Virus record (IMG/VR): IMGVR_UViG_3300045988_144993 | Source of the DNA: a virus | Direction: 5' to 3' (one strand) | DNA: 64,000 nucleotides | Shown: in pieces, positions 1 through 64,000 of the stretch | Layout: each line of letters starts with the position of its first letter | Numbering within the stretch: the first letter of the stretch is position 1 | Made by a program: the position numbers and the translations under genes | Notes under the pieces: model-generated | The model's database searches: none | What the model was told of the DNA's origin: nothing | The model's input: the letters and a program-made list of their open reading frames with translations, nothing else

Positions 1-69
1 CAATGTAATTGATTAACCGAACAGCCGAAGCCCGGCGGTTACAATACCGGGCAGAAAGGATGGCAGACA

Positions 70-663
70 ATGACACAAAAGGAATTAAAGGCGGCATATA
101 CCGAGGAATTAAAAAAAGCGTGGGATGATGACAAAATGGTTAAATATTGTAGCAAATCAACCGCTTTTGTCATTGAACACAACGGCGCACTATACGGAAT
201 TGAAAAGCCGAAAATTGAAACAAGTTTTTGCTTCGGTTATGGTATAAATGGAATCGCTGACACCGAGCAGGAGCGGACGGCGGAAGCAATGGCAGAAACA
301 GCGAGGAAAAGCAAAGAATATTTTATAAATCAAAATTTGGAAAATCTCAACCGTGGGATTAAATCCCTTCGGAAAATTCTTGACGATATGGGCAAAAACT
401 GGGCTGAAGGAAGTCATCCCCGATATATGATTGAAACGGGCGAGCATTACAGCGGACAAAAAGAGGATTGCAGACTCCGTTATTATTCAATCGTTGACAC
501 GTTCAACAGAACAACGGGCGAAATTTGCAACGATACCGAGCTTATTAAAAAATTGATTGCCGGATATGAGGAAGTCAAAACGGAATTTATAAAACGACTC
601 AATGCCTATTTAAAACGTTATGGAATGTCAAAGGTTAAAACCTGGTCATATTTGAGCGATTAA
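70..663 (+). CDS. hypothetical protein (197 aa)
   Basis: Long ORF with an ATG start; no recognisable motifs. Confidence 0.55.
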   Translation: MTQKELKAAYTEELKKAWDDDKMVKYCSKSTAFVIEHNGALYGIEKPKIETSFCFGYGINGIADTEQERTAEAMAETARKSKEYFINQNLENLNRGIKSLRKILDDMGKNWAEGSHPRYMIETGEHYSGQKEDCRLRYYSIVDTFNRTTGEICNDTELIKKLIAGYEEVKTEFIKRLNAYLKRYGMSKVKTWSYLSD

Positions 664-731
664 GGTTGAAAACCTTTTGAAACGTCATCCCGAATGGCAT
701 TTCAGTATTAAAAATTAAGGAGGAAAACACA

Positions 732-1082
732 ATGAAAAAATATATTAAAGTAAAGGAAAATCCGGCAAAAGTTACACACTTGAAAATTGAATTGTATTAC
801 GACCTGGGCGGTATGAATTACTTTACGGGCAGGGCGGAAAATCGAGGCTATTATCTGTCGGTATCACCGGTTACAAGAGGAACAAGTGCCGGCGGTTTTT
901 CATCGGAAAGTTACACAGCGTTTACCGGAATTAAGCAGAATATTAAGCAGGTAACAAGGAAAAGTGCAAAGGCAGAAGCCGAAGCCGAAAAGCTGGCAGC
1001 CGATGCAATGGATAACTTGATTGATTATGTATGCAGGAAAAACGGGCTTGAAATTGCAGAGCCGGAAACAATACCGGCATAA
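732..1082 (+). CDS. hypothetical protein
   Basis: ORF preceded by the ribosome-binding site AAGGAGG. Confidence 0.6.
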   Translation: MKKYIKVKENPAKVTHLKIELYYDLGGMNYFTGRAENRGYYLSVSPVTRGTSAGGFSSESYTAFTGIKQNIKQVTRKSAKAEAEAEKLAADAMDNLIDYVCRKNGLEIAEPETIPA

Positions 1083-1093
1083 AGGAGGATAAA

Positions 1094-1456
1094 TTGATGG
1101 CAGGAAAATTTGAATTGTTTTGTGGTTGCCTTGGAAATGGTACAACGGTATGCAACAAGGCAGTAACGGAAAACGGAGACTATAAAAAAATCGCCCATAT
1201 TTCAGAAGGTGGAAACATACGGCTATATGTTGCCGAGTCATACATTCCAGCCGCCGAGATGGAAAAAATCAAAGCGATGGCGAACGGAGACAAAGCGGAA
1301 TTTATGAAACGTTTTGAAACTCTACCAGAGGTCGAGCAGTACGGAAAAATCCTTGACCGAGTACAGCATCAGAAATTTATGGAATTTGTCGGAGATAAAA
1401 GACCGTTAGCGGAAAAACTTCCGTCAATGCGTGAATACTTTTATACCATAGCATAA
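1094..1456 (+). CDS. hypothetical protein
   Basis: ORF with ribosome-binding site AAAGGAGG 6 nt upstream. Confidence 0.6.
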   Translation: MMAGKFELFCGCLGNGTTVCNKAVTENGDYKKIAHISEGGNIRLYVAESYIPAAEMEKIKAMANGDKAEFMKRFETLPEVEQYGKILDRVQHQKFMEFVGDKRPLAEKLPSMREYFYTIA

Positions 1457-1544
1457 ACGAAAGGAGAAAGCCGAAACGGGCAGAAAAAGCCCGTAGCAGT
1501 GAGATGGGCGCCCACTACCTGACGAGGCAGCCCAAAAATGAATA

Positions 1545-1970
1545 ATGGGAGGAAAATTCAAAATGACAATAGAAAAGTTATGGAAATCCGCTTGTTGCGG
1601 AGAAAATGACAAGCTCAAAGAATATTATGAGAACGGTGGAAAAATCAACAGGAGATACAGAGCCTTCGGAATGACTCACAGCCTGATAGCAGGAGCTTAT
1701 CGCAACGGAAATCTTGACACGGTGGATTTACTCTATAAATACGGAGAACGCCCGGAAGGTCACGAAATGGACGAAATAGGCTATATTCCGGGCTATGCAA
1801 TACTTATCATAAGAACGGACGGAAAAAGGCAATATGTGCCGTTTGCAAGCAAGGAAAACGCATATACAATATATCGCAGCCTTCAGCGTGTAGCAGTTGA
1901 CACAACGGAAAATATTGAATCTCTGGCTGTTCAATGTGATAATGTTATAATGGAAAAAATCAACTATTAG
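1545..1970 (+). CDS. hypothetical protein
   Basis: ORF with ribosome-binding site GGGAGGAAAA. Confidence 0.55.
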   Translation: MGGKFKMTIEKLWKSACCGENDKLKEYYENGGKINRRYRAFGMTHSLIAGAYRNGNLDTVDLLYKYGERPEGHEMDEIGYIPGYAILIIRTDGKRQYVPFASKENAYTIYRSLQRVAVDTTENIESLAVQCDNVIMEKINY

Positions 1971-2000
1971 AAAAATTTTTGAGAAATTTCAAAAAAACAC

Positions 2001-2029
2001 TTGACAATAGGATAAACCTATGTTATAAT
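2001..2029 (+). promoter_or_regulatory. sigma-A-type promoter: TTGACA-N17-TGtTATAAT
   Basis: -35 TTGACA at 2001-2006 and extended -10 TATAAT at 2024-2029. The same architecture recurs at 11 other sites. Confidence 0.6.
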
Positions 2030-2062
2030 GAATACAGAAAACAAGGAAAGGAATGGCGCAAT

Positions 2063-2419
2063 ATGAAAGAAAAAGTTACAGCAAAAGATAAACAAATGCT
2101 GGCACATCTTGTACCATATGGAGAATTTGCGGATATTTATTTATGCTTTATATATTATAAAAACAAAGATAAATATATGGATTCTGTATTCAATAAGGTT
2201 AAAATGTGGGTAGAGGAAAACGGCGGTAGAATAGAAAAAATACAAGGCAAGGCAGCACCATCCTTTGATAATCCTACATTCGGAAAGAATAAAAAATATA
2301 TACAACGTGATTACGATAAAATAATTGACGGAGAGCGGAAAGGATATAAAGTTAAAATTGTTTTTCCTACATTTAATAATCGTGATATGAAAAATATTAT
2401 GTCAACAATTTATCATTAA
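2063..2419 (+). CDS. hypothetical protein
   Basis: The tracked ORF 1979-2419 begins inside the promoter. I trimmed the start to the ATG at 2063, which follows a ribosome-binding site. Confidence 0.5.
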   Translation: MKEKVTAKDKQMLAHLVPYGEFADIYLCFIYYKNKDKYMDSVFNKVKMWVEENGGRIEKIQGKAAPSFDNPTFGKNKKYIQRDYDKIIDGERKGYKVKIVFPTFNNRDMKNIMSTIYH

Positions 2420-2478
2420 GTAAAAATTTAATCATTAAAAACAATATTGAGAAACACAAATATTAAGGAGGAAAACTT

Positions 2479-2937
2479 ATGTCAACACCGAATTTTAGAG
2501 ATATGGAATACAATATGCCGATGGTATGCGGAGCATTAAACGATGACGAAACCGAATGCTATATTGAATTTGAAACGGCTGAACAATTAGCAGAGGAATT
2601 TTCAAATAGTTTAACATTTCACGATATAACAATCGAAAGCGGTTATTACTATGGATTCCAATTCTGGGTAGAGGAAAAGTTCAGTAAATATTTTGACCTT
2701 GACAAATCATCGGAATACTGCATTGACAATGACGATGCACATTATTATTTTGATATGTTCAGAAGTCAAGCGTTAAGAGCAGCCGATGCAGAGAAAAGGA
2801 AAATCGCAAAGTGGCTGGAAAAATTGCAGGAAAACGGTTTTGAAATTCTTGTATGCACGGCAAAATTCACCAACGGCGAGGCTATTTATTCAAGAGCTAC
2901 ACCGAGAACAAAACTTATTGCGGCAGCAATAGCATAA
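2479..2937 (+). CDS. hypothetical protein
   Basis: ORF with ribosome-binding site TAAGGAGG. Confidence 0.6.
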   Translation: MSTPNFRDMEYNMPMVCGALNDDETECYIEFETAEQLAEEFSNSLTFHDITIESGYYYGFQFWVEEKFSKYFDLDKSSEYCIDNDDAHYYFDMFRSQALRAADAEKRKIAKWLEKLQENGFEILVCTAKFTNGEAIYSRATPRTKLIAAAIA

Positions 2938-2998
2938 ACAAGTTATTAACCGTCACAGACGGAAAAATAAATTTTTTTGCAAAGGAAGGTAAAACATT

Positions 2999-3199
2999 AT
3001 GAAAATCTTTTTAATTGTGCTGGCTTGTCTTTATGTGGCTTTTAACTGCGTGACGGCAAAGCTCATCGGAACAGAGGAAATGAAACAGAGATTCATTGAC
3101 GGACAGTGTATAGTTGGTAAAATCGCTGCAAACATTTTCTATTCACCGGCGTGGTTGCTGAAGGGTGTTAAATTCCTGGCAGTCAAGTTTATCAAATAA
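2999..3199 (+). CDS. small hydrophobic protein (66 aa)
   Basis: ORF with ribosome-binding site AAGGAAGG and a hydrophobic N-terminus. Confidence 0.4.
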   Translation: MKIFLIVLACLYVAFNCVTAKLIGTEEMKQRFIDGQCIVGKIAANIFYSPAWLLKGVKFLAVKFIK

Positions 3200-3273
3200 G
3201 ATACATAATGAGGTGTGAGCCGTGCCAGGCGGTGCGGCTACACCGAAAACCTACACAAGAAAGGAAAATTATA

Positions 3274-3648
3274 ATGATATTAAAGGTAAATGATACAGAA
3301 AAATTCAACATTTCAATGACACTACACATTGATGACAAAGCAGAGGAAATCACGGTGCATATTAAGCACTGGGATAAACAGACCGGAGTTATAAACGGAT
3401 ATGATTATCCGGCAGCGGAATATTCAAAAGCCCTTGCAAAATTCAATGAGCTTGAAAATATTAAAATTGCAGGTAAAACAATGTTAAAAGCAACAAACAT
3501 ATTATGGGATGTCGATTATGATGATGACGGAGAATTGCCGACAGAAATTGATATACCTGAAGGAATGACAGACGAGGACGAAATATCTGATTATCTATCG
3601 GAAGTAACAGGATATTGCCACCAGGGCTATGTATTGGAGGGAAAATAA
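3274..3648 (+). CDS. hypothetical protein
   Basis: Start trimmed to the ATG after ribosome-binding site AAGGAAAA (MILKVND...). Confidence 0.5.
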   Translation: MILKVNDTEKFNISMTLHIDDKAEEITVHIKHWDKQTGVINGYDYPAAEYSKALAKFNELENIKIAGKTMLKATNILWDVDYDDDGELPTEIDIPEGMTDEDEISDYLSEVTGYCHQGYVLEGK

Positions 3649-3649
3649 A

Positions 3650-3973
3650 ATGTTACAACCTGGAGTATATAAAGCAGATAAAGGCGGATGGGATGGCTAT
3701 GAATTAACCGTTGATATTAAAGAAACGGAAAAGTCTTTGATTTTGAAAATCATTGATTATAAATTTAGATATTCACCGGCACAAATTGATATGCTATTCA
3801 AAAAAGATTTTGACCATATGAGTTATGAGGAACAGCAAAATATTAAAAATGGAAAATATCGTGCAGTTATCAAAAAACAAGGTGAAGGTCACGCTTTGAG
3901 GTTATGGGGTGATAATTCATTTACTTTATATCCATACCAGTCTGGTATTCCTTTTTACTTTGTAAAGCAGTAA
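3650..3973 (+). CDS. hypothetical protein
   Basis: Start trimmed to the ATG after ribosome-binding site GGAGGGAAAA. Confidence 0.5.
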   Translation: MLQPGVYKADKGGWDGYELTVDIKETEKSLILKIIDYKFRYSPAQIDMLFKKDFDHMSYEEQQNIKNGKYRAVIKKQGEGHALRLWGDNSFTLYPYQSGIPFYFVKQ

Positions 3974-4088
3974 ATAAAACTAACATTTCATTGATATTAA
4001 GGAGGAAAATATTTTGAAAAATCCGAGATTATTAAGTAGTAAAAACATTACGATTTTTGTCTTGACCGAGAATTTGAGGATTAAGTTA

Positions 4089-4117
4089 TTGACAATAGTA
4101 TAAACCTATGTTATAAT
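4089..4117 (+). promoter_or_regulatory. sigma-A-type promoter: TTGACA-N17-TGtTATAAT
   Basis: -35 TTGACA at 4089-4094 and -10 TATAAT at 4112-4117. The -10 box and the nucleotides around it are almost identical to the promoter at 2001. Confidence 0.55.
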
Positions 4118-4437
4118 ATATAAGAGGTGATATGATATGCCGAGAAACAAATTATAATCGGAACATATGACAGACCAGATGATAGGTAAATTAAAAAGAG
4201 AATGCCGGAAAATTCTCCGACATTACAGGTAGGAGCGTGATACAGTGTATCTATTAGTTACAATATTGATATTGCTTGTATGGGCTATATATAGCATTAT
4301 AAAGGCAGCACAGCCGGCTAATCCTCCTATTGAGGATATGGAACAACACCTAAAATATATTCAGAGCTTACCAAATCAAAAGGCAAGGAAAAAATATCTT
4401 AAAAAATTAAAAAAATTAAAATAAGAAGGAGCTTTAT

Positions 4438-4668
4438 ATGCCAAAGAGCAGTCAGAAAAAACTTGATTATAACAAAGAATATAACAGAAAAAACGGCTAT
4501 GCAAATCAGGCACGATACCACAAAACACATCCCAGCAAGACATATGGCTTGCGAGTGTTCTCGCACGAGACGGATATTATTGAGCAGCTTGAAAGTCAAA
4601 AAAATAAATCCGGTTATCTTAAAGAGTTAATCAGAGCAGACATTAAAAGACAAAAAGAACATAATTAA
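4438..4668 (+). CDS. small basic protein (76 aa)
   Basis: ORF with ribosome-binding site AGAAGGAG. Confidence 0.5.
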   Translation: MPKSSQKKLDYNKEYNRKNGYANQARYHKTHPSKTYGLRVFSHETDIIEQLESQKNKSGYLKELIRADIKRQKEHN

Positions 4669-4703
4669 AGAAAATTCCTGGCAACAGGATTTTTCTTAAA
4701 AAG

Positions 4704-4779
4704 TTAGAAATAATTTTGAGAAAAACGCTTGACAAATGGTTAAACCTATGTTACAATGTGTATAGTAAATGATTTACTA
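4704..4779 (+). promoter_or_regulatory. promoter with conserved upstream element and palindromic operator
   Basis: Upstream element TTAGAAATAATTTTGAGAAA at 4704-4723. -35 TTGACA at 4729-4734 and extended -10 TACAAT at 4752-4757. A perfect 17-bp palindrome, TAGTAAATGATTTACTA, lies at 4763-4779. Confidence 0.6.
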
Positions 4780-4807
4780 CACCACAAAGAATAGGAGTAA
4801 AAACAAA

Positions 4808-5020
4808 ATGAAAGTTACAAAGATTTATGTAGTCAGAGTACAGGCACGAGATGAATGGGGTTCAAGAAATTTAGACGAAGCATTTTTCAAACTTGAAAAG
4901 GCACAGAAGTTTATTGAAAGTCGCGGCGACAATCCAAAGCAGTTTAGCCCATATTATTATGAATCATCAGAATATAGATATTATATTGATAAATTAAGCA
5001 TACACGGTAAAAGGAGATAA
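4808..5020 (+). CDS. hypothetical protein
   Basis: The tracked ORF starts inside the operator. I trimmed the start to the ATG at 4808, which follows ribosome-binding site AATAGGAG. Confidence 0.5.
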   Translation: MKVTKIYVVRVQARDEWGSRNLDEAFFKLEKAQKFIESRGDNPKQFSPYYYESSEYRYYIDKLSIHGKRR

Positions 5021-5025
5021 ACACA

Positions 5026-5532
5026 ATGAGAGATTTAACAGCGTATGCAATAGAATGTATGACAGAGCTTGATAATATCGGAATTGAGTATGGAAATATT
5101 ATTGAGTTCACAGTAAATACAAGAGCAAAGAAAAGATGGGGGCAATGCAAGGCTGTTCCAGGCGGATATTCGATAAACATTAGTAATGTATTGCTTGATG
5201 AGAGAAACGATGTAAAAGGACTCAAGGAGACAATTCATCACGAGTTGCTGCATAGTTGCAAAGGCTGTATGAATCACGGCAATAACTGGAAGCGATTAGC
5301 ACAAAAAGTTAATAGAGCTTATGGTTATAATATTAAAAGGACAAATTCAGCAACCGACAAGGGTGTGCTTGAAGAAACAAGACCTCCTGTGAAACAAAGA
5401 GAAATCAATCATAAGGTTGTATGTCTTGACTGCGGACATATCTACACAAGAACAAAGATGAGCAAATTGATAACTAATACAGACCGTTACCGTTGCGGAT
5501 GCTGCGGCGGAAAGTTAAAACTTGAATATTAA
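5026..5532 (+). CDS. SprT-like zinc metalloprotease
   Basis: HELLH zinc-binding motif (IHHELLHSC). C-terminal zinc ribbon with the cysteine pattern CLDCG...CGCCGG. Confidence 0.6.
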   Translation: MRDLTAYAIECMTELDNIGIEYGNIIEFTVNTRAKKRWGQCKAVPGGYSINISNVLLDERNDVKGLKETIHHELLHSCKGCMNHGNNWKRLAQKVNRAYGYNIKRTNSATDKGVLEETRPPVKQREINHKVVCLDCGHIYTRTKMSKLITNTDRYRCGCCGGKLKLEY

Positions 5533-5571
5533 AAATAAGCAAGAGCAACGCAAAAATGGAGGTTATTTGAT

Positions 5572-5844
5572 ATGGTAAAATATACATTCAGAAACAAAAA
5601 ATATGAAGCCACTGGTAAAGCAGAAAAGTTATTTGAAAAATGGGCAACCATCGGAACATCCGATGAATTAAAAAGAAACAAATTAACATTGTGTCAATAT
5701 CATTCTTTGCCTGGTATGTTACACGAGATAGCCCAATCAGGAAAGACACGAACCTGTAGCTTTGATATTGCAGAATGGTTTATAAAGCGTGGTTGCAAAG
5801 TAACACTGGATGAACACAATATCAATTTTGAAATCACGATATAA
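5572..5844 (+). CDS. hypothetical protein
   Basis: ORF with ribosome-binding site GGAGG. Confidence 0.5.
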   Translation: MVKYTFRNKKYEATGKAEKLFEKWATIGTSDELKRNKLTLCQYHSLPGMLHEIAQSGKTRTCSFDIAEWFIKRGCKVTLDEHNINFEITI

Positions 5845-5857
5845 GGAGATATATAAA

Positions 5858-6274
5858 ATGATTAAGATTGAAGCATTAAAAAACTACACCATTCCCTATT
5901 GTGGAAATAAAAGAATCCAGCCTTATGGTGATTTGGTTATCTCTGATGGTGAGTGCCGAAAGACCTGCAAAATTCAGGATGACGGAGCAAAGCAGTATAT
6001 CACCTTTAACCGCAAGAGATATTATGTTCGCAATGCTGGCACTCTTTATAGTCCGAAGTTCGTGATTATTGGCAGTATCGAAGATGCTGCTTCGGTATTG
6101 AGACTATGTAACTACAAGGTTGAAATCCAGAGCGACACGGCACTGATGGTCTACTACAAGGACAACGGCAACGACCACACACAAGTCTTCATATGCGATG
6201 AAAGCAGAGACGGCTACTATATGATAGAGGGCAGAGTTCAGAATCTTGCCGACTGGATTAAGAGAGGTATCTAA
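5858..6274 (+). CDS. hypothetical protein
   Basis: Start trimmed to the ATG after ribosome-binding site AAGGAGATAT. Confidence 0.5.
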   Translation: MIKIEALKNYTIPYCGNKRIQPYGDLVISDGECRKTCKIQDDGAKQYITFNRKRYYVRNAGTLYSPKFVIIGSIEDAASVLRLCNYKVEIQSDTALMVYYKDNGNDHTQVFICDESRDGYYMIEGRVQNLADWIKRGI

Positions 6275-6276
6275 CA

Positions 6277-6495
6277 ATGTATATGCTACTTCAAGTAGAT
6301 AAAGAGGAAAACGGAGTTGTTGAAGGAACACATATGCAATGGTGCTGTGCTTGTTCTCTCGAAGAAGCAGCGACACGAGCAAGAGAAACAGAAAAAGCAA
6401 ATGGAAATCATATAACCGTTGCGGTGATTGATGAATTATATGACTCATACACAACCGGCAGACAGTTCAAAGAGAAGAAAAGACTTGATAAGTAA
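6277..6495 (+). CDS. hypothetical protein
   Basis: Start codon overlaps the upstream stop codon. Confidence 0.45.
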   Translation: MYMLLQVDKEENGVVEGTHMQWCCACSLEEAATRARETEKANGNHITVAVIDELYDSYTTGRQFKEKKRLDK

Positions 6496-6546
6496 GAGAG
6501 GAAATTGTTATGAAAATTAAAACTTGGATTAAGTGGCACGAAAGTT

Positions 6547-6768
6547 ATGTACCGGCACGTTGCCGACGGTCTGGGTCATAACCACGGCGGCACTGGAATG
6601 TTCTGCTCATACAATTACAATCCGAACATCTGCAAGGAAAGTTACTTTTCCGCATTGCAAGGAGAGCAGGCTGTCGCATATGTAAACAAGGTAGCCGCAG
6701 GTTGTGGCGATACAAATGATGTTGGAAAATTTAAGCCGTTTATCGTATGTCATAATGATAAGCGGTAA
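6547..6768 (+). CDS. hypothetical protein
   Basis: No ribosome-binding site. A 23-codon ORF at 6510, which does have a ribosome-binding site, overlaps it in another frame, so this may be a frameshifted gene. Confidence 0.3.
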   Translation: MYRHVADGLGHNHGGTGMFCSYNYNPNICKESYFSALQGEQAVAYVNKVAAGCGDTNDVGKFKPFIVCHNDKR

Positions 6769-6786
6769 AGTTGAAAATCTTATTGA

Positions 6787-7818
6787 TTGGATAAAAAGAG
6801 GATGAACAAAATGGAAAAATGCACATTAAGTAAATTTGAAAATATTGAAATTAAAAACGATACAAGAATTGCAAAAGATGACCTTGCATTTTGTGAATCT
6901 AACCAAAGATTATATCTTAAAGTTCTCAAAAATTATCAAAATATTTATGGCGACTTGCTAAAGGTACTGCAAAAAGAACAATCACAATTTGAAAAAATTG
7001 AGATGGAGAATACTTTTACTAAAAACGGATATTCTTATAAAAAATACGATTATCATTTTTTATCAATAAATAAAGAAGATTTTGCAGAAATAATATCCGG
7101 AGTTCACAAAATTTTTATCACAACTATTGTTGATTATTTTATTGAAAAATACGGCGTAGAATTAAATGTAAAATCTGTTGACGAAATACTCGGAATTGAA
7201 AAGCCAAAGCAAGTTGATGGTAATTATTGGGGCTATCGCAACCTAACCAATGAAGAAATTGATAAAATCAAAGAAAGAAACAGAGAATATGAAAAATCTC
7301 TGGATAAATACAGAGATAAAGTTATTACAGCAAAAATTGATTTTAATACTATCATTGATGATATTTTCGTCCAATTAGACGGATATTCTTTTGTTGACAA
7401 AGTTAAGAAAGAAATCATTGATTCTTGCAAGTCTGCTTGTTTTAATCAATATAGAAAATATGGTTATGCTGAATTAAAAAAGAATAAAATTTCAATCGAA
7501 ACAGGTTTTGATAGTTATTTTAGCAGTATATGGAAAAAATATGAAGCAAGCACAGATAATTCAGCATTTAGGGCAATAATGAGAGCCTTATCATTCTTTG
7601 ATAGCGGAGAAAATAACATTTCCATTTATGATAGCTGGTATTACTCATTCATTTATTACAATAAACAAGAAACAGATGGTATTTACGGCTTGCATTCCGC
7701 ATACGGAAATAAGGTTGAATCATTCAAATTTTATAAAAACGGAAAGTGGGAAGTAAAGTTTATTTCAGAGGAAGAAGCACAGAAATTCTTCGATATGTAC
7801 TGCAAATTGGAGGCTTAA
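6787..7818 (+). CDS. hypothetical protein, paralog of 7823-8593
   Basis: Its C-terminus resembles that of the next ORF (..KNG.W.VKF.S.E.A..F...Y). Confidence 0.6.
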   Translation: MDKKRMNKMEKCTLSKFENIEIKNDTRIAKDDLAFCESNQRLYLKVLKNYQNIYGDLLKVLQKEQSQFEKIEMENTFTKNGYSYKKYDYHFLSINKEDFAEIISGVHKIFITTIVDYFIEKYGVELNVKSVDEILGIEKPKQVDGNYWGYRNLTNEEIDKIKERNREYEKSLDKYRDKVITAKIDFNTIIDDIFVQLDGYSFVDKVKKEIIDSCKSACFNQYRKYGYAELKKNKISIETGFDSYFSSIWKKYEASTDNSAFRAIMRALSFFDSGENNISIYDSWYYSFIYYNKQETDGIYGLHSAYGNKVESFKFYKNGKWEVKFISEEEAQKFFDMYCKLEA

Positions 7819-7822
7819 TAAT

Positions 7823-8593
7823 ATGAATTTATTAGATAAATTTACAGATATAAAAGTAGATAATTCAAAGAGATTACCGGCGGAAGATATGGAACATTGT
7901 AAGATTGAAGAAGAAATGTTTTTGAATGCGTACAACGCATATTCAACGGCTTATAACAGTGTCAAAAATGCTTTTGATAGGCAAAATCAATTTGATGGCG
8001 GAAAATATAGCGGCTTTATCTGGGAATATTGCGATTGTGGAATAAATGATTTAAGAAATAAACTAATATCTTTGAAGTCATCCTTTATAAGTAAAATTGT
8101 CGGATATTTTAATCGAAAATATCACTTGAATTTGTCCTGCAATAACAAATTTGATGGAACTACATATCATAAAGATTTAAGTTTAGATGTTATCACAATA
8201 GAGGAAGTTTTGGATGAATATATTTTCGGAAGATTAGAAGGATTGACATTTACAGAATGTGCAATTAAACAAGCTATGGAGAAGAACGACATCAAACGGC
8301 AAGAATGGAATAAATGGTGTGAAAAATGGAATTATTCAGTTAAAGGAAGAGCTATTAAATTCCAATACTCAATCACAGACCAAAAACCGCTTCTTTACTT
8401 CTACGATAACAACGAAACAGAAGTATGTTCGACATTAAAACATAATAAGATAGATTCTATTCAAGAATTTAAGAATGGAAGTGTATCAGTTAAGTTTTTG
8501 TCTGCTGAATTTGCATTAGAATTTGCAAAGAAATATCTTGGATATATTGAAATGACCGATGAAGAAATAGAAAAACTGAAAGCGGGAAATTAA
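7823..8593 (+). CDS. hypothetical protein, paralog of 6787-7818
   Basis: Shares the C-terminal motif of the upstream ORF. Lies directly before the methyltransferase-helicase gene. Confidence 0.6.
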   Translation: MNLLDKFTDIKVDNSKRLPAEDMEHCKIEEEMFLNAYNAYSTAYNSVKNAFDRQNQFDGGKYSGFIWEYCDCGINDLRNKLISLKSSFISKIVGYFNRKYHLNLSCNNKFDGTTYHKDLSLDVITIEEVLDEYIFGRLEGLTFTECAIKQAMEKNDIKRQEWNKWCEKWNYSVKGRAIKFQYSITDQKPLLYFYDNNETEVCSTLKHNKIDSIQEFKNGSVSVKFLSAEFALEFAKKYLGYIEMTDEEIEKLKAGN

Positions 8594-8594
8594 A

Positions 8595-11500
8595 ATGAAA
8601 TATATTGTTGAAAATTTGATAATTCCACAAGATAAACGGGCAGAGATTAACAACAAAATTCTTTATTTGATTGACAACGGAATAGCGGAAGAAAACGGAA
8701 TAACTGCAACTGACATAGCAAGCTCATACACCGGAAACGGTGGATTAAGTGGAGAAAAATTTTCAAACTATGAAAATTATTATGATTATTCAGAAGCCAA
8801 AAAAGAATTTGAACAAGGACAGTTTTTTACACCGTATGCCATTACCGATTTTGTAATACAATGTTTGAAACCGGACAAATTCGATATAATTATGGATTTA
8901 ACTTGTGGTCACGGAGCTTTTGCCAATTCTGTTCCCCAGGAAAGTAATTTCTTTGGTTGTGAAATTGATATGAAATCTTATAAGGTTGCAAAATATTTAT
9001 ACCCAAAAGCAAATATCCGGTGTTCAGATATAAGAGTATATAATCCTGAAATAAGAGCAGATGTTATTGTCGGAAATCCACCATTTAATTTGAAGTGGCA
9101 AATTGGAGATACGACTTATGTATCACAACTATACTACACAATTAAAGCATCGGAGAATATTAAACCGGGTGGTTTAATGGCTCTGGTAGTTCCATCAAGT
9201 TTTCTGGCGGATGATTTTTCCGATAGAGGAATGATAGAAGAAGTTTCAAAAGAATGGAATCTATTATGTCAGTTTGACATTCCTTCAGATACATTCAAAA
9301 ATCTCGGCGTTACTAATTTTTCTACTAAAATTATGTTTTTCCAAAAGAAAAGCGAACATATTTTAGATGTAAAATTTAGCACGAAAAAAATTGCAATTGA
9401 TTGTCTTAATATAGAATCTTCAAATTTCATTTATGAAAATTATATAAAGCCTGTAATCACTTTAAGAAATAAGTTGAAAAATCAGTTGTTTTTTGAAAAT
9501 TTACACGATGGCAAGACTCAAGAACAAAAACAATTTGAATATAAAGTTAAAAAAATGATGTTTGATATTAAGAGAAATCCTGCTTTACAGGATAAATATG
9601 CAAAATGCAGCGAGTATCTTTACAAATACCAAACACAGAAAATGCCAGAAGGAATGAAGTATGAAGAATGGGAAAAGAGGAAAATCACGCCTAATAAGGT
9701 ACTTGCCTATTTAAGAAAAGTTATCAAATCTGAACATAAAGTTGAAATTGATAAGATTGAATTAGTAAAAACTGATTATGGCTTAAAGTTAAAACCATAT
9801 AGCCGTAAAATGAAAATCTTATTGAATAAACAATATGGAGATTTTGGAAAATTTGTATCTATTAACGATATTGTTTCAGGTCAATGTTCATATCAATTTG
9901 AAAACAAAAAGTATGAAAAACTTATTGATAAGAAAATTAAAGATTTTCAAAGTAATGAAGTATCATTTAAGGATATGAAACAAGATTCTAATATAATGAA
10001 ATTTCTTGATAATTTTTCTATCCACGATTATAACAAAAATGAAACTTATAAGTTGACGGAAAAGCAAAAAGAAGATATAAATAAACTTTTGCAGAAAAGA
10101 TATGTTTTCTTGCAGTGGGAACAGGGTAGCGGAAAAACTTTTGCCGGCATAGCTCAAATGGATTATAGATTCCAACACAACAATATTAGAAATGCTTTTG
10201 TAATCTCTACTGCTATCGCGATAAATAACAACTGGCAAGATTGCCTTGAGGCTTACCATTATGACTATATAAGAATCAATAGTTATTCGGATATTCAGAA
10301 GATTAAAAAAGGACAAATTGTTTTAATTACTCTTGATATACTCAATACTTTACAAAAACATATTAAGAAATTTGTTAAAATGCAATCTCAAAAAGTTATG
10401 CTTGTAATGGATGAAAGTGATAGCATATCAAATCAAAATAGCAAGAGAACAAAAGCAGTATTAAGTTGTTTTAGAAAAATTAAATACAAAGTATGTATGA
10501 CCGGAACAAGCACACGAAACAATATTTGTGAAATTTACCCTCAACTTGAATTGCTTTACAATAATAGCGTTAATATGTTGTGTGAATGTGAAACTGTTTA
10601 TGTTGTGGATAAAAATAAGGATTCTGAAACCAAAGGCAAAATTATTTCCGATTTTAATAAACAATATAATAATCCATTCCCAGCATATAAGAAAGGATAT
10701 TCATTATTCAGCAAATGTTTTCTGCCAGATAAAATCACTGTATTTGGAGTTGTTAAAAAAACACAAGATATATATAATTCAGAAGCATTGAAAAAATTGC
10801 TTGACAAAACGATAATCACAAGGAAATTTGAAGAAGTCACAGGCAAGAAAATTTACGAAATCAAAAATGTCACTTGTAAATTCACACCGGAAGAAGAAGC
10901 ACTATATTCAATAGCAATAGAGGAATTTTATAAAATGCAATATCTATTTAAGACAACAGGAAACAGCAGAAAAGATGCTATGTTGAGAATCTTAAATCAA
11001 TTAACTCTTTTGCTTAAAATATGTGCTTGTCCTCACACATTCAAAGAATATTCTTCAACTGAATTGTCGAGTAAATATAAAAAAGTATTTGAGATGATTG
11101 AAAAGTGGAATAATGAAAGAATTGTAATAGGTGTTCGCCACGTTGACAATGTTTATTCTTATGCCACGGCAATTAAGGAATTATATCCGAATAGACCATT
11201 GTTTGTTATTACCGGAAATAACACAACATTAAAGAAAAGAATATCAATTTGTAATGAACTGAAAAAAACAAGAAATGGTATTTTAATTTGCACACAGCAA
11301 TCATTATCGTGCAGTATGAATATTGACTTTGTAAATAAGTGTATTATTCCAGAATTGCATTGGAATAATGCAAGTATGAGTCAGTTTTATTTTCGATTTA
11401 TCAGATTCACTTCTACGGAATGGAAGGAAATATATTTTGTAACTTATGAAAACAGTATAGAAGGAAATCTGTTAAAAATGATTCTGTGTAAAGAAAAATT

Positions 11501-11657
11501 GAACCTTTTTATGAAAGATGAAAAAGTCGAAGATGATGACCTATATAGTAAGTTTGGAATTAACGAAATGATGCTAAAGGCGTTAATGACAAAGGGAAAG
11601 GACGAGAAAGGCAATATTAAAATCTTATGGGGTCATCAAAAAATCACAAACGATTAG
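8595..11657 (+). CDS. N6-adenine DNA methyltransferase fused to an SNF2/DEAD-like helicase (DarB-like)
   Basis: N-terminal methyltransferase motif I (IMDLTCGHGAF) and motif IV (VGNPPF). Helicase motif I (GSGKT), motif II (DESD), motif III (TGT) and a C-terminal Q..R block. Confidence 0.75.
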   Translation: MKYIVENLIIPQDKRAEINNKILYLIDNGIAEENGITATDIASSYTGNGGLSGEKFSNYENYYDYSEAKKEFEQGQFFTPYAITDFVIQCLKPDKFDIIMDLTCGHGAFANSVPQESNFFGCEIDMKSYKVAKYLYPKANIRCSDIRVYNPEIRADVIVGNPPFNLKWQIGDTTYVSQLYYTIKASENIKPGGLMALVVPSSFLADDFSDRGMIEEVSKEWNLLCQFDIPSDTFKNLGVTNFSTKIMFFQKKSEHILDVKFSTKKIAIDCLNIESSNFIYENYIKPVITLRNKLKNQLFFENLHDGKTQEQKQFEYKVKKMMFDIKRNPALQDKYAKCSEYLYKYQTQKMPEGMKYEEWEKRKITPNKVLAYLRKVIKSEHKVEIDKIELVKTDYGLKLKPYSRKMKILLNKQYGDFGKFVSINDIVSGQCSYQFENKKYEKLIDKKIKDFQSNEVSFKDMKQDSNIMKFLDNFSIHDYNKNETYKLTEKQKEDINKLLQKRYVFLQWEQGSGKTFAGIAQMDYRFQHNNIRNAFVISTAIAINNNWQDCLEAYHYDYIRINSYSDIQKIKKGQIVLITLDILNTLQKHIKKFVKMQSQKVMLVMDESDSISNQNSKRTKAVLSCFRKIKYKVCMTGTSTRNNICEIYPQLELLYNNSVNMLCECETVYVVDKNKDSETKGKIISDFNKQYNNPFPAYKKGYSLFSKCFLPDKITVFGVVKKTQDIYNSEALKKLLDKTIITRKFEEVTGKKIYEIKNVTCKFTPEEEALYSIAIEEFYKMQYLFKTTGNSRKDAMLRILNQLTLLLKICACPHTFKEYSSTELSSKYKKVFEMIEKWNNERIVIGVRHVDNVYSYATAIKELYPNRPLFVITGNNTTLKKRISICNELKKTRNGILICTQQSLSCSMNIDFVNKCIIPELHWNNASMSQFYFRFIRFTSTEWKEIYFVTYENSIEGNLLKMILCKEKLNLFMKDEKVEDDDLYSKFGINEMMLKALMTKGKDEKGNIKILWGHQKITND

Positions 11658-11685
11658 CTAAAAGTAAAAAGAGAGGTATAAATAA

Positions 11686-12300
11686 ATGAAAGATAATAAA
11701 TTTACAAAAAGAATGAGTGACAAAGGGAAATTGACTTGGCAATATTTCACTATGGCAGCAATTACATTTGTTATAATTCTTGCCGTTGTTATGGGAATAT
11801 TCTTTATCTGTTCACATTCAAAAGTAGTGGCAATGACACCAGACAATATAAATGTGTCATTGATTGAGCAGAAAGGCACACCTACGGCGCAAACTATGCT
11901 TATGAATATAAATACAAGCAAAGAGCCTGAAAATGCAACACGGGGCAATACAGAGGGCAATATGTCTGAATATATAAATCTTGGAGAATTTCGTTTGGCG
12001 GTGTATTGCTCGTGTTCAGTTTGTTGTGAACAGTATGCAAGTAACAGACCGATAGACAAAGACGGTAATGAAATTGTATATACTGCATCAGGAAAAATTG
12101 CAAAATCAGATTAAACTATTGCAGCAGACCCTTCGGTTCTTCCATATGGTACTATTGTTTACATAAACGGTCACAAATATGAGGCACAGGATTGTGGTGG
12201 AGCAATTAAAGGAAACAGTATTGATATATACTTTGATAATCACGAAGATGCTCGTAAATTTGGTGTGCAATATGCTAATGTATTCACAGAAAGAAATTGA
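11686..12300 (+). pseudogene. 3D-domain (MltA/YocH-like) protein with an in-frame TAA
   Basis: An N-terminal transmembrane segment followed by a 3D domain (TASGKIAKSD[TAA]TIAADPSVLPYGT...GGAIKGN.IDIY). The TAA sits where a sense codon is expected, at about 12112-12114. Confidence 0.5.
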
Positions 12301-12366
12301 CAAAAGAATATTACATAGTATAATAGTAAATAGATTACCATACTATTATATGTTGGAGGAGTTTGA

Positions 12367-12666
12367 ATGAAATATAGCAAACAGTTTGCAGCACAAGTTT
12401 TACAATTCAACTCACAATGGGAAAATACAAACCAATCTGTTATTGCCGATAATGTAGAAAAATATCTCTATGCTAAATATCCTGAATGCAAAGAATCATA
12501 TAATGTAAAAATGGATAAGCTAATAGATATTACCAAAAGCAAAAAGGATTCAATTTATTCTTGGCTTAATAGAAGCCGTGAAAATGTAAAAGTTCCATTG
12601 CTAAAATTATGTATGCTTGCTGTTGCATTTGATGTTAATGTGAACAATTTTCTTGAAGTTGACTAA
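12367..12666 (+). CDS. hypothetical protein
   Basis: ORF with ribosome-binding site GGAGGAG. Confidence 0.55.
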   Translation: MKYSKQFAAQVLQFNSQWENTNQSVIADNVEKYLYAKYPECKESYNVKMDKLIDITKSKKDSIYSWLNRSRENVKVPLLKLCMLAVAFDVNVNNFLEVD

Positions 12667-12696
12667 AAATAATTTTGAGAAATTGCAAAATTGTTA

Positions 12697-12725
12697 TTGA
12701 CAAATCAAAAATTATGTTATATAAT
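12697..12725 (+). promoter_or_regulatory. sigma-A-type promoter with upstream element, followed by a structured ~170-nt leader
   Basis: TTGACA-N17-TATAAT. The next 170 nt (12730-12898) hold no ORF and contain a 9-bp-stem hairpin at 12810-12842. Confidence 0.5.
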
Positions 12726-12898
12726 AAAAATACCCTATTAAGAGTGTGTGAGGGAGCAAGCCCTATGACCGCACAGCAACCTGCCAACAGGTAAGGTGCT
12801 AATGCTTGACCGATAGGAAAATTGATTATCAAATCCTATCGGTGACGATGGGATTTTCTTATACGCTCTAATAATTAAATTAGAGAGGAAAAATTACT

Positions 12899-13222
12899 AT
12901 GAACAGAACAATTAAAGAACTTGTAAAAAAGAATGGCAGAGTATATGTTTATCTCGGAGATTCGGAAACTGGGAATCAGTTTATGAAACAGGCTGAATCT
13001 GAAGGATTTACATTTACAGACGGAGCAAAACCCACTGAAAGATGTTATGCCGAGATTATGGCGGTAAACCGTGATATTACAATTAACTTTGTCGGAATGA
13101 ACGGAAGAATTGCATTCGGCAGTGGAGTAGAGACCGTCAATGGTCAGAAACTCCTTCGAGTGGATTTTGCAAAGTATGCAAACGGAGAATCTGACTATCT
13201 ATACCGCAAGTCTCAAAATTAA
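12899..13222 (+). CDS. hypothetical protein
   Basis: ORF with ribosome-binding site GAGAGGAAAA. Confidence 0.55.
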   Translation: MNRTIKELVKKNGRVYVYLGDSETGNQFMKQAESEGFTFTDGAKPTERCYAEIMAVNRDITINFVGMNGRIAFGSGVETVNGQKLLRVDFAKYANGESDYLYRKSQN

Positions 13223-13254
13223 AACCTATCCTATTGACACAAGGAGATAAGAAT

Positions 13255-13587
13255 ATGGAAGAAACTAAATTGAGAATTTGGTGGATGCCTCAACTCGGCG
13301 CAAACTGCACTTTTTATATCCCTGTTAAGAGTGTAGAGGAATCAAAGAAATTCTTGGATGTTCTTGCTGCATATGACCAGTTCCAGTATCAGAACAGAAT
13401 CAAGTCTGATTTCTGCAATACCGGTGGTCTACAAATGTGGAATGAAGAAGAAAAGGATTGGATTGATTGGTCTGACAGTGAAGGCGTTTATGATGATGTC
13501 GATGAATACTGTGAGACTATCGACACCAACGGAGAGTTAGCGGAATTTACAAAGGCAATCTTCGAGCAAGTAAGGTTCGATAATTAA
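13255..13587 (+). CDS. hypothetical protein
   Basis: Start trimmed to the ATG after ribosome-binding site AAGGAGAT. Confidence 0.55.
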   Translation: MEETKLRIWWMPQLGANCTFYIPVKSVEESKKFLDVLAAYDQFQYQNRIKSDFCNTGGLQMWNEEEKDWIDWSDSEGVYDDVDEYCETIDTNGELAEFTKAIFEQVRFDN

Positions 13588-13688
13588 CAATAAAAACGAC
13601 ATTTTATTAACATTTATACACTATATATTGTGTCTGCTGCAAAATTAAACCACAATATATTGTGTAAATATAACAAGGAGATGGAAAA

Positions 13689-13967
13689 ATGGGAATGAAA
13701 TTTGAAGTTGTAGCAAGAGTAACTTATACCGTACATCTTTCTGACGAGGATGTAAAAAAGGTAAAGAAATATCTGAAAAACAATGAAGAAAATCTTCCAT
13801 CTTTTTCCGATGAGGAAAATTTGTGTTATGCGGTGAGAACACTGTATGAGCAAGGAGAAATCTCCTTGTATGATGATGACAAAGCAACCGAGTCGGATTT
13901 TTCAACCGAAGAATTTAATTGGAGTGAATTTGAAGATAAAACGGTTGAACAAATTCTTGGCAAATAA
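13689..13967 (+). CDS. hypothetical acidic protein
   Basis: ORF with ribosome-binding site AAGGAGAT. Confidence 0.5.
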   Translation: MGMKFEVVARVTYTVHLSDEDVKKVKKYLKNNEENLPSFSDEENLCYAVRTLYEQGEISLYDDDKATESDFSTEEFNWSEFEDKTVEQILGK

Positions 13968-13979
13968 GGAGTATAAGGT

Positions 13980-14501
13980 ATGAAGTTTAAAGACATTCCG
14001 AGATTCACAAGACCCGGCTCATATCAAGTAAATATGCCACTTGACCGCTTTGCAAAATGGGTCAATGAAAATGTAGAAGAATGTGGTCTTGAACTCAATC
14101 CAGATTTTCAGAGAGGTCACGTTTGGACGGAGAAACAGCAGATTGCATATATTGAATTTCTGCTCCGCCGTGGCAAGTCCGGCAGAGTCATCTATTTCAA
14201 CTGTCCTACTTGGAGTCACGGCGGCAGAGATGGTTGGTTCGTGTGTGTCGATGGTCTGCAAAGAACCACAGCCATTATGCGATTTATCAACAATGAAATC
14301 CCTGCCTTCGGATGCTACTACAAGGATTTTGAAGATAGACTTCCGATGGAGATTGATGTCCTTGTGAATATCAACGAACTACAAACCAGAGAAGAAGTTC
14401 TGAAATGGTATATTGAGATGAACGAGGGTGGTACTCCACATTCAGAGGAAGAAATCAACAAAGTAAAAATATTGCTTAAAGAGATAAGTGCAGAGATATG
14501 A
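13980..14501 (+). CDS. DUF262/ParB-like nuclease domain protein
   Basis: FQRGHVW...DGLQRT motifs. This domain is the N-terminal part of GmrSD-type restriction enzymes; here it stands alone at 173 aa. Confidence 0.5.
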   Translation: MKFKDIPRFTRPGSYQVNMPLDRFAKWVNENVEECGLELNPDFQRGHVWTEKQQIAYIEFLLRRGKSGRVIYFNCPTWSHGGRDGWFVCVDGLQRTTAIMRFINNEIPAFGCYYKDFEDRLPMEIDVLVNINELQTREEVLKWYIEMNEGGTPHSEEEINKVKILLKEISAEI

Positions 14502-14875
14502 ATTCTGCTAAAATTTGGTTGGATAAACTGGCGGCGGTTCAGTAAAGACAATTCCTAATTTCATCAATTCAATAATAGTATTATTCAAATAAAGATAAAC
14601 CTATTTGTTTATTATTACTATTCGATTAACCATAGAGAAGCAAATGGGTTTATCGCATACAATTTCTTATTTATATATAATATAATAATGTACATAAGAA
14701 TCGTATTAAATAAGGAATTGTATGTAAATCAATACTATTCTTAATTTCTATAAGAATAATGAATAGTATAAAAAGTAATACTATACATAAAGGTATATTA
14801 TTCTGTATGGAAATTCTGCATACAAAATCGGCGGAGATTTTTTCACAGAATTAGAAATAATTTTGAGAAAAATGC

Positions 14876-14926
14876 TTGACAAATATAAAAGCGTTTGCTA
14901 TAATGATTATAGTAAATGAATTACTA
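14876..14926 (+). promoter_or_regulatory. promoter with upstream element and palindromic operator
   Basis: Upstream element TTAGAAATAATTTTGAGAAA at 14851. TTGACA at 14876 and extended -10 TATAAT at 14899. Palindrome TAGTAAATGAATTACTA at 14910-14926. Confidence 0.55.
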
Positions 14927-14969
14927 CAACACAAAAACACGAAACACATACAGAAAGAGGTATTTATTA

Positions 14970-16804
14970 TGGCAACTATTACAATGAATAACGAAAAGAA
15001 CGGAATTGAAATCAGATTTGACGGTAAGCCTGAAAGTTCAATTATTGTAGCACTTAAAGAGAATGGTTTCCGTTGGAGTGGAAAGCAGAAAATGTGGTAT
15101 GCAAAGCAGAGTGCAGATAGAATTTTATTTGCTGAAAGTCTCGGAGAATTTTCTTCTCCTATTAAAAACAAGGCTGAGCAACACGAAAAATACAACTTGT
15201 GGGAAATGACAAGAACGGATGGAATTGAGGATAATTACAGTAAATATCATATCTATAGCACCAAAGAAATCGCAGCTATAATCAGAAAAAATTTAAGAGC
15301 GAGATTTCCTATGTGTAAATGGTCAATAACAAGTGATTATAATAGCATTTGCATTGACCTGCTGGCTTCCCCATTTTGTTCTGAAAGCGATGAAATTAAA
15401 GCCATTATACATTATGCTTATAAGTTTGCAGAGAGTTATAACTATGACAATAGTGATTCGATGACGGACTACTTTGATGTCAATTTCTATGGCGTATATG
15501 AAAGTAGCATTTTAAGTCATCATTATGAGCAGAAGGAAATGACTGACGATGATAAAGAAATGTGCAAAGTGTTTCAGCAGAACAAGGTAGATTTTGAAGC
15601 AGCCGAAGAAATCCGCAAGCAGAAAGAGTTTGAGGAACAGATGAAGCAGAGAGAAATCGAAGAAGCCGAAGCTAAAAAGCGTGCTGAAATCCGCAAAGCA
15701 AATGAAAAGATTATCGAAGATAACCACACAGTTAAAAAAGTTAATTATACTATCGTGAATGCCATTCTAAAGGCTAACAAAGATGACAACCTTGACCACA
15801 CTGAAATTTATGACGAAAAACAGTGCAGAGAAACTTGTCAGGTTTCCAGAGAAGTACATTTTACCACAGAGGTCTATGTACTTTTTGAAAAACAGTTGAT
15901 GAGCGATTATTCATTCTTTGATGGAATGGGCGGAAGCCGTACAGATGACCGTAGAATCCAATCATCAATAGACTATGATATGATGACCGAAGAAGAAAAG
16001 GAAACTGTCGAGTGGTACAATATTGATTGCGTTGCTATATATTGTGATGGTGAGCTGAAACTTATCGTTGACCCACAGGGTTACAATTATGCAAGATATG
16101 TATATGTTTACGATGAGCAGAGCCAAAAGGTTGATACTTACCATTCAGATTATGGTATTAGTGAAGAAGAACATCAGCATAATATTGAACTTGCAGAAAC
16201 TATTGAAGATGTCAGCACCGAGATTATCAGTCAAAATGAAATCAAAAAGACCTGGCAGAATGAAGATTTTGATTTATATAAGGCTTGTATGAAAGAATGG
16301 ATTTATGCAAATAAATTCAAGTTGAATGCCGGCATTGTCAGGGCAATTACAATTCCCGAACTTAAAACGGTTATGTATAAGGTTCTTACAGAAGTTGACA
16401 GCATAGCGGAACAATTCAAAAATACAAATCTTGAGGCAGGACAGAGAATCACAATCGTAAAGTATAGCGACTTTGGTATGATGTCGGTATCAAAAGTAAC
16501 ATTTCATAGTTACGAAATCGGACAATACGCACAGTATGATAATTCTGTGAAAATGACATTCAAGCCGCATAGAAAGAAAGGTCTTTATTATAAGTGGTTT
16601 TATGGAGATGTTATCATCTACAATGGATGGTATGACCTTCCTGATACAGTTCTGTTTGATATATCATACAAAGAACATTGTATTACACAAAAATCTAAAT
16701 GGGTATCATTTGATAGAAAGCAGTATGATGCTATACTTGAATACTTTGCGGAACAAGGATTGAAACCGATTATCAATACTTATAAACCACAATTTAGAAA
16801 GTGA
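14970..16804 (+). CDS. hypothetical protein (612 aa) with a K/E-rich coiled-coil segment
   Basis: Start trimmed to the ATG after ribosome-binding site AAAGAGG. Confidence 0.55.
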
Positions 16805-16815
16805 GGTTATTATAA

Positions 16816-17646
16816 ATGGAAGTAATCGGCAGACCAAGACGAATTAACAATATAGGTGAAGTATCACAAGAGGAAGCGGAAATCTATACCCGAAATTCCG
16901 AGTTAAACATCAATAGACAGGAAATTCCTATTGGTACAGTTGTTTACTATATTAAAAAACACGGTCACGAATGGAGAGTTGATTTTGGAACAGTAGAAGA
17001 ACATTATACAAGCGAGATTTGTATTCAACTTTATGATTTTGCAGATACAAGGCTTATCAATGGTGTACCATCTAATGAATTTGTAACACCAACGAAATGG
17101 AAGAAGTTACCAAAAGGATGGAGTTATAATACAAAACTCTTTGAATGCAGTGATATAGAATTACCTGCGATTGCTAAAACTCTAAGTCTATCCAAAACAG
17201 ATGATATTTTAACGGCAATCAAAGAAGGAATATTAGTAAAGGTTCAGAATATTGATTATTGCCATTTTTGTACAGAGATAGATTCTAAAAAGGGATGGAG
17301 AATCATTCGTCAATATCCTATGACGGAACATCATCCAGAGTACAAGAGTTTTATACCTTGTGAGCTTTTCAGGACTTATGAGGAAGCACAGAAAATGATT
17401 GACATTCATCAAGCTGAACTTAAAAGACAGGCAAATTTGTCAGACCTTGAATGGTCTATTGAACAGATTGATAAAGTTATAGACCGTTGGGCTATAACAT
17501 ATGATATTTCAACAGAGGAAAAGGCAAAATGCAGAGAACGAATAATGTGCATTGATAAACTTGAAAATGTTGAAACAAAGGTGTCCGGTGGAATGGTTCA
17601 GTGGAAATATGAGGATAAGAAACGATGGATGACGGTTGAGTATTAA
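16816..17646 (+). CDS. hypothetical protein
   Basis: ORF with ribosome-binding site GTGAGG. Confidence 0.55.
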   Translation: MEVIGRPRRINNIGEVSQEEAEIYTRNSELNINRQEIPIGTVVYYIKKHGHEWRVDFGTVEEHYTSEICIQLYDFADTRLINGVPSNEFVTPTKWKKLPKGWSYNTKLFECSDIELPAIAKTLSLSKTDDILTAIKEGILVKVQNIDYCHFCTEIDSKKGWRIIRQYPMTEHHPEYKSFIPCELFRTYEEAQKMIDIHQAELKRQANLSDLEWSIEQIDKVIDRWAITYDISTEEKAKCRERIMCIDKLENVETKVSGGMVQWKYEDKKRWMTVEY

Positions 17647-18154
17647 GACTATGGATAGAAAAGCTACAACAATAAAAATATCAAAGGCACTTGAAAAGCA
17701 TATAAATCCAAGATATGATACAAGAATATATATGTCAAAAGAGGTTACTTTTGATTATGGAAGTTTGCATCCAATAAGAGTTGATTATATGCTTTTTAAA
17801 CCGTTAAATAACACTATTTCAGGCATTGAAAAAGGAGATTTTTATTGTTATGAAATAAAATCGTGTGTAGATGATTTTCATTCAAAGAACGGTCATAATT
17901 TCATTGGCGATTTTAATTATTATGTTATGACATCAGGTACATACGACAAAATAAAAGATGAAATCAAATACAATGCTTATGTAGGTGTGTATGTTCTTGA
18001 TGATAGTGGAATGCTAACGATTATCAAGAAAGCCAAAAGAACAAATAGGAAATATCCATTGACTGAAACATTATTGATGATGTTTCGTTCGGCTAATAGA
18101 GAATTTATAAAATCATTAAAAGAACAGGAGAGCAAATCAGATGGCACAGTTTAA
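17636..18154 (+). CDS. hypothetical protein
   Basis: ORF overlapping the upstream stop codon. Confidence 0.5.
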   Translation: MSIKTMDRKATTIKISKALEKHINPRYDTRIYMSKEVTFDYGSLHPIRVDYMLFKPLNNTISGIEKGDFYCYEIKSCVDDFHSKNGHNFIGDFNYYVMTSGTYDKIKDEIKYNAYVGVYVLDDSGMLTIIKKAKRTNRKYPLTETLLMMFRSANREFIKSLKEQESKSDGTV

Positions 18155-18422
18155 CAATAATTACGAGGATTTCATTCAGAAAGTTATTACAGCTGAAACT
18201 TCTGCACTTAATAGTGAGAAAGGTCAGAAATTTTTACAGAAACTCTATGATGAAGCAAAAACACAGAATCCTGATATTACAGCGGAAGAATGGAGCAAAA
18301 TCAAAAAGCAGTTTATGGTTTCAATATTTCACGAAATACTGAAGGAAAATCCTAATTTTATGTCACAGTTCATTGGACTTGTTAAAGAAGAAATTGCAGA
18401 GGAGACGAAAGATGAGAATTAA
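18141..18422 (+). CDS. hypothetical protein
   Basis: ORF with ribosome-binding site AGGAGAG. Confidence 0.5.
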   Translation: MAQFNNNYEDFIQKVITAETSALNSEKGQKFLQKLYDEAKTQNPDITAEEWSKIKKQFMVSIFHEILKENPNFMSQFIGLVKEEIAEETKDEN

Positions 18423-18627
18423 AGAAATCATTTCACAGCATCGCAGGGATTTTAAGGCTATATTTGAGTGTGAACACTGCGGACATACCGAAACAAAAAG
18501 CGGATATGATGATGCAAACTATCATCAGAATGTTATACCTACAATGAAATGTTCTAAATGCGGCAAGGTTGCAGGTGAAAATTACAGACCTTTGACAACG
18601 AAATATCCGGAAGGTATGCAAGTATAA
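18412..18627 (+). CDS. small zinc-ribbon protein
   Basis: Two CxxC pairs (CEHCG...CSKCG). Confidence 0.45.
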   Translation: MRIKEIISQHRRDFKAIFECEHCGHTETKSGYDDANYHQNVIPTMKCSKCGKVAGENYRPLTTKYPEGMQV

Positions 18628-18873
18628 TGGAGGAATTATGACTTGGTGGCAAATTATACTATTAGTAATTTTAATCATTGTTGCCTTATTTAGTATTTGT
18701 TTTATAGTTATTTGGATTTATGGAACTATAATGCAGCATAAATACATTGATAAGTTTAAGAGTGATGACCCAAATTACAATACACATTAGAAATTATAAA
18801 TACATAATTGGAAGGATTGTTAATAGTGATTGATTGTACGAAAACTACAAACTACTTCAACGAAAAGTTGAGG

Positions 18874-19653
18874 ATGACGAAAAGAACAAGAGACGGGGTA
18901 TGTCACATTAAATGTGAGGACTGCCCTTTAGGTAGTATGAATAATGGCATAAATGTTCTGTGTGCAGACTTTGAAACGATTTATCCTAAAAAAGCAGTCG
19001 AAGCTATTCAGAAATGGAGTGACGAACATCACACTTTGCTTAGTGATGATGGAACACCCGAAGCCGCCGAGGTTACCGATAAGGAATTGGAGCTTATCAA
19101 TGCGTATTCACGCAGAAAGCTGACAAAGGACGAGGTATATGTTTTCGGTGTGGTTTTGTGCGACAACGATATTGACCGTGACAACGAGCGTTTTACCGTG
19201 GAGTCGCTTTTTGAACTTGAAAAACTTTTTGTAGGCAAGACGGGTATTTTTGACCACTCGCCGACAGCCAAAACCCAGACGGCAAGAATTTTTGCCTGTT
19301 CGGTTGAAAGCGTTGACGGCAAAAAAACGGCAACGGGCGATGATTATTTCAGACTTACCGCAAGGGCATATATTCCGAAAGCCAAGGGTAACGATGAGAT
19401 TATTCAGGCGATTGACAGCGGTATTTTAAAGGAAGTAGGCATAGGCTGTGCCGCAGATGAAGTAAAATGCAGTGTTTGCGGCGAAAGCCTTAATCATTGC
19501 TCGCACATAAAAGGCGAAACCTACGGCGGCAGAAAGTGTTACGGCGAGCTTTGCGGTATTTGTGACGTTTACGAATGGAGTTTTGTTGCCGTTCCTGTAC
19601 AAAGAAGTGCAGGAGTTATTAAAAGTTTTAAGGGAAAGGAAATGAGAGTTTAA
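18874..19653 (+). CDS. hypothetical protein with a weak HK97 prohead-protease-like pattern
   Basis: Pattern VFGVVL..D...E.F...SL....F.DH...GIL.EVGIGC. The assignment is weak. Confidence 0.35.
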   Translation: MTKRTRDGVCHIKCEDCPLGSMNNGINVLCADFETIYPKKAVEAIQKWSDEHHTLLSDDGTPEAAEVTDKELELINAYSRRKLTKDEVYVFGVVLCDNDIDRDNERFTVESLFELEKLFVGKTGIFDHSPTAKTQTARIFACSVESVDGKKTATGDDYFRLTARAYIPKAKGNDEIIQAIDSGILKEVGIGCAADEVKCSVCGESLNHCSHIKGETYGGRKCYGELCGICDVYEWSFVAVPVQRSAGVIKSFKGKEMRV

Positions 19654-19783
19654 ATGAGAGTCTATCAGTGTGATAGTTGTAACAAAGTTATCTCAAATCC
19701 GCACAATGTTAAAATGAAGGAATTTTATGTAGGGATTGATACTTAATACTTTACTCGGATTAAAATTATTGGAGGAAAATCAA

Positions 19784-20116
19784 ATGAAAATTAAAGCAGG
19801 TCAAGAGGAAAATTATAATCAGTTTGTTACAGTAAACAGTAAAGACCCTTATTCAAATGTAGTTGTGCAGTATGCAGAAAGATGGGCAAATCTTATGGAA
19901 TCCAGAATTGCTTCGGGGGATAAAATTGTTGATATAGCAGATAGTACATCTCGTGAAGCAGACACAGAGGGTATTACTGGTTTTATGTATGGTTGTGCTG
20001 TTAATGCTTTGTCTCAACTTTGGGAATACGGAGAGGAATTAAGGAAATGGCACAACAAAGAATATAACTATGAAGGCGATGGGGTAGTCAATCCAGCTAT
20101 TCTCACTATAGGATAA
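19784..20116 (+). CDS. hypothetical protein
   Basis: ORF with ribosome-binding site GGAGGAAAA. Confidence 0.5.
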   Translation: MKIKAGQEENYNQFVTVNSKDPYSNVVVQYAERWANLMESRIASGDKIVDIADSTSREADTEGITGFMYGCAVNALSQLWEYGEELRKWHNKEYNYEGDGVVNPAILTIG

Positions 20117-20130
20117 AAGAGGTAATCATA

Positions 20131-20883
20131 ATGACTGAAAATATAACGGTTGAAGAAAACAAAATGTCTCCGCAGGAGTATTTTGATATTGTAAAAGAGA
20201 GGAAAAGGAAAATTACCGATGAACAATTAAAATCGGTATATGATAATTGTCTTGAACTTCTTAATAAATATAATATAACAGGTCAGCAGGGAGGTATGGA
20301 AAAACTCTTATTTCATCTTAATTGCATTGAGAAAGAAAGAGAGATTGTTTCAATGGGTATTGATACATTTGTATATCGTGATGATATTGAGTTCTATATC
20401 AATGAAGTTGCCTCTGATGTTGTCAAAATTATTGATATTCAAAGTTATGAGAGAGAAATTCCTGATGAGATTGTTGAAATTATTTCGCAGGTGAAAGATA
20501 AATTCGACCAGCTTTATATAGTGTTTACTGATTATACTGGCAGGATTGAACGAAAGGTAACAGAAGAACGTAGAAGAAAAGACCCTATTTTATTTGGAAC
20601 ATTTCAGAATGCCGAAACGAGAAGTGTTATTGACCGTTTTTATTATCTTGGTGATTGGGTTGATGAATATTGCGACCTTACACTTGATAAGATGGTCAAT
20701 GAGACTGAACGAGTAGGTAAGAGAAACATTGTTCATACTATTAAAACACCAACAGATATTGAAGAATTAAAAGCACAGTTGAACAGCATTAAAAAAGTCA
20801 ATTCAAGATTTGTTGTTGAGGAACAGAAAAAGAAAAGTTTCTTTGCAAGCATTAAGAACTTTCTTGATAGGAAAAAGAAATGA
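20131..20883 (+). CDS. hypothetical protein
   Basis: ORF with ribosome-binding site AAGAGG. Confidence 0.55.
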   Translation: MTENITVEENKMSPQEYFDIVKERKRKITDEQLKSVYDNCLELLNKYNITGQQGGMEKLLFHLNCIEKEREIVSMGIDTFVYRDDIEFYINEVASDVVKIIDIQSYEREIPDEIVEIISQVKDKFDQLYIVFTDYTGRIERKVTEERRRKDPILFGTFQNAETRSVIDRFYYLGDWVDEYCDLTLDKMVNETERVGKRNIVHTIKTPTDIEELKAQLNSIKKVNSRFVVEEQKKKSFFASIKNFLDRKKK

Positions 20884-21248
20884 TGAAATCAAATATAGAC
20901 TTAACATCAAATGAGATGTTTAGTCGGGAATCTGTGTCGCTTCAATTTAACTTTATAATAAAACATATATATGGTTTACCGTGGGATATGTCAAAAGTGG
21001 CTATTGCCAAAAACGACAGTGATTTAATTCCGAAATTCGAGGGTATCAGAACAGGAGATAAAAGATGTAGAGAACTAAAAGAATTGTGCGAAAGAGAAAG
21101 CACCGGAGATTATTGTGATTGCTGTGGTTCTTATCTTAAAACAATTCCGTGGGATAGAACTTATGGATTGTGTAAGAAGTGTATGGCACATTACGCTAAA
21201 GAGGATTGGGCAAAAGAAGATTTACCCTGGGTAAGCCACAAGAAATGA
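20880..21248 (+). CDS. hypothetical cysteine-rich protein
   Basis: CDCCG...CKKCM motif. Confidence 0.5.
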   Translation: MMKSNIDLTSNEMFSRESVSLQFNFIIKHIYGLPWDMSKVAIAKNDSDLIPKFEGIRTGDKRCRELKELCERESTGDYCDCCGSYLKTIPWDRTYGLCKKCMAHYAKEDWAKEDLPWVSHKK

Positions 21249-21316
21249 GAGGACAGATGGAAACAAATCCGTTATTTTGGGATTAAAAATAATATTGAGA
21301 AAATTCAAAAATATTA

Positions 21317-21367
21317 TTGACATTCTGGCATACATATGATATACTATCCATAGTAAATGATTTACTA
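21317..21367 (+). promoter_or_regulatory. integrase promoter with palindromic operator
   Basis: TTGACA at 21317 and extended -10 TATACT at 21340. Palindrome TAGTAAATGATTTACTA at 21351-21367, identical to the one at 4763. Confidence 0.6.
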
Positions 21368-21386
21368 CACAGGAGGTAGTGAAATA

Positions 21387-22340
21387 ATGAATACAAACAC
21401 AGTAAAAATCACACCATTATTCCAGAAAGTCGGAATTGATATTATTGAATTTCCTCAACAGGATAAAGCAACGAAATTAAAGAAAGATGGAACACCAAAA
21501 AATATTGTGTGCAACAAAAAGAAAGGCAAGAAATCAGAAGTTTATGCTATTGAAATTCCTGATATTAAGAAGTTAATAGATTTCTTTTATCAAAATGAAA
21601 TGTGGCAACATTATTTGATTTTCGTTTTGTCCTGTAATATGGCTCGCCGTATTGGTGATACACTTACTTTGACTTGGGAGCATTTCTTTAATCCGACAAC
21701 TGGTGCGATGAGAAATGACTTGCTTGAAATCGTAGAGGACAAGACCGACAAGCTCGCAAATCCTCATATCAATTCAGCTTGTAAAAAAGCAATTCTGCTT
21801 TATATTGAAAAAACAGGTATCAATCCTGCCGAAAACAATTATAAGAATTATGTTTTTGTGCAGACCAGCGGAAACTATAAAGGTAGAGTTATTACTGATG
21901 ATGGCTACCGTAAAGGCTTGAAAAAGGCTGCTGTTCAAGTTGGTATTGAGTATAACATTGGAACTCATAGTCCTCGTAAAACTTTTGGTATGATTAGTAG
22001 GATGTTGCATCCAAATGATTATGATAGTATGGAACTCCTTCAGACTATCTATAATCATAGCGATACCAAAACAACAAACCACTATATCGGATTAACAAAG
22101 AAGAAGATTGACACCTACTATGATGATATGGGTTCATTTTTTGATGATTATGTCACAGGTGATAAAACATATATGGAAGTTGCAGAGCAGCCCGTAGTAA
22201 GTATTGATACTAATTCTTTGAGAGATATTATCAAAGAGGCATATAAAGCCGGAGCAGAAAATGCAGATAACACCGACCCTGTTATTCACATTGATGCAAT
22301 CAACAAAATTATCGGTATGATTGAAGGAGTGGCAAAGTAA
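21387..22340 (+). CDS. int: tyrosine site-specific recombinase (phage integrase)
   Basis: ARRIGDTLTLTW (catalytic Arg I), HSPRKTF (HxxR box) and NHYIG (catalytic Tyr). Confidence 0.8.
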   Translation: MNTNTVKITPLFQKVGIDIIEFPQQDKATKLKKDGTPKNIVCNKKKGKKSEVYAIEIPDIKKLIDFFYQNEMWQHYLIFVLSCNMARRIGDTLTLTWEHFFNPTTGAMRNDLLEIVEDKTDKLANPHINSACKKAILLYIEKTGINPAENNYKNYVFVQTSGNYKGRVITDDGYRKGLKKAAVQVGIEYNIGTHSPRKTFGMISRMLHPNDYDSMELLQTIYNHSDTKTTNHYIGLTKKKIDTYYDDMGSFFDDYVTGDKTYMEVAEQPVVSIDTNSLRDIIKEAYKAGAENADNTDPVIHIDAINKIIGMIEGVAK

Positions 22341-22546
22341 TGGATAAAAATGATTATGAAAATCACGAAGTTAAAGCCCAAATTAGAGAATATCTCGGAT
22401 GTATATGTAATGCTTGCCCGGAACTCCGCATAGGGCAAATAATGGTTAATGCAGCAGCAAAGGGTGGATGGACTCAAGGAGATATATTCTATTGTTCTGA
22501 TGAAATTCTATTAAAGGGTTTGGAAATTTTATGGGATGAGGTGTAA
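22340..22546 (+). CDS. hypothetical protein
   Basis: Its start overlaps the integrase stop (TAATG). Confidence 0.5.
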   Translation: MDKNDYENHEVKAQIREYLGCICNACPELRIGQIMVNAAAKGGWTQGDIFYCSDEILLKGLEILWDEV

Positions 22547-22548
22547 AT

Positions 22549-22953
22549 ATGATTTATATTCTTATTCATAAGACTGTGAATAATGAAATATCAAGACATT
22601 TCGCAGTTAATAAAGAAGCTCAAAACCTTATGTGGAATGAATACGATGAAGTTCGTAAAAATTCTATTGATAAGGTATCTGGCAATCGTGGTGGTGATTG
22701 GTGTGAGATTATATATTCCGATAAGTCAAAGGAAACTTGGAGCATATACCCTGTTGACATTCCAAAGACAGAGGAAATCTGTGTAACTTATAAGACAAGA
22801 ACAGACATTGTATATTTCATCACTAAAAAAGAACTTACCGTTGATAATTTCTTCATATATCAATATGATATAAACAAAAGTGAAACAATTAAACTTGGTA
22901 AAAGTAATAATCCCATTTTACTGGAGCAGAAGTATATAAAAAATATTTCTTAA
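22549..22953 (+). CDS. hypothetical protein
   Basis: ORF. Confidence 0.5.
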   Translation: MIYILIHKTVNNEISRHFAVNKEAQNLMWNEYDEVRKNSIDKVSGNRGGDWCEIIYSDKSKETWSIYPVDIPKTEEICVTYKTRTDIVYFITKKELTVDNFFIYQYDINKSETIKLGKSNNPILLEQKYIKNIS

Positions 22954-22979
22954 TTTTAGAAATAATATTGAGAAAACTA

Positions 22980-23030
22980 TTGACAAACAACACACCTTAT
23001 GTTACAATCATTATAGTAACAGATTTACTA
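22980..23030 (+). promoter_or_regulatory. promoter with upstream element and palindromic operator, upstream of the mazF-like gene
   Basis: Upstream element TTAGAAATAATATTGAGAAA at 22956. TTGACA at 22980 and extended -10 TACAAT at 23003. Palindrome TAGTAACAGATTTACTA at 23014-23030. Confidence 0.55.
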
Positions 23031-23157
23031 TAATTTATGGGCTGGAAGGAGCATTAAAAGATAGGAATTATAAGTCCACACATAATTACACACATATTAT
23101 AATAAAGTTAATCCAGCCTATGAAGTTACATATTAAAGCCATAAGGTGGTATGGATT

Positions 23158-23541
23158 ATGCTTAATAAGACTAACTTAAATGAATACCCACGCTGCGGCG
23201 AAATTTGGATGTGCTATCTGACTTCTAAAGATGGTAGTATTCAGAGTGGATATAGACCTGTTTTTATTCTCTCTAATGACAAAAACAATACATATAGCAC
23301 TACACTTAACATAATTCCGTTGACTTCTAAAATGAATAAAAGAAAGTTGCCGGTACACGTTGAGTTGTGGAGTTATCAAAAGTATGGACTCAAGACACCG
23401 AGTACATTGCTTGTAGAACAGATTACAACAATTACTATTGAATGTCTTGATAAATGTATTGGAAAAGTAAGCGATAAAGAAACATTATGTAATATTAGTA
23501 ATGCTATCGCTATTCAATTTCCTGTGCTGGTAACAGTTTAA
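23158..23541 (+). CDS. MazF/PemK-family endoribonuclease toxin
   Basis: GEIW...RPVFILSND...IIPLTS...LLVEQITTI. No antitoxin ORF is apparent nearby. Confidence 0.7.
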   Translation: MLNKTNLNEYPRCGEIWMCYLTSKDGSIQSGYRPVFILSNDKNNTYSTTLNIIPLTSKMNKRKLPVHVELWSYQKYGLKTPSTLLVEQITTITIECLDKCIGKVSDKETLCNISNAIAIQFPVLVTV

Positions 23542-23559
23542 AAACACTATTGAAAAGTC

Positions 23560-23588
23560 TTGACAGATAACTCTTAACTTGCTATAAT
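23560..23588 (+). promoter_or_regulatory. sigma-A-type promoter: TTGACA-N17-TGcTATAAT
   Basis: Sequence match to the shared promoter architecture. Confidence 0.55.
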
Positions 23589-23620
23589 TAAATTGTCATA
23601 ATATTAAGAGGTGTGTAATT

Positions 23621-24610
23621 ATGGGCAAAATTTCTACTAAACAGTTAATAAGCAGATACTTCAAAAGCATTGAAGGAACTCCGGCAGAAAAGCAAAGAGC
23701 AATTATTGATAAGACTGAATTATATGATTATGAGGAAAAAATCGGCAAAGAACTTATTGATATGGATGTTGATGATTTGTTTGGATTGATTAACGAGCTT
23801 AACAATAAGAAAAATGGTAAGGATATACCTTTTATGACGGCTCATTATTCATTCGACCATTTAACCGTATTATTGCGAGCAATCTTCAACTTCTACATTG
23901 ATACGGTTGAGCCTATCAAGAATCCTTTATATGATAAAAGAATGAAAGGCAAAGAAGCAACTAAAAGATTGGCACAAGGCAAAGAAACTCTTCGTTTTGA
24001 TTATGTTCAAAGTATTATAAATAAAGTTCATAATGATACAACCGAAGATAGAGCAGACTATGTTGAACTTATAATGTTGCTGTATTATTCAGGATTTGAA
24101 AATGCCGAAGAAATTGCTACATTCAAAGGTAGTGCAATCAATCATAGAAACAGGACTGTTGCAATGACAGGCAGAACAGTTCAGCTTACAGATAGATGCT
24201 ATGAATTATTACAAAAATTTGAAGGCATTGATGAATTAGTCGAATGGAGAACATACTACTTAACAACATATAGAGGCGGATATTTTAAGTTTATTGTTCA
24301 AGAAAAACAACTTGCCGAATTTGACGATAGAGATATAAGGTCTATATGTAATATGATTAACAGACAGATTTCTGTATATGTTAATCAGCCATATAATACC
24401 AAAATTAACTTTAGCATTCTCTATTGGCTCGGTTTTTATGATTCAATCGTTAAAAAGTACGGCGAAGAAGAAACTAATAGAATGTTGCTTTCATTCCGTA
24501 ATTCAGATGATGTAACAAAATTGATGAATTGCGCCAGAGATTATGGAGTAAAGGTTGATAATATTTCACACCTTAAAAGATTTTTAAGACCTTTTGTAAA
24601 AGTTGATTAA
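23621..24610 (+). CDS. hypothetical protein, possibly a degenerate integrase-like fold
   Basis: The segment LLYYSGFENAEEI..INHRNRTV resembles the core of a recombinase, but the catalytic residues are not evident. Confidence 0.4.
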   Translation: MGKISTKQLISRYFKSIEGTPAEKQRAIIDKTELYDYEEKIGKELIDMDVDDLFGLINELNNKKNGKDIPFMTAHYSFDHLTVLLRAIFNFYIDTVEPIKNPLYDKRMKGKEATKRLAQGKETLRFDYVQSIINKVHNDTTEDRADYVELIMLLYYSGFENAEEIATFKGSAINHRNRTVAMTGRTVQLTDRCYELLQKFEGIDELVEWRTYYLTTYRGGYFKFIVQEKQLAEFDDRDIRSICNMINRQISVYVNQPYNTKINFSILYWLGFYDSIVKKYGEEETNRMLLSFRNSDDVTKLMNCARDYGVKVDNISHLKRFLRPFVKVD

Positions 24611-24707
24611 CAGGAAATATAGGCTGTTTCGGCAGCCTATATAAAAATCCTTTTAGAAATAATATTGAGAAACACTAAATACAATATCAAGAAAGCAGGA
24701 GATTAAA

Positions 24708-25352
24708 ATGGGTGTTTATGTCTTAACAGATGGGCAAGGAAACTATATCCGAAAAGACAATTTAACAGGAAGATATGTACCTGTCCGAAGTTTTAAACAG
24801 GCACAACAATGGGATAGCCAAGTAAAAGCTCATTCTGTTTTGAATAACTCATTAGCAAAGTCAATTAGAAATAATTATGCCGTGCAACTTATTGACACAG
24901 AAAACATTATCGAGAAAGACGATATGAGTAAACAAAAGGAACTTTGTTTTCGTGCCATTGATGATGGCAATATTGATGATTGGCGTGAAAAAGTTAATAC
25001 AATTATGAATGTATTATCTGGTTCTGATACAAGGAAAGATGAACTCGTAGCCAAGTTAAGTGAAATCGACAAAGAAATTGTTGATATTCAACATTACATA
25101 GAATTTGGAAAATTCAACTGCTATCAAGGGTGGATGTGTTTCAAAATGTTGCAAAATACTTTGCAGCAGAGAAGAAAATATAAAAATGAAATTGCAGTAT
25201 TAAATTTGATAAAGCAATGTAAATTTGATAAATCGTCTCTCGAGGCTCTGTCAACTACAATAGCAGATATTCAAAATAAATGTTATAGACCAAGAGCATT
25301 CCCGGAATTGTTCAGAGGGAACGAAAGAAATCAGAATGAAAAAGAAAATTAA
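24708..25352 (+). CDS. hypothetical protein
   Basis: ORF with ribosome-binding site AGGAGAT. Confidence 0.55.
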   Translation: MGVYVLTDGQGNYIRKDNLTGRYVPVRSFKQAQQWDSQVKAHSVLNNSLAKSIRNNYAVQLIDTENIIEKDDMSKQKELCFRAIDDGNIDDWREKVNTIMNVLSGSDTRKDELVAKLSEIDKEIVDIQHYIEFGKFNCYQGWMCFKMLQNTLQQRRKYKNEIAVLNLIKQCKFDKSSLEALSTTIADIQNKCYRPRAFPELFRGNERNQNEKEN

Positions 25353-25483
25353 GTTATGGCTTTACTATAATAAACCGAGAATTTATAATCTTCCACAGGT
25401 TGTTTACATAGTGTGGAGAAATAAAGAATACATAATTGAAAAATATAATACAAATCGATTTAGGTTTTAATTGGAGTATAAAT

Positions 25484-26080
25484 ATGGCAACAGAAAGAAA
25501 ATACTCAACAGGAGATAGGGTTAAAGTAACAAGTGGCTGTTTAACTTCTGGCAAAATTGGAACTGTAACTGGTTATTGTAACTGTTATAACAATGTGGTA
25601 GTAGTCCATCTCGACTGTGGATATTCGAGAAATTATAATGAACTTTCATTAACGTTAATAGAAAAATATAAAGGAGAACAGATTATGGCACTCACAGGAA
25701 ATTTCAAAATTGCAACAGTTAATTTTATTCAGGGTTATAACACAAATAGGAAATATGGCTTTGCATTATTTGATGATGAAATCAAGGAAGGTGACATTGT
25801 TCTGTGTGATTCTGACAATGGTTATAATATAGCAAAGGTTGTCGGAATTATGACACAGGAAGAATATGGCAAATTAGTAACAAAAGAAATTGTTTGCAAA
25901 TGTGATTTTGCACCTTTTGAAAAGAGAAAGGCAATCAGGAAGCAAAAAGTGGAAATTAAGAAGAAACTTGATAAAGCCGTAAAGGAAAATCAGGATTTAA
26001 TTCTTTATAAGACTATCGCACAGAATAATCCTGATGTTGCAGCACTTCTTGCCGAATATGAAGCTCTTACTTCGGAATAA
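25484..26080 (+). CDS. hypothetical protein
   Basis: Start trimmed to the ATG after ribosome-binding site TGGAGTA. Confidence 0.5.
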   Translation: MATERKYSTGDRVKVTSGCLTSGKIGTVTGYCNCYNNVVVVHLDCGYSRNYNELSLTLIEKYKGEQIMALTGNFKIATVNFIQGYNTNRKYGFALFDDEIKEGDIVLCDSDNGYNIAKVVGIMTQEEYGKLVTKEIVCKCDFAPFEKRKAIRKQKVEIKKKLDKAVKENQDLILYKTIAQNNPDVAALLAEYEALTSE

Positions 26081-26174
26081 TGTGAATAAAACCCGTCTTT
26101 TATTGTCATAATTACTACAATATATAGTAATTATGTAAAAAGTTAAACACTATATATAGAAAGAGAACGATAAA

Positions 26175-26555
26175 ATGTTATATGAAGAAATGCGATTGCG
26201 AAAGACTGGCGAAACTGTAAGAGTATATGCTATTGCCCCTTCGGAAAATATAGCAACTATATTCTCTACTTCTCAATATACTAAAACAAATAATGGATGG
26301 CAGAAAATTAAGCTATCCCAGTTAGTTCCGATGGATTTTCCTATTAACAATAAAGATTATATTTCTAAAACAAAGAAGAACAAAGCGAAAGATAGAATGA
26401 AATTGATTGAAGCTACTTGGCAAACCAGTGACGGAAATCTTTGGAATCATTCTGACATTGATTCAGCAGTGGAACACGAACTTTTTCTTATGAGTTTAGA
26501 GGAAGTTTGTCTTTACTCCGATGGCAATAAGGAAAATATAGGAGGTCAAATATGA
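26175..26555 (+). CDS. hypothetical protein
   Basis: ORF with ribosome-binding site AAGAGAA. Confidence 0.5.
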   Translation: MLYEEMRLRKTGETVRVYAIAPSENIATIFSTSQYTKTNNGWQKIKLSQLVPMDFPINNKDYISKTKKNKAKDRMKLIEATWQTSDGNLWNHSDIDSAVEHELFLMSLEEVCLYSDGNKENIGGQI

Positions 26556-27616
26556 TTAAGTTTATTGATAAAAAGAATAGATTTGTTGAAATGTTTGACA
26601 AGAATACAGGTTTTTATGTTAGAAGTGGAGTTATGGGAGAATATGGAAAAGATACCGGTGTTGACCCATTTATGAGATGCTTTCCAGCACTTATTGATGT
26701 TGGTATTATGAATAAATGTGTTTGCGCTCATAAGTGTAATGTTGACTGTTATCAGAGAGCCATCGACCGTCACGGAGATAATATGTCTCTTGAAGATTAT
26801 AAGTCAATCCTTGAACAGTGTAAAGGCAAAACATTTCAGTATGCTTTGGGTGGAGCAGGAGACCCTGATACACACGAAAATTTCAAGGAAATTCTTGAAT
26901 TATCAAAAGAGTATGGTATCATACCAAACTTCACAACATCAGGAATTATGATGACAGAAGAAAAAGCAAAACTTTGTAAAGAATATTGTGGAGCAGTTGC
27001 CGTATCAGAACATTTTGCTGATTATACAAGAAAAGCTATTGATATGCTTTTGTCTGCCGGAGTAAAGACAAATATTCATTATGTTCTTGGTTCTGATTCT
27101 ATCGACTATGCTATTGAGCGGTTGAAGAACGGTGGGTTTGATAAAAGGATAAATGCTGTTGTATTTCTTCTTTACAAGCCCATTGGTCTCGGAAGAAAAG
27201 AAAATATTTTAACAATGGATAATCCAAAAGTCAAAGAATTTTTTGAATTAGTTGATACAGGTAATTATCCTCATAAGATAGGCTTTGATTCTTGCTCGTG
27301 TGGTGGAATTGTAAACTTTTCACAGCATATTGATATGAACAGTATCGACTTCTGTGAGGGTGGCAGGTATTCAATGTATATTGATTCCGATATGAATGCT
27401 ATGCCTTGTTCATTTGGTAATCAGGATAGTAAGTATTTCGTGAGTCTGCGTAAATATTCTATTGAAGAAGCGTGGGAGAGTGAAATATTTAATCAATTCA
27501 GAAATTCTCTCAATCATTCTTGCCCTAACTGTAAAGATAGAGCAATGTGTGGCGGTGGTTGCCCCATTTGTCGAGATATTGTTTTATGTGACAGAAAGGA
27601 AAAACATTTACTATAA
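26552..27616 (+). CDS. radical SAM enzyme with a C-terminal SPASM domain
   Basis: N-terminal cysteine cluster CVCAHKCNVDC, which is not the canonical spacing. GGAGDP SAM-binding motif. C-terminal SPASM-type cluster CPNCKDRAMCGGGCPIC. Confidence 0.65.
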   Translation: MIKFIDKKNRFVEMFDKNTGFYVRSGVMGEYGKDTGVDPFMRCFPALIDVGIMNKCVCAHKCNVDCYQRAIDRHGDNMSLEDYKSILEQCKGKTFQYALGGAGDPDTHENFKEILELSKEYGIIPNFTTSGIMMTEEKAKLCKEYCGAVAVSEHFADYTRKAIDMLLSAGVKTNIHYVLGSDSIDYAIERLKNGGFDKRINAVVFLLYKPIGLGRKENILTMDNPKVKEFFELVDTGNYPHKIGFDSCSCGGIVNFSQHIDMNSIDFCEGGRYSMYIDSDMNAMPCSFGNQDSKYFVSLRKYSIEEAWESEIFNQFRNSLNHSCPNCKDRAMCGGGCPICRDIVLCDRKEKHLL

Positions 27617-28044
27617 TGAAAATTAGAACAGATTTTGTAACAAACAGTTCAAGTAGTAGTTATGTTATTGCTTATAAAAAAATACCAGAGATTGATGAAG
27701 AAACCTTAAAACGCTATCCATTTTTGAAAGCATATCAGAGGGCTATTGACGGTATTATTACCTGTGAAAGTAATGATACCTCTGCTGCGACTGTAATTAA
27801 AACCAAAGAAGAATATGATAAGTATTTTGTTGAGAGATATGGTTGGAAAAGGGAATTTACCCTTGAAGATATTTTTAAAGATGATGAATACGCAAAAGAA
27901 ATTTATGATAAAGTTTTAGAATATTTTAATAAGGGATATGCTATTTTATGTAAAAACATCGACCATAATGATGATGGGTTAATGTCTCTTATTGATGCCA
28001 TTGCAAAAGATAATGAAGATTTCATTATATTAGAGGATGAATAG
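27616..28044 (+). CDS. paralog A of a three-gene family with N-terminus MKxRxDFVTNSSSSS
   Basis: N-terminus MKIRTDFVTNSSSSSYVIAY. The rest of the protein is acidic and diverged from its paralogs. Confidence 0.6.
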   Translation: MKIRTDFVTNSSSSSYVIAYKKIPEIDEETLKRYPFLKAYQRAIDGIITCESNDTSAATVIKTKEEYDKYFVERYGWKREFTLEDIFKDDEYAKEIYDKVLEYFNKGYAILCKNIDHNDDGLMSLIDAIAKDNEDFIILEDE

Positions 28045-28046
28045 TT

Positions 28047-28517
28047 ATGAAAGTAAGAAATGATTTTGTTACTAACAGTAGTAGCAGTAGTTTTATTCTT
28101 GGTTTTACTTCAAAAGACAAGATTGAAGAAGAATTATTAGAGGGTACTGCATCTGATTTGTTAAAAGATGTGGTATTAAAAGATGTTCTTGAGACTGAAC
28201 AATTTGACGAAAAAGAGGTCGAAAATAGAATAAGAGAAGAAATGAAATATACTGCTATTTGGCGTATTAAAGAATTATATATGAGAAGAACTGGATGTTC
28301 ACTTCAAGATGCAAGCGACTATGTAAATACCGATGATGGTAAAAAGGAAGTCGAACAGTATATTGATAATATCGTCAATGATGCAGCTCAAAAGATTTTT
28401 GAAAATGAAAAATGTGTATTTGTTGAAATATCTTATTCTGATGATTATAACTTTGAATTAGAAAATTACATTATGCCCTTTATTCCTGCGAACATTATTA
28501 CATTTAATCATCATTAA
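28047..28517 (+). CDS. paralog B of the same family
   Basis: N-terminus MKVRNDFVTNSSSSSFILGF. Confidence 0.6.
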   Translation: MKVRNDFVTNSSSSSFILGFTSKDKIEEELLEGTASDLLKDVVLKDVLETEQFDEKEVENRIREEMKYTAIWRIKELYMRRTGCSLQDASDYVNTDDGKKEVEQYIDNIVNDAAQKIFENEKCVFVEISYSDDYNFELENYIMPFIPANIITFNHH

Positions 28518-28528
28518 GGAGACAATAG

Positions 28529-29095
28529 ATGAAATATAGAAAAGATTTTGTAACGAACAGTAGTAGTTCGAGTTACATATGTGAAATATGTGGAAATTGT
28601 GAAAGCGGATATGATGTTGGGTTAAGTGAATTCGGAATGAGTGAATGTGTGAATGGTCATATATTTTGTGATGAACATAAACTCTCTATCACTGAAACAA
28701 AAGAGGATTTAATTAAATCAATTCTTGAAAATGAATATAATCATTCAACAGAAGAAGAACTCAATGATATGGATATTGAAGAATTATTCAATAAAAAATA
28801 TGATGGTGGTCATTATGAAATACCTGAATATATGTGTCCTATATGTCAATTCATTGAGTATAGTGAATCCGACCTTGCACAATATCTCTTAAAAGCATAT
28901 CAAGTATCGAGAGATACTGTATTTGCCGAGGTTAAGAAATTCAACAAGAGAAGAAAGAAGTTATATGACAGCGAATACATTACCTATGTTTGTCAACAGT
29001 ATAATCTCATTCCGGCTGAAATTGTTTCAAGTTGGAAAGAGAAATTTGGAACATACGATAATTTCATAACATATCTGAATTCTCACGAAAATTAG
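28529..29095 (+). CDS. paralog C of the same family
   Basis: N-terminus MKYRKDFVTNSSSSSYICEICGNC, with additional Cys pairs. Confidence 0.6.
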   Translation: MKYRKDFVTNSSSSSYICEICGNCESGYDVGLSEFGMSECVNGHIFCDEHKLSITETKEDLIKSILENEYNHSTEEELNDMDIEELFNKKYDGGHYEIPEYMCPICQFIEYSESDLAQYLLKAYQVSRDTVFAEVKKFNKRRKKLYDSEYITYVCQQYNLIPAEIVSSWKEKFGTYDNFITYLNSHEN

Positions 29096-29124
29096 AAATA
29101 ATTTTGACTTTTTTCAAAAATGTT

Positions 29125-29154
29125 ATTGACAAATGGAGATATGTATGCTATTAT
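29125..29154 (+). promoter_or_regulatory. sigma-A-type promoter with partial upstream element
   Basis: TTGACA at 29125, 18-nt spacer, TATTAT at 29149. Upstream element TTAGAAATAATTTTGA at 29095. Confidence 0.45.
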
Positions 29155-29206
29155 ATGAGTACAATAAAAACCGTATTGAGAAATACGCAAAAGAGAGGTT
29201 AATAAA

Positions 29207-29815
29207 ATGAAAGTTAATATTACAAACAACATTTCTAATGTAAATGTTACAGTCAATCAGAATGATGATGGCTCACTTGCTATTCTTTTTTTTGAAAAGA
29301 CAGGCAAAAAGCTCGGTGATTTTAAGCCCGGTGAAACTGTAAAGCTCGGCAAACGTGAATATATTATTCTTGGTCACGGAGCAGAAACAACGGCAGTTGT
29401 GACAAAAGATATTTCAAAGGAAATGGAGTTCGGCAAGAGCTGGGATTATTCAAAAAGTTATGTTCGTGATTACTGTAATGGAGATTTCTATAATGAACTT
29501 GCAGAAGTAGTCGGCAAGAACAATATTGTTCCTCACAGAGTAAACCTCACCTGTGACGATGGCTCAAACAAAGGTGTAACTTGTAAGGATAATGTTTCTA
29601 TTCTCACAACTGAAAATTATCGCCGTTATCGTGAATATCTCCCTGCACTCGGCAAACCTTGTTGGACTGCAACAGGTGTTACTACACTTGATAAGGATTA
29701 TGCTCGTTTCGTTTGCTATGTCTATTCCGGCGGCGTTCTTGGCTGGCGTGGTTGTGACTTTGCCTGTGGTGTGCGCCCGTTTTGTATCTTGAATTCTTCA
29801 ATTCTTGTATCTTGA
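29207..29815 (+). CDS. hypothetical protein, paralog of 62546-63187
   Basis: Shares the blocks LKPGE..KLG, GKNNI and C.D.VS.LT, and a C-terminal W.GC...CGVRPF motif, with the distal paralog. Confidence 0.6.
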   Translation: MKVNITNNISNVNVTVNQNDDGSLAILFFEKTGKKLGDFKPGETVKLGKREYIILGHGAETTAVVTKDISKEMEFGKSWDYSKSYVRDYCNGDFYNELAEVVGKNNIVPHRVNLTCDDGSNKGVTCKDNVSILTTENYRRYREYLPALGKPCWTATGVTTLDKDYARFVCYVYSGGVLGWRGCDFACGVRPFCILNSSILVS

Positions 29816-29935
29816 ATTGACTTCAAATGAGTGAAGAAACTAAATTTCTAATAGGCGAAAAAGCGGAAATACTATATACAGAGGTTTTTGACTTGACAAC
29901 AAATAGACAACATTATCCTGTTAAGTTTCGCAGAC

Positions 29936-30703
29936 TTGCCGACAAATAACAAGAATATGCACTCTAATGATAAAGAGTATCTAAAAGAATGTCTTATTAA
30001 AACCAAAGAGTATTTAGCTAACTTAAAATTAACGCTTAATAACAAGACTGAAATTGTTCCTATGAGTAAAGGCATTAGATTTCTTGGCTTTCATACATAT
30101 TTGACCGAGCAAGGTAATGTTATAAGAAAACTAAATGGAGATAACAAAAGGCAAGTTAAAAAGCGTTTAAGAAAGTACGCAAAGTTAGTAGCACAAGGAA
30201 GAATGAAGCGAGAAAAGTTCAATGAGATTTACTGTTCTTGGCGGAATCACGCATCTCACGGTAACTGTTTCAAGTTGATTTATGAAATGGATTTGTTTGT
30301 GGAAAATTTATTTAATGAAGAAAAACCTGAAATAAGGGTTATTATTGCCGGTAGTAGAGACTTTAATAACTACGAACTATTGGAAAAGTACCTTAATAAA
30401 TTCGTCAAAGAACACCCTAATAATAAGATAGCTATTATAAGCGGTGCTGCTCGTGGTACAGACCAACTCGGAGAAAGATATGCCAGAGAAAAGTGCATAT
30501 TATTAAAGAGGTTTCCGGCAAATTGGGAACAATTCGGTAAAAGGGCAGGTTATATTAGAAACATTCAAATGCTCGACTATATAGATGCATCTACCTGCGA
30601 TTCATATGTGTTTGCATTTTGGGATGGAAAGAGTAAAGGAACAAAACAAATGATTGATAGTGCTAAAAAACGAAATATACCGTATCAAATTGTAGCATTT
30701 TAA
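29936..30703 (+). CDS. fusion of a reverse-transcriptase fragment (post-YADD, thumb-like) with a DUF2493/SLOG-like domain
   Basis: N-terminal ~120 aa (..GIRFLGFHTY...YCSWRNHASHG) resemble the motif 6-7/thumb region of group-II-intron or retron reverse transcriptases; the fingers and palm are missing. The C-terminus (IIAGSRDF..ISGAARGTD..FWDGKSKGT) matches the SLOG fold. The tracked ORF uses a TTG start. Confidence 0.5.
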   Translation: MPTNNKNMHSNDKEYLKECLIKTKEYLANLKLTLNNKTEIVPMSKGIRFLGFHTYLTEQGNVIRKLNGDNKRQVKKRLRKYAKLVAQGRMKREKFNEIYCSWRNHASHGNCFKLIYEMDLFVENLFNEEKPEIRVIIAGSRDFNNYELLEKYLNKFVKEHPNNKIAIISGAARGTDQLGERYAREKCILLKRFPANWEQFGKRAGYIRNIQMLDYIDASTCDSYVFAFWDGKSKGTKQMIDSAKKRNIPYQIVAF

Positions 30704-30738
30704 TCTTAAAAAAAATAAAAATAATTTCGCAAAACCTC

Positions 30739-30767
30739 TTGACAAACATCTAAATATATGATATAGT
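30739..30767 (+). promoter_or_regulatory. sigma-A-type promoter: TTGACA-N17-TGaTATAGT
   Basis: Sequence match. It would drive the ~380-nt ORF-free segment before the flotillin gene. Confidence 0.5.
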
Positions 30768-31138
30768 ATAGAAGTAATCAAGAGTGCTGACCTAAAAGGT
30801 TGGCAATTCTAAATGTATTAAGAAATAATATTGAGCAACGCAAAATTAAATAAACAACAATCGAGTAGTGAACAGCAAAGCCTTACGAGGATATGCCACA
30901 ATGTACGAACCATTCAGAAAGACCGTACAATCACTGAATGGGTGGCAGGAATTAGAACTAATGGTGTAACGGTAGCATAGCGGCGGTGAAGTCGCGGCTC
31001 TGGTTCGACTCCAGAATGTTCGACCAAAAAGAAAGTTCCTTAAAAGTATCGGCGTTTGAAAAAGCAATGTAAAAATAGAAAGTAATTAAGAGAGATAATT
31101 GTTGGTACGTTGTGCGCAGACTAATCCAGCCATTGCTC

Positions 31139-31170
31139 CCATAGGTGCGAGACCTATGGCTCGATTTTTA
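31139..31170 (+). terminator. intrinsic-terminator-like hairpin
   Basis: CCATAGG-tgcgaga-CCTATGG (7-bp stem) followed by CTCGATTTTTA. Confidence 0.45.
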
Positions 31171-31210
31171 GATATAAAGAGAAATATAAAGAAATAAGAG
31201 GGAGTTAAAT

Positions 31211-32815
31211 ATGACATCATTTCTCATTCCTGTCGGAATTGCAATCGCAGCAATTATTGTAGTTGTCATATTCTGTTGCTTAATTTATAAAGTTGCAGGT
31301 ATTGACAAAGCGCTCATCGTAACAGGTGGCAAAGAACCTAAAATTAAGGTATCTGGTGGTTCTTTTGTAATCCCGATTTTCCGAAAGGCTCAATATTTTG
31401 ACCTTTGTATGTTGACTGTTACAGCAGACAGAGATGAAGTAAAGACCAAAACATCTGTGCCTATTGTAATTGATTGGACTGCACAGATTAGACCTGACAC
31501 CGATAATATGGATAATTTGAAGAAAGCAATTATCTCATTCAAAGAACGAGGTCAAGACGGAATTATAAACGATGTAAAATTGACATTAACAGGTGCGGTT
31601 CGTGATATTGTGGCATCAATGACACCGGAAGAAGTTCTTCGTGACAAAGTTGCTTTTGCCGATAATGTTAAAAAAATTGTTTCTGATGAAATGGTAAATA
31701 TGGGTATGGAACTTGTATCACTCAACATTCAGGACATTACAGACAATAACGGCTACTATGACAATATTGCTGCTCTTGATATGGAAGATAAGCGCCGTGA
31801 AGCAGAGAACAAAAAGGCGGTAGTTGACCAGGCAGTTCGTACACAAAAAGCAGAATCCGAAAAGGTTGCTTCCCAGAATGAACTTGACTCCAAACTTGCT
31901 GTTGCTGCTAAACAAAGAGATAACAACTTGAAGATTGCAGAATTTAAAGCAGAAACAGATAAGGCAGATGCCGATGCCGCAATCGCAGGTGAATTGCAGA
32001 GAACGATTAGGCAGCAGGAAATTGCTCAACAGCAAGGTTGTATCAAGGTTGTTGAGCAAGAACAGGCTAATCTTGCGGCAATGAAAGAAAAAGAAGTAAT
32101 TGCTACAAGAGCCGAGGCTGAAAAGCAAAAGAGACAAATTGAAGCCGAAGCCGATGCAAATGTCCGTAAGGTAAGTGCAGATGCTACCGTTGAGGTTGCA
32201 GAGAAAGAAGCAAGTGCTACCAAGATTACAGCAGAAGCTACCGCAGAGAAAACTCGTAAAGAGGGTACTGCTGTTGCAGATGTTACTAAACAGAAAGGTA
32301 TTGCAGAAGCAGAGGTTATTCGCCAGAGAGGTCTTGCCGAGGCGGAAGTTGAGAAACAGAAGTTAATGGCACAGGCAGAAGGCGAAAGAGCATTAGCAGA
32401 AGCCCGTGCATCCAACGAAAAGGTCAACTTTGAGATTGAGAAGTTGAAGATTGAGAACGAAGCAAAGATTACTATTGCTACAAAGACAGCCGAGATTATG
32501 GCTAACATCGGTCAGAACGCAGAGTTCGTAAATATCGGTGGTGGCAATACTTCCAGCGGAACAGGAAATGTTCTTATCGACACTCTGGCAAGTGTTCCTG
32601 CCCTTATGAAGAAGTTGAATACAGAGAATCAGGCACTCAACGGGCAGTCATTTAATGATGAAATTCGTGGCTTGGTTTCAAGCATTGCCGAACCCGTAAA
32701 GGGTTTACTTGCAACAACTACTAACACAACTGTTAATGGTGTTAAAGATGAAAATGTAAATTCTGACGGCGTAAAGGTTTTACCCGAAACATCTGTTGAA
32801 GCTGGAACAGAGTAA
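31211..32815 (+). CDS. flotillin/SPFH (band 7) family protein
   Basis: N-terminal transmembrane segment, an SPFH domain, and a long Ala/Glu-rich coiled coil with A-E-A-E repeats. Confidence 0.7.
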   Translation: MTSFLIPVGIAIAAIIVVVIFCCLIYKVAGIDKALIVTGGKEPKIKVSGGSFVIPIFRKAQYFDLCMLTVTADRDEVKTKTSVPIVIDWTAQIRPDTDNMDNLKKAIISFKERGQDGIINDVKLTLTGAVRDIVASMTPEEVLRDKVAFADNVKKIVSDEMVNMGMELVSLNIQDITDNNGYYDNIAALDMEDKRREAENKKAVVDQAVRTQKAESEKVASQNELDSKLAVAAKQRDNNLKIAEFKAETDKADADAAIAGELQRTIRQQEIAQQQGCIKVVEQEQANLAAMKEKEVIATRAEAEKQKRQIEAEADANVRKVSADATVEVAEKEASATKITAEATAEKTRKEGTAVADVTKQKGIAEAEVIRQRGLAEAEVEKQKLMAQAEGERALAEARASNEKVNFEIEKLKIENEAKITIATKTAEIMANIGQNAEFVNIGGGNTSSGTGNVLIDTLASVPALMKKLNTENQALNGQSFNDEIRGLVSSIAEPVKGLLATTTNTTVNGVKDENVNSDGVKVLPETSVEAGTE

Positions 32816-32963
32816 TACATAATTTCATCGGTTATTAAGGTGCTACGAAGTATGTGCGATATATATAAGCCCAATTTGATGTTGGGGTTCGTTTCGGGTA
32901 TCGTATATAAGGCAGAAGCAGTAGTAAATGGAATTTGATAAACAGCCTTATAAATAACCACTT

Positions 32964-33038
32964 GCGAATATAGTGTAAAGGTTAGCACGCAAGTTTTCCA
33001 AACTTGAAGTGAGAGTTCAATTCTCTCTATTCGCTCCA
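32964..33038 (+). tRNA. tRNA-Gly(TCC)
   Basis: Acceptor stem GCGAATA/TATTCGC. Anticodon stem CAAGT/ACTTG with loop TTTCCAA. T-arm GAGAG-TTCAATT-CTCTC. CCA is encoded. Confidence 0.75.
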
Positions 33039-33043
33039 TATAT

Positions 33044-33119
33044 TGGGGTGTCGCCAAGCGGTAAGGCACAGGACTTTGACTCCTGCATTTCGTTGGTTCG
33101 AGTCCAACCACCCCAGCCA
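33044..33119 (+). tRNA. tRNA-Gln(TTG)
   Basis: Acceptor stem TGGGGTG/CACCCCA. Anticodon loop CTTTGAC. T-loop GGTTCGAGTCC. CCA is encoded. Confidence 0.75.
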
Positions 33120-33122
33120 TAT

Positions 33123-33213
33123 GGCGAGGTAATCCTAATGGTAAGGAAGCAGTTTGCTAAACTGTTAGTAGCCGGAAAACGGTGTGTGAGTTCGAGTCTC
33201 ACCCTCGCCGCCA
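33123..33213 (+). tRNA. tRNA-Ser(GCT)
   Basis: Acceptor stem GGCGAGG/CCTCGCC. Anticodon loop TTGCTAA. Long variable arm. CCA is encoded. Confidence 0.7.
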
Positions 33214-33327
33214 GTAATCTAATCGCAATTATTAGATACCTAAAATAAAGCGAATAAATAAGGGGTTGAGTGGTACGATACAAACTCTATGCCTTGCAGA
33301 GTTTATACCACAAGCAAGGTAATATAT

Positions 33328-33403
33328 AGGAGGGTAGTTTAATGGAGAACTCCGGTCTCCAAAACCGATGTAGATGAGGGTTCAAATCCTTCCTCTCCTG
33401 CCA
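33328..33403 (+). tRNA. tRNA-Trp(CCA)
   Basis: Acceptor stem AGGAGGG/CTCTCCT with one G-U pair. Anticodon loop CTCCAAA. T-loop GGTTCAAATCC. Confidence 0.6.
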
Positions 33404-33791
33404 GGTAAGTGAGAGATAAATATGCGATTAAAAGGTACAGCCTTTGTATTGGACGAGAAAGGTTTTCTTATTCATAGTTACGAGTCTCAATGCCGAAGTA
33501 CAAGGTGCATATACTCGCAGGTCGAGGGTTGGAGCAACGACTCGAAATAAAGTCTCCAAAATGTTTCCCGATGTTCAGTACACAATCGGCATAGAGGCAA
33601 AGGGTTAAAGGTGTTCGTATAATGACCAGAGATGGAAATTGCCAGAAGTCTGAAAAACCTAATTCTCGTAAGTCTATGAAGAAAGGAATAGCCTTTATTA
33701 GTGGGTGCGATAATGACGATTATCTAAAGGACACTAATTAGCGGTAGAATTTAAGTGTTGCAACACGAAAGACGTAGAGCCGCCAAAACAC

Positions 33792-33866
33792 GCATATGTA
33801 GCCAAATGGTTAAGGCAGCGGACTGCAACTCCGTCATTGCTGGTTCAATTCCAGCCATATGCTCCA
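33792..33866 (+). tRNA. tRNA-Cys(GCA)
   Basis: Acceptor stem GCATATG/CATATGC. Anticodon loop CTGCAAC. T-loop GGTTCAATTCC. Confidence 0.75.
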
Positions 33867-33872
33867 ATATAT

Positions 33873-33948
33873 GTGGTTGTTAGTGTAACGGTAAGCACGG
33901 CAGTTTGTGACACTGCAAGAAAAGGTTCAATTCCTTTACTTCCACCCA
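33873..33948 (+). tRNA. tRNA-His(GTG) with encoded G-1 and C73
   Basis: Anticodon stem GCAGT/ACTGC with loop TTGTGAC. T-arm AAAGG-TTCAATT-CCTTT. The acceptor stem (TGGTTGT/ACTTCCA) has two adjacent U-U mismatches at pairs 4:69 and 5:68. Confidence 0.6.
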
Positions 33949-33956
33949 ATATATAT

Positions 33957-34032
33957 GTGCCAGTAGCTCAATCGGTAGAGCAATCGACTTTTAATCGGTA
34001 GGTCGGAGGTTCGATTCCTCTCTGGCACACCA
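33957..34032 (+). tRNA. tRNA-Lys(TTT)
   Basis: Acceptor stem GTGCCAG/CTGGCAC. Anticodon loop CTTTTAA. T-loop GGTTCGATTCC. Confidence 0.75.
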
Positions 34033-34034
34033 TT

Positions 34035-34169
34035 GATGGCTGAAAATACTCATCCTTCTAAATCTTTTGCCTGTTAAGCAAGAGGTTGTCGGTTCGAGTC
34101 CGGCACTACCCCGTGGGTAGTTAGCTCAATCGGATAGAGCGCTTACAAGAATAGAGTATAAAATTTCCA
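34035..34169 (+). repeat. repeat unit U0 (long class) carrying a permuted tRNA-Asn-like domain
   Basis: Conserved blocks GATGGCTG and TCATCCTTCTA (34050-34060), and AAATTTCCA (34161-34169). Confidence 0.6.
34066..34146 (+). ncRNA. circularly permuted tRNA-like domain (Asn-GTT-like)
   Basis: Gene order: anticodon stem-loop TTTGC-CTGTTAA-GCAAG, then variable region, then T-arm GTCGG-TTCGAGT-CCGGC, then acceptor 3' strand ACTACCC plus C, then GT, then acceptor 5' strand GGGTAGT, then D-arm GCTC..GAGC, then anticodon-stem 5' strand. The two acceptor strands are perfectly complementary. Confidence 0.5.
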
Positions 34170-34275
34170 TCAAATTTCCCTTAACGGCTATATTGAAACT
34201 TCCTTCTATTAAAGAAATTGGGTTCTAAATAGTTTCAATGATTACCGACAAATTAAAACAAAGGAGATTATTACA

Positions 34276-36540
34276 ATGAAGAATTTCAAATTAACAGAAC
34301 TTGATAAGATTTTGTTACGCCGTAAGCATTCAGTGATGTTTGAACCTGCTAATATGACTTATGAGCAGAGCAAGACAGAAAAAGCACTCGTTGTTTCCGG
34401 CTTGAAAAATGTTCAGGCTCTTGGATTTACATTTTCAAAGGAACTTATTGAAAAAGCATTTCATTTTACAAGAGATGAGTTTACTGCTTTCTATGGTTTT
34501 CTTATTCCTGCACTTAAAGAACTTGTTGGTGCGGATGTTACATATAATCCAATGTACCCGAACTTTCCACAGCAGGTTGCAGAAGCAAGTGACATTGAGT
34601 TATTCATCAATGCAATCGTTCATTACTGGTCATTTGGCACATTGATTCCCGAATACGAAAAAAATGAGCGTTTACCGCTTATTGATGACAATAAAATGGC
34701 TGTTTTATCAGTAGGAAGTCACGATGATTTGATGACTATTTTCACAAATCTTGTTGAGAGCAAGACATCAATCTCGGAGCAGGACAAAGAGGACATTGAA
34801 ACTATCATTCTTGCTTGTCCTGATTATACTACATATCTTCCTGATACAATCCCTCTTAAAGAGAATGTTGCGTTCGTTGGAAAACTCATTATTGAAAAAG
34901 CACCAATCAAAAGCGCCGATTCAATAGGCAAATACTTCAAGACCGCAACGGATGTTTTACGACTTGTAACAGCACTTTCCGATGGCGACATTAGCCTTGC
35001 TTCAAAAACCAAGTACAGAAATCTTCGTAGGGTTGAACGCCGTATGATTATGGACTTGCTTACTGGTTGTGGTAACATAACAGAGGATTTATTCCGTTAT
35101 CAGTATGAATGGATTAGAGTTGCAGAAATTCTTCATCCGTTTGAATATAAAAAAGCAAAGTATAGCAATGTCAACGCTGCATTCAATACTTTAAGAAACG
35201 AGAAAAAACCTCTTATGTTTGCAGGAAAGGTTCAGGCAGCAATTACCGCAAAAGATATGCGTGAAGCTGCCACCTTGTTAAAAGCAAGACCCGGAGAGTT
35301 CGCAAGGCAACTTGACAAACTGATTCGTGATGCAGATAATCCGAATTATATTGTCAACTGTTTTAAGGAAGTTGCAACAGAAATCTCAACTCCTGTACTC
35401 CTTCAGGTAAGACAGCATTTCATAGGAAGAATGGAGAATGATAATCAGCCTGTAAGAGTATTCTTTCCTAAAGGAAACCTTGCAAAAGCTATGGTTATCA
35501 GAAATGAACTTCCTAAAATCAATAGTAATGTATGTAAAAATGTTGCAAGGATTTGCCGTGAGGCTTTAATTGAACAGTACAAGGAAAAAGATTTTCTCGG
35601 AAAGGTTTATATTGATGAGGATTTCAAAAACTACCTTGTTCCGTTTAGTCAGAGAAGTGCAAGTAAGGCTGTTAAGACCATTGTTCGTGGTAGCAAATTG
35701 CCCATTAAGGAAGATGCTGCGGCTGTTCGTGGTTTTATCTGGTGGACTAATACCGATAAGACGAGAAATAGTTGGGATGCCGGCAATTATTGCAAAGGCA
35801 GGGTTGATATTGACCTTTCTGCAACCATCTATGATGAAAATTGGCAGTATGTTGACCGTGTATCATACACACAACTTCGCTCTGCAAAGTACAGAGCATA
35901 TCATTCGGGTGATATTACCAATGGCGGAAATGTTAATGGCGATGGTGTAGCAGAGTTCATTGATGTAGAGATTGATGCGGTGGCTAAAAATGCCGGTAGA
36001 TACATTGCATTTCAGGTTTATAGTTTTACACGACAGCATTTTTCTACGCTTCCTAATTGCCGTTTCGGATGGATGGAAAGAGAAGATGTAAATAGCGGTG
36101 AGATATTCGAGCCGCAAACAGTTGAAATGAAGATTGACTTAACTGCTGACAGCACTGTTGCTATACCCGTTATATTCGATTGCGTTGAGCGTAAATTCAT
36201 TTGGTGTGATATGAACCTTCAAAATGCAAGTTCGAGGTTTTATGGAAATAATCTTGAAAGTAATTTACACGGTGTAACCGCAACTTGCTATGGCTTAACA
36301 CATCTTAATAAGGCAAATATTTATGACCTCATAATGATGAATGCTATTGCAAGAGGTAGTATTGTCACAGATAGAAATGAAGCAGACATCATTTTCAGCA
36401 ATGATACAACAGTACCTTATGAAATTGTAAATGAGCTTGACGAGGTTACGGGTACTACAAAACCTGTTGTAAAGGAAAAGCCGGAAGTTCCGATTATCAC
36501 GGCTTTCGATACTGATTACTTTATGGGTCAGTTATTATAA
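34276..36540 (+). CDS. large protein with a C-terminal TerD-like domain
   Basis: From about residue 470 the pattern DIDLSATIYDENWQ...YHSGDITNGG..GDGVAEFIDVEID...IAFQVYSF matches the TerD/TerZ fold. The N-terminal ~460 aa are unassigned. Confidence 0.55.
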   Translation: MKNFKLTELDKILLRRKHSVMFEPANMTYEQSKTEKALVVSGLKNVQALGFTFSKELIEKAFHFTRDEFTAFYGFLIPALKELVGADVTYNPMYPNFPQQVAEASDIELFINAIVHYWSFGTLIPEYEKNERLPLIDDNKMAVLSVGSHDDLMTIFTNLVESKTSISEQDKEDIETIILACPDYTTYLPDTIPLKENVAFVGKLIIEKAPIKSADSIGKYFKTATDVLRLVTALSDGDISLASKTKYRNLRRVERRMIMDLLTGCGNITEDLFRYQYEWIRVAEILHPFEYKKAKYSNVNAAFNTLRNEKKPLMFAGKVQAAITAKDMREAATLLKARPGEFARQLDKLIRDADNPNYIVNCFKEVATEISTPVLLQVRQHFIGRMENDNQPVRVFFPKGNLAKAMVIRNELPKINSNVCKNVARICREALIEQYKEKDFLGKVYIDEDFKNYLVPFSQRSASKAVKTIVRGSKLPIKEDAAAVRGFIWWTNTDKTRNSWDAGNYCKGRVDIDLSATIYDENWQYVDRVSYTQLRSAKYRAYHSGDITNGGNVNGDGVAEFIDVEIDAVAKNAGRYIAFQVYSFTRQHFSTLPNCRFGWMEREDVNSGEIFEPQTVEMKIDLTADSTVAIPVIFDCVERKFIWCDMNLQNASSRFYGNNLESNLHGVTATCYGLTHLNKANIYDLIMMNAIARGSIVTDRNEADIIFSNDTTVPYEIVNELDEVTGTTKPVVKEKPEVPIITAFDTDYFMGQLL

Positions 36541-36548
36541 AAGTATTT

Positions 36549-36650
36549 TGTGGCTATGGGCTTTCTTCCTTCTACAAGAAAATAATTTCGGTGGTTAAGC
36601 CACCTACATAATGATGATAAGATAGAAAGTTCGATTTCCACTATTCATAA
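36549..36650 (+). repeat. repeat unit U1 (degenerate)
   Basis: TGTGGCT, then TCTTCCTTCTA, then ATTTCCA. Internal hairpin GGTGG-TTAAG-CCACC. Confidence 0.45.
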
Positions 36651-36652
36651 TT

Positions 36653-36726
36653 TGTGGCTGTAATGCTCATCCTTCTACATAATATCAAGAACTGCAAATT
36701 CTTCTAAAAAGAGCATTAAATTTCCA
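36653..36726 (+). repeat. repeat unit U2 (short class, 74 nt)
   Basis: TGTGGCTG at 36653, TCATCCTTCTA at 36667, AAATTTCCA at 36718. Anticodon-arm-like hairpin AAGAA-CTGCAAA-TTCTT at 36687-36703. Confidence 0.55.
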
Positions 36727-36745
36727 CACCTCTTTCTAAATATTA

Positions 36746-36822
36746 TGTGGCTATTGTTTTTCATCCTTCTACGCCAATAGGCACTTGATTTGGGATTAAG
36801 ATTTCAGAGAAACAAATTTCCA
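36746..36822 (+). repeat. repeat unit U3 (short class, 77 nt)
   Basis: TGTGGCT at 36746, TCATCCTTCTA at 36761, AAATTTCCA at 36814. Hairpin CTTGA-TTTGGGA-TTAAG at 36784-36800. Confidence 0.55.
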
Positions 36823-36834
36823 TAATACAAAATA

Positions 36835-36983
36835 TGTGGCTGACCAACATCATCCTTCTATATATCAGGGAACTATATGTCGTGGGTTCGATTCCCACCA
36901 TTCCATCGAAGATGGAATGTAGCACAGTTGGTAGTGCAATAGTATTATTAGATGTTAAAATTACCGCATCGAATAAATTTCAA
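36835..36983 (+). repeat. repeat unit U4 (long class) carrying a permuted tRNA-like domain
   Basis: TGTGGCTG at 36835, TCATCCTTCTA at 36850, AAATTTCAA at 36975. Confidence 0.6.
36872..36943 (+). ncRNA. circularly permuted tRNA-like domain
   Basis: ACTAT, variable region, T-arm GTGGG-TTCGATT-CCCAC, acceptor 3' strand CATTCCA, loop TCGAAGA, acceptor 5' strand TGGAATG, D-arm TA-GCAC-AGTTGGTA-GTGC, then ATAGT. Both the acceptor stem (7 bp) and the anticodon stem (5 bp) pair perfectly. The would-be anticodon loop is not canonical. Confidence 0.5.
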
Positions 36984-37012
36984 ATAATTAGAAATAATAT
37001 TGAGAAAAACAC

Positions 37013-37041
37013 TTGACAAATAGTAAAATGTGTGCTATAAT
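37013..37041 (+). promoter_or_regulatory. sigma-A-type promoter with upstream element, inside the repeat region
   Basis: Upstream element TTAGAAATAATATTGAGAAA at 36988. TTGACA at 37013 and extended -10 TATAAT at 37036. Confidence 0.55.
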
Positions 37042-37064
37042 ATCTAATGTAAGTTAAATAAATA

Positions 37065-37142
37065 TTCGGCTGTTGAGGTTCATCCTTCTACCTATTAGGA
37101 ATAGACTTTTAATCTATATATTATAAGAGCCTCAAATTTCTG
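37065..37142 (+). repeat. repeat unit U5 (short class)
   Basis: TTCGGCTG, TCATCCTTCTA at 37080, AAATTTCTG at 37134. Hairpin ATAGA-CTTTTAA-TCTAT at 37101-37117. Confidence 0.5.
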
Positions 37143-37151
37143 AATATAAGC

Positions 37152-37289
37152 TGGCTGAAAGGTTTCATCCTTCTTCAAATACATAATATCAAGCTGCTAA
37201 TCGTGGGTTCGATTCCCACCTATCTACATTGTTGGTAGTCGCCAAGAGGTAAGGCAGCAGCCCTAAAATCAAAGAGACCGAAATTTCCA
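37152..37289 (+). repeat. repeat unit U6 (long class) carrying a permuted tRNA-like domain
   Basis: TGGCTG at 37152, TCATCCTTCTT at 37165, AAATTTCCA at 37281. Confidence 0.55.
37193..37261 (+). ncRNA. circularly permuted tRNA-like domain (Gln/Glu-type D-arm)
   Basis: GCTGC, variable region, T-arm GTGGG-TTCGATT-CCCAC, CTATCTA, then TTGGTAG, D-arm TCGCCAAGAGGTAAGGCA, then GCAGC. The anticodon stem pairs perfectly. The acceptor stem pairs only 5 of 7, with one wobble. Confidence 0.4.
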
Positions 37290-37481
37290 GCATTAAGAAA
37301 CATTATTGAGCAAAACAAAATACGATAACTACAAAACCTAATCAGAATTTTTCACCTCTTTCTTTCCTTTCTATGTTTTTGTGTATTTCATAAGATAAAT
37401 TAAGAGTATTTTTTTGTCTGATTAAAACCTGTTTAACAGGGGGCAAAGTTAGATAGATAAAGGTCTTTGCCATATACATAT

Positions 37482-37559
37482 GCGCCGATAGTTCAGTTGG
37501 AACAGAATGCTTGACTACGAATCAAGAGGTCGCAGGTTCGAGTCCTGCTCGGCGTGCCA
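37482..37559 (+). tRNA. tRNA-Arg(ACG)
   Basis: Acceptor stem GCGCCGA/TCGGCGT. Anticodon stem CTTGA/TCAAG with loop CTACGAA. T-arm GCAGG-TTCGAGT-CCTGC. CCA is encoded. Confidence 0.7.
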
Positions 37560-37577
37560 AGAGTGAAAATTTAATAT

Positions 37578-37663
37578 GCTGGTATGATGGAATTGGCAGA
37601 CATAGCGGACTTAAAATCCGTTGGCTGCAAGCCGTGTCGGTTCGAGTCCGACTACCAGTACCA
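37578..37663 (+). tRNA. tRNA-Leu(TAA)
   Basis: Acceptor stem GCTGGTA/TACCAGT. Anticodon loop CTTAAAA. Long variable arm. T-arm GTCGG-TTCGAGT-CCGAC. Confidence 0.7.
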
Positions 37664-37713
37664 CTTTTCATTAAGTTTCACCTCTATTGACAGCCGGGAA
37701 AGACCGGCAATAT

Positions 37714-37803
37714 GGCGAGTTGGCAGAGTCCGGCTTATTGCACCTGTCTCGAAAACAGGCGGCGGTGATGAGCCGCCCGTGGGTTCAAATCCTACACTCG
37801 CCG
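37714..37803 (+). tRNA. tRNA-Ser(CGA)
   Basis: Acceptor stem GGCGAGT/ACTCGCC. Anticodon stem CCTGT/ACAGG with loop CTCGAAA. Long variable arm. T-arm GTGGG-TTCAAAT-CCTAC. CCA is not encoded. Confidence 0.65.
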
Positions 37804-38422
37804 TCAACATCCTGTTAGCGCAACAGGTTGGTTGAGAACCGACTCTCACGACCAATACCAAAAGCATAAAAGCCTCTTAACAATGCTCACTATTATGAAA
37901 AAGTTGGTTATTAAAATATTGCTGTCGCCGCGAATATAGGTGGGGTAAACATACTTTCATATGCAAATCGCAAAATCCTCATTAGCGAACTCCGTGGAAG
38001 CTGCTCCTATGGCTGATGGCTTCTGACAGCAACTATATAAATGAGAAGAAAGAAACTCTCTGTTTAGGGTGAAATGATATATCTCTAATCGGTGCTGACA
38101 CCTATCAGACATTTATATGGCGTTACACCCTCTACCGATACGATAAATCGGGGTAACACAATGGTGAGGGAATTATAAATACGAGAGTGCAGGAATAATG
38201 AGTAGTCATTCAAAGGAATTACAGTAAATGATTGTGCATTTATAACGAACTGCAAGAGTGAATGTATGAACAATGAATGACGGTGACTAAATATCAGTTA
38301 GCAATGGCAATATGAGGCGAGGATGTGGTGTGGCTATGCAAACCAACTCACAGTGTTTCGGCATAGAGTAGTTAAACTGTTGCTAACTGGTATTGAAATC
38401 ACTTTAGAAAGGAGAGAACAAA

Positions 38423-38692
38423 ATGTTTCATAATGTAATAATCGGAAGTCCGATTGTAGAACCTAAAACATTGATTGCTCTTGATGATGTAGATTGGGAA
38501 ACCAATGAAAAAGAAAAGACATTATTTACCGATACAAGATTTCTTCCGGCAATTATGAAAGAAGCCGGAATAGTGAAATCAATCGGAGAAGTTAGAAAGA
38601 ATAAGCCCGAACTTGTTTTTACTCTTAATGAACTTGATTGTTTATGGATTAAATGGGGCAAGAAGTTTCTTTATATTGTAGTCGGTAATTGA
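38423..38692 (+). CDS. hypothetical protein
   Basis: ORF with ribosome-binding site AAAGGAGAG. Confidence 0.55.
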   Translation: MFHNVIIGSPIVEPKTLIALDDVDWETNEKEKTLFTDTRFLPAIMKEAGIVKSIGEVRKNKPELVFTLNELDCLWIKWGKKFLYIVVGN

Positions 38693-38920
38693 TTGGAAAT
38701 TTATTATGAATAAAGATAAATTTGCGGAATTGATAAATGAAATATTTATAAGCGGCGTTGCTTATGGTATGGCTTATCAAACAAAAAGTGATGCAGAGAA
38801 ATATCATATTATTGATGAAAAAACAGATAAAATTTTATTTAGTGATTTTTAGTTAATGATTTGGCTATTTCTTTTTATCCAAGTGTGATTATTCCATCTG
38901 CTTTGAAAAATAAATGAATT

Positions 38921-39003
38921 GCTGGTGTGGTGGAATGGCAGACACGGCAGACTCAAAATCTGTTGCTATAAGCGTGCGAGTTCAAATCTCGCCACCAGCA
39001 CCA
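38921..39003 (+). tRNA. tRNA-Leu(CAA)
   Basis: Acceptor stem GCTGGTG/CACCAGC. Anticodon stem GCAGA/TCTGT with loop CTCAAAA. Long variable arm. T-arm GCGAG-TTCAAAT-CTCGC. CCA is encoded. Confidence 0.65.
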
Positions 39004-39005
39004 AA

Positions 39006-39099
39006 GGTTCATTGGTCAAGTGGTTAAGACACTGGCGGAGGTATGTAGTGTAAATCAGGCACACTGCCGGAGACATAGGTTCAAATCCTATATGAGCCA
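39006..39099 (+). ncRNA. tRNA-like element (94 nt) with a 29-nt anticodon-loop region
   Basis: Acceptor stem GGTTCAT/ATGAGCC. D-arm GTC..GAC. T-arm ATAGG-TTCAAAT-CCTAT. The only consistent anticodon stem is CTGGC/GCCGG, which encloses 29 nt. No anticodon can be assigned and no CCA is present. Confidence 0.35.
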
Positions 39100-39155
39100 T
39101 AGATAATCCTATTTCGTTGTTAAGTGTGGCTGACACTTTCAAAAACAGCCAATAT

Positions 39156-39231
39156 TGCAGGATAGAGAAGTGGTTATCTCGTCAGCCTCATAAGCTGAAA
39201 ATCGTGGGTTCAAATCCCACTCCTGCAACCA
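39156..39231 (+). tRNA. tRNA-Met(CAT), elongator or Ile2-like
   Basis: Acceptor stem TGCAGGA/TCCTGCA. Anticodon stem TCAGC/GCTGA with loop CTCATAA. T-arm GTGGG-TTCAAAT-CCCAC. CCA is encoded. A TGTGGCTG motif lies in the 5' leader at about 39128. Confidence 0.7.
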
Positions 39232-39254
39232 CAAAAAAATAATAATAAGGAGTT

Positions 39255-39641
39255 ATGATTATGGCTAATGTAAAAACTTGTCCTATGTGCGGACAGAGAA
39301 TTGCTACATACAAACACAAACTAAATAAGGTTCTTATTTCTGCTTTGTTCAAATTAAGAGACCACGGCGGAAAAGGTAAGATTGATAATCTTGGTCTTAC
39401 TCATAGTGAATTTGCAAATATGCAGAAACTTCGCTATTTTGGCTTGGTTGATAAAGAGGGTTGTGTTTATATCCTTAACGAACTTGGTAGAAAGTTTCTT
39501 GAAAATAAGGCAAAAGTTCCTGCCGAGGTTTATACAAAGCACGGGCAGCTAATAGGAACTTCCAATATGGTTTATGCAAATCAAGTAGATGCTTATGTTC
39601 AAGTAAAAGAAGAATGGAAAGAGCAATCAGCTATGGCATAA
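39255..39641 (+). CDS. hypothetical protein with an N-terminal zinc ribbon
   Basis: CPMCGQ motif. Ribosome-binding site AAGGAG. Confidence 0.55.
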   Translation: MIMANVKTCPMCGQRIATYKHKLNKVLISALFKLRDHGGKGKIDNLGLTHSEFANMQKLRYFGLVDKEGCVYILNELGRKFLENKAKVPAEVYTKHGQLIGTSNMVYANQVDAYVQVKEEWKEQSAMA

Positions 39642-39667
39642 TATAATTCAAAAAAGAGGATGAGAGT

Positions 39668-40519
39668 ATGAAATACAGTGCATTTGATAAAAGAATGAAA
39701 AAGTATGAATTTGTGTCGAGACACTATTTGACAACTCGAACCCCAGTTATTATACGAATTGACGGTAAAGCATTTCATACATTCACAAGAGGTTTTCAAA
39801 AACCTTTTGATGATGTGCTTTCTAAAACTATGCAGGAGACAATGAAGTATCTTTGTGAGAATATTCAGGGTTGCGTTCTTGGATATACACAATCCGATGA
39901 GATTACTCTTGTTCTTGTTGATTACAGAAATATAGATACTTCTGCTTGGTTTGATTATAATATCCAAAAATGTGCGAGCGTTGCAGCCAGTATGGCAACA
40001 ATGGCTTTTAATAAATTTTTCAATAAAAGAGCCAATGATTATATAAATTCGGTTTTAGAACTTCAAGATATAGATATTCCACCTGAATCAGAATATATTG
40101 AGGTACTTAATAGAGCAATAGATAAAGGGGCAATGTTTGATGCCCGTGTATTTAATATTCCAAAAGATGAGGTTTGCAATAATTTGCTTTGGAGACAGAA
40201 TGATGCAACCAGAAATTCTATTCAGATGGTTGGTAGAACATATTTTTCTCATAAGCAGTTAGATAAAAAATCTATAAGCGATATTCAGGATATGCTTATG
40301 CTCGAAAAAGGCGTCAACTGGAATAATTGTCCTACGAAATACAAGAGAGGTAGTTGTTGTATTCGTAAGATTGATGAAACAACAGCGAGAAGTAAATGGA
40401 TTATTGATAATGAAATTCCTATTTTTAAGGAAGATGGTCGAAAGTATGTCAATGATTTAATATACTTGGGAGGGCAATATGAGTTATCGCAGAAGTCAGG
40501 AAAGAAATCACAGACTTAA
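39668..40519 (+). CDS. Thg1-like protein (tRNA-His guanylyltransferase / 3'-5' nucleotidyltransferase family)
   Basis: KKYEFV...VIIRIDGKAFHTFT..QKPFDD...GYTQSDEITLVL...LLWRQNDATRN. Confidence 0.75.
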   Translation: MKYSAFDKRMKKYEFVSRHYLTTRTPVIIRIDGKAFHTFTRGFQKPFDDVLSKTMQETMKYLCENIQGCVLGYTQSDEITLVLVDYRNIDTSAWFDYNIQKCASVAASMATMAFNKFFNKRANDYINSVLELQDIDIPPESEYIEVLNRAIDKGAMFDARVFNIPKDEVCNNLLWRQNDATRNSIQMVGRTYFSHKQLDKKSISDIQDMLMLEKGVNWNNCPTKYKRGSCCIRKIDETTARSKWIIDNEIPIFKEDGRKYVNDLIYLGGQYELSQKSGKKSQT

Positions 40520-40727
40520 AAAACTTTATAATGAAACCAAGAATTCATATGGTGCTGGTGCTTGGTATGACGAGAAAAAAAGAAGATATATAAAATATTC
40601 TTGTGGTGGCAGGAAATATAAAAAGTATCTTAAAAAAATATCAAGCAAGAAAGCACGCAAATATAAAGGCGATATGAGACATTGTGATTATAAGAGAATT
40701 TTTGATTATTGGTGGGAGCTATTTTAA
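40479..40727 (+). CDS. small, highly basic protein
   Basis: ORF overlapping the 3' end of the Thg1-like gene. It may not be expressed. Confidence 0.3.
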   Translation: MSYRRSQERNHRLKKLYNETKNSYGAGAWYDEKKRRYIKYSCGGRKYKKYLKKISSKKARKYKGDMRHCDYKRIFDYWWELF

Positions 40728-41155
40728 TGAGAAGATTATTCATAATGCGAAAAGATTTGAATATGTCTCCCGGCAAACTTGCAGCCCAAGTATCTCATTG
40801 TGCCGAAGCATATTGGACTCGTGGATTAAGGAATTATGCAAAACCTTTGGATGATTATGCCGGATATGAAATTAAAGGAATAATTGATAAAGAAATATTT
40901 GAACAATATCTAAATGGTTCATTTACAAAAACCATTTGTGAAGCAAGGAATAAAAATCATTTACTTAAAGCGGTCAAGATTGCACAAGAACTTGGGTTGA
41001 TAGAGAATGTTCATTATGGTTTAATTTATGATGCTTGTTTTACCGAGCTTACACCAGAAGAAGAAAACGGAACAACACTAACTGGAATTTGGTTTTGTCC
41101 TCTTAAAGATGATATGGCTCATTACATAAGTAAAAAATATCAATTATATCATTGA
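40727..41155 (+). CDS. PTH2-family peptidyl-tRNA hydrolase
   Basis: MRKDLNMSPGKLAAQVSH and DAC.TEL...GTTLTGIWFCP motifs. Confidence 0.75.
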   Translation: MRRLFIMRKDLNMSPGKLAAQVSHCAEAYWTRGLRNYAKPLDDYAGYEIKGIIDKEIFEQYLNGSFTKTICEARNKNHLLKAVKIAQELGLIENVHYGLIYDACFTELTPEEENGTTLTGIWFCPLKDDMAHYISKKYQLYH

Positions 41156-41189
41156 CAATATATTGTAAATGATAATTGGAGATTTATCA

Positions 41190-42029
41190 ATGAATATTTA
41201 TACTACATATTTTGCAAATATTCGCCATTTGCCAGAAAGTATTATACCAGTTTCAATAGCTGGAAAACCGCCCGAAAAATGGGATGAAATTGAGTATAAG
41301 AAATTAGCACCTAAATGGAGTTTCTTTTCCGAGTGGAAAAAAACTAAAAATAACGATTATTATATTGAACATTTTTATGATGAAGTATTAAGTAGTCTTA
41401 CTCCACAAAATGTAATTGATGAACTAAATAAAATTAGTTCTAATAATGATAACAAAGATATTGCCCTTGTGTGTTACGAAATTCCAAGAGATTTTTGCCA
41501 CAGACATATTGTTTCCGGTTGGTTAAATCGTAATGGATATTGTGTAAAAGAATATATTGATATGAATTCTATAAAAGATACAGATGACGGAATTACACAT
41601 ATCAATATTTATAGTAAAGGCAAAACTGATTTAGGAAAAATGCTAAGTAACTTTTATAAGTTTCCTATACATACAGATGACGGTGATTTTCTATCAGTTG
41701 AGGGATATTGGTATTGGTTATCTATTGATGATTCGGTGAGAGAAAGAGAAGAATTACGTTATTTATATGGATTTAATGCTAAAAGCAGAGGTAAAGAAAT
41801 CTTAAAAGAAACAAATGATGGTAAAAGTAGTAGATTTGAGCCTGACTTTGAAAATAAGATTCTAAAAGCTATTTGGTATAAATTAAGAAGAAATGCAAAT
41901 CTATTAACACCTGAATATCGGAGATTACCAATAGTTCATTATTATTGTTATGGTGGAAAGGTTGTTGATGTTACAAGTAAATATCAATGGTTAATAGACG
42001 GAATTACTAAAATGAGAGATTACTTATAA
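41190..42029 (+). CDS. DUF488-like domain protein with a C-terminal extension
   Basis: NIYTTYFAN...LVCYE..RDFCHRHIV. Confidence 0.45.
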   Translation: MNIYTTYFANIRHLPESIIPVSIAGKPPEKWDEIEYKKLAPKWSFFSEWKKTKNNDYYIEHFYDEVLSSLTPQNVIDELNKISSNNDNKDIALVCYEIPRDFCHRHIVSGWLNRNGYCVKEYIDMNSIKDTDDGITHINIYSKGKTDLGKMLSNFYKFPIHTDDGDFLSVEGYWYWLSIDDSVREREELRYLYGFNAKSRGKEILKETNDGKSSRFEPDFENKILKAIWYKLRRNANLLTPEYRRLPIVHYYCYGGKVVDVTSKYQWLIDGITKMRDYL

Positions 42030-42075
42030 ATCATTATTAAAATGACAGTTTTATTATTAAAAAGGAGATTAAATT

Positions 42076-42726
42076 ATGGCAGCATATAAAAAGAGAACAG
42101 AAGGCAATGTTTCAAATGAGAAATTTGCAGAAATTGAATGTGAAATTGAATGTAATATTGCATCAGCAGAAAATGTCAATAATCCAATTTTTACCTTTGG
42201 TAAAGTTCAAGATGGCGCAAAGACTTATATTGATAAGAATTACAGCAAAGGCATTCGTATTATTTATAACGGTATGTGGGGAATGGGTACTGCAACTGGT
42301 GTAATTATTCCTCACATCAAAGATGTTCAGGTTATCAAAGATAGAGTTGTCATTGTAAGTTTTGCTGATGACTCGCAAGAAAAAGCTGTGCTTGATAGTG
42401 CCGATACTTTCTCTTTGGAGCAGGGCATTTCGATTTGCATTACAAAGAAAATGCTTTCAATGGGGACAAACGGAAACGGAAGTTCGGCATATAACAAACT
42501 TATTAACCATTGCTTGAAAGTGTATGAGAACAGCCGAAAGACCGAAGAAAAAGCAAAAGCAGAAGAACAGGCTGTAAAAGAAAAGAAAAAGAAAGCAGCA
42601 GATAAGGCAAGAGCAAAGAGAATTAAGAAAGCCAACAAGAATCGTGAAAGAGAGATTGAAATTCAAAAAGAAGCATATCTCCGTGCAATGAGAGAATTCG
42701 GCGGCAATTCTGCTGTTAATGAATAA
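42076..42726 (+). CDS. hypothetical protein with a Lys-rich C-terminal tail
   Basis: ORF with ribosome-binding site AAAGGAGAT. Confidence 0.55.
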   Translation: MAAYKKRTEGNVSNEKFAEIECEIECNIASAENVNNPIFTFGKVQDGAKTYIDKNYSKGIRIIYNGMWGMGTATGVIIPHIKDVQVIKDRVVIVSFADDSQEKAVLDSADTFSLEQGISICITKKMLSMGTNGNGSSAYNKLINHCLKVYENSRKTEEKAKAEEQAVKEKKKKAADKARAKRIKKANKNREREIEIQKEAYLRAMREFGGNSAVNE

Positions 42727-42783
42727 TTAAGCATAGGGAGTGTGAAATATCACTCCCTTTAATTTATGAGGTAATAGCAAATA

Positions 42784-43554
42784 ATGATTTATATAACAGG
42801 CGATACTCACGCAAATTTCAATAGATTTTCTACAAAGAATTTTCCTGAACAAAAGGAAATGACTAAAGATGATTCTGTGATAATTTGTGGTGATTTTGGT
42901 GGAATTTGGAATTATCTTTATTCCGACAAAACAGAAACATATTGGTTAAAATGGCTTGAAGATAAACCATTTACGATATTATTTGTTGATGGAAACCACG
43001 AAAATTTTGATAGATTGAGTAAAGAATTTAAGGTTGTTAATTATCACGGCGGTAAAGCTCATAGAATACGCAGCAATATCTATCATCTTATGAGAGGTTA
43101 TGTATTTGAATTTGAAGGAAAGAAGTTCTTTACTTTTGGCGGAGCAAGTAGTCACGATATTCAAGACGGTATATTACAAATTGAAGATTATTCAACATTG
43201 AGTGATTTGGTTAAGGATTATAATAAAAGAACCAGAGCAGGGCAAATGTTGAGAATTGACCACATATCTTGGTGGAAAAAGGAACTTCCATCGTACTATG
43301 AAATGCAGAGAGGCAGACGGGAATTAGAAAAGGTAAATTATGAAGTCGATTATGTAATTACTCATTGTGCGCCTCAAGATATTGTTTCATATATTTCTCA
43401 CGGATATTACAAACCTGATATTTTAACAATGTATCTTGGTGAAATAGCTCGTGAACTTAAATTTACAAAGTGGTATTTTGGTCATTATCATAATGAACAA
43501 GCTATTATGGATAAATTTATTCTTCACTATGATAAGATTGAGAGGATTATTTAA
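42784..43554 (+). CDS. calcineurin-like metallophosphoesterase
   Basis: GDTHAN, GDFGG, GNHEN and GHYH motifs. Confidence 0.65.
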   Translation: MIYITGDTHANFNRFSTKNFPEQKEMTKDDSVIICGDFGGIWNYLYSDKTETYWLKWLEDKPFTILFVDGNHENFDRLSKEFKVVNYHGGKAHRIRSNIYHLMRGYVFEFEGKKFFTFGGASSHDIQDGILQIEDYSTLSDLVKDYNKRTRAGQMLRIDHISWWKKELPSYYEMQRGRRELEKVNYEVDYVITHCAPQDIVSYISHGYYKPDILTMYLGEIARELKFTKWYFGHYHNEQAIMDKFILHYDKIERII

Positions 43555-43627
43555 TATGAAAAAGATTGTGTCAATGGGTTTAGTTATTACAATGACTTGT
43601 TTATGCTTTGGAGGGAATATATACTAA

Positions 43628-43994
43628 ATGACCGACATTGATTTTTATGTTCAATTTAGATTAGAGATTGAACGAATGTATGCTCCTTATGTTCTAAATG
43701 AGTGTGAAACTATAAGAATTGAAGATGAAAAAAACAAAAATAGGCATATTACTTATCAAGGATAGATATGTTGTAGGTCTGTATATTTTACCTGAATATA
43801 GACGGAAAGGCTATGGAAGAAAAGCAATTTTAGATTATGTATCAAAATATGGTATGTTAAAGGACTTAACTATATTAAACTCAAACGAAACCGCCAAGTC
43901 TTTTTGGAATAACTTATTTGAGTTAGAAGTAATTAAAGAAAATTCCATAGATACCTATTATTCAATAAAATCATTAAAATATAAAGAGGTATAA
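43628..43994 (+). pseudogene. GNAT acetyltransferase split by a frameshift in an A-rich run
   Basis: Frame A (43628-43765) encodes MTDIDFYVQF...RHITYQG. Frame B (43719-43994) carries the GNAT motif LPEYRRKGYGRKAI. The shift lies in GAAAAAAACAAAAAT. Confidence 0.5.
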
Positions 43995-43995
43995 A

Positions 43996-44160
43996 ATGAA
44001 AGTATTTTATCATTCAGACAATGATGTTGAATATAGAGTTAATGGGATAGAAACCTATAATAAATATAAAGACCGAGTAGGTGAAACTGTAAACGCTACT
44101 ATTGAAAAGAATAGTTATGATGATGGAACAGTTAAATATTCGGTTACTGCGTTGGAGTAA
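43996..44160 (+). CDS. 54-aa ORF whose first 31 nt duplicate the start of the DHH gene
   Basis: The sequence ATGAAAGTATTTTATCATTCAGACAATGATG at 43996 is identical to the start at 44466. Confidence 0.3.
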   Translation: MKVFYHSDNDVEYRVNGIETYNKYKDRVGETVNATIEKNSYDDGTVKYSVTALE

Positions 44161-44165
44161 CTAAT

Positions 44166-44456
44166 ATGAAAATTGCAAGGGCAGCTATTAAGTTTTTTGA
44201 ATTAGATAACCCGAATAAAGAAAGAATTTATTTTGGTTGGAATCACGCAGAAATTTTTCAAAATATGAAAAATGATGGAATTATATATGATAGAACAAAT
44301 TATGAAATGGGTTTCATAACCAATGAAAGACCAATTCATTTTGTTAATAGAACAGAAGCGGCTAAAATTGCTTTTGAATCAGGACAGACTAAAGAATTAC
44401 ATAATGAATTGTTTTCCGAAGATTTTTGGAAAAACGGTCAATTTGATTATAGTTAG
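44166..44456 (+). CDS. hypothetical protein
   Basis: ORF. Confidence 0.5.
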   Translation: MKIARAAIKFFELDNPNKERIYFGWNHAEIFQNMKNDGIIYDRTNYEMGFITNERPIHFVNRTEAAKIAFESGQTKELHNELFSEDFWKNGQFDYS

Positions 44457-44465
44457 GAGTGTTTT

Positions 44466-45347
44466 ATGAAAGTATTTTATCATTCAGACAATGATGGTAA
44501 ATGTGCTGGTTATTGGGTAAAAACCTTAAATAAATTAACTGACAACTTTACCGATGAATATATCAAAATAAATTATGGGATAGAATTCCCATTTGACTCT
44601 ATTGGAAAGAATGAAATTGTATATATTGTAGATTATTCTATTTCTCCGGAAGAAATGGATAAGTTACTTGAAATTACGAGTAATGTCATTTGGATTGACC
44701 ATCATAAATCAGCAATTGAAAAATATAAGAATTATGATAAAGAAGTTAAAGGGTTAAGGTATGACGGTATTGCTGGTTGTATGCTTACTTATTGTTATCT
44801 TTCATTTCTTACTGATGAAACTAAAGAATTTACACCTGAAATGGTTGTGTCAGCTCCGATGTTTACAAAGTTAATTGCGGATTATGATGTTTGGACTTTT
44901 GAGTTTGGAGATAAGACAAGAAGATTTCAAAAAGGCTTTGAATTATATCCACACGAACCAGAGGATAAAATCTGGGATAATTTATGGAGCAATATATTCT
45001 GTGAATCAGATGAAATGAATCGGATTATAGAAGCAGGGAAGATAATTATTGAATATAGAAAATGTATGATGGCAGAGTATTGTGAAAATAAGGGATTTGA
45101 AGCAATTCTTGAAGATTACAAATGTTTTGCTATCAATATGGCTATGGTTAGCAGTGATGATTTTGTCATTGATAATATAAACGATTATGATATTCTAATT
45201 GGATTCTCATATGATGGAGATAATTGGAATTATTCATTGCGTTCCACAAAGGTTGACTGTGCAGTGCTTGCTATGAAATATGGTGGTGGCGGTCATAAGG
45301 GTGCAGCAGGATTTAGTAGCCCTGACTTTGTGTTAAGAAAATTGTAA
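44466..45347 (+). CDS. DHH/DHHA1 phosphoesterase (NrnA-like nanoRNase/pAp phosphatase)
   Basis: HSDNDG, IDHH and C-terminal GGGHKGAAGF motifs. Confidence 0.6.
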   Translation: MKVFYHSDNDGKCAGYWVKTLNKLTDNFTDEYIKINYGIEFPFDSIGKNEIVYIVDYSISPEEMDKLLEITSNVIWIDHHKSAIEKYKNYDKEVKGLRYDGIAGCMLTYCYLSFLTDETKEFTPEMVVSAPMFTKLIADYDVWTFEFGDKTRRFQKGFELYPHEPEDKIWDNLWSNIFCESDEMNRIIEAGKIIIEYRKCMMAEYCENKGFEAILEDYKCFAINMAMVSSDDFVIDNINDYDILIGFSYDGDNWNYSLRSTKVDCAVLAMKYGGGGHKGAAGFSSPDFVLRKL

Positions 45348-45360
45348 AGGAGGATTACCT

Positions 45361-45636
45361 ATGGATTCGGCAAAGTTTGAAGTTCTTTGTAAGCAAATCG
45401 TAATGGATTACGCAAATAAGCATTTAGACAAGAGTGATAATGCTGAAATTACAGAAAATGATGTTTATGTTGTATGGTCTTGTAAGACTCTGCAAAATAA
45501 CAAAGCCCTATTAAGCACTACACTCCTTGATGGAATGTATTACGAGCTTACATATAACGGCGACAAAAATGAAATATATTTTGATGCCTACAAAAAGTTT
45601 GAAAACCAATGTGTTCAGATTGTTGAAAAGGTGTAA
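45361..45636 (+). CDS. hypothetical protein
   Basis: ORF with ribosome-binding site AAGGAGGA. Confidence 0.5.
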   Translation: MDSAKFEVLCKQIVMDYANKHLDKSDNAEITENDVYVVWSCKTLQNNKALLSTTLLDGMYYELTYNGDKNEIYFDAYKKFENQCVQIVEKV

Positions 45637-45638
45637 AA

Positions 45639-45920
45639 ATGGCTAACAGCAATTTAGAAGTAGAAGTAACCTGCGGATTAAATATTGATGCTGAAAGTGC
45701 AGATTTTGCACTTAAAGCGGTAAATATTTACTGCAATAAAAATGGTTACAGAATTAAAGAAAACTCACTGCCTGATAGATTAGGCAGTCAAATGGTGTTT
45801 GTACCACAAGAAGAAGGATGTATTGATTGTTCGGGCTATAGAGAAAATGTCTTATATACAAAGTCAGGCAAAGAAAAGATTGCTTATTTTTGCCCGACTT
45901 GTGGTAGAAAACTCCAGTAA
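45639..45920 (+). CDS. hypothetical zinc-ribbon protein
   Basis: CPTCG motif. Confidence 0.5.
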   Translation: MANSNLEVEVTCGLNIDAESADFALKAVNIYCNKNGYRIKENSLPDRLGSQMVFVPQEEGCIDCSGYRENVLYTKSGKEKIAYFCPTCGRKLQ

Positions 45921-45940
45921 ATTTTACAAAGGAGGTAGGT

Positions 45941-46561
45941 TTGAGAGTAGCGAAAATCAAAGGATTGATTTGTTTAGTTGCTGTGCTGGCTGTTATCAGC
46001 ACAACAGTAATTATAGCAACAGATTCAGAGATTGAACAAAGCGAAAACCAATCCAAAGAAAGTACAGTAATTGTAACTACTCAATTAGTTACAACTACTA
46101 AAAAGGTCGAGGAAACCACAGAAGAAATAACAGAAGTAACAACGGAGCAGGTAACAGAAAAACCGACAGAAGTTACAACGGTTAAACCTACTACAACAGT
46201 TAAGCCGACAACAAAACCTGTGGAAACTACGAAACCAAAAGAAACAGAAACACAAATAGAAAAATCAGAAACAAGTGAGGCTTTATATTCAGCTTCAAAA
46301 TTTATGAATATGGGTGTCATTTATTGGAATGGATGGAGATGGACTTGGTATAGCGAAAGAGTTCTCCCTGGCAGTGGTTTGAATATTCCAGGCAGACACG
46401 CAGATTCAAGTGGTTACATTTGCGATGGGAATGATTATATTTGTTTATCTTCTTCGTCTTTAAGCAAAGGTACAGTGATAGCCACGCCATTTGGTAAGAG
46501 TGGTAAAGTATATGATACCGGTTGTGCAAGTGATACCATAGATATTTATGTAAATTGGTAA
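45941..46561 (+). CDS. secreted or membrane-anchored 3D-domain protein (cell-wall binding/lytic)
   Basis: TTG start after ribosome-binding site AAAGGAGG. Signal/transmembrane segment, Thr/Glu-rich linker, then a 3D domain (GRHADSSGYICDG...GTVIATPFGKSGKVYDTG..IDIY). Confidence 0.6.
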   Translation: MRVAKIKGLICLVAVLAVISTTVIIATDSEIEQSENQSKESTVIVTTQLVTTTKKVEETTEEITEVTTEQVTEKPTEVTTVKPTTTVKPTTKPVETTKPKETETQIEKSETSEALYSASKFMNMGVIYWNGWRWTWYSERVLPGSGLNIPGRHADSSGYICDGNDYICLSSSSLSKGTVIATPFGKSGKVYDTGCASDTIDIYVNW

Positions 46562-46753
46562 AATAAAGAATGATGACATAATAGGAGGTCGGTTAAATGT
46601 TTTGGTAGGATTTGGAATAGGTGTAATGATTGGAGCAATACTTGGAATTATGTGCATAGCTTTAGTTATAGCTAATCATAGAAGTGAGAAAGATAATAAA
46701 GAACAAGCAATGTATTTTACTATGCAAAAAGATAGGAATGAGTTTTAACATAT

Positions 46754-47797
46754 ATGTTAAAAATGACACAAGAAGAAACACAAAAAGTTCTTGATGAGAG
46801 AAATGGAAATTTTCAAATCATTTCTTATAATGGAATGAGAAATAACAGTGAGGTTATATGTTTACATTGTGGTTCACAATTTAGCACTTCCATAGATAGT
46901 TTATTGAGAAAAACAGGAACTTCGTTTGGATGTAGTTATTGCAATTTTCAAAGAATAAAAGATAAGTTGCAAAACAATTCACTTGAATTTATTTCAAGGA
47001 ATAAAGATAAAATAAATGTTAAATGTAAAAACTGTAATCATATTATAGCAAATAGAACTTCTATTCTTACAAATCCTAAATACTTATGCAAATATTGTTC
47101 ATCGGATGCAAGATTAAGTAAAATAATTAACAATCCAAAACTTTATTCTATTTCAACTATAAACCACGCAATTATTGACTGGAATATCCGATGTTTGATT
47201 GAAACTCATTCTTTAGAATGGTATTACATACTTGGGCTTCTTATATCTGATGGGTCTTTTGATAACATAAATAATAGAATTGTGTTAGCATTAAAAAAGT
47301 CAGACAAAGATTGTATAAATAAAATTGCTAATATTATTGGTTGTAAAGTAACTGAAACCAGTAAAACTATTGGAATTGATTTTTGTTGTGGCACTATCAA
47401 ATCTATAATTAAAAAATATTCAATATCCAATGCTAAAACTTATAATCCTTGTGATATTTCATCCTTAAATGATAAAGAGTTAATTGCTTTTATTATTGGT
47501 TTTATTGATGGAGATGGTAATATTGGTTATCGAAGTGATACAAAATCTCCAAGAATTACAATAAAGCTACATAATAGTTGGTGTCGTAATCTTAAATATA
47601 TTTCTGATGGTTTATATAAATATTTCGGTATTATTAAATCTCCTAATCCGGTTTTAGTTAAGCAAGATAATAAAATATATGCTACTATAACTTTTGGAAA
47701 TAAAACTGTTTTAAGAGGTTTATATGATTTTATTAAAATAAATTCTATTCCTGCAATGAAAAGAAAATGGAATAGGTTGGAGGTGTTGAATATATGA
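46754..47797 (+). CDS. LAGLIDADG homing endonuclease with N-terminal zinc fingers
   Basis: Two LAGLIDADG motifs (LGLLISDGSF and IIGFIDGDGNI). CxxC pairs at the N-terminus. Confidence 0.7.
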   Translation: MLKMTQEETQKVLDERNGNFQIISYNGMRNNSEVICLHCGSQFSTSIDSLLRKTGTSFGCSYCNFQRIKDKLQNNSLEFISRNKDKINVKCKNCNHIIANRTSILTNPKYLCKYCSSDARLSKIINNPKLYSISTINHAIIDWNIRCLIETHSLEWYYILGLLISDGSFDNINNRIVLALKKSDKDCINKIANIIGCKVTETSKTIGIDFCCGTIKSIIKKYSISNAKTYNPCDISSLNDKELIAFIIGFIDGDGNIGYRSDTKSPRITIKLHNSWCRNLKYISDGLYKYFGIIKSPNPVLVKQDNKIYATITFGNKTVLRGLYDFIKINSIPAMKRKWNRLEVLNI

Positions 47798-47802
47798 GTC
47801 AG

Positions 47803-48372
47803 ATGTATTTTATAGCTGACCTGCATTAGCATTTCAATCACGAAAATTGTCTCTCGTTTGACAATAGACCATTTAAGACGATTGAAGAACACGATACTGA
47901 ACTTATAAGACGATGGAACAAAATTGTCGGATTTGATGATGATGTATGGATTCTCGGAGATATTAGTTGGGGTAACGCAACAAAGACTATTGGGGTATTC
48001 AGTCAATTAAATGGAAACAAACATCTTTGCATAGGAAACCACGATAGAAAACTACTTAAAAGCAAGAATATTAGAGACTTGTTCATTGAAATCGTTGATT
48101 ACAAAGAAATCAAAATTAACGGCAATGACATTATTTTATCCCACTACCCTATACCTTGTTTTAACCGACACTATTATGGTGCTTACCATTTTTACGGACA
48201 CGTTCATAATTCATTTGAGTGGAATATGATGCAGAGAGTTAAATATGAAATGGTTGCTCTCTACGACAAGCCCTGCAATATGTTTAATGTTGGTTGTATG
48301 ATTCCTTATATGAATTATACACCGAGAACATTTGAAGAAATAATTCATAGTGAGGATAAAGAAAATGTATGA
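47803..48372 (+). pseudogene. metallophosphoesterase with an in-frame TAG
   Basis: MYFIADLH[TAG]HFNHEN...GDISWG..GNHD.. continues in frame into the tracked ORF 48079-48372 (SHYP...GHVHN). The TAG at about 47836-47838 sits where the conserved DxH.GH motif expects a sense codon. Confidence 0.5.
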
Positions 48373-48625
48373 TAGATGTGTGAGTTGCGGAGCTTATGTT
48401 CCCGAAGGTAGAATGGTTTGTCCGAGTTGTGAGGCAAAGGCTAAAGAGCAAACTATTAAAATAAAGAAAATGCCTTTATGGAGAAAGATTATTGCTTTCT
48501 TTATGGGTATTATAATGTGTTTTACATTTGCCGCTTGCTCCAATATTTTCATTAAGAACAATGCTATATTGGCATTTAGTGTTTCAGAACAATATGATGG
48601 CTGTGTTTATACAATAGCGGCATAA
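48350..48625 (+). CDS. zinc-ribbon membrane protein
   Basis: CVSCG..CPSC motif plus a transmembrane segment. Confidence 0.5.
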   Translation: MRIKKMYDRCVSCGAYVPEGRMVCPSCEAKAKEQTIKIKKMPLWRKIIAFFMGIIMCFTFAACSNIFIKNNAILAFSVSEQYDGCVYTIAA

Positions 48626-48642
48626 ATATAAGGAGATAAAAT

Positions 48643-49230
48643 ATGAGCAAACCATATGATGTAGGTGCTATTTGTGGCAGATTTCAAACTTTTCATATCG
48701 GTCACGAATCACTTGTTGATACAGCGTTAAAACTGTGTGATAGGGTGTTAATTTTGGTCGGTTCTTCGCAGGAATGTGGAACAGAAAGAAATCCACTAAA
48801 CATTGACACAAGAATAAGAATGTTGAGAGCTATTTACGGTGATGATGACTCAATTATTATTAAGGGTATTTCTGATTTAACAGATGAAAATGATATTAGA
48901 CCTGAATGGGGTCGATACTTACTTGATAATATTGACCGTTATATTTATAAGACACCTGAACTTATGATATACGGTAATGATGAAAGCCGGTCTCGATGGT
49001 TTGACCCAGATGATATTAAGGATGTTACAGAAATTATTGTAAGCCGTGGAAAAATACCTATTTCGGCTACACAAGTAAGAGCCTTAATGGTTGCCGATAA
49101 TCGCAGAGAATGGCAAAAATGGGTTAATCCAAAATTACACAAGATGTATGACGAAATTCGGAGAGAGTTAATGAGTGTTCCATTTTATGCTTCGGAAGAA
49201 TACATTGAGTCTATAAAAGAGGTGATATAA
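48643..49230 (+). CDS. nicotinamide-mononucleotide adenylyltransferase-like nucleotidyltransferase
   Basis: ICGRFQTFHIGH (the GRFQPFHxGH signature) and ISATQVR motifs. Confidence 0.65.
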   Translation: MSKPYDVGAICGRFQTFHIGHESLVDTALKLCDRVLILVGSSQECGTERNPLNIDTRIRMLRAIYGDDDSIIIKGISDLTDENDIRPEWGRYLLDNIDRYIYKTPELMIYGNDESRSRWFDPDDIKDVTEIIVSRGKIPISATQVRALMVADNRREWQKWVNPKLHKMYDEIRRELMSVPFYASEEYIESIKEVI

Positions 49231-49467
49231 ATGGATAGATTAACTTATAAATCACTTATGGGAGATTATGGTTCTGCAAAAGCATTTGAAGATGAATATT
49301 CGGAAAGATGTGCATTGAGAAATGCCCTCGGAAAGTATGAAGATTTAGGTTATACGCCAGGTGAATTAAAAAACATAATCAAACAGAGTCAGTGTGACAT
49401 TGCACAACATATTGAAAACTGCGAAGATTGCGGTTTCTGTAATAAAGGAGAACAGAATAATGAGTGA
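49231..49467 (+). CDS. hypothetical protein
   Basis: ORF. Confidence 0.45.
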   Translation: MDRLTYKSLMGDYGSAKAFEDEYSERCALRNALGKYEDLGYTPGELKNIIKQSQCDIAQHIENCEDCGFCNKGEQNNE

Positions 49468-50197
49468 ATTTGTAAAACCTAAAACAGAATATGTTGCAGA
49501 CAAGGATTATGTTGAGAAACTTGTTAATGTTCATTTAAAAAAGGACTTACACGGAGATGAGGAAATTTGCCAAGTTTGTCACGGCACAGGGCTTGTTATT
49601 CGTGAAAATCCTTATGGATTAAGAGATGACCCTGACAAAAGCAGAATGTTTCCTTACTCTCATCAGACTTTGGATTTTTGCCCACATTGTTTTAATGGTA
49701 TTATCCACCGTTGTAATCTTTGCGGCGGTATCATTCAACGTGGATATACAAGACATAATTGCGAACAACAAAGGGAGTTAGAAAGCAAGCAATTAGATGA
49801 ACGGAGAGCCAAAGCATTAAATGATGCAGAACTTGTACCACCCGAAATAATTAAAAATATGGAATATTTCTTTTCTGACGAGTATGGAAGAAATGACGGT
49901 TTCTTTATGGATTGGGATGATTTTTTTGAGTATTGGGCAGAAGAACACGAACCTTCAGATATAAGACCTGAATTTGTATGGTCAACCGAGCCTGTTAAAA
50001 TTAACATTGATGCACAAGGAATAGTTGAAAATGCAACAGAGAATTTGTATGAGGATGCATTCTATGATATTCCAAGCAAAAAAATCATTGAATTACAGGA
50101 TTACCTTAATAAATGGTGTAAAGAATGTGGTGTAGGTATAACATATTTTAAGGGTAAATATAAGGTAAGGATTCCGTGGGAGGATTACGATGAGTAA
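49460..50197 (+). CDS. hypothetical Cys-rich protein
   Basis: Start trimmed to the ATG after ribosome-binding site AAAGGAGAA. CQVCHG and CPHC motifs. Confidence 0.5.
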   Translation: MSEFVKPKTEYVADKDYVEKLVNVHLKKDLHGDEEICQVCHGTGLVIRENPYGLRDDPDKSRMFPYSHQTLDFCPHCFNGIIHRCNLCGGIIQRGYTRHNCEQQRELESKQLDERRAKALNDAELVPPEIIKNMEYFFSDEYGRNDGFFMDWDDFFEYWAEEHEPSDIRPEFVWSTEPVKINIDAQGIVENATENLYEDAFYDIPSKKIIELQDYLNKWCKECGVGITYFKGKYKVRIPWEDYDE

Positions 50198-50471
50198 AGT
50201 TATTACCAGAAAAAGATACATAATCGTCCGTAATGGTACATATATAATGTGTGGACTTGCGAGGAAATATTATTTCAAACCTATTGATGATATAGGTGAT
50301 ATACAGATTAAGACTTATTCAAGCGAGAAAAAGGCTATTGCTGGTTTTGAAAGAAGTTGGCATCGTAAAATAGGTGATGAATACCAAGTTGTTGAGGTTG
50401 AGGAAGTTATTAAGGTAAAAGATGATTTATATTCGGGGGAACCGATAGCGGTGAGCAATGGGAACAATTAA
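50190..50471 (+). CDS. hypothetical protein
   Basis: ORF. Confidence 0.45.
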   Translation: MSKVITRKRYIIVRNGTYIMCGLARKYYFKPIDDIGDIQIKTYSSEKKAIAGFERSWHRKIGDEYQVVEVEEVIKVKDDLYSGEPIAVSNGNN

Positions 50472-50495
50472 CACTGAATATTTGAGGATATAATA

Positions 50496-52445
50496 ATGAA
50501 TGAAAATAGAGTAGAGGAAGTTAAATCCCTCGTCAAAAAGTTAAATAAGTACAGAGATGAATACTATAACAATAATAATAGTATCATTTCTGACAGAGAG
50601 TATGATGAACTCTTTGATAAACTAATTGTTTTAGAACGAGAGACAGGATGTATATTCTCAAATTCACCGACACAATCTGTTGGTTATATGAGCTTGAGTC
50701 AGTTACAGAAAGTCAAACATAGCCATCCTTTATTATCTCTTGGTAAGACAACAGATATTGATGAGTTTATTAAGTATTTCGGCAACAAAGATTTTCTTAT
50801 TATGGCAAAACTTGATGGGCTTACTTGCTCCTTGACATATGACAATGGCAAACTCATAAGAGCCGAAAGTCGTGGTGACGGTGAAACCGGAGAAGATATT
50901 ACCCACAATGCAAAAGTATTTTCTAATCTTCCAACAGAAATTCCGTTTAAGGGTAAACTCGAAATTGATGGCGAGTGTATTATTACTTATGATGAATTTG
51001 AACGTATCAAAGCAAGAGAAAATACAAAATATAAAAATCCACGAAATCTTGTAAGTGGTTCAGTACGTCAGTTGAATAGTGAAATTGCTGCAAAACGGAA
51101 TATCAAGTTTATAGCTTGGAGGCTTCACGAAGCAGAAAATGTTGGTATTCAGTATCATTCTGAAGGTTTTGATTTTCTATCAAATCTTGGTTTTGATGTA
51201 GTACCTTATTATACCAATAGTATTAAAACTATTGAATGGATTAAAGATGAATGCGAAACCAAACAGATTCCGATTGATGGAATAGTAGGAATGTTTGATG
51301 ATATTGAGTATGGAAATTCTCTTGGTAGAACAGGACATCACCCAAGACATTCTCTTGCATATAAATTCTATCAAGAGGAAAACGAAACGGTTTTGCTTAA
51401 CATTGAGTGGTCAACGAGCAGAACTGGTCTTGTAAATCCTGTTGCAATTTTTGAGCCTGTCGAGATTGATGGAACTACTGTATCTCGTGCTACTCTTAAC
51501 AATGTAAGTATTATCAAAGAGCTTGAACTTGGTATTGGTGACATTGTAACCGTTGTTAAAGCAAATCAGATTATCCCGAAAATCACACAAAATCTTACAA
51601 GAAGTAATACATACCAAATACCTTCAGTATGCCCGTCTTGTGAAAATCCTGTGACGATAAAGAATGATAATGGTAGAGAAATGCTTTACTGCACAAACAG
51701 ACATTGTAAAGCAATTCTTCACGATAAAATTTCAAACTTTGCTACAAGGGAAGCAATGAATATTGTAGGCATATCAGAAGAAAGGTTACGCTCCCTTATG
51801 GATATGGGTTATATTACAAGTTTTGAGAGCCTTTATCACCTTAAAGATTATCGTAATGAAATTGCAAAAGCAAAAGGTTTTGGTGAATCAAGCATTGATA
51901 AGATTATCAATGCTATTGAAGTTAGTAAAAAATGTCAGTTAATCAATATTATTATTGCTATTGGTATTCCGGGAATTGGTAAATCAGCAGCAAGAACGAT
52001 AGCTGAATATTGTGAAGAAACAGGAGCAGAAAATACATTTCAAGAGTTTATCAATTTTGCAATGTCAGGATTTGATTGGAGCGTATTGCAGGAAATCGGA
52101 CAGACAACAAGTGATAATATCAATTCATATGTTGCAGATAATTATGAAGATATTCAACCTCTTGTTAATATTCTTCACATTAAAAAACCACAAAAATCCG
52201 ATTTAAGCCAAAGATACAAAGGCAAAACATTTTGTATTACAGGAAAATTAGTTGAATTTGACAACCGTAATGCTCTTGTGTATGATATTGAAGCAAAAGG
52301 TGGAACGGTAGTTTCTTCCGTGACTTCTAAAACACAATATTTAATTACAAATGATAAGACTTCTGGCAGCTCTAAAAATAAAGCTGCTGAGAAGTATGGA
52401 ACAAAGATTATTTCTGAACTTGAATATATAATGGGAAATTTCTAA
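50496..52445 (+). CDS. ligA: NAD-dependent DNA ligase
   Basis: KLDGL adenylation motif, an OB fold, zinc-finger cysteines, helix-hairpin-helix region and a C-terminal BRCT domain. Confidence 0.85.
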   Translation: MNENRVEEVKSLVKKLNKYRDEYYNNNNSIISDREYDELFDKLIVLERETGCIFSNSPTQSVGYMSLSQLQKVKHSHPLLSLGKTTDIDEFIKYFGNKDFLIMAKLDGLTCSLTYDNGKLIRAESRGDGETGEDITHNAKVFSNLPTEIPFKGKLEIDGECIITYDEFERIKARENTKYKNPRNLVSGSVRQLNSEIAAKRNIKFIAWRLHEAENVGIQYHSEGFDFLSNLGFDVVPYYTNSIKTIEWIKDECETKQIPIDGIVGMFDDIEYGNSLGRTGHHPRHSLAYKFYQEENETVLLNIEWSTSRTGLVNPVAIFEPVEIDGTTVSRATLNNVSIIKELELGIGDIVTVVKANQIIPKITQNLTRSNTYQIPSVCPSCENPVTIKNDNGREMLYCTNRHCKAILHDKISNFATREAMNIVGISEERLRSLMDMGYITSFESLYHLKDYRNEIAKAKGFGESSIDKIINAIEVSKKCQLINIIIAIGIPGIGKSAARTIAEYCEETGAENTFQEFINFAMSGFDWSVLQEIGQTTSDNINSYVADNYEDIQPLVNILHIKKPQKSDLSQRYKGKTFCITGKLVEFDNRNALVYDIEAKGGTVVSSVTSKTQYLITNDKTSGSSKNKAAEKYGTKIISELEYIMGNF

Positions 52446-52473
52446 AAATAAGAAATAATTTTGAGAAAAACGA

Positions 52474-52502
52474 TTGACATACATTAAATCCTATGATATA
52501 CT
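52474..52502 (+). promoter_or_regulatory. sigma-A-type promoter with upstream element
   Basis: Upstream element AGAAATAATTTTGAGAAA at 52449. TTGACA at 52474 and extended -10 TATACT at 52497. Confidence 0.55.
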
Positions 52503-52530
52503 TTAGATAAAGTTGAAAAGAGGTGAAAAT

Positions 52531-52803
52531 ATGAAAGCAAAAATTGAGCTATCAAATATTACTGCCGTTAAAAAGTTTACCGATATAGTAAGCACAATTG
52601 ATTGTGATGTGCGACTCATAGGTAAAGATGAAAATGGAAATGATTGGGATATATCCGCAAAGTCATTACTTTGTTCTTTGATTATGGCACAGAGAGAACA
52701 GTCTGAAAGAGAGCATACTGCTCACGAAGTAGATTGGAATACAATATGGTGTGTTTGCGAAAAGGATATTTATTCGGCAATTAGCGAATTTGTTGTTACT
52801 TAA
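52531..52803 (+). CDS. hypothetical protein
   Basis: Start trimmed to the ATG after ribosome-binding site AAAGAGGTGAAAA. Confidence 0.5.
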   Translation: MKAKIELSNITAVKKFTDIVSTIDCDVRLIGKDENGNDWDISAKSLLCSLIMAQREQSEREHTAHEVDWNTIWCVCEKDIYSAISEFVVT

Positions 52804-53119
52804 AAACATTATCGAGCAACACAAAAACAATACATAAAATATCATTTTTATTACTCATAATGTACCTTAAACTCCCTATATTGCTATTTTTTATGATAAC
52901 TATAATTGTAATATTAGAGCAGACCAAACAACGATTGGAACAATAACTTCAACGATAGGTCATAGTGCTTTAAGGAATTCATATAAATTGATAGAAATGC
53001 AATAATTTTTTATTATTAAGAAATAATATTGAGAAATACATAAAAGGAGAACTTATGGATTTATTGGCAATGAGTAATTATATAATTTGCAAACCATATT
53101 CTTTTCCAAAGGAAGGATA

Positions 53120-53272
53120 ATGAAAATGAAATGTAAATATGAACAAAAAGCAAATCTTGGTGAGAAATATATCAAGTGTGGACGTGACGGTTCAATCCGT
53201 CATTATCCCTGCCATTGTAATAAACACCAGCCGACATTGTGGGAAAAGCTCAAAACGAAGTTTGGCTTGTGA
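53120..53272 (+). CDS. small Cys/His-rich protein
   Basis: ORF with ribosome-binding site AAGGAAGGA. Confidence 0.35.
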   Translation: MKMKCKYEQKANLGEKYIKCGRDGSIRHYPCHCNKHQPTLWEKLKTKFGL

Positions 53273-53284
53273 TGAGGGTATAAA

Positions 53285-53821
53285 ATGATTGTAAACAGAG
53301 TATGGGCTATGCCTAACTGCAAAACATTTAGTATTCCTCCAATAAAAGAACTTGTGGTGAGATACACCGCCAGGGGGGATAAAAACAAAGTAATTGTTGA
53401 CCCATTTGCAAATGGTTGTCATATAGGAACGATTACTAATGACTTAAATCCAAAATTTGATACTACATATCATTTAGATGCTTTAGACTTTTTGAAGTTG
53501 ATAGAAAGTGAATCTGCTGATGTGGTTTTATATGACCCACCATATTCGCTTCGTCAAGTAAAAGAATGCTATGAGGGTGTTGGTATCAAAGTAACCGCAG
53601 AACATACAAAAGCATCTTGGAGAGCAAAACATCTTGATGAGATTGCTCGTATTCTTAAACCGAATGGAGTTTGTCTTTCTTTTGGTTGGAATACAAATGG
53701 TGTTGGCAAGAAAAGAGGATTTGAAATAATTGAAATTCTTGTTGTTGCCCACGGCGGCAGCAAGAATGACACATTATGTACTGTTGAAAAGAAGGTTACA
53801 TATGATTCAGATTCGACATAG
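53285..53821 (+). CDS. DNA methyltransferase (amino-MTase, motif I then motif IV)
   Basis: IVDPFANG (motif I) and LYDPPY (motif IV). Confidence 0.6.
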   Translation: MIVNRVWAMPNCKTFSIPPIKELVVRYTARGDKNKVIVDPFANGCHIGTITNDLNPKFDTTYHLDALDFLKLIESESADVVLYDPPYSLRQVKECYEGVGIKVTAEHTKASWRAKHLDEIARILKPNGVCLSFGWNTNGVGKKRGFEIIEILVVAHGGSKNDTLCTVEKKVTYDSDST

Positions 53822-54137
53822 AGGACAATTATTAAAACATAATGAGCTTAACGAGATTGCGAATAATTACATATTAACAAAACACGCAAAAGAAATGATT
53901 GACAAAAGATGCCCCAACCTAAATATAAAACATTCAATTAAACATCCTATTTTGGCTTATTTTAATACAGATGGTAGTGTGAATATTGCAATAAATGGTT
54001 TTGAGTATTTAGTAGTATCACTTGATAGATTCCCGTATAAAATTATTACATTCAAAGAGAAATCACACAATGGTATAAATATTTATTTCAAAAGATATTT
54101 AGCTCAAATGGGATATTGCAGAAAATTATTTCAGTAA
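53802..54137 (+). CDS. hypothetical protein
   Basis: The tracked ORF starts inside the methyltransferase gene. I trimmed the start to the ATG at 53802. Confidence 0.4.
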   Translation: MIQIRHRGQLLKHNELNEIANNYILTKHAKEMIDKRCPNLNIKHSIKHPILAYFNTDGSVNIAINGFEYLVVSLDRFPYKIITFKEKSHNGINIYFKRYLAQMGYCRKLFQ

Positions 54138-54212
54138 GAGGTTTTTGAAATGAAATATCAGATGATGACATTAACGACCATTCACAAAATTGGTTGTCTA
54201 ATGATTACATAA

Positions 54213-55148
54213 ATGGAGTCATTATTACAAACTATGAAACGCTGGATTTTAACAATAGAGGAATTTAATGCAAAACCTTTAATTTATGCTGAAACTGCTG
54301 AAAAAGCAAGACAGGTTTTTAGCTCTGAAAATGTTACAGATATTCAACCATATACAGATATGTCCTATCTTGATACTATTCAAGAGTTAAAAAGCAAATC
54401 TGAACTTTTAGTAATACACAAAATTCCTCAAAATAGAACAAGAGAATGGTATAAGTATCAATTACAAGATGGTATGTTACGATTTAGGCTATATAAAGAC
54501 AATGCTGATGATTTGTATTATGACATTGTTGAATATCAGTTTATGTCAAACGATAGTTTAGTTTATCCTATAACATTTACTTATTCTAATCCTGCCGAAG
54601 TTTACGAATTATTTTTTACAGCACCGCTTTTTTGCGAAGTGGTTTCATATAGATTTTACGGTCAGCTAAAATTATCAAAACCAGCAGAATTAAAAGGAGT
54701 AAAGCAAAGTTTTTCAGCGGATTGGATTCTAAACAAGTGCAAGTGTCAATGTGTTGTAAAAGGTGATGACCTTTGGATTAAACACAGGGATTTCTTTTCA
54801 CCCTTACATAGACCATCTGACCCAAGTGACAATGGAACACCCTTGGTATATCGTGCCAAAAAGTATTTTGGCATTGATTTAAGTAACAAAGAAAAGTTTT
54901 GTTATTCAGATTGTTGGGGCGAAATCATATTACGAAATGAAGCGTGGATTGTATTCCGAAATTTAGGTCAGGTAATACGCCGAGATAGACAACCACCAAT
55001 TCAAAATATGATTAAAGCATTTTCAAATAGTGATTTTTGTATTAAACACTCAATATCACAATACGATTTGAGCAATGGTGATTGGGAAAGATTTTTTGAA
55101 AATGTATGTTGTAATTATAAAAAGTATGTCAAACAAGGAGATACATAA
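54213..55148 (+). CDS. hypothetical protein
   Basis: ORF. Confidence 0.55.
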   Translation: MESLLQTMKRWILTIEEFNAKPLIYAETAEKARQVFSSENVTDIQPYTDMSYLDTIQELKSKSELLVIHKIPQNRTREWYKYQLQDGMLRFRLYKDNADDLYYDIVEYQFMSNDSLVYPITFTYSNPAEVYELFFTAPLFCEVVSYRFYGQLKLSKPAELKGVKQSFSADWILNKCKCQCVVKGDDLWIKHRDFFSPLHRPSDPSDNGTPLVYRAKKYFGIDLSNKEKFCYSDCWGEIILRNEAWIVFRNLGQVIRRDRQPPIQNMIKAFSNSDFCIKHSISQYDLSNGDWERFFENVCCNYKKYVKQGDT

Positions 55149-55304
55149 ATGAATAATCAACTTATCGAAGAAAATCTGTTAGGTGTTTAACTAATAACAG
55201 GAACAAATTATAAACGAATAAGCGATGTTTGTAATAATAAATATGAGCGTAAAGCGCAGGTGGATATACTTGGCGCTTCGTTGAAAATGAAAGGAGTTGA
55301 TTAT

Positions 55305-56361
55305 ATGTCTTTCTATTACAGCAATGAAATTGTTTTTAGAGGACATCCCTGACAAAGTTTGCGACCAAATAAGTGATGCACTTCTTGATGCTTTTTTGAA
55401 GCAGGATAAACATAGCAGATGCGGCATTGAAACTGTCGGCGGCAAAGGAAAAATATTCGTAACAGGTGAAGTAACTTCAAGAGCATTAGTCAATGTAACA
55501 AACATTGTTAAAGAAGCTCTTCGTGATGTTGGATATGACCCAAATAAATATGAAGTTATTGATAACATCGGTAAACAGTCACCTGATATTGCGCAGGGCG
55601 TTGATGCTGGAGGTGCTGGAGACCAAGGAATGATGTTCGGGTATGCGTGCAGAGATACAGTGGATTACATTCCTACGGCAATGGCTATCCTTCAAGATTT
55701 ATCGGCATTCTATGATAGACTTGTCAAAATTGATGACAGATTTCTCCCTGATGGCAAGGCACAGATAACAGGGTTCTATGATGAAAATAACAAATTGGAG
55801 TATATAAAGGATTTTATTATCTCATATCAGAACAAAGAAACAAATCGAGCAGAGACAGATAAAATTCTTACTGACTACTGTGAGACACTTTGTTCAAATT
55901 ATGGAATTGCAATCAGAGAGTTTCACATCAATCTGACGGGTAAATTCTTAATCGGTGGTTTTGATGGAGATGCAGGTCTAACCGGCAGAAAAATTGTAGT
56001 TGACAATTATCAATCTTTTGCAAATGTCGGAGGTGGTGCATTCTCTGGTAAAGACCCAACAAAAGTTGACCGTTCGGCAGCGTATAAGGCAAGACAGCTT
56101 GCAATCGAATGTCTTGATACATTACCCGATGTCAACTGGTGCGAAATTCAGATTTCTTATGCAATAGGTATGGATAAGCCTCTTGGAATTTATGCAAAGA
56201 CAAACAAGGAAGTAATTGATATACCGGACTGTTTCTATGATGAATGCACACCAAAAAGGATTATCGAAGATTTGCATTTGATAGATGGAACATTTAAGTT
56301 TAATGATACTGCAAAGTTTGGTCACTTTGGTCATTCTGAATTTCCGTGGGAGTCAAGATAA
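55305..56361 (+). CDS. metK: S-adenosylmethionine synthetase with a 1-nt frameshift in the GHPDK motif
   Basis: The ATG at 55305 (ribosome-binding site AAAGGAG) gives MSFYYSNEIVFRGHP, then a stop. The +1 frame continues DKVCDQISDALLDA...GAGDQG...GGGAFSGKDPTKVDRSAAY. An extra T or C in GGACATCCC(T)GAC breaks the motif. Confidence 0.65.
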
Positions 56362-56762
56362 TGTCAATATTTGAACAATCGAAAATTCGAGGTTATAAAT
56401 TCCTCGATAGGTGCATTACCTTATCGAACTACATAATTACTTTTTATATTGAGGATATGGTTTCTGCTAAAACAATGCTTGACGAAATCATTGAATACTA
56501 TAAGAAGGTGACTTATGACTGTGAGATAAAATCTATTGCTGAAGGTGAGCAAATTAAGATTGAGTTTTTCAATGGTAGCATTATCAATCTAATAACCAAA
56601 GAGAATATGATTTCTGAAATTTGTTCACAAGTTATTTTTATGGATTCTCGAATAAGAGAAACATATATTCAAGAAGTTATTAAGCCGAAAATCGACCAAT
56701 ATGTTCTCGGAGATGGAAATGCAATGCTCAATCCAAAACCAATATACTTACAATTTGTATAA
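56361..56762 (+). CDS. hypothetical protein
   Basis: Its start overlaps the metK stop. Confidence 0.5.
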   Translation: MSIFEQSKIRGYKFLDRCITLSNYIITFYIEDMVSAKTMLDEIIEYYKKVTYDCEIKSIAEGEQIKIEFFNGSIINLITKENMISEICSQVIFMDSRIRETYIQEVIKPKIDQYVLGDGNAMLNPKPIYLQFV

Positions 56763-56778
56763 ATGAAAGGAAATTATT

Positions 56779-57366
56779 ATGAAAAAGAAAAGAATTGTTT
56801 CAATCTTAATGGTTGTTCTTGTTATGTTTTCTGTTTGCTGTTTATTTACTGGATGTGTAGATAACACAAGTGAATCAGAAAATACTAAAACAGCTATGAA
56901 AAGTTCTGGAGAAATTGTTGATAATCAACCTGCTCCAATAGATTTATCTTATTCTCTCGAAAGATACAATGTCATAAAAAGAGCCTATTGGGTAAATGGT
57001 CAAAGAGAAAAAGCAATGTCTTTACCCTGTGAAGTTGAAAAACCTCTTGGCTATATTGTTTTGTTCTCTGAAAATGGCTCTGTTGTTGGAAGATTTGTTG
57101 TTGATGGTAAAGTATCAAGTTTGAACAGTTACCTATTCCCTGCCGAATATCCACAGCATATCCATAATGAAGATGGAAATGGAAATTGTTATTATGACTT
57201 GGTTGAAATCGCAGGTATTGATGGATGTTATGGCGAAAATGTGCCGGGAATATTCTTCTTTACTACCGATGGAAAATATATTGAATGGACTGGAGATTTC
57301 TTATTTAGTGATATTCCATTTGAAGTTGATGACCCTGTTTTATCTATTGATGGAGGAAGTAAATAA
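56779..57366 (+). CDS. lipoprotein
   Basis: Signal peptide with lipobox LFTGC. Confidence 0.55.
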   Translation: MKKKRIVSILMVVLVMFSVCCLFTGCVDNTSESENTKTAMKSSGEIVDNQPAPIDLSYSLERYNVIKRAYWVNGQREKAMSLPCEVEKPLGYIVLFSENGSVVGRFVVDGKVSSLNSYLFPAEYPQHIHNEDGNGNCYYDLVEIAGIDGCYGENVPGIFFFTTDGKYIEWTGDFLFSDIPFEVDDPVLSIDGGSK

Positions 57367-57758
57367 TGCGTAAAACGGTAATTACAGTATTGATAGTTTT
57401 GGTTTGTATTCTTATTATCGGATTGCCTATATATTTTACTGCAACTCCAAGTGGTGTTTCAGCTTGGAATAATTGGTTTGGTACAGTTCAAAAAGCAGAT
57501 GATGATACCAACTATGAAACATTAAAAAGGGTTGAAGATACTTGTCGTTCTATGATTTCTTCTTATAATTCAGATAAACTCATTTATGAGCAATATAAAG
57601 ATTCTGATGATGAAGAAAAACAAAATTGGGCTGAACAAGCAAAGATGAGGGCTAATAAGACAGCAAATACATATAACAATTATATTCTTAAAAATGATTA
57701 TATATGGCAGAATAACATTCCTGCTGATATATATAGAGAATTGTCATACATTGATTAA
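57366..57758 (+). CDS. membrane protein
   Basis: N-terminal transmembrane segment. Confidence 0.5.
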   Translation: MRKTVITVLIVLVCILIIGLPIYFTATPSGVSAWNNWFGTVQKADDDTNYETLKRVEDTCRSMISSYNSDKLIYEQYKDSDDEEKQNWAEQAKMRANKTANTYNNYILKNDYIWQNNIPADIYRELSYID

Positions 57759-57776
57759 ACGCTGGGAGGATTAAAA

Positions 57777-58343
57777 ATGGCTAAAGAAAAAGGTAAATTT
57801 AGTTTGAAATTAACAGCAATTATTCTTGCTATTATTGTTGCTGTTTCGATGATGTTTGTATTCGGTTTCAATGGCGTTAAAAACAAAGCGATTTCTTACG
57901 AGGAACAAATCAGTACAGCGCAGTCTGACATTAAGGTTCAGGAAAAGCGCAGAGCAGACCTTATACCTAACCTTGTTGATTGTGTTAAACAGTATGATAA
58001 GCACGAATATGAAACCCTAATGGCTGTCGTTGAAGCAAGAGGCACATCGTCTGATAATTCTGTGAATGAGATTCAGACTATGATTAACGCAGTTGCAGAG
58101 GCTTATCCAGAATTAAAGAGCAATGAAAACTACAAAGAATTGATGTCGGAACTTACAACCACAGAAAATTTGATTGCAAATTATCGAAGTAATTTTAATA
58201 AGTTTGTTAAATCTTATAATCAGTATGTAAGGCAATTTCCGAACAGTAATATTCTTGATATGCTCGGCTATGAGGTAATTGAATATTCATACTTAAATTA
58301 TGATGTATCGGAAGATGCACCAACAAATCTTTTCGGAGATTAA
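57777..58343 (+). CDS. LemA-family protein
   Basis: N-terminal transmembrane segment plus LemA-like conserved blocks. Confidence 0.6.
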   Translation: MAKEKGKFSLKLTAIILAIIVAVSMMFVFGFNGVKNKAISYEEQISTAQSDIKVQEKRRADLIPNLVDCVKQYDKHEYETLMAVVEARGTSSDNSVNEIQTMINAVAEAYPELKSNENYKELMSELTTTENLIANYRSNFNKFVKSYNQYVRQFPNSNILDMLGYEVIEYSYLNYDVSEDAPTNLFGD

Positions 58344-58346
58344 CCT

Positions 58347-59117
58347 ATGGATAAGAGGTTAGTAACCAAGCGCGAAGTCCTTTTTAGTATTATCATTATT
58401 GCTGTAATGCTTGTGTTTGGTTTTATGATTTCATCCGGAATAAGTAATTCTTTAATGAATGATTATCAGGAATACAACACGGCATTGCAGATAGATAATA
58501 ACAAAGATGTATTTCAACACGGTATGAGAACAAACATAGGTAATGCTTTCGTATATGGTGAACTTAAAGCTGTTGATACAGTTTCTTATGATGAAATTGA
58601 AGGAGACTTCTCCTATATAAAGAAAGTCAAAGAGAAATATACAAGACACACAAGCACGGTAACAAAAACGAGAACAAACTCAAAAGGCAAAACCGAAACA
58701 TATACGGAAACAGAAGAATATTATACTTGGGATTATGTTAGCCAAGAATCAAAAAGCTCTACAAAGATTGATTTTATTGGTGTTGAGTTTCCTTATGATA
58801 CAATTCATTTACCAAGTGAAAGAGAAATAAAAACGATATATGTAGATGGTGATTGGTGGCATTCATCAGGAGATATAAGATATGTGTATTATGCTGCTCC
58901 TGCCGAATGTAAAGGAACACTATACGCTGTACTTAAAGATAATACAATTTCTAATGTTCACTTTTATTATGATAAGAATATTGAAGATACAATCGAAAAC
59001 CTTGAGTCCGAATGGCAGATAATGGCTTTTTGGATTTTTTGGATATTACTTATAGGTGGATTGGTAGTAGGTTTTTATGTCGTTGATAATAAGTGGCTTG
59101 AAGATAAAAAGAAATAA
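58347..59117 (+). CDS. membrane protein (partner of LemA)
   Basis: N- and C-terminal transmembrane segments. Confidence 0.5.
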   Translation: MDKRLVTKREVLFSIIIIAVMLVFGFMISSGISNSLMNDYQEYNTALQIDNNKDVFQHGMRTNIGNAFVYGELKAVDTVSYDEIEGDFSYIKKVKEKYTRHTSTVTKTRTNSKGKTETYTETEEYYTWDYVSQESKSSTKIDFIGVEFPYDTIHLPSEREIKTIYVDGDWWHSSGDIRYVYYAAPAECKGTLYAVLKDNTISNVHFYYDKNIEDTIENLESEWQIMAFWIFWILLIGGLVVGFYVVDNKWLEDKKK

Positions 59118-59134
59118 TTAAAGGAGATTAAGAA

Positions 59135-59731
59135 ATGAATATGTTCAATGGTATGTTTGGCAAAGTAGCCAACGGAATGTGCAGACTTTCAATGAACGGT
59201 GAGGTTGCCGTAAAGACAAGTGATGGTTATAAGACTTATAATATCAAGAAAAATAGACTTACAAATTGCAATAACTTCGTTTTCAATCTTGGTGAGGAAT
59301 TTTTCTTTGTAATTCCTACTAATAAAGTTGAAGCTGGCGACATTATTCTTGTATCAGGCAAGCCAAAGTGTGTTATTGCAGTAAATAATGATACAATTAA
59401 GGTCATTGATTATGAGGATTCAACTGTTAAGGACATTCTTCCAGAACGCCACGTTTTTATGGGTAATACATATTTTTACGGCAAGATTGTTTCAATGTTC
59501 GGAAACGACTTGATGAAGGGTAAAAAAGGTATGGGCAAAATGATGTCCTATATGATGATGTCTGAAATGATGAAGGGCAGCAATGGCGGAACAATGGGTG
59601 ATAATGGTATGGCTTCAATGCTTCCATTTATGTTGCTTGGTGGCGGAAATAGGTTTACCGATATATTTGATGGTATGTTCGATTCCGATAACAATGATGA
59701 AGAAGTAACAGAAGATAAGGAGGCAGAATAA
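59135..59731 (+). CDS. hypothetical Met/Gly-rich protein
   Basis: ORF with ribosome-binding site AAAGGAGAT. Confidence 0.5.
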   Translation: MNMFNGMFGKVANGMCRLSMNGEVAVKTSDGYKTYNIKKNRLTNCNNFVFNLGEEFFFVIPTNKVEAGDIILVSGKPKCVIAVNNDTIKVIDYEDSTVKDILPERHVFMGNTYFYGKIVSMFGNDLMKGKKGMGKMMSYMMMSEMMKGSNGGTMGDNGMASMLPFMLLGGGNRFTDIFDGMFDSDNNDEEVTEDKEAE

Positions 59732-60588
59732 TGGGTTGCGGAACTTGGACTACAAGTGATTATACAATTTACTCAAAATCTGTTGGTAGAACTGTTCTTG
59801 ATGACGGTAATTTAGATAAGAGTTATTCTGCACAGGATTTATTTAAGTCAAGATGTATTCAACCTGAATTAGACCCTTATAATGTAGTTCGTCAGTGTTG
59901 TGATTCAGACGAACATCCTAATACAATCCCAGTTATTCTTGCTCTTGATGTTACGGGTAGTATGGGTAGTGCTGCCGCAGAAGTCGCAAAGAAACTCAAT
60001 GAGGTTATGACAAGACTCTATGAGGAAGTAACTGACGTGGAATTCCTTGTTATGGGTATTGGCGATTTGGCTTATGATAATGCACCTATTCAGGCTTCAC
60101 AGTTTGAATCAGATGTTCGTATTGCCGAGCAGCTTGATAAAATTTATTTTGAAAGAGGTGGTGGCGGTAATTCATTTGAGTCATATACTGCTGCGTGGTA
60201 TTTTGGATTAAAACACACCGACCTCGATTGCTGGAAGCGTGGTAAGAAAGGCATTATCATTACAATGGGAGATGAATCATTAAATCCTTATCTTCCTGCA
60301 AATAGATTAAGTGCCGTAACCGGAGATTCATTGCAGACTGATGTTGAAACAGAAACACTTTATAAGGCGGCAAGTGAAAAATTTGATATTTACCACTTGG
60401 CTATTGATGATACTGCTACAAGTTATTCTTGGCATAAAGATGGTATTAACAATACTTATAGCAAGTATCTTGATAACAAACATTTCCTTACTGTTGGATT
60501 GAATAATATTGCAAGCACTATTGTTAATATTATAACCAATGCAAAAGATGAGGAAGTTGCAAATACAAATACTGAAATTTCTTGGTGA
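59731..60588 (+). CDS. vWA-domain protein
   Basis: MIDAS-type metal-binding motif LDVTGSMG. Confidence 0.6.
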   Translation: MGCGTWTTSDYTIYSKSVGRTVLDDGNLDKSYSAQDLFKSRCIQPELDPYNVVRQCCDSDEHPNTIPVILALDVTGSMGSAAAEVAKKLNEVMTRLYEEVTDVEFLVMGIGDLAYDNAPIQASQFESDVRIAEQLDKIYFERGGGGNSFESYTAAWYFGLKHTDLDCWKRGKKGIIITMGDESLNPYLPANRLSAVTGDSLQTDVETETLYKAASEKFDIYHLAIDDTATSYSWHKDGINNTYSKYLDNKHFLTVGLNNIASTIVNIITNAKDEEVANTNTEISW

Positions 60589-60594
60589 TAAATA

Positions 60595-61794
60595 ATGAGT
60601 AAAGTTAAGGTCAAAGTAGTAATAGGTAGTAATTATGGAGATGAAGGAAAAGGATTGGCAACACATTTTTTCTCTCAATCCGCGAAAAATAAGTGCTTAA
60701 ATGTTTTATTTAATGGAGGATGTCAACGAGGTCATACTGTCGAACTTAAAGATGGCACAAGGCATATTTTCCATCATTTTGGAAGTGGCACATTTGATAA
60801 TGCTCATACATACTTTGACCAAAACTTTATGGTTAATCCTGCAATCTTCATTCAAGAATATAATGAGCTTAAAAAATATGGCATCAAACCTATATGTATG
60901 ATTTCTCCTAAATGTAGAGTAAGCACTATGTATGATATGTTTATCAATCAAATTGTTGAAATACATAGAGAGAATAAAAGACACGGTTCTTGTGGTTATG
61001 GTATTTGGGAAACACAAAAAAGGTATGATGATGGTGTTTTTGCATTAGATTATAACCAACTATCTCATATGAACGATAAAGATGTTGTAGATTATCTACA
61101 TAATATAGCAAATGTTTATTTACCTAAAAAATTATTTGAATACGGAATAACAGAAATTCCACAAGAGTATCAAGAGTTGATAAAGTCTAAAGGGTTAATT
61201 GAACATTTCGTTAGTGATTTAAGAGAAATGCAATATATAACTTTTATGTGTGATTTCGATAGAATCCGAAATAAGTATAATACCATTATATTTGAGGGTG
61301 CGCAAGGTCTTGAACTTGATGAGAATAATCTAAAAGCATTGCCATACATCACAGCAAGTAATACTACTTCTTATACACCTATTCAAAGAGTTAATGATTT
61401 TGATTGCGATGTTGAAATTTGTTATATTACAAGGTCTTATTTTACCAGACACGGAGCAGGAACATTACCAACAGAATGTGATAAGTCGGATATAAATAAA
61501 GATATAACTGACCTTACAAACTGTTATAACGATTACCAGCAAACAATAAGGTATGGAATGTTTGATTATGATGAGTTTATCAATAGAGTGAAAGCTGATA
61601 TACAAAGAGCAAGAGAAAAAATCAGCGGAACAAAAACTTCTGTTATGATTACTCATTTGAATTATACGGATAATGAAATTGCAGGTAATTGTAAAATTCA
61701 AGATTTGTTAAAACATTTCGATAATATATATTTATCTAATACAAAATTTTCAGAAGATATAAAGAGAACCAACAAAGGAAGTACAATATATTGA
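60595..61794 (+). CDS. adenylosuccinate synthetase family protein (PurA/PurZ-like)
   Basis: GDEGKG, GGCQRGHT, FEGAQG, ASNTT and TRHGAGTLPTE motifs. Confidence 0.65.
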   Translation: MSKVKVKVVIGSNYGDEGKGLATHFFSQSAKNKCLNVLFNGGCQRGHTVELKDGTRHIFHHFGSGTFDNAHTYFDQNFMVNPAIFIQEYNELKKYGIKPICMISPKCRVSTMYDMFINQIVEIHRENKRHGSCGYGIWETQKRYDDGVFALDYNQLSHMNDKDVVDYLHNIANVYLPKKLFEYGITEIPQEYQELIKSKGLIEHFVSDLREMQYITFMCDFDRIRNKYNTIIFEGAQGLELDENNLKALPYITASNTTSYTPIQRVNDFDCDVEICYITRSYFTRHGAGTLPTECDKSDINKDITDLTNCYNDYQQTIRYGMFDYDEFINRVKADIQRAREKISGTKTSVMITHLNYTDNEIAGNCKIQDLLKHFDNIYLSNTKFSEDIKRTNKGSTIY

Positions 61795-61804
61795 TTAAAA
61801 TTAA

Positions 61805-62273
61805 CACCCCCTGCCAAATCTTATATGTGGAGAGTGTTTAACAGAATTAAGTAAAATACCAAACGAGAGCATTGATTTAATTGTAACAGACCCACCTTAT
61901 AAAATTACTTCTCGTGGGAACGCCGGAAATTCAGGTGGTATGTTACAAAAGAAAATCAATATGCAAGGTCAAGTATTTAAGCATAATAACATTGATTGTT
62001 CAGAATATGCATCGGAGTTTTATAGAATATTAAAAGATGGCAGTCATTAAATTAAAAGGTATTGACGGAAAGAATTTACACGATACTGAAAAGCCTGTTG
62101 AGTTGATGAAGATATTGATTAACAATTCTTCTCAACAAAACGGTATAGTATTAGACCTATTTATGGGTATAGGTAGTACAGGCATTGCTTGTAAAGAGCT
62201 TGACCGACAATTCATAGGTATAGAAATAGACCAACAATACTACAATATTGCACAGGAACGAATTAAAGGATAA
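61805..62273 (+). pseudogene. beta-class DNA methyltransferase, 5'-truncated and frameshifted
   Basis: The first frame encodes ..LICGECLTELSKIPNESIDLIVTDPPY..RILKDGSH then a stop at 62050, with no start codon. The second frame (62037-62273) holds TEKPVE...VLDLFMGIGSTG...FIGIE. Confidence 0.5.
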
Positions 62274-62274
62274 A

Positions 62275-62562
62275 ATGACTGAAACAAAGTTACCTTATAC
62301 ACATCTTCTTTATGTTAGAAAATATTCTATCATTACCAATGATTATGAACTTTTTATCGTTGGCGTTAATACTAAAGATATTTTCCATACTATGGGGGAA
62401 TATTTGTATCGAAGCGAAACGCAAGTCAAGAGAATAAACAAAGTAGAATGCACACAAGAAAAACTTGACTTTTGGGCAAAAGAAGGATATGAGATTTATG
62501 AATTTAAGGACAAGTACATTGTTAAGAATGAAAGGAAAGAAGAAAATGCAGATTACCATTGA
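62275..62562 (+). CDS. hypothetical protein
   Basis: Start trimmed to the ATG after ribosome-binding site AAAGGA. Confidence 0.45.
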   Translation: MTETKLPYTHLLYVRKYSIITNDYELFIVGVNTKDIFHTMGEYLYRSETQVKRINKVECTQEKLDFWAKEGYEIYEFKDKYIVKNERKEENADYH

Positions 62563-63187
62563 TAGTGCAAATGTAAAAAAAATTGAAAATGGAAAGGTTA
62601 CTATTGACCTTAATCCAGAGCAACTTGCAGCATTAACTTGTTCCAATAAAGTTGAATTATCAACACTAAAACCAGGAGATGAATTTAAGCTCGGAGATGA
62701 AGCATTCATTGTGATGGAACATACTGATAGAGGAACAAGAGTTATTTCAAAAGAGTTTGCTTATGAAGGAGTAAAATTCGGCAATAATTCAAATTGGAAT
62801 ACATCTCTTATTCGCAAAATGTTCAATAATGAGTATTTTGAGAAGATTGCAGCTATCATCGGAAAAAACAATATTATTTCTATGGATAGAGACCTCACTT
62901 CTCTCGATGGTTTGGATGATTACGGAACTTGTACCGATAAGGTAAGTCTTTTAACCGCTATGGAATATGCAAAGTATCATAAGATTCTTGGTTTGAAGTC
63001 TAACTATCCTAATTGGTGGTGGCTTATTACTCCTATATCCACCCCGAGTAATGGCTATGCTCTTGGCGTTTGCTATGTCGATTCCGACGGCATTATTCGC
63101 TGGAATGGCTGTGGCTATGCCTCCTGTGGTGTGCGCCCGTTTTTGAATCTTGAATCTTCTATCTCGGTTCTTTTGAATAAGGATTAA
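62546..63187 (+). CDS. hypothetical protein, paralog of 29207-29815
   Basis: Start trimmed to the ATG at about 62546. The C-terminus has the motif W.GCGYASCGVRPF. Confidence 0.55.
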   Translation: MQITIDSANVKKIENGKVTIDLNPEQLAALTCSNKVELSTLKPGDEFKLGDEAFIVMEHTDRGTRVISKEFAYEGVKFGNNSNWNTSLIRKMFNNEYFEKIAAIIGKNNIISMDRDLTSLDGLDDYGTCTDKVSLLTAMEYAKYHKILGLKSNYPNWWWLITPISTPSNGYALGVCYVDSDGIIRWNGCGYASCGVRPFLNLESSISVLLNKD

Positions 63188-63618
63188 CGACTATTTATCC
63201 ATTCACGGAATTGTGATAATACGATTGTTTCAAGACGAGAAGTTTGAAAAGCATTTCTTCTTGACAAGAGCATTTCAAAACGCTTAAATCGCTGATTTGC
63301 TAAATCAATAGGAAGCCCGGAGAGGCTACTCATCTCTTCCGCAGATTTAACACCTAATTCTTTGAAAATAATCATAGGCGCAAGAATTCTAATAGCAAGG
63401 TATCTTGGAAATTCAGGATTCGCCATTCCAAAGATTTTCAAGATACATTCGGCAACGGAAAGAGTATTATCATATAAAGATTTAGAATTGTCAATTAAGT
63501 GTTGTAAATCATAAAGAGTAGCAATAGCATTTATATCAACTGGCAGCCGTGAAATATTTGCATCAATGAGTAAATCCCACGCTAAATTTCGTATATGTTT
63601 ATATTCTTGTTCTGTCAT
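63184..63618 (-). CDS. hypothetical protein
   Basis: Minus-strand ORF downstream of the ImmA-like gene. Confidence 0.5.
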   Translation of the reverse strand: MTEQEYKHIRNLAWDLLIDANISRLPVDINAIATLYDLQHLIDNSKSLYDNTLSVAECILKIFGMANPEFPRYLAIRILAPMIIFKELGVKSAEEMSSLSGLPIDLANQRFKRFEMLLSRRNAFQTSRLETIVLSQFREWINSR

Positions 63619-63682
63619 AAAAAAAACACCTCATAGAGATTGTTCCCTATGAGATGTAAAATATAACGAATATATTATATTG

Positions 63683-64000
63683 TTAATAACTACCTTTTTG
63701 TTTATAAAGTTTAACAATATCATTTTCCCAGGCAGTTTTGCGATGGTATTGTTTCCATTTTAAGTATTTTTTATAACGATAAAGAGAGGCTTCTGTTGAC
63801 AATCCGAAAACATTTTGAACATCTAAAGGTGATTGAACATTTAGATATTCATAAAGAGGAAACGGAGATAATATTGTTGCGGCAAAATAATCAGCTTCAT
63901 TTTCAAATTCAGAATTTTCTGCGCACATAAAACTATTCTCCGATAATTTTGAATAAGCAGATGCAGAGTGGTGTTTGCAAAGAATATGCCCTATTTCGTG
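63683..64000 (-). CDS. ImmA/IrrE-family metallopeptidase (5' end beyond the window)
   Basis: The minus-strand translation continues past the ATG at 63928 up to position 64000, reading HEIGHILCKHH...EADYFAATILSPF. This has the HEXXH motif and the E..YFA block of the family. Confidence 0.55.
   Translation of the reverse strand, partial: HEIGHILCKHHSASAYSKLSENSFMCAENSEFENEADYFAATILSPFPLYEYLNVQSPLDVQNVFGLSTEASLYRYKKYLKWKQYHRKTAWENDIVKLYKQKGSY

Follow-up and report, generated by a model that had tools for sequence, protein, structure and literature searches.

Genes and core promoters of the probable early arm

The window, a stretch of 64,000 nucleotides that was analysed as a whole, probably represents the early, accessory arm of a large gut phage of at least 128 kb, whose host belongs to the Ruminococcus-type Firmicutes. 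The methyltransferase-helicase, the integrase (an integrase-family protein) and the toxin (PemK) of the original prediction were all recovered, and its "tRNA-like repeats" are 13 real tRNA genes. A tyrosine-recombinase-family protein is conserved and keeps all its catalytic residues. A 947-aa homologue of YonO, with a DxDGD motif, is encoded immediately beyond the window's left edge (E = 9e-27 in BLASTP with SPbeta YonO), and the late operon contains no sigma-A promoter across at least 31 kb. No tblastx similarity was found between the window and SPbeta.

A scan for TTGACA-N17-TATAAT with at most one mismatch gave 17 matches against 1.55 expected, and all 12 promoters previously listed in this form are present, the one placed at 29125 lying at 29126. 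The TG that was said to precede the -10 hexamer occurs in 11 of these 12 and is missing at 12697. An additional strong promoter, absent from the earlier list, lies at 12297–12340 (TTGACA-N16-TATAAT, with TAGTAAATAGATTACCA directly 3'); it has a 16-bp spacer, carries no upstream element and is kept in relatives. The roughly 13 promoters typically place a -10 hexamer with a TRTG extension 17 bp from a consensus -35 hexamer, and by their near-perfect sequences they would serve the early genes through the main (sigma-A) RNA polymerase of the host. The division of the window into transcription units by these promoters is plausible, and its single independent support is a SAM riboswitch (12732–12819) that begins 7 nt past the -10 hexamer of promoter 12697. 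Of the three 20-kb thirds covered by generic terminator scans, two gave about as many hits as expected by chance and the middle one about twice that number; several copies of the upstream element are preceded by a hairpin and T-run.

The 20-bp element, its spacing and its stand-alone copies

The conserved upstream element proposed earlier is real, and motif scanning proved its occurrence non-random: TTAGAAATAATWTTGAGAAA at no more than 3 mismatches gave 12 matches against 0.22 expected, all on the + strand (1967, 2435, 4704, 12663, 14851, 21283, 22956, 24653, 30819, 36988, 52449 and 53017), and none of 100 shuffles gave 12. A weight-matrix scan added weaker + strand copies at 37294, 52800, 29164, 23538 and 29092, and no element on the - strand scored above 8.1. 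Dyad symmetry is absent, and the element always points in the direction of transcription, also on the other arm of the phage, where copies run the same way as the genes there.

The element accompanies ten of the 13 strong promoters, and its gap to the -35 hexamer is only ever 2, 4, 5 or 14 bp: 2–5 bp at six promoters (two copies degenerate) and 14 bp at four (one degenerate). The two spacing classes are offset by 9–10 bp. The claim that most promoters are preceded by the element thus holds, with copies of at most 2 mismatches at eight promoters and degenerate ones at 23560 and 29126; among the listed promoters the exceptions are 30739, which has the variant ATAAAAATAATTTCGCAAAA, and 4089, which has none. 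The position first given, -60 to -43, applies only to the copies with a gap of 4–5 bp (4704, 14851, 22956, 36988 and 52449); those at 1967, 12663, 21283 and 29092, with the 14-bp gap, lie at about -69 to -50, and the copy at 23538 has a gap of 2 bp.

All modules lie on the + strand. In the short-gap class, the module at 4704–4779 has an exact element (4704–4723) set 5 bp ahead of the -35 hexamer at 4729; its -10 hexamer, TACAAT, ends at 4757, and the palindrome TAGTAAATGATTTACTA follows at 4763–4779. A hairpin and T-run (4676–4697) lie just ahead of this module. Exact elements are also found at 14851–14926 (5-bp gap; -35 at 14876; TATAAT to 14904; palindrome 14910–14926; an LPD29-domain gene 3'), at 22956–23030 upstream of the PemK toxin gene (4-bp gap; -35 at 22980; TACAAT to 23008; palindrome variant 23014–23030) and at 36988–37041, where a 5-bp gap and a consensus core head a non-coding leader and the tRNA clusters. 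A one-mismatch element lies at 52449–52502, directly 3' of the NAD-dependent DNA ligase gene (5-bp gap; -35 at 52474; TATACT to 52502). The module at 23538–23588 combines the degenerate TTAAAAACACTATTGAAAAG, a 2-bp gap and a consensus TTGACA-N17-TGnTATAAT ahead of a 329-aa gene, and the ATAAAAATAATTTCGCAAAA module (30715–30838) has a 4-bp gap to promoter 30739–30767. The long-gap class begins with 1967–2029 (element 1967–1986; 14-bp gap TTTCAAAAAAACAC; -35 at 2001–2006; TGn-TATAAT to 2029), whose spacer contains the palindrome ATAGGATAAACCTAT (2007–2021), and continues with 12663–12725 (element 12663–12682; 14-bp gap; -35 at 12697; TATAAT to 12725; no TGn), with 21283–21367 ahead of the tyrosine-recombinase gene (14-bp gap; -35 at 21317; TATACT to 21345; palindrome 21351–21367) and with the module at 29092–29183, in which the degenerate TTAGAAATAATTTTGACTTT precedes promoter 29126–29154. 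This class bears a separate A-tract (TTTCAAAAA) adjoining the -35 hexamer, and A-tract maps of both classes place tracts at about -42, -52 and -63. The elementless promoter at 4089–4117 is a consensus TTGACA-N17-TGnTATAAT with the spacer palindrome ATAGTATAAACCTAT (4095–4109).

Seven copies, again on the + strand, stand without a core promoter. Four had been reported before and are borne out: two stand at 24653 and 53017, and those given as 30826 and 37285 lie at 30819 and 37294. Further ones are at 2435, 29164 and 52800. The copy at 2435–2454 lies 15 nt past the stop of the preceding gene and 24 nt ahead of the start codon at 2479; the exact copy at 24653–24672 lies between a hairpin (24617–24642) and the start codon at 24708; that at 29164–29183 begins 9 nt after the -10 of promoter 29126–29154, in the 5' leader of gene 29207; and that at 30819–30838 falls within the ~440-nt leader ahead of gene 31211. 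The copy TAAGAAACATTATTGAGCAA (37294–37313) is ~250 nt 3' of promoter 37013 and 170 nt 5' of the first tRNA of the 37482 cluster, TTAAAAACATTATCGAGCAA (52800–52819) overlaps the stop codon of ORF 52513–52803, and the copy at 53017–53036 directly follows a weak TTGATA-N17-TATTAT match (52988–53016), 18 nt before a short ORF. Four of the seven sit 18–35 nt ahead of start codons. Between the copy at 24653 and a conserved start codon there are only 35 nt, too few to hold a sigma-A core promoter, which excludes a role for this copy as UP element to a sigma-A promoter further downstream.

Conservation and homogenisation in related phages

A family-wide profile was built from 132 promoters of 20 related phage genomes. 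Adenine peaks at -45 to -39, -55 to -50 and -65 to -61, with T-rich valleys between, A-tracts recur at about -42, -53 and -64, and TRTG occupies -17 to -14. The relatives keep the A/T pattern of the window's 20-mer and do not conserve its G/C positions. Phage-specificity, raised as a question at first, is true of the exact 20-mer only, and related phages keep the module with a different sequence. Upstream-module identity is 0.625 within genomes and 0.538 between them, a difference reached in 0 of 1000 label permutations: each genome has its own homogenised version, common to promoter-linked and stand-alone copies, as seen in AATTAAATCAGAAAAAG (genome L080), ATTAGAAACAGTAATGAAAACATC (L064) and ACCCAACAAAGTAG (L075). 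Between the window and L054, three element positions differ in every orthologous pair. Among relatives of 94–99% identity the element is not more conserved than its surroundings (10 of 500 positions differ, compared with 69 of 2956 in the flanks).

The stand-alone site at 24653 is kept family-wide at the orthologous intergenic position, 20–35 nt before the start codon, and there the element is each genome's own version, the flanking 330-aa protein being just 29–58% identical. Two more stand-alone sites are orthologous, one preceding the polymerase gene and the other in the leader of gene 29207. Close relatives differ in their gene cassettes, and the breakpoints observed are not at the element; in L054, the recombinase gene is joined to a core of the window's 14876 type.

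A proposed UP-type module and its possible readers

With moderate confidence, and on the strength of sequence and geometry, the element may most simply be read as the UP-type, phased A-tract module of "UP/-35/TRTG/-10" early promoters, very probably with a second, sequence-specific reader as well. [quoted passage not shown] With a gap of 4–5 bp it would occupy the canonical position of -60 to -41; with a gap of 14 bp it would lie one helical turn further upstream, the TTTCAAAAA tract filling the place next to the -35 hexamer. The expected effect would be quicker polymerase recruitment, by which early phage promoters could out-compete host promoters. The sequences, their excess over chance, their register and phasing, and the conservation of the architecture in relatives are observed; alpha-subunit contact, promoter activity and early timing are inferred from them.

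The UP consensus of E. coli, AAAWWTWTTTTNNNAAA, has subsites at -42 and -52 (PMC2412878), and alpha-CTD-dependent promoters of B. subtilis have A/T-rich blocks at -43 and -53 (PMC4495994). Promoter-linked copies match AAAWWTWTTTTNNNAAA at 11–13 of its 14 specified positions; scores of at least 12 occur at 0.09% of window positions, and in the short-gap class the best register ends 4–5 bp before the -35 hexamer, in the canonical -57 to -41 placement. In this register and in subsites near -42 and -52 the copies resemble UP elements of the E. coli rrnB P1 type (PMC2412878, PMC4495994). Against the UP reading count the origin of the consensus in E. coli, the weak contribution of UP elements at B. 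subtilis rRNA promoters (PMC4495994) and the lack of extra conservation of the element among close relatives. The logic of out-competing host promoters is also that of the early promoters of T4, which are of an "UP/-35/TGn/-10" type with extra consensus regions (PMC2988021): in both phages many early promoters for the host polymerase combine near-consensus -35, extended -10 and -10 elements with A/T-rich UP-type sequences, and both share a consensus beyond the host elements (PMC2988021). The present phage departs from T4 in its Gram-positive host, a Firmicute, in the TRTG form of its extended -10, in an upstream module that hardly varies as a 20-mer within a genome and comes in two spacing classes one helical turn apart, and in the conservation of this module also without any core promoter. 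Among strong promoters of Bacillus phages, UP elements are reportedly relevant at those of phi29, as Meijer and Salas are said to have found in 2004, and the upstream A-tracts of an SP82 promoter reportedly depend on rotational phase, in work ascribed to McAllister and Achberger in 1988-89.

An UP element was among the functions first suggested, and this suits the promoter-linked copies; the stand-alone copies and the genome-specific versions are at odds with an UP element and nothing more. UP elements described so far are degenerate and depend on a core promoter for their action, whereas here the non-A/T positions are fixed per genome, vary between genomes and are common to stand-alone copies. 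A host alpha subunit reading minor-groove shape does not predict the fixed differences between the window and L054. Since the sequence is also conserved without a core promoter and changes in step within a genome, a second sequence-specific reader is very probable, and it is probably phage-encoded.

A tentative alternative, clearly behind the UP-type module, makes the element the target of a regulator that recognises a specific DNA sequence and most likely comes from the phage itself. At promoters such a protein would sit on one helical face 5' of the -35 hexamer and stimulate or hold back the host polymerase; at stand-alone sites in leaders and intergenic regions it would block transcription or influence it in some other way. 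UP-like composition would then be of secondary importance, or one site would perform both functions. The other function first suggested, the site of a phage-encoded activator, is favoured over a pure UP element by the orthologous stand-alone copies, which match each genome's promoter-linked version, and by the greater similarity within than between genomes, and gap classes 9–10 bp apart suit face-of-helix contacts. A precedent is the SPbeta repeated element (SPBRE), an oriented, A/T-rich sequence of 15–20 bp that recurs in some 10 early promoter regions and serves the master repressor MrpR as operator; SPbeta is likewise a phage of ~130 kb with a YonO-type polymerase, and some SPBRE copies are likewise close to ribosome-binding sites (PMC10516654). 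SPBRE differs in its location, within the -35/-10 spacer or 3' of the promoter, and in being a palindrome, ATACA-N7-TGTAT. A candidate protein did not emerge: none of 50 window proteins matched a helix-turn-helix family in Pfam scans, there was no MrpR homologue, and the tyrosine-recombinase-family protein, with its catalytic residues intact, shows no similarity to MrpR/YopR. The lack of a dyad and the strict co-orientation are less usual for operators, and the near-consensus UP match in canonical register would be a coincidence.

It is unlikely that the phage's own YonO-type single-chain RNA polymerase uses the element, above all in its 25–27 bp stand-alone form TTARAAAYATTWTTGAGMAAyAC, as a promoter. 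Such use would create tandem host and phage promoters where the element lies just upstream of sigma-A cores, and the element might double as an UP element. Besides the YonO homologue itself, this is suggested by an element that is long, asymmetric, co-oriented with genes on both arms, 20–40 nt before start codons and different by genome, and by copies that precede the polymerase gene and, within the lineage of the window, stand at the start of the late operon. Promoters of the T7/T3/SP6 type likewise differ from genome to genome, and those of single-chain polymerases in general (T7-type, YonO) resemble the element in being long, asymmetric, oriented motifs repeated between genes. Unlike them, the element is rich in the early arm, stands at fixed spacing to host-type promoters and is inconsistent at the late-operon head, where the L080/L098 genome lacks its own version, L095 and L096 have a weak match and two lineages carry a different repeat, AATAATTGAGGGTTT. 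The YonO promoter is undefined in the literature, and in SPbeta YonO is required only for the late operon (PMC5467207), whereas most copies here are in the early arm; the conserved -35 spacing and the phasing would be left without a reason.

The CodY consensus is AATTTTCWGAAAATT, and it is very improbable that the 3' two-thirds of the element form a box for such a host global regulator, tying early phage transcription to host nutrition: promoter-linked copies match at 11–13 of 15 positions (e.g., AATTTTGAGAAAAAT and AATATTGAGAAAATT) and scores of at least 12 occur at 0.06% of window positions, but every window copy has G in place of the box's central C, relatives do not preserve the palindrome's right arm, stand-alone copies reach just 8–10 of 15, the match adds little independent information because box and UP consensus have the pattern TTTT-N3-AAAA in common, and a conserved host factor leaves the genome-specific versions unexplained. 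We give equally little credence to a functionless repeat, a piece of promoter DNA copied from cassette to cassette by duplication or short-patch recombination and perhaps a recombination junction like the T4 promoter-stem-loop repeats; the modular promoters, the variable cassettes and the lack of extra conservation among close relatives agree with it, but the cassette breakpoints lie elsewhere, the 5'-side homology is too short for ordinary gene conversion, a stand-alone site survives deep divergence and the position relative to the -35 hexamer is conserved family-wide. Just as hard to credit is a role in RNA, where the element would signal processing or translation 5' of the ribosome-binding sites of read-through or leader transcripts: all copies are on the transcribed strand, some shortly before start codons, and the copy at 29164 can fold a CGUAUU-GAGA-AAUACG hairpin (-4.5 kcal/mol, z = -3.4), but a constant spacing to the -35 hexamer, in phase with the helix, characterises DNA and not RNA, hairpins with T-runs lie ahead of several copies, and most copies have no common predicted RNA structure.

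An upstream A/T-rich module at the alpha-subunit site is a known way to very strong promoters. For this phage family, the conserved promoterless copies of the UP-type module hint at a second reader beyond the host polymerase.

Promoters of shared architecture and their upstream element

The repeated 20-bp A/T-rich element TTAGAAATAATWTTGAGAAA and the promoters of the form TTGACA-N17-(TGn)TATAAT that it accompanies are real features of the window. A motif scan had been proposed as a check in the original prediction; over the window, the element matches 12 times at up to three mismatches, exclusively on the + strand, compared with 0.22 matches expected, and this number was equalled in 0 of 100 shuffles. 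Scanning with a weight matrix made from the element copies themselves gave five weaker + strand copies (37294, 52800, 29164, 23538 and 29092, copies being named by their start coordinate) and no score above 8.1 on the - strand of the window. TTGACA-N17-TATAAT with at most one mismatch occurs 17 times in the window against 1.55 expected, and these matches include all 12 promoters first proposed. At a loose setting, a generic promoter scan of the window stays at chance level; its top class, with 11–12 of 12 hexamer positions matched and mostly TG before the -10 hexamer, lies nearly all on the + strand, and the scan also brought up a strong promoter at 12297 (promoters are named by the start of the -35 hexamer) that was absent from the earlier list. 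Thirteen + strand sites match 11–12 of the 12 hexamer positions, 11 of them with TG before the -10 hexamer and 10 with the element, as expected from the claim that the element precedes most promoters. The long ORFs of the window (G+C about 33%) are all on the + strand, and the multi-copy architecture, combining -35, extended -10, -10 and upstream A/T module, is co-oriented with the early genes and is found in 20 related genomes.

As for the anatomy of the modules, all on the + strand, the element ends 4–5 bp before the -35 hexamer in the copies at 4704, 14851, 22956, 36988 and 52449; a variant at 30715 lies 4 bp from the -35 of promoter 30739, and a degenerate copy at 23538 leaves 2 bp. In the long-gap class (1967, 12663, 21283 and the degenerate 29092), 14 bp separate element and hexamer, and this gap is itself conserved as wTTKCAAAAAnnnTTA; the + strand promoters 4089 and 12297 have no element. 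Long-gap copies are situated one helical turn further upstream and a separate A-tract, TTTCAAAAA, adjoins the -35 hexamer; because this tract occupies the place beside the -35, the two classes alike have A-tracts at about -42, -52 and -63.

It has been reported that the UP-element consensus of E. coli is AAAWWTWTTTTNNNAAA (PMC2412878). The copies match it at 11–13 of 14 specified positions, the consensus being that of E. coli and the host here a Firmicute, and 0.09% of window positions score 12 or more. The best UP register of the short-gap class finishes 4–5 bp before the -35, which is the canonical -57 to -41 position, occupied by the five copies with a 4–5 bp gap. When 132 promoters of the 20 related genomes are aligned at the -35 hexamer, the family profile has adenine peaks at -45 to -39, -55 to -50 and -65 to -61 with T-rich valleys in between, and a TRTG motif at -17 to -14. 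Similarly, alpha-CTD-dependent promoters of B. subtilis have A/T blocks centred at -43 and -53 (PMC4495994), and the early promoters of T4, described as 'UP/-35/TGn/-10' promoters with additional shared consensus (PMC2988021), are the closest precedent for the promoter set of the window. Judged by its sequence, the architecture belongs to a known type, the very strong early promoter. In composition as in placement, the promoter-linked copies resemble UP elements, and UP function is their most likely mechanism, with a probability that we put at about even. Among relatives 94–99% identical to the window, the element has accumulated differences as fast as its flanks, with no extra conservation, so purifying selection on it among these close relatives was rejected.

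Other motifs accompany the promoters. The palindrome TAGTAAATGAKTTACTA begins 5 nt past the -10 hexamer at four window promoters (4763–4779, 14910–14926, 21351–21367 and 23014–23030) and overlaps the final base of the -10 hexamer at promoter 12297 (12324–12340); of 41 family promoters, 29 have it at this distance, which places it at about +1, and in two related genomes, L064 and L074, its ends covary (CAGTAA...TTACTG). The RNA hairpin that it could form has a predicted stability of just -2.5 to -3.6 kcal/mol, too weak to favour a stabilising 5' hairpin, and an operator for a dimeric repressor thus seems as likely as a 5' stabiliser. A second palindrome, ATAGGATAAACCTAT (ATAGG-ATAAA-CCTAT), lies between the -35 and -10 hexamers at 2007–2021 in promoter 2001 and at 4095–4109 in promoter 4089, and partially at 4736–4749 in promoter 4729; these three promoters lie closest to the divergent control region. 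The palindrome recurs in the first rightward promoter beyond the window, and in position it resembles the SPBRE operator of SPbeta. A SAM riboswitch (Rfam RF00162, 58.7 bits) at 12732–12819 starts 7 nt after the -10 of promoter 12697, which is thereby supported independently; riboswitch and promoter are conserved together in relatives. The same phage has a SAM synthetase (55297–56361), a radical-SAM/SPASM enzyme (26552–27616) and an N6 methyltransferase-helicase (8595–11657), and a weak SAM-lyase match is present at 8357–8677 of the relative L088.

Stand-alone copies and genome-specific versions

If the element were an UP element only, a core promoter would be expected downstream of every copy, but seven + strand copies have none (2435, 24653, 29164, 30819, 37294, 52800 and 53017), in agreement with the original prediction that such copies exist. 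They have in common a short 3' extension, yACRAAA, and four of the seven lie 18–35 nt before a start codon. The copy at 24653 has a hairpin on one side and, only 35 nt away on the other, the start codon of a conserved gene, too close for it to serve a downstream sigma-A promoter. This intergenic site is element-like in relatives although the flanking 330-aa protein is just 29–58% identical to that of the window, and each genome has its own version of it, namely AATTAAATCAGAAAAAG in L080, ATTAGAAACAGTAATGAAAACATC in L064, ACCCAACAAAGTAG in L075 and TWAAAATAAGACRGAATAAC in L056 and L063; in four genomes the orthologous site is a complete promoter. The stand-alone site before the polymerase gene is conserved in the window's lineage and in the relative L098, and the site in the leader of gene 29207 is conserved in six genomes.

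In the family comparison, the module is homogenised genome by genome, each having a version of its own. Identity over -62 to -36 is 0.625 within genomes versus 0.538 between them, a difference reached in 0 of 1000 label permutations, and in the spacer the homogenisation is far less marked, while past the -10 hexamer there is none. Likewise, between the window and the related genome L054, orthologous promoters have kept their spacers, while the elements of each pair differ, always at the same three positions. Conserved orthologous stand-alone sites, together with genome-specific versions, call for a second, sequence-specific reader: a host alpha subunit reading minor-groove shape predicts none of these patterns, and a sequence-specific reader that differs from phage to phage predicts them. 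Of the two alternatives first offered, an UP element or the site of a phage-encoded activator, the UP-like sequence and register thus hold at the promoters, but the stand-alone, covarying copies need a second reader.

Two simpler accounts of the stand-alone copies were rejected. As hidden sigma-A promoters, with TTGAGA or TTAGAA as the -35, they gave no consistent -10, and their distances to start codons are too short; as decay relics, suggested by a full promoter at the 24653 site in L058, they would not explain a site kept family-wide in genome-specific form. The leader copy at 29164–29189 can be folded into a CGUAUU-GAGA-AAUACG hairpin with a GNRA-type loop (-4.5 kcal/mol, z = -3.4); the other copies have at most four A-U pairs in the predicted hairpin. 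In addition, a lone short-gap element occurs on the - strand at late-arm position 32866 of the stitched contig IMGVR_UViG_3300045988_143165, facing against the late genes and preceding a weak TTTACA-N17-TATCCT match; it probably drives a small inserted gene (moron).

Candidate second readers

That some phage-encoded reader recognises the element is, in our estimate, somewhat less probable than not, and this estimate is divided among a regulator, the YonO-type polymerase and a role at the RNA level. It is improbable that the 20–27 bp element is the recognition sequence of a phage-encoded transcription component that evolves together with it in each genome; at its boldest, this reading makes the element the promoter or specificity site of the phage's YonO-type polymerase. 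Under such a mechanism, the element, in UP register before host-type promoters, would be read early by the host polymerase and later by the phage polymerase.

A phage DNA-binding regulator is a tentative candidate and has the largest share among the phage-encoded readers. It has a precedent in SPBRE, the operator of the SPbeta repressor MrpR (PMC10516654), but, where an MrpR/YopR-like recombinase-fold protein would have lost its catalytic residues, the recombinase-family protein of the window retains the catalytic R, H-x-x-R, H and Y, with R88/R89, H195, R198, H225 and Y234 invariant in 19 homologues, and Pfam analysis of 50 window proteins detected no helix-turn-helix. No similarity between the recombinase and YopR was found in a PDB search or by profile comparison. 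The SPBRE/MrpR analogy itself was rejected, given the lack of tblastx similarity, the intact recombinase residues, no YopR or YopP likeness and the other position of the element: in SPbeta, SPBRE is found within the spacer or past the -10, whereas the window element lies upstream of the -35 in 10 promoters.

A YonO-type polymerase using the element as its promoter is unlikely, more so than the regulator. A 947-aa YonO homologue is encoded about 4–7 kb left of window position 1 (L088, 3198–6041, - strand), and the same gene is found in the relative L092 at 5220–8063; the protein matches SPbeta YonO by BLASTP (E = 9e-27, 29% identity over 449 residues) and has DxDGD. It lies on the divergent arm, followed by a leader of about 1 kb and at least 31 kb of late-type genes, and no strong sigma-A promoter was found in this leftward late arm over at least 31 kb. 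Homologue, leader and a late arm of this kind make the overall layout SPbeta-like, although tblastx of the window against SPbeta finds no similarity. The element is long, asymmetric and oriented, varies in sequence by genome, and has copies before the polymerase gene and, in the window's lineage, before the late operon, all of which would suit a polymerase promoter. However, the head of the late operon in L098 is without that genome's own version, the relatives L095 and L096 match weakly there, the early arm holds most copies, and the fixed, phased spacing to the -35 hexamer is left unexplained. For YonO and its class of polymerase, the literature gives no defined promoter (PMC5467207).

The late region has sequence features of its own. 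The repeat AATAATTGAGGGTTT is present in 3–4 copies, 47–132 bp apart, in the divergent intergenic region (L088, 7475–7730) and once more just ahead of the late-operon leader (L092, 8966; L098, 9063), where a relative at 64% identity has kept it. Origin repeats, a regulator site and the late promoter are all conceivable roles for it. At L092 9020–9075, the late-operon leader contains a strongly conserved hairpin followed by a pyrimidine tract, ATGAAGGGAAATATAGCCCTTTACTCTCATTTCTTTATCTTTCTCTTTTCTTG, which is kept where the neighbouring 290-aa protein is only 64–77% identical and marks the start of a non-coding leader of about 1 kb, a parallel to the SPbeta non-coding RNA upstream of yonK.

A role of the element at the RNA level is very improbable, less likely than either protein reader. 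The element could also be a host CodY-type box. The CodY box is the 15-bp palindrome AATTTTCWGAAAATT, and the promoter-linked copies match it at 11–13 of 15 positions; yet the central C of the box is always G in the copies, its right arm is not conserved in relatives, the stand-alone copies reach just 8–10 of 15, the consensus overlaps the UP pattern, and a host factor is not expected to vary among phages. The Spo0A box was dismissed on poor matches to the element.

The phage family and its early arm

Megablast of 10 kb of the window against INPHARED gave no match, and protein searches gave distant matches only, such as Clostridium phage D-1873 (48%) for the methyltransferase-helicase. IMG/VR contigs 94–99% identical to the window measure 81–128 kb; in exact scans of IMG/VR, the element occurs only in these relatives, apart from three matches that fall within coding sequence of unrelated contigs, and matches in other phages to the pattern ATWTTGAGAAA-N5-TTGACA were discarded as unrelated by tblastx. 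The recombinase has more than 460 homologues, many on 100–190 kb contigs, with 64–97% identity among the best 120 listed, and in genome records, relatives turn up in MAGs of Ruminococcus, Oscillospiraceae and Clostridia and in Ruminococcus sp. YE282, a culturable host whose contig NZ_FMUV01000001.1 encodes a recombinase with 65% identity.

The gene content of the window is of accessory or early type: methyltransferase-helicase, LPD29-domain protein, tyrosine recombinase, PemK toxin, radical-SAM enzyme, SAM synthetase, SPFH-domain protein, NAD-dependent DNA ligase, tRNA-His guanylyltransferase and PurA-like protein. Thirteen tRNA genes in three clusters (32964–34032, 37482–37805, 38921–39231 and 39668–40519) adjoin the Thg1-like tRNA-His guanylyltransferase, and Rfam gave no match for the 440-nt leader that runs from promoter 37013 to the second cluster's first tRNA. 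The tyrosine recombinase (21384–22340), among the best-conserved proteins of the region, adjoins the PemK/MazF toxin (23146–23541), a pairing that points away from classical integration and towards plasmid-like maintenance or dimer resolution. At 60595–61794, a divergent adenylosuccinate-synthetase-like protein of 399 aa is encoded; a 2-aminoadenine (Z) genome that would alter minor-groove reading was considered and set aside, since this PurA-like protein keeps the GDEGKG aspartate and its PDB match is PurA, not PurZ, so there is no sign of such a genome.

As read here, the promoter set gives the T4 early promoters a clean counterpart on the Gram-positive side, within a family of uncultivated 100–190 kb Ruminococcus phages that are common in gut metagenomes; it maps putative early transcription units and would offer strong, ready-made promoter parts for Clostridia. 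Less ordinary is that one sequence persists at sites lacking a promoter and that its copies change together in each genome. Should the reader of the element be a phage factor, this family would provide a tractable example of co-evolution between a cis element and what reads it, and if that reader is the YonO-type polymerase, the element would be a first candidate recognition sequence for that class of polymerase.

Follow-up and report, generated by a model that had tools for sequence, protein, structure and literature searches.

Aca repressors such as Aca2 of phage ZF40 are small dimeric HTH proteins, encoded by mobile elements, that bind inverted repeats over the core of strong early promoters, regulate their own synthesis and control counter-defence genes (PMC6765145), and one Aca regulator has been predicted to control several neighbouring operons (PMC13551039). 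The locus described here is predicted to have the same arrangement, and its palindrome system would, by analogy, most likely work like the Aca-type repressors of anti-defence operons, its targets of this kind being Tad4, DarB-like, LPD29 and SprT-like genes. It departs from the Aca systems in three respects: an aca gene lies downstream of an anti-defence gene in the same operon, whereas the candidate regulator here, orf99, has its own monocistronic promoter; two or three operators have been reported for Aca, compared to five or six over about 21 kb here; and a tyrosine recombinase and a MazF toxin are among the targets here, unlike in the Aca systems.

Other described systems resemble the locus in part. 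In the large temperate phage P1, one repressor, C1 (283 aa, with another fold), acts at single 17-bp operators that are dispersed and asymmetric, and a recombinase, a DarB-type gene, a toxin and tRNAs are likewise present; the sites described here are instead palindromic and confined to one island, and there is no homology. Lambda Cro/cI, 434-type operators and the C proteins of R-M systems combine a 17-bp near-palindrome, an XRE-fold dimer, shut-off after a burst and a weak autoregulatory site, as proposed here, but the present sites stand singly past the -10, without clustered cooperative operators or a divergent switch. In the leading region of the IncN plasmid pKM101, CUP repeats with ArdK/KorA form promoter-operator cassettes before anti-restriction genes. 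A burst on entry followed by repression is also proposed here, but pKM101 concerns plasmid conjugation, with other proteins and sequences. The GanR/GalR repressors of Firmicutes use AGTAAA/TTTACT half-sites beside the core promoter, as here, although the phage family departs from them at position 11; B. subtilis GanR binds AGTAAA-N4(-7)-TTTACT, according to EMSA and mutagenesis (PMC5472308). Most likely, the type of control is already known, and it is the phage family that is new for it.

Operators, promoters and operons of the island

The window is the whole stretch of DNA that was analysed, 64,000 nucleotides of the IMG/VR record IMGVR_UViG_3300045988_144993. A motif search of the window gave two identical copies of TAGTAAATGATTTACTA with no mismatch (4763-4779 and 21351-21367), a copy with one mismatch (14910-14926) and a copy with two (23014-23030), which bears out the four copies, the first equal to the third, of the preliminary description. 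With up to three mismatches allowed, 8 strand-matches were obtained against 0.69 expected, and none of 100 shuffles gave 8. A fifth copy at 12324-12340, TAGTAAATAGATTACCA, belongs to the promoter that precedes the gene at 12367-12666, where it overlaps the -10 (12319-12324), and it is kept at the orthologous promoter in relatives. The earlier list lacked this fifth site, and orf99 as a regulator and the anti-defence island had likewise been missed. The core of the palindrome in the family is AGTAA-N5-TTACT, and the consensus is TAGTAAATGAGTTACTA. The promoters, the operators and the candidate regulator gene are as follows.

4729-4757, plus strand: promoter P1, -35 TTGACA at 4729-4734, 17-nt spacer with TG, -10 TACAAT at 4752-4757
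4763-4779, plus strand: operator O1, TAGTAAATGATTTACTA, 5 nt past the -10
12297-12324, plus strand: promoter P5, TTGACA, 16-nt spacer, TATAAT, 12 of 12
12324-12340, plus strand: operator O5, TAGTAAATAGATTACCA, its first T common to the -10
12367-12666, plus strand: orf99, 99 aa, candidate autoregulated XRE-type HTH repressor (from AlphaFold, Foldseek, phrog_8 and the motif in its own promoter)
14876-14904, plus strand: promoter P2, 12 of 12, with TG
14910-14926, plus strand: operator O2, TAGTAAATGAATTACTA
21317-21345, plus strand: promoter P3, 11 of 12, with TG
21351-21367, plus strand: operator O3, TAGTAAATGATTTACTA
22980-23008, plus strand: promoter P4, 11 of 12, with TG
23014-23030, plus strand: operator O4, TAGTAACAGATTTACTA

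The promoters of O1-O4 are strong ones of the near-consensus sigma-A type (TTGACA-17-TGnTAnAnT, score 11-12 of 12), and each of these operators begins exactly 5 nt after the -10. Transcription starts were deduced from the consensus hexamers, the usual start being taken 7 nt after the -10, and a SAM riboswitch at 12732 fits this spacing, since it starts 7 nt past the -10 of a sister promoter. Because the usual start lies 7 nt past the -10, the palindrome would occupy about -1 to +16; it had been placed over the transcription start at +5 to +21, of which the overlap holds but the coordinates do not. The suspicion that automatic start codons inside the palindrome are artefacts proved right for two genes (4769-5020 and 21357-22340, MIYYT...), in which the ATGs within the palindrome are replaced by RBS-backed starts at 4808 and 21387. 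Conservation is not limited to the palindrome but covers the promoter region in full, about 80 bp. Downstream of the sites lie the following operons.

4808-12114, plus strand: P1 operon, with a 70-aa protein, a SprT-like gene (5026-5532), a phrog_27491 protein (6811-7818), a DarB-like methylase/SNF2 helicase (8595-11657), a gene at 11686-12114 and several genes without assignment
14969-21248, plus strand: P2 operon, with an LPD29 polyvalent protein (14969-16804), genes without assignment, a Tad4 Thoeris-inhibitor homologue (19784-20116, Pfam 4e-38), a phrog_10081 'transposase' (20131-20883) and a gene at 20880-21248
21387-22953, plus strand: P3 operon, with a tyrosine recombinase (21387-22340) and two small genes without assignment
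23031-23541, plus strand: P4 unit, with a structured 127-nt leader followed by a MazF/PemK toxin gene (23158-23541)

Together, the promoters of O1-O4 drive about 16 kb of early genes, which comprise anti-defence genes, the tyrosine recombinase ('integrase'; Pfam 9e-11, PHROG 1.7e-25) and the MazF toxin (Pfam 2.6e-20), beside which there is no mazE in the P4 unit. GP17-like and GmrSD_N genes are located in an adjoining riboswitch-led operon. Judged from their sequences, the genes behind the operators form an anti-defence island.

At least 15 related phage contigs, 34-167 kb long, share the design of promoter plus palindrome, and it is also seen in phage contigs that had been binned into MAGs. 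When IMG/VR was scanned for the promoter with TAGTAA-N5-TTACTA, the design was found in 12 further large viral contigs, counted besides the near-identical relatives of the window, with at most five copies in each. The core lies no more than 12 nt from the -10 in 48 of 96 non-redundant near-consensus promoters of family loci, a frequency biased upward because many loci were fetched using the motif itself. Over an entire 128-kb relative, sites are found only at the equivalents of window positions 2035, 4763, 12324, 14910, 21351 and 23014, and the orthologous mazF promoters of three relatives (L099, L095 and L106) carry TAGTAACAGAGTTACTA or TAGTAACTGAGTTACTA at the O4 position.

An inverted repeat with an asymmetric centre, together with the persistent linkage of the recombinase gene to the motif, could also be read as a set of recombination sites for the tyrosine recombinase behind O3. 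The known cores of tyrosine recombinases have 11-13-bp arms and a 6-8-bp spacer. The present site is smaller than that: its symmetry ends after 17 bp, with arms of 6 bp around a centre of at most 5 bp. Moreover, its position is locked to the promoter -10, and recombination among five direct copies would delete essential segments. We give such a function almost no weight.

DNA site or element of the transcript

The pattern of symmetry across the family indicates that the palindrome acts as DNA and not as an RNA hairpin. Of 48 sites, 38-41 have complementary bases at the position pairs 1/17, 2/16 and 8/10, and the symmetry at 8/10 is of the DNA type because this pair flanks a single central base and cannot pair in RNA. 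Departures in the outer arms are compensated in only 4 of 17 cases, with no G-U pairs. On folding of the leaders, the stem amounts to -1.8 to -2.3 kcal/mol; it is missing when the three short leaders are folded to minimum energy, and the mazF leader shows it only in its centroid. The variants CAGTAA..TTACCA and CAGTAA..TTACAA cut it to 4 bp, and a comparison with Rfam families gave no match to the element. The offset of the site from the -10 varies across the family (-1, 2, 5 and 7), and at offsets -1 and 2, which include the orf99 promoters, the deduced start falls inside the site.

These observations bear on whether the element works in the transcript, as a 5′-terminal mRNA-stabilising stem-loop or as the RNA site of a protein, alone or besides DNA binding. 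In the offset-5 promoters the RNA would begin with the site, over roughly its first 16 nt; the site always points the same way with respect to transcription, and Aca2 and Aca1 provide a precedent in binding both promoter DNA and a 5′-UTR RNA motif (PMC13551039). The oriented centre ATGAG is conserved and A7/G11 are asymmetric, both of which are unusual for a symmetric dimer. A 5′-terminal stabilising hairpin would, however, have a stable stem right at the 5′ terminus and compensatory changes, whereas the stem is weak, few changes are compensated and the start lies inside some sites; a role in the transcript is thus highly improbable. The earlier proposal of a repressor operator linking the integrase, MazF and other operons under one regulator keeps its anatomy and its shared signal, and loses the conserved 5′ stem-loop that it had offered as an alternative.

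The candidate regulator and competing binders

With a probability of roughly 60%, the palindrome is predicted to serve a dimeric repressor as a double-stranded DNA operator, of which orf99 is the likeliest binder. The AlphaFold model of orf99 (pLDDT 91.5) is a confident XRE/SinR-like HTH fold, in keeping with the small HTH proteins of the Aca systems, and its best PDB matches in Foldseek are the HTH domains of SinR, CapH, C.BclI, C.AhdI and lambda cI, with target-normalised TM values of 0.6-0.77 but weak E-values of 0.03-0.4. The protein is assigned to phrog_8, transcriptional regulator (E 1.4e-4), it is labelled 'Ruminococcus sp.' at NCBI, and a Pfam search gave no match and no relation to curated families. 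No other gene lies between the orf99 promoter (12297-12324) and the promoter that follows (12697-12725).

When 11 orthologous orf99 promoters were fetched via the protein (33-100% identity), without reference to the motif, 9-10 of them carried this inverted repeat. These operators stray further from the consensus than those of the targets, and in one relative (RUG13152, L147) the orf99 gene is present while its promoter has no good site. Motif linkage alone does not single out orf99, because the tyrosine recombinase gene, linked in 7 of 8 cases, and other regulon genes are linked as consistently. From sequence and structural model taken together, orf99 is the best candidate binder of the palindrome.

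The preliminary description had suggested that the regulator may be an HTH protein encoded near an ImmA-like gene at the window end. The latter is indeed there and runs off the edge:

63683-64000, minus strand: 3′ part of an ImmA-like metallopeptidase gene with a HEIGH motif, its 5′ part beyond the window end

In a 96%-identical relative (L029), an XRE HTH protein of 117 aa (phrog_8, E 3e-25) is encoded in a minus-strand operon with the ImmA-like peptidase, and it would be nothing unusual for a prophage to silence its early promoters with a master repressor. The switch region of that relative (L029 7674-7829), however, contains face-to-face promoters and four copies of TCAAGAAAATA, without a TAGTAA palindrome. 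Since such repressors normally bind their own control region, it is decidedly improbable that the palindrome is bound by the ImmR-like repressor whose gene accompanies that of ImmA beyond the edge of the window.

The half-sites raise a further question, which is whether the sites are operators of a host LacI-family galactan/galactose repressor of the GanR/GalR type, a sugar sensor that the phage would borrow as a gate. The resemblance to the B. subtilis GanR site is close, as the operator form AGTAAA-N3/4-TTTACT is perfect in O1, O3 and O4 and has one miss in O2 and O5. In a genome scan, TAGTAAA-N3-TTTACTA was found at the same position after the -10, often in tandem, before GH53 galactanase/ganSPQ-like or galK operons of Lachnospiraceae, Turicibacter, Neobacillus and Levilactobacillus, each adjoined by a LacI-family gene, and the sequence of one host operator (L152) is exactly that of O1 and O3. 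Yet these matches came from a pattern built on the phage site, so that a match to some host regulon is little surprise. Position 11 in the phage family is G in 28/46, A in 10/46 and T in 6/46 sites, whereas it is T in every host site examined (all TAGTAAA-N3-TTTACTA), and the phage consensus TAGTAAATGAGTTACTA stands at host promoters in none of 185,579 species genomes. Neither the window nor 411 kb of family loci contains a LacI-family gene, and gan and gal genes are absent as well; hmmsearch and tblastn, run with nine GanR-like proteins on the window and the phage loci, returned no hit with E below 0.05. Five or more sites on a replicating genome would also titrate a host repressor of low copy number, and a phage-encoded HTH protein with the motif on its own promoter accounts for the data without a host factor. 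A GanR/GalR-type identity is therefore unlikely; if true, phage behaviour and the sensing of diet would be connected. It is a little more doubtful still that host sensing of galactan from the diet governs the anti-defence genes, recombinase and MazF of a widespread gut prophage through copied operators, with orf99 adding to it or competing.

Proposed mechanism and its meaning

For orf99 as the preferred binder, we infer the binding itself, the repression that it would cause and the order of events. Host RNA polymerase would fire all five promoters on entry or induction, and the 99-aa orf99 protein would then accumulate. It would bind the near-perfect O1-O4, block initiation and end the burst of anti-defence and toxin expression. 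Afterwards, the weaker operator on the -10 of the orf99 promoter would allow the protein to curb its own production.

If orf99 binds, large phages of gut and rumen Firmicutes would possess a new Aca-like regulator family, and its regulon, five or six operons that cover about 16 kb, would be unusually large. The co-regulation of the tyrosine recombinase and the orphan MazF with anti-defence genes points to an early-infection role for both. The motif could also serve as a search handle, in that the genes behind TAGTAA-N5-TTACTA promoters, mostly without known function, are candidate early counter-defence genes.

Palindromic sites at a subset of promoters

A motif search of the window located the 17-mer TAGTAAATGATTTACTA in identical copies at 4763-4779 and 21351-21367, with one mismatch at 14910-14926 and with two mismatches at 23014-23030, in agreement with the preliminary description, which reported four copies past -10 hexamers, the first and third being identical. 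With up to three mismatches to TAGTAAATGATTTACTA allowed, eight matches were counted on both strands against 0.69 expected, and at least eight were obtained in 0 of 100 shuffles. The four promoters concerned (P1-P4) have the form TTGACA, 17 nt, TGnTAnAnT, with scores of 11 or 12 of 12, and the distance from -10 to palindrome is exactly 5 nt at all four copies. An alignable stretch of ~80 bp surrounds each of them and includes an upstream element, TTAGAAATAATWTTGAGAAA. When the start is taken at the usual 7 nt past the -10, the palindrome covers about -1 to +16, and the originally proposed placement at +5 to +21 is revised. The SAM riboswitch at 12732 is consistent with this spacing, its 5' end lying 7 nt past the -10 of a sister promoter. 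The longest-ORF starts at 4769 and 21357 (MIYYT...) lie within the palindrome and those backed by a ribosome-binding site are at 4808 and 21387, confirming for these two genes the suspicion that such automatic starts are artefacts. A fifth copy, O5, was found at the promoter (P5) of orf99.

Palindromic sites and the genes downstream of their promoters
O1, 4763-4779, at P1: 70-aa protein, SprT-like protein, several unknown genes, DarB-like methylase/SNF2 helicase
O5, 12324-12340, at P5: TAGTAAATAGATTACCA, offset -1; the promoter of orf99 (12367-12666) scores 12 of 12, and its -10 (12319-12324) includes the first T of the site
O2, 14910-14926, at P2: LPD29 polyvalent protein, unknown genes, Tad4 Thoeris-inhibitor homologue (4e-38), PHROG 'transposase'
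O3, 21351-21367, at P3: tyrosine recombinase and two small genes
O4, 23014-23030, at P4: MazF/PemK toxin after a structured 127-nt leader, without an antitoxin gene

A further copy at 4037-4053 (TAGTAAAAACATTACGA) lies 36 nt 5' of the -35 at 4089 and is not seen in distant relatives, and it is probably a chance match. About half of the near-consensus promoters of the family phages have no site, including those at 4089, 12697, 23560, 36992 and 52453 in the window, indicating that the site marks a promoter subset.

The upstream element TTAGAAATAATWTTGAGAAA gave 15 matches against 6.3 expected, with about 13 copies in the window (1971, 2439, 4708, 12667, 14855, 21287, 22960, 24657, 30823, 36992, 37298, 52453 and 53021). 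Eight copies precede a sigma-A -35 by 4 or 13 nt, and five (2439, 24657, 30823, 37298 and 53021) are without sigma-A hexamers, three of which (2439, 24657 and 53021) are directly 5' of a ribosome-binding site. The AGAAAA core of the element is similar to the TCAAGAAAATA repeats found in an ImmR-like switch, and the element may serve as another regulatory site or as a promoter specific to the phage.

Conservation in the phage family

The window has a G+C content of 34%, with nearly all genes on the + strand and 13 tRNA genes, which form several clusters at 32964-39231 (+), one of them downstream of the palindrome-free consensus promoter 36992-37046. Other genes include a radical SAM/SPASM gene at 26552-27616 (+), followed by three paralogous genes (27616-28044, 28047-28517 and 28529-29095) that each start with MK.R.DFVTNSSSSS, and a LAGLIDADG homing endonuclease at 46754-47797. 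An N6/N4 DNA methylase at 61800-62273 (+) appears to be split, its DPPY region (~61880) and its C-terminal 78 aa (62037-62273, PF01555 5e-24) being read in different frames, suggestive of a frameshift or pseudogene.

Megablast of 4000-24000 gave one 582-bp match and no cultured or annotated relative in INPHARED, and no match in PLSDB plasmids. IMG/VR contigs of 81-128 kb match the window at 95-99% identity, and the family extends to more distant contigs of 150-167 kb. Scanning IMG/VR with the pattern TTGACA-N16-18-TANNNT-N4-6-TAGTAA-N5-TTACTA revealed the promoter and palindrome design in 12 further large contigs beyond the near-identical relatives, with at most five copies in each, and the identical scan of 185,579 species genomes detected it in Clostridia and Ruminococcus MAGs, within binned phage contigs. 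An exact 19-mer scan of IMG/VR returned mostly chance matches within coding regions of unrelated marine contigs, only the close relatives being informative. The family consensus is TAGTAAATGAGTTACTA, of which the ATGAT centre in the window is a local variant. The site is kept at the orthologous promoters of the SprT operon, LPD29 protein, recombinase and mazF leader, and it was present in 7 of 8 recombinase promoters fetched via the protein. A 128-kb relative (L079) has no sites other than those equivalent to window 2035, 4763, 12324, 14910, 21351 and 23014. The first of these has TAGTAAATAAATTACTA in a promoter that drives a different 67-aa gene, and the orthologous window promoter (1971-2030) is without a palindrome; promoter, operator and gene seem to be exchanged as cassettes. 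The orf99 protein, labelled 'Ruminococcus sp.' at NCBI, occurs in hundreds of metagenomic contigs, some of 224-907 kb, which suggests that the phage may be a prophage.

Nature of the site and its candidate binders

Folding of each leader and of each bare palindrome gave a hairpin of only -1.8 to -2.3 kcal/mol. None of the three short leaders contains it in its minimum-energy fold, and for the long mazF leader it is seen solely in the centroid. Among 48 non-redundant promoter-linked sites, complementarity is lost 17 times at the pairs 1/17 and 2/16, with only four of these departures compensated and no G-U pair formed. Positions 8 and 10, which flank one base and could not pair in RNA, are T and A in 39 of the 48 sites, and asymmetry is confined to positions 7/11. 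The offset from the -10 is mostly 5 nt. One phage has an offset of 7 nt, and the orf99 promoters have offsets of 2 or -1 nt, which place the transcription start within the site. Collectively, the weak hairpin, mostly uncompensated arms, 8/10 symmetry and variable offset argue for a symmetric protein on duplex DNA, and the palindrome is very probably a protein-binding operator. The conserved 5' stem-loop, offered as an alternative in the preliminary description, does not stand given these weak and unsupported stems. Rfam at gathering thresholds detected no family at the palindromes or the mazF leader, and a recombination site was ruled out by the geometry of the palindromes.

It had been suggested that the regulator may be encoded near the ImmA-like gene (HEIGH), a minus-strand gene at the end of the window that, in a 96%-identical relative (L029), is preceded by an XRE repressor gene. 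The minus-strand operon of L029 (6213-7829; window 63184-64000 and just beyond) has three genes, for proteins of 117 aa (the XRE repressor), 203 aa (the ImmA-like peptidase) and 144 aa. The control region of this operon contains face-to-face consensus promoters and four TCAAGAAAATA repeats with no palindrome. This ImmR-like repressor, having its own, different repeats, was rejected as the palindrome binder and probably governs the lysogeny switch.

The 99-aa product of orf99 was first spotted by eye, its C-terminal half resembling an XRE-type HTH, and later by structure and PHROGs. It has no Pfam match, nor did Pfam searches of some 50 window proteins reveal any HTH in the region. An AlphaFold model from 14 homologues (pLDDT 91.5) best matched in the PDB the SinR DNA-binding domain, CapH, the N-terminal domains of HppE/MPnS, C.BclI, C.AhdI, lambda cI and DdrO, with target-normalised TM of 0.6-0.77 and probabilities near 1 but E-values of only 0.03-0.4. 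PHROGs placed the protein in phrog_8, transcriptional regulator (E 1.4e-4), and its alignment used as a profile against PDB sequences gave nothing meaningful. A homologue is present in the nine family genomes with that region covered. In orthologues fetched via the protein, and hence unbiased as to the motif, the motif lies on or adjoining the -10 in 9-10 of 11 promoters at protein identities of 33-100%, the exception being RUG13152. These sites are on average ~3 positions off consensus, and 17 of the 48 sites overall are perfect. In the distant member L114 (3430-3500), the motif lies within the spacer and -10 of the promoter of the orf99 homologue, nested in a larger palindrome (AAGTAAGTGT ... 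ACACTTACTT).

It is also conceivable that a host LacI-family repressor of the GanR/GalR type binds the phage sites. B. subtilis GanR binds AGTAAA-N4(-7)-TTTACT (PMC5472308), and the species-genome scan also found TAGTAAA-N3-TTTACTA at the equal position past the -10, often in tandem, in host promoters of Lachnospiraceae, Turicibacter, Neobacillus and Levilactobacillus, all 5' of GH53 galactanase/ganSPQ-like or galK operons adjoining a LacI-family gene. Nine host loci with galactan/galactose operons show this arrangement next to a conserved LacI-family gene, one of them having an operator identical to O1 and O3. The N3 form in Clostridia extends the B. subtilis motif (N4). However, neither the window nor 411 kb of family loci yielded a LacI homologue, position 11 is G or A in the phage consensus (38 of 46) and T in every host site seen here, and none of the 185,579 species genomes yielded a host promoter carrying the phage consensus. 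Binding by the host repressor is therefore improbable. We place at roughly 0.6 the probability that orf99 binds the site and that the model as a whole is correct.

Predicted target genes and the proposed circuit

Between the P1 and P2 operons are orf99 and a riboswitch-led operon (GP17-like, GmrSD_N), and the gene content of this interval and of the P1-P4 operons points to 4.7-24 kb as an early anti-defence island, in which the following features were observed.

12732-12819 (+): SAM-I riboswitch RF00162 (58.7 bits, E 5e-11), 7 nt past the -10 of the palindrome-free promoter 12697-12725
19784-20116 (+): Tad4 homologue, a Thoeris inhibitor (Pfam PF25186, E 4e-38), within the P2 operon
23031-23157 (+): mazF leader, 127 nt, with a long hairpin (-28.9 kcal/mol, z -2.3)

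The phage-borne riboswitch is situated within the island; it precedes an unknown 107-aa gene and the genes of the GP17-like superinfection-exclusion protein and GmrSD_N protein, and its leader is conserved in three relatives. The mazF leader is likewise conserved in three relatives, and it could be a cis-regulatory or antitoxin-like RNA for a mazF that has no mazE.

Of the models, a functionally Aca-like circuit is the best supported. Strong host-type promoters would first express the counter-defence, recombinase and toxin genes in an early burst, after which the small HTH repressor, produced from its own promoter, would occupy the start-site operators and shut the promoters off. It would also autoregulate, and a weaker auto-operator would turn the targets off before the regulator limits its own synthesis. 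Aca proteins repress anti-CRISPR operons in such a manner (PMC6765145), and most Aca families are predicted in a 2026 study to control neighbouring anti-defence operons as well, as demonstrated for one (PMC13551039). In contrast to Aca, the putative regulator belongs to an unrecognised family and is encoded on its own, outside the operon arrangement that defines Aca, and its regulon would be larger, comprising five or six operons over 21 kb, with a tyrosine recombinase and MazF among its targets.

Follow-up and report, generated by a model that had tools for sequence, protein, structure and literature searches.

What does a large gut phage do with a protein that joins a DNA methyltransferase to a helicase, and why do two related genes precede it? 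The original prediction read the 1020-aa product of this locus as an anti-restriction protein of the phage P1 DarB type and took the two upstream products as its possible injected partners. We analyzed the locus within the whole 64-kb stretch of phage DNA (hereafter, the window).

Proteins of this kind form the "DNA methylase-helicase dyad" class, defined by Iyer et al. (2017) with P1 DarB as the archetype (PMC5512222). They combine an LPD36 domain (some four helices and an interhelical GxGU motif), an EcoKI/TaqI-like N6A methyltransferase of the gamma class (N-terminal TP motif, NPP(Y/F)) and a SWI2/SNF2 ATPase with helical inserts, and anti-restriction by translocation-coupled methylation has been proposed for them, with DarB genetics as the precedent (PMC5512222). 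The class, and the idea that its members help phages and plasmids to evade restriction on entering a new cell, were therefore known already. To our knowledge, genetics is available for DarB alone and biochemistry for no member of the class.

The three-gene locus and its methyltransferase-helicase

Three ORFs are present on the plus strand at the predicted positions, 6787-7818, 7823-8593 and 8595-11657. The first comprises 343 aa when counted from a TTG codon. However, this gene (A, the long form of the two paralogues) most likely starts at ATG 6811 rather than at TTG 6787, since an AAAGAGG site lies ∼10 nt before this ATG and the resulting N-terminus, MEKCTLSKFENI..., agrees with that of the homologues. 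Gene A would then span 6811-7818 and encode 335 aa (phrog_27491, E 2.6e-36). Gene B (7823-8593, 256 aa) is the cognate partner, and the start codon of the 1020-aa methyltransferase-helicase lies 1 nt past its stop codon.

The proposed fusion of an amino-methyltransferase with a superfamily-2/SNF2-like helicase was borne out by Pfam matches to N6_Mtase (aa 65-261, E 2.2e-11), SNF2-rel_dom (506-813, E 1.2e-12) and Helicase_C (827-938), with DEAD and ResIII also matching. All of the motifs named in the original prediction were found, i.e., DLTCGHGAF (motif I), GNPPF (motif IV), GSGKT, DESD, TGTST and QFYFRFIRF, and every one of them is conserved in the 113 diverse homologues over which motif conservation was scored. 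The catalytic motifs of both enzyme domains are intact, including those of the methyltransferase, on whose integrity the DarB-like reading depends. The protein was also rightly described as having no nuclease domain: none was detected by Pfam, and PADLOC and NCBIfam added no nuclease or effector. No target-recognition domain was found in it.

The protein begins with an LPD36-type helical domain (aa 1-67; 8595-8795, plus strand), for which the structure model gives helices at 12-27, 38-44 and 62-73. Its GxGU motif, TGNGGL (aa 46-51), aligns with YTGEGGL of D6 DarB, and G.GG is conserved in at least 90% of the 113 homologues. The library scan gave no LPD36 match, so this assignment rests on the motif and the alignment. 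The gamma-class N6-adenine DNA methyltransferase of the EcoKI/TaqI type follows (aa 68-261; 8796-9377, plus strand; GQFFTP, DLTCGHGAF, GNPPF), with M.TaqI and the type I HsdM subunits of StySJI and EcoKI as its PDB relatives. An inter-domain region (aa 262-485; 9378-10049, plus strand), modeled as a helical bundle (273-381) and a small alpha/beta domain (388-486), varies more among the 113 homologues than the catalytic domains do. The remainder (aa 486-1020; 10050-11657, plus strand; GSGKT, DESD, TGTSTRN, QFYFRFIRF) is a SWI2/SNF2-type ATPase according to Pfam, PDB and the model. Its best PDB match is yeast Snf2 (E 1.4e-9), and the model shows two RecA-like lobes with helical insertions between them.

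Judged by its sequence, the 1020-aa protein belongs to the dyad class, since the LPD36 domain, the N6A methyltransferase and the SWI2/SNF2 ATPase are all present. The one feature of the class that it lacks is the embedding in a polyvalent polypeptide; here the dyad makes up the entire protein.

Relationship to DarB

The DarB-like reading holds for the architecture, but not for full-length homology, accessory genes or a virion-gene setting. Similarity to D6 DarB is confined to aa 12-285 (24% identity, BLASTP E 2e-14); hhalign recovered the same segment (96.6%), whereas the helicase half could not be aligned. The DarB-like phrog_10089 likewise matches aa 111-255 only. Compared with the Dar proteins of D6, the window ORFs include no homologue of Hdf, DarA, DdrA, DdrB or Ulx, and a DarA_C gene was not found in the window. 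The partner HMM matches none of the same five D6 proteins, so the suggestion that A and B are Dar-type partners was not upheld. In D6, the neighbors of darB are head-morphogenesis, pmg, portal, ulx, ddr and darA genes.

The partner family

BLASTP confirmed that A and B are paralogous, over the N-terminal half (E 4e-8) as well as at the C-terminus (E 2e-4), and both match a single PHROG, phrog_27491 (E 3e-36 for A, 5e-22 for B). Both represent a separate family, not named before, which accompanies the methyltransferase-helicase in ∼94% of loci. A partner gene was found on the strand of the enzyme gene and within 6 kb of it in 141 of 150 loci (72/74 genome, 69/76 viral); it usually adjoins the enzyme gene, with a median gap of 18 nt at adjacent junctions. 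Pairwise divergence of the partner follows that of the enzyme (r = 0.93; Mantel 0 of 500). The partner is thus co-inherited with the enzyme and near-obligate. Gene A is an extra, divergent copy within this family: outside its own lineage, its nearest relatives (31-32% identity) are partners that occur singly with other methyltransferase-helicase genes.

The family has no Pfam model and no recognizable fold, its structure model shows no nuclease fold, and its domain is not among the LPD families of Pfam, the only LPDs with which it was compared. With no recognizable fold, the role of the partner is a guess; a loading, targeting or regulatory subunit is most likely. A more specific and tentative version, which we regard as doubtful, is that A and B are obligate subunits of a two-component translocating methyltransferase, each a dimerizing specificity or DNA-loading subunit like a half-size HsdS, with the middle region setting the target. 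The middle region of the family evolves fast. If this were true, the A and B paralogues would provide two specificities or a heterodimer, and the pair would represent a widespread, unrecognized class of entry methyltransferases of Bacillota mobile elements with a mechanism distinct from that of DarB.

A compact family on phages, plasmids and chromosomes

The real relatives of the window enzyme form a compact family of ∼1000-aa proteins with more than 1,750 members, carried by Bacillota plasmids, phages and chromosomal elements that look mobile. The carriers include phage contigs, conjugative plasmids, one plasmid-prophage, and chromosomal loci of Clostridia and Bacilli with DUF932, DUF4313 and recombinase neighbors. 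The dyad has also been seen as ICE cargo in Faecalibacterium (Faecalibacterium ICEs 2025). A Paenibacillus chromosomal copy (L007) sits among ordinary-looking genes, which counts against the entry-module reading proposed below.

The closest annotated relatives, with 50-52% identity over the full length, are encoded by conjugative plasmids of the pLS20 family (50.7% for the enzyme of pBatNRS213). In pBatNRS213 (UFD97648/97646) and pBglSRCM103574 (WP_128748555/WP_128748429) the pair constitutes the putative "establishment operon C", in which the gene for a functionally uncharacterized protein of 262-269 aa precedes that for a 1009-1011-aa N-6 methylase/P-loop NTPase (Val-Calvo et al. 2021, PMC8708921 Table S5). 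The upstream protein proved to be a homologue of B (26% identity, E 1e-19), and a ∼600-bp repeated element was confirmed upstream of the plasmid partner gene. Transient expression after transfer has been described for ardC of p576 (repressor Reg576); the EGeRS1-B element of pLS20 was tested with reporter constructs only, and the operon C genes are no more than putative establishment genes (PMC8708921).

Promoters and gene neighborhood

The probable promoter of the operon lies at 4729-4757 on the plus strand and departs from the sigma-A consensus at just one of 12 positions (TTGACA-17-TACAAT, with TG). It belongs to a family of repeated promoter cassettes of 70-120 nt, whose sister copies at 2001, 4089, 12697 and 14876 fit the consensus at 12/12 positions. 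The window contains seven perfect TTGACA-N16-18-TATAAT sites, all on the plus (coding) strand and five of them within the first 15 kb, compared to 0.13 expected by chance; these promoter calls are consensus matches. Since neither a further cassette nor a convincing terminator was found between the 4729 promoter and position 11657, the genes in this interval probably form one operon. A gene for a SprT-like zincin metallopeptidase with a zinc ribbon (5026-5532, plus strand; Pfam SprT-like, E 3.9e-10) is co-directional with A, B and the enzyme gene, and the same gene order occurs in three relatives (L004-L006).

Downstream, a protein with a ParB/GmrSD_N (DUF262)-type domain is encoded at 13980-14501 (plus strand; Pfam GmrSD_N, E 1.5e-11); we connect it with the module by context, i.e., by the shared early region. 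ParB-like domains are of a type found in polyvalent proteins (PMC5512222). Further on lies a gene for an LPD29-domain protein (14969-16804, plus strand; Pfam LPD29, E 5e-11; phrog_27491 positions 326-385). The TTG called as its start (14876) forms the -35 box of a perfect promoter, so translation probably begins at an ATG near 14969 instead. Two segments of this protein, aa 33-89 and 272-464 when numbered from 14876, occur elsewhere fused N-terminally to the partner domain (P0174, P0204, P0234, P0251, P0276, P0298 and others; P0207 combines LPD29, LPD25 and the partner), which links it functionally to A and B. Among the genes of the phage there is also one for a MetK-like SAM synthetase.

Proposed function and alternative explanations

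With moderate confidence, we propose that the locus is a two-gene entry or establishment module directed against host restriction, in which the partner gene has been duplicated in this phage. Upon entry of the phage DNA, the sigma-A RNA polymerase of the host would read an early operon from the strong consensus promoter, comprising small ORFs and the genes for the SprT-like peptidase, A, B and the methyltransferase-helicase. Translational coupling would match the synthesis of B, and perhaps of A, to that of the enzyme, which B probably binds. The SNF2 motor would then track along the element's own double-stranded DNA while the EcoKI/TaqI-type domain methylates adenine N6 with SAM, masking host restriction sites either in the genome that has just entered or in progeny DNA during replication, with the partner most likely acting in loading, targeting or regulation. 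Protection from restriction, like the activity and specificity of the methyltransferase, the expression timing and the complex of B with the enzyme, is predicted on these grounds. The domain types of polyvalent proteins encoded near the enzyme (SprT-like, ParB-like and LPD29 in the window, DarA_C in 49 of 166 related loci) also speak for such a module, as does the lack of any conserved nuclease or other effector. Among the families with the strongest enrichment in the leading regions of plasmids are orphan methyltransferases (PMC11541004).

An enzyme made after injection of double-stranded DNA may come too late for the incoming genome; alternatively, its substrate might be progeny DNA, or virions might carry it. 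The latter leads to a true DarB-type mechanism, in which the phage would synthesize the enzyme (and perhaps A and B) late, load it into capsids and inject it along with its DNA, which would thereby be shielded in cis from type I restriction before any phage gene is expressed. A pre-made protein would remove the timing problem, the LPD36 and methyltransferase module is homologous to that of DarB, a head protein present in ∼40 copies per virion with an N-terminal targeting signal (PMC9024508), and a DarA_C-domain protein (PF18789, E 7e-21) is encoded in the same gene run as the enzyme in 49 of 166 related loci. However, the Dar homologues and a DarA_C gene are missing from the window itself, no clear structural or morphogenesis genes were found within its 64 kb, and the operon stands behind host-type consensus promoters. 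Plasmids, which lack a capsid, carry the closest relatives, and the N-terminus of the enzyme is conserved across phage and plasmid copies, which disfavors a phage-specific capsid-targeting peptide. We therefore consider the DarB-type mechanism unlikely.

Pairing of a methyltransferase with an SF2/SNF2 motor is also typical of type I, type III, type ISP, DISARM and BREX systems, and a compact two-gene module that moves among chromosomes, plasmids and phages could serve in defense or exclusion of competitors, the methyltransferase marking self DNA while the motor and the partner, which could conceal an effector, block or degrade unmarked incoming DNA. PADLOC gave weak matches (mad2, 63.9 bits; DpdE, 21.8 bits; DrmD, 12.6 bits), but the NCBIfam MAD2 score was 45.7 bits against a cut-off of 720. 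These matches reflect the generic methyltransferase domain only, and membership in type I/III/ISP restriction-modification, DISARM, BREX, MADS or Dpd was rejected. Across the related loci, near-universal presence is limited to the enzyme (166 loci) and the partner (153 loci), with no nuclease, PLD or other effector conserved near the enzyme, and in pLS20-family plasmids the pair sits in a predicted establishment regulon with ardC-type genes; a defensive role thus appears very unlikely. We give still less credence to a factor of DNA metabolism or gene regulation, whose motor would remodel nucleoprotein, recycle RNA polymerase like RapA or aid recombination, with methylation as an epigenetic mark for timing or packaging. 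Roles in transcription or recombination have been suggested for bacterial and phage SNF2 proteins such as RapA and the Snf2 helicases of jumbo phages (PMC7824862), and the window is rich in nucleic-acid enzymes and genes (ligase, Thg1-like enzyme, recombinase, tRNAs). Against this, the enzyme gene does not adjoin replication or recombination genes, the SNF2 part is fused specifically to a DarB-type LPD36-methyltransferase, and the pair is accessory, patchy cargo of unrelated elements rather than a core function.

The dyad is among the commonest domain combinations in the large polyvalent proteins that phages and conjugative elements encode, and stand-alone genes for it exist as well. With its single small partner and the tractable Bacillus plasmids of the pLS20 family, the compact subfamily is probably the simplest system in which to study the cooperation of an SNF2 motor with an adenine methyltransferase in bringing foreign DNA past restriction, and a near-obligate partner with no known fold offers a concrete new handle. 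If the entry module works as proposed, it bears on the host range of gut phages and on the spread of plasmids among Bacillota.

Comparison with known systems

The window enzyme shares with P1/D6 DarB its carriage by a phage and the order of an LPD36-type domain with GxGU, an EcoKI/TaqI-like N6A methyltransferase and an SF2/SNF2-class ATPase. It is much shorter, with 1020 aa compared to 2278 aa in D6 DarB (∼2255-2278 aa, 250 kDa for DarB), lacking the ∼500-aa spacer and the ∼800-aa C-terminal extension; neither BLASTP nor hhalign could align the helicase halves. It also has its own, unrelated partner family, and its gene lies behind sigma-A consensus promoter cassettes, while that of D6 lies amid head-morphogenesis genes. 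Type ISP and type III restriction-modification systems, as well as DISARM (DrmD with DrmMI), likewise combine an N6A methyltransferase with an SF2 motor for translocation along double-stranded DNA, but they possess a nuclease or PLD effector and a target-recognition domain, neither of which was found here.

The polyvalent dyad proteins and the stand-alone forms of ICEs (Iyer et al. 2017; Faecalibacterium ICEs 2025) have the identical domain triad and are carried by phages and conjugative elements. Domain types of the polyvalent proteins also recur nearby (SprT/zincin peptidase, ParB-like and LPD29 in the window, DarA_C in relatives of its enzyme), although the window encodes its domains as separate genes and not as one giant polypeptide. 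Operon C differs in that its carrier is a conjugative plasmid and not a phage, that it has one partner gene instead of two (with an additional 71-aa ORF in pBatNRS213), and that it is associated with the ∼600-bp structured EGeRS1 repeat (present in locus L009); no EGeRS1-type structured element of 420-750 bp was found in the window, where the repeats are the promoter cassettes of 70-120 nt. What operon C shares with the phage locus is a full-length orthologous enzyme (∼50-51% identity) and the order of the genes, partner and then enzyme.

The methylase-helicase and its upstream genes

The three open reading frames (ORFs) of the locus, 6787-7818 (gene A), 7823-8593 (gene B) and 8595-11657, are present as originally predicted, all on the plus strand. 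The junctions between them are tight: B starts 4 nt past the stop codon of A and has a GGAGG site ahead of it, and the start codon of the third gene lies 1 nt past the stop codon of B. Translation of A probably starts at the ATG at position 6811, which is preceded by an AAAGAGG site.

The third gene encodes the 1020-aa methylase-helicase, in which Pfam recognized an N-6 DNA methylase domain (aa 65-261), an SNF2-related domain (aa 506-813) and Helicase_C (aa 827-938), and, in agreement with the original prediction, no nuclease domain. The methyltransferase and helicase motifs named in that prediction were found in the protein and are kept across 113 diverse homologues, in which YtG.GGLSGE, GQFFTP, DlT.G.G.F, GNPPf, GsGKt, DEsD, tgTsTRN and QfyfRFiRf are conserved. 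Among proteins of solved structure, those closest in sequence are the ATPase core of yeast Snf2, M.TaqI and the HsdM subunits of type I systems. The fold layout was taken from an AlphaFold model (pLDDT 76), which predicts an N-terminal helical domain (helices 12-27, 38-44 and 62-73), a Rossmann-fold methyltransferase (81-251), a helical bundle (273-381), a small alpha/beta domain (388-486) and two RecA-like lobes (489-660 and 842-951) with insertions between them. A hypervariable target-recognition domain (TRD) was sought in residues 261-320 and 401-480, which are more variable among the 113 homologues; the region consists of the helical bundle and the small alpha/beta domain and carries no TRD-like indels.

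The length of the protein is tightly kept in its family (985-1025 aa), with more than 1,750 proteins matching at E <= 1e-20. Full-length homologues with 46-52% identity are encoded by Bacillus and Lysinibacillus plasmids, a Vescimonas plasmid and a C. botulinum plasmid-prophage, and Tenacibaculum jumbo phages carry full-length homologues with 39% identity. The GTDB species-genome collection yielded 312 candidate stretches, and the best 80 of these 312 are mostly from Clostridia and Bacilli. Many IMG/VR contigs also encode homologues. Loci with 96-99% protein identity occur on viral contigs, the longest of which has 128 kb, and the contigs with an 83%-identical enzyme come from human gut metagenomes. 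The position of the module in relation to the contig ends differs between these IMG/VR relatives and gives no indication of the DNA that would enter first.

A co-inherited partner family

That A and B are mutual paralogues was borne out by BLASTP (E values of 4e-8 and 2e-4 over two colinear segments), and both proteins match phrog_27491. Hand inspection of related loci revealed a homologue of this partner family directly upstream of the methylase-helicase gene in a B. subtilis plasmid, a C. botulinum phage-plasmid, gut phage contigs, a Paenibacillus chromosome and plasmid pBatNRS213, and 2.3 kb downstream of the enzyme gene in Tenacibaculum phage pT24. The association was then counted systematically over those loci in which the sequence upstream of the methylase-helicase gene extends for 1 kb or more. 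A partner gene was located on the same strand within 6 kb in 72 of 74 loci from species genomes (directly adjacent upstream in 56) and in 69 of 76 from viral contigs (adjacent in 53), and the median gap at adjacent junctions was 18 nt.

When the neighbours of 166 loci were clustered, only the methylase-helicase (166) and the partner (153) were near-universal, the next family, DarA_C, being present in 49; the other recurrent neighbours had no informative PHROG or Pfam match, and no further conserved member of the module was recognized among them. Pairwise divergences of the two proteins are strongly correlated (r = 0.93 over 126 loci, a value reached in 0 of 500 Mantel permutations), with the partner evolving faster (mean identity of 31% vs 52%).

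An exhaustive profile search for the partner family identified 705 cluster representatives, which are mostly solo proteins of 270-330 aa. In about 20 of the top 150 matches, the domain forms the C-terminus of proteins of 500-995 aa. The N-terminal parts of these fusions share segments with the LPD29 protein of the window (14876-16804), and one fusion has the composition LPD29 + LPD25 + partner; these domain combinations make the partner a module of the polyvalent-protein world. It has no Pfam model and a PDB sequence search gave no relative. The AF2 model of B is confident (pLDDT 86, pTM 0.76) and contains a long helical hairpin, further helices and a C-terminal beta-beta-alpha-beta-beta-alpha unit, for which structure comparison gave no convincing match. 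The partner was also considered as a hidden nuclease, and this was rejected, as no PD-(D/E)xK, HNH or PLD signature or fold was present.

The nearest relatives of B outside its lineage are the partners of the nearest relatives of the methylase-helicase itself; B is the cognate copy and is translationally coupled to the enzyme gene. A, the second copy, has diverged and most resembles solo partners of other lineages (31-32% identity). Two partner-domain genes upstream of the enzyme gene recur in other lineages (related loci L008, L011 and L017 and those of the L098 type), often as one long fusion and one short solo protein. The novelty here is a near-obligate, co-inherited partner family, without a convincing fold match, which is duplicated in the phage lineage of the window.

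Genomic context of the module

Just downstream of the methylase-helicase gene lies a gene for a membrane-anchored 3D-domain (cell-wall hydrolase-like) protein (11686-12303), with an in-frame TAA at 12112-12114 past which the same frame continues (...KSD*TIAADPSVLPYGT...). Since the 99%-identical relative L091 has a Tyr at this codon, the TAA is a nonsense substitution or a sequencing error. Stop-codon recoding was rejected, as reassigning any one stop codon failed to merge genes window-wide. In the 83%-identical relatives L004 and L005, an IS605-type OrfB/TnpB gene (13178-14365) immediately follows the enzyme gene in place of the 3D-domain gene, and this stretch is therefore a variable spot.

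Further downstream, ORF 13980-14501 encodes a 173-aa ParB/GmrSD_N (DUF262)-type protein with weak PADLOC matches to NsnA and PD-T4-2_A, which may be a solo form of the ParB-like domains of polyvalent proteins. The LPD29 protein has 642 aa if read from its called TTG start, at which a perfect promoter has its -35 hexamer; an ATG near 14969 (MATITMNNEKNG...) is probably the true start. The small domain at the N-terminus of the protein, KNGIEIRF...GFRW, is also seen in polyvalent proteins with the C-terminal partner domain.

Taken together, its features suggest that the window is the non-structural part of a large phage. Apart from three short antisense ORFs, every long ORF is on one strand, the GC content is ~33%, and no clear structural genes were found within the window. 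There are 13 tRNA genes at 32964-39231 (Gly, Gln, two Ser, Trp, Cys, His, Lys, Arg, two Leu, Pro and Met), followed by a gene for a Thg1-like tRNA-His guanylyltransferase (39668-40519). Other products include an NAD-dependent ligase, a DHH phosphoesterase, a tyrosine recombinase (21357-22340), a radical-SAM-like protein (26552-27616), a YspA/SLOG (YAcAr) domain protein (29936-30703) and a LemA-family protein (57777-58343). No near-identical annotated phage turned up among 50,697 phage records when the locus and 24 kb of the window were searched by megablast.

A MetK-like S-adenosylmethionine synthetase (55297-56361) has all three MetK domains (E values of 1e-18 to 1e-36) and could supply the cofactor to the methyltransferase or to other SAM enzymes, which would fit a heavy SAM demand of the module proposed below. 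A divergent adenylosuccinate-synthetase-like ORF (60595-61794) matches phrog_1211, annotated as the PurZ-type enzyme of 2-aminoadenine (Z) genomes; its best PDB match is ordinary PurA, and neither DatZ nor MazZ was recognized nearby. Replacement of A by Z in the phage DNA, if true, would matter for an adenine methyltransferase.

Seven perfect TTGACA-N16-18-TATAAT (sigma-70/sigma-A) sites were found, all on the coding strand, compared to 0.13 expected by chance: 2001-2029, 4089-4117, 12297-12324, 12697-12725, 14876-14904, 23560-23588 and 37013-37041. Five of them are located in the first 15 kb. Several sites, including one with an 11/12 match at 4729-4757, belong to a 70-120-nt cassette that occurs repeatedly and is A/T-rich in its upstream part. 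Judged by their sequence, the sites are probably those from which the host polymerase reads early transcription units. Past the 4729 site, the genes run through a SprT-like peptidase gene, A, B and the whole methylase-helicase gene without a convincing terminator, and we infer that this run is a putative early operon transcribed by the host RNA polymerase.

Possible function

With moderate confidence, we propose that the methylase-helicase and its partner form an early-expressed entry or establishment module that methylates the DNA of the element against host restriction, with the partner as a subunit. The module would be expressed early from host-type promoters, and the SNF2 motor would carry the enzyme along the element's DNA, where the methyltransferase would modify adenines and so forestall restriction. 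The partner would be a subunit present in stoichiometric amounts and would serve in loading, targeting or regulation. The main weakness of this proposal is timing: a methyltransferase newly made after injection of a double-stranded genome may come too late, and therefore the enzyme might instead act on progeny DNA or be packaged into the virion.

Packaging, as in the case of DarB, would avoid such lateness, but we consider it unlikely. DarB is a 250-kDa head protein (~40 copies per virion), targeted via the 30 residues at its N-terminus and the last to be loaded in a pathway requiring Hdf, DarA, DdrA, DdrB and Ulx (PMC9024508), and darB of phage D6 sits among Dar accessory and head-morphogenesis genes. 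None of these five accessory proteins is encoded in the window, the methylase-helicase is less than half the size of DarB, and phage and plasmid copies of the enzyme share a conserved N-terminus. A role of the pair in defence or exclusion seems less probable still: no effector is conserved with it, system-specific models fail, and its neighbours point to anti-restriction. Slightly more doubtful again is a housekeeping role in DNA metabolism, which is at odds with the patchy, cargo-like distribution of the module.

Comparison with known systems

The original prediction described the enzyme as DarB-like. This holds at the level of class, DarB being the archetype of the "DNA methylase-helicase dyad", which consists of LPD36, an EcoKI/TaqI-like N6A methyltransferase and a SWI2/SNF2 ATPase (Iyer et al. 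2017, PMC5512222). LPD36 of the dyad has about four helices and a GxGU motif, and its methyltransferase has TP and NPP[YF] motifs (Iyer et al. 2017, PMC5512222); the protein studied here fits all of these features of the dyad at the sequence level. It is not, however, a DarB orthologue, as the homology is confined to the N-terminal part. Residues 12-285 align with D6 DarB 44-308 (24% identity, E value of 2e-14; YTGNGGL vs YTGEGGL), and profile comparison gave 96.6% probability over the same stretch and none beyond it. Helicase homology to DarB was not detectable by BLASTP or by hhalign against the single DarB sequence, and the DarB-like PHROG covers only the methyltransferase. Nor was the suggestion that A and B are Dar-type partners upheld, as the partner HMM matches no D6 accessory protein. 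The one real link to the Dar system is provided by neighbours: in about 48-49 loci (~30%), both viral and genomic, a DarA_C-domain protein (PF18789, E value of 7e-21, ~270 aa) is encoded between the partner and the enzyme (e.g. L128:3711-4520; others include L020-L034 and L098-L136). This gene is absent from the window.

A closer counterpart is found in conjugative plasmids. The six pLS20-family reference plasmids and pBS72 each carry 14-20 putative establishment genes, grouped in operons that are each located behind a repeated structured element, EGeRS1 (Val-Calvo et al. 2021, PMC8708921). Transient expression after transfer is described there for the p576 ardC gene, the tests of pLS20 EGeRS1-B were limited to reporter constructs, and the genes of operon C, a partner-enzyme pair, are only putative establishment genes (Val-Calvo et al. 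2021, PMC8708921). Plasmids pBatNRS213 and pBglSRCM103574 are among the best matches of the methylase-helicase (H32 and H36). The first operon C protein of pBglSRCM103574 has 262 aa (Val-Calvo et al. 2021, PMC8708921); the corresponding upstream ORF of pBatNRS213 encodes 269 aa and is separated from the enzyme gene by a 71-aa ORF, and a repeated ~600-bp element was confirmed upstream of its partner gene. The dyad has also been described as variable ICE cargo in Faecalibacterium (PMC12084326), and in the leading regions of plasmids, orphan methyltransferases rank among the most enriched families (PMC11541004).

The enzyme itself would not surprise a specialist. Iyer et al. 2017 (PMC5512222) proposed that the motor enables the methyltransferase to modify injected DNA, and a simple two-gene system could make the long-standing question of the dyad mechanism tractable by experiment. 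The methylase-helicase of the window is a new member of this described class, placed in a compact subfamily together with establishment operon C of the pLS20-family plasmids.
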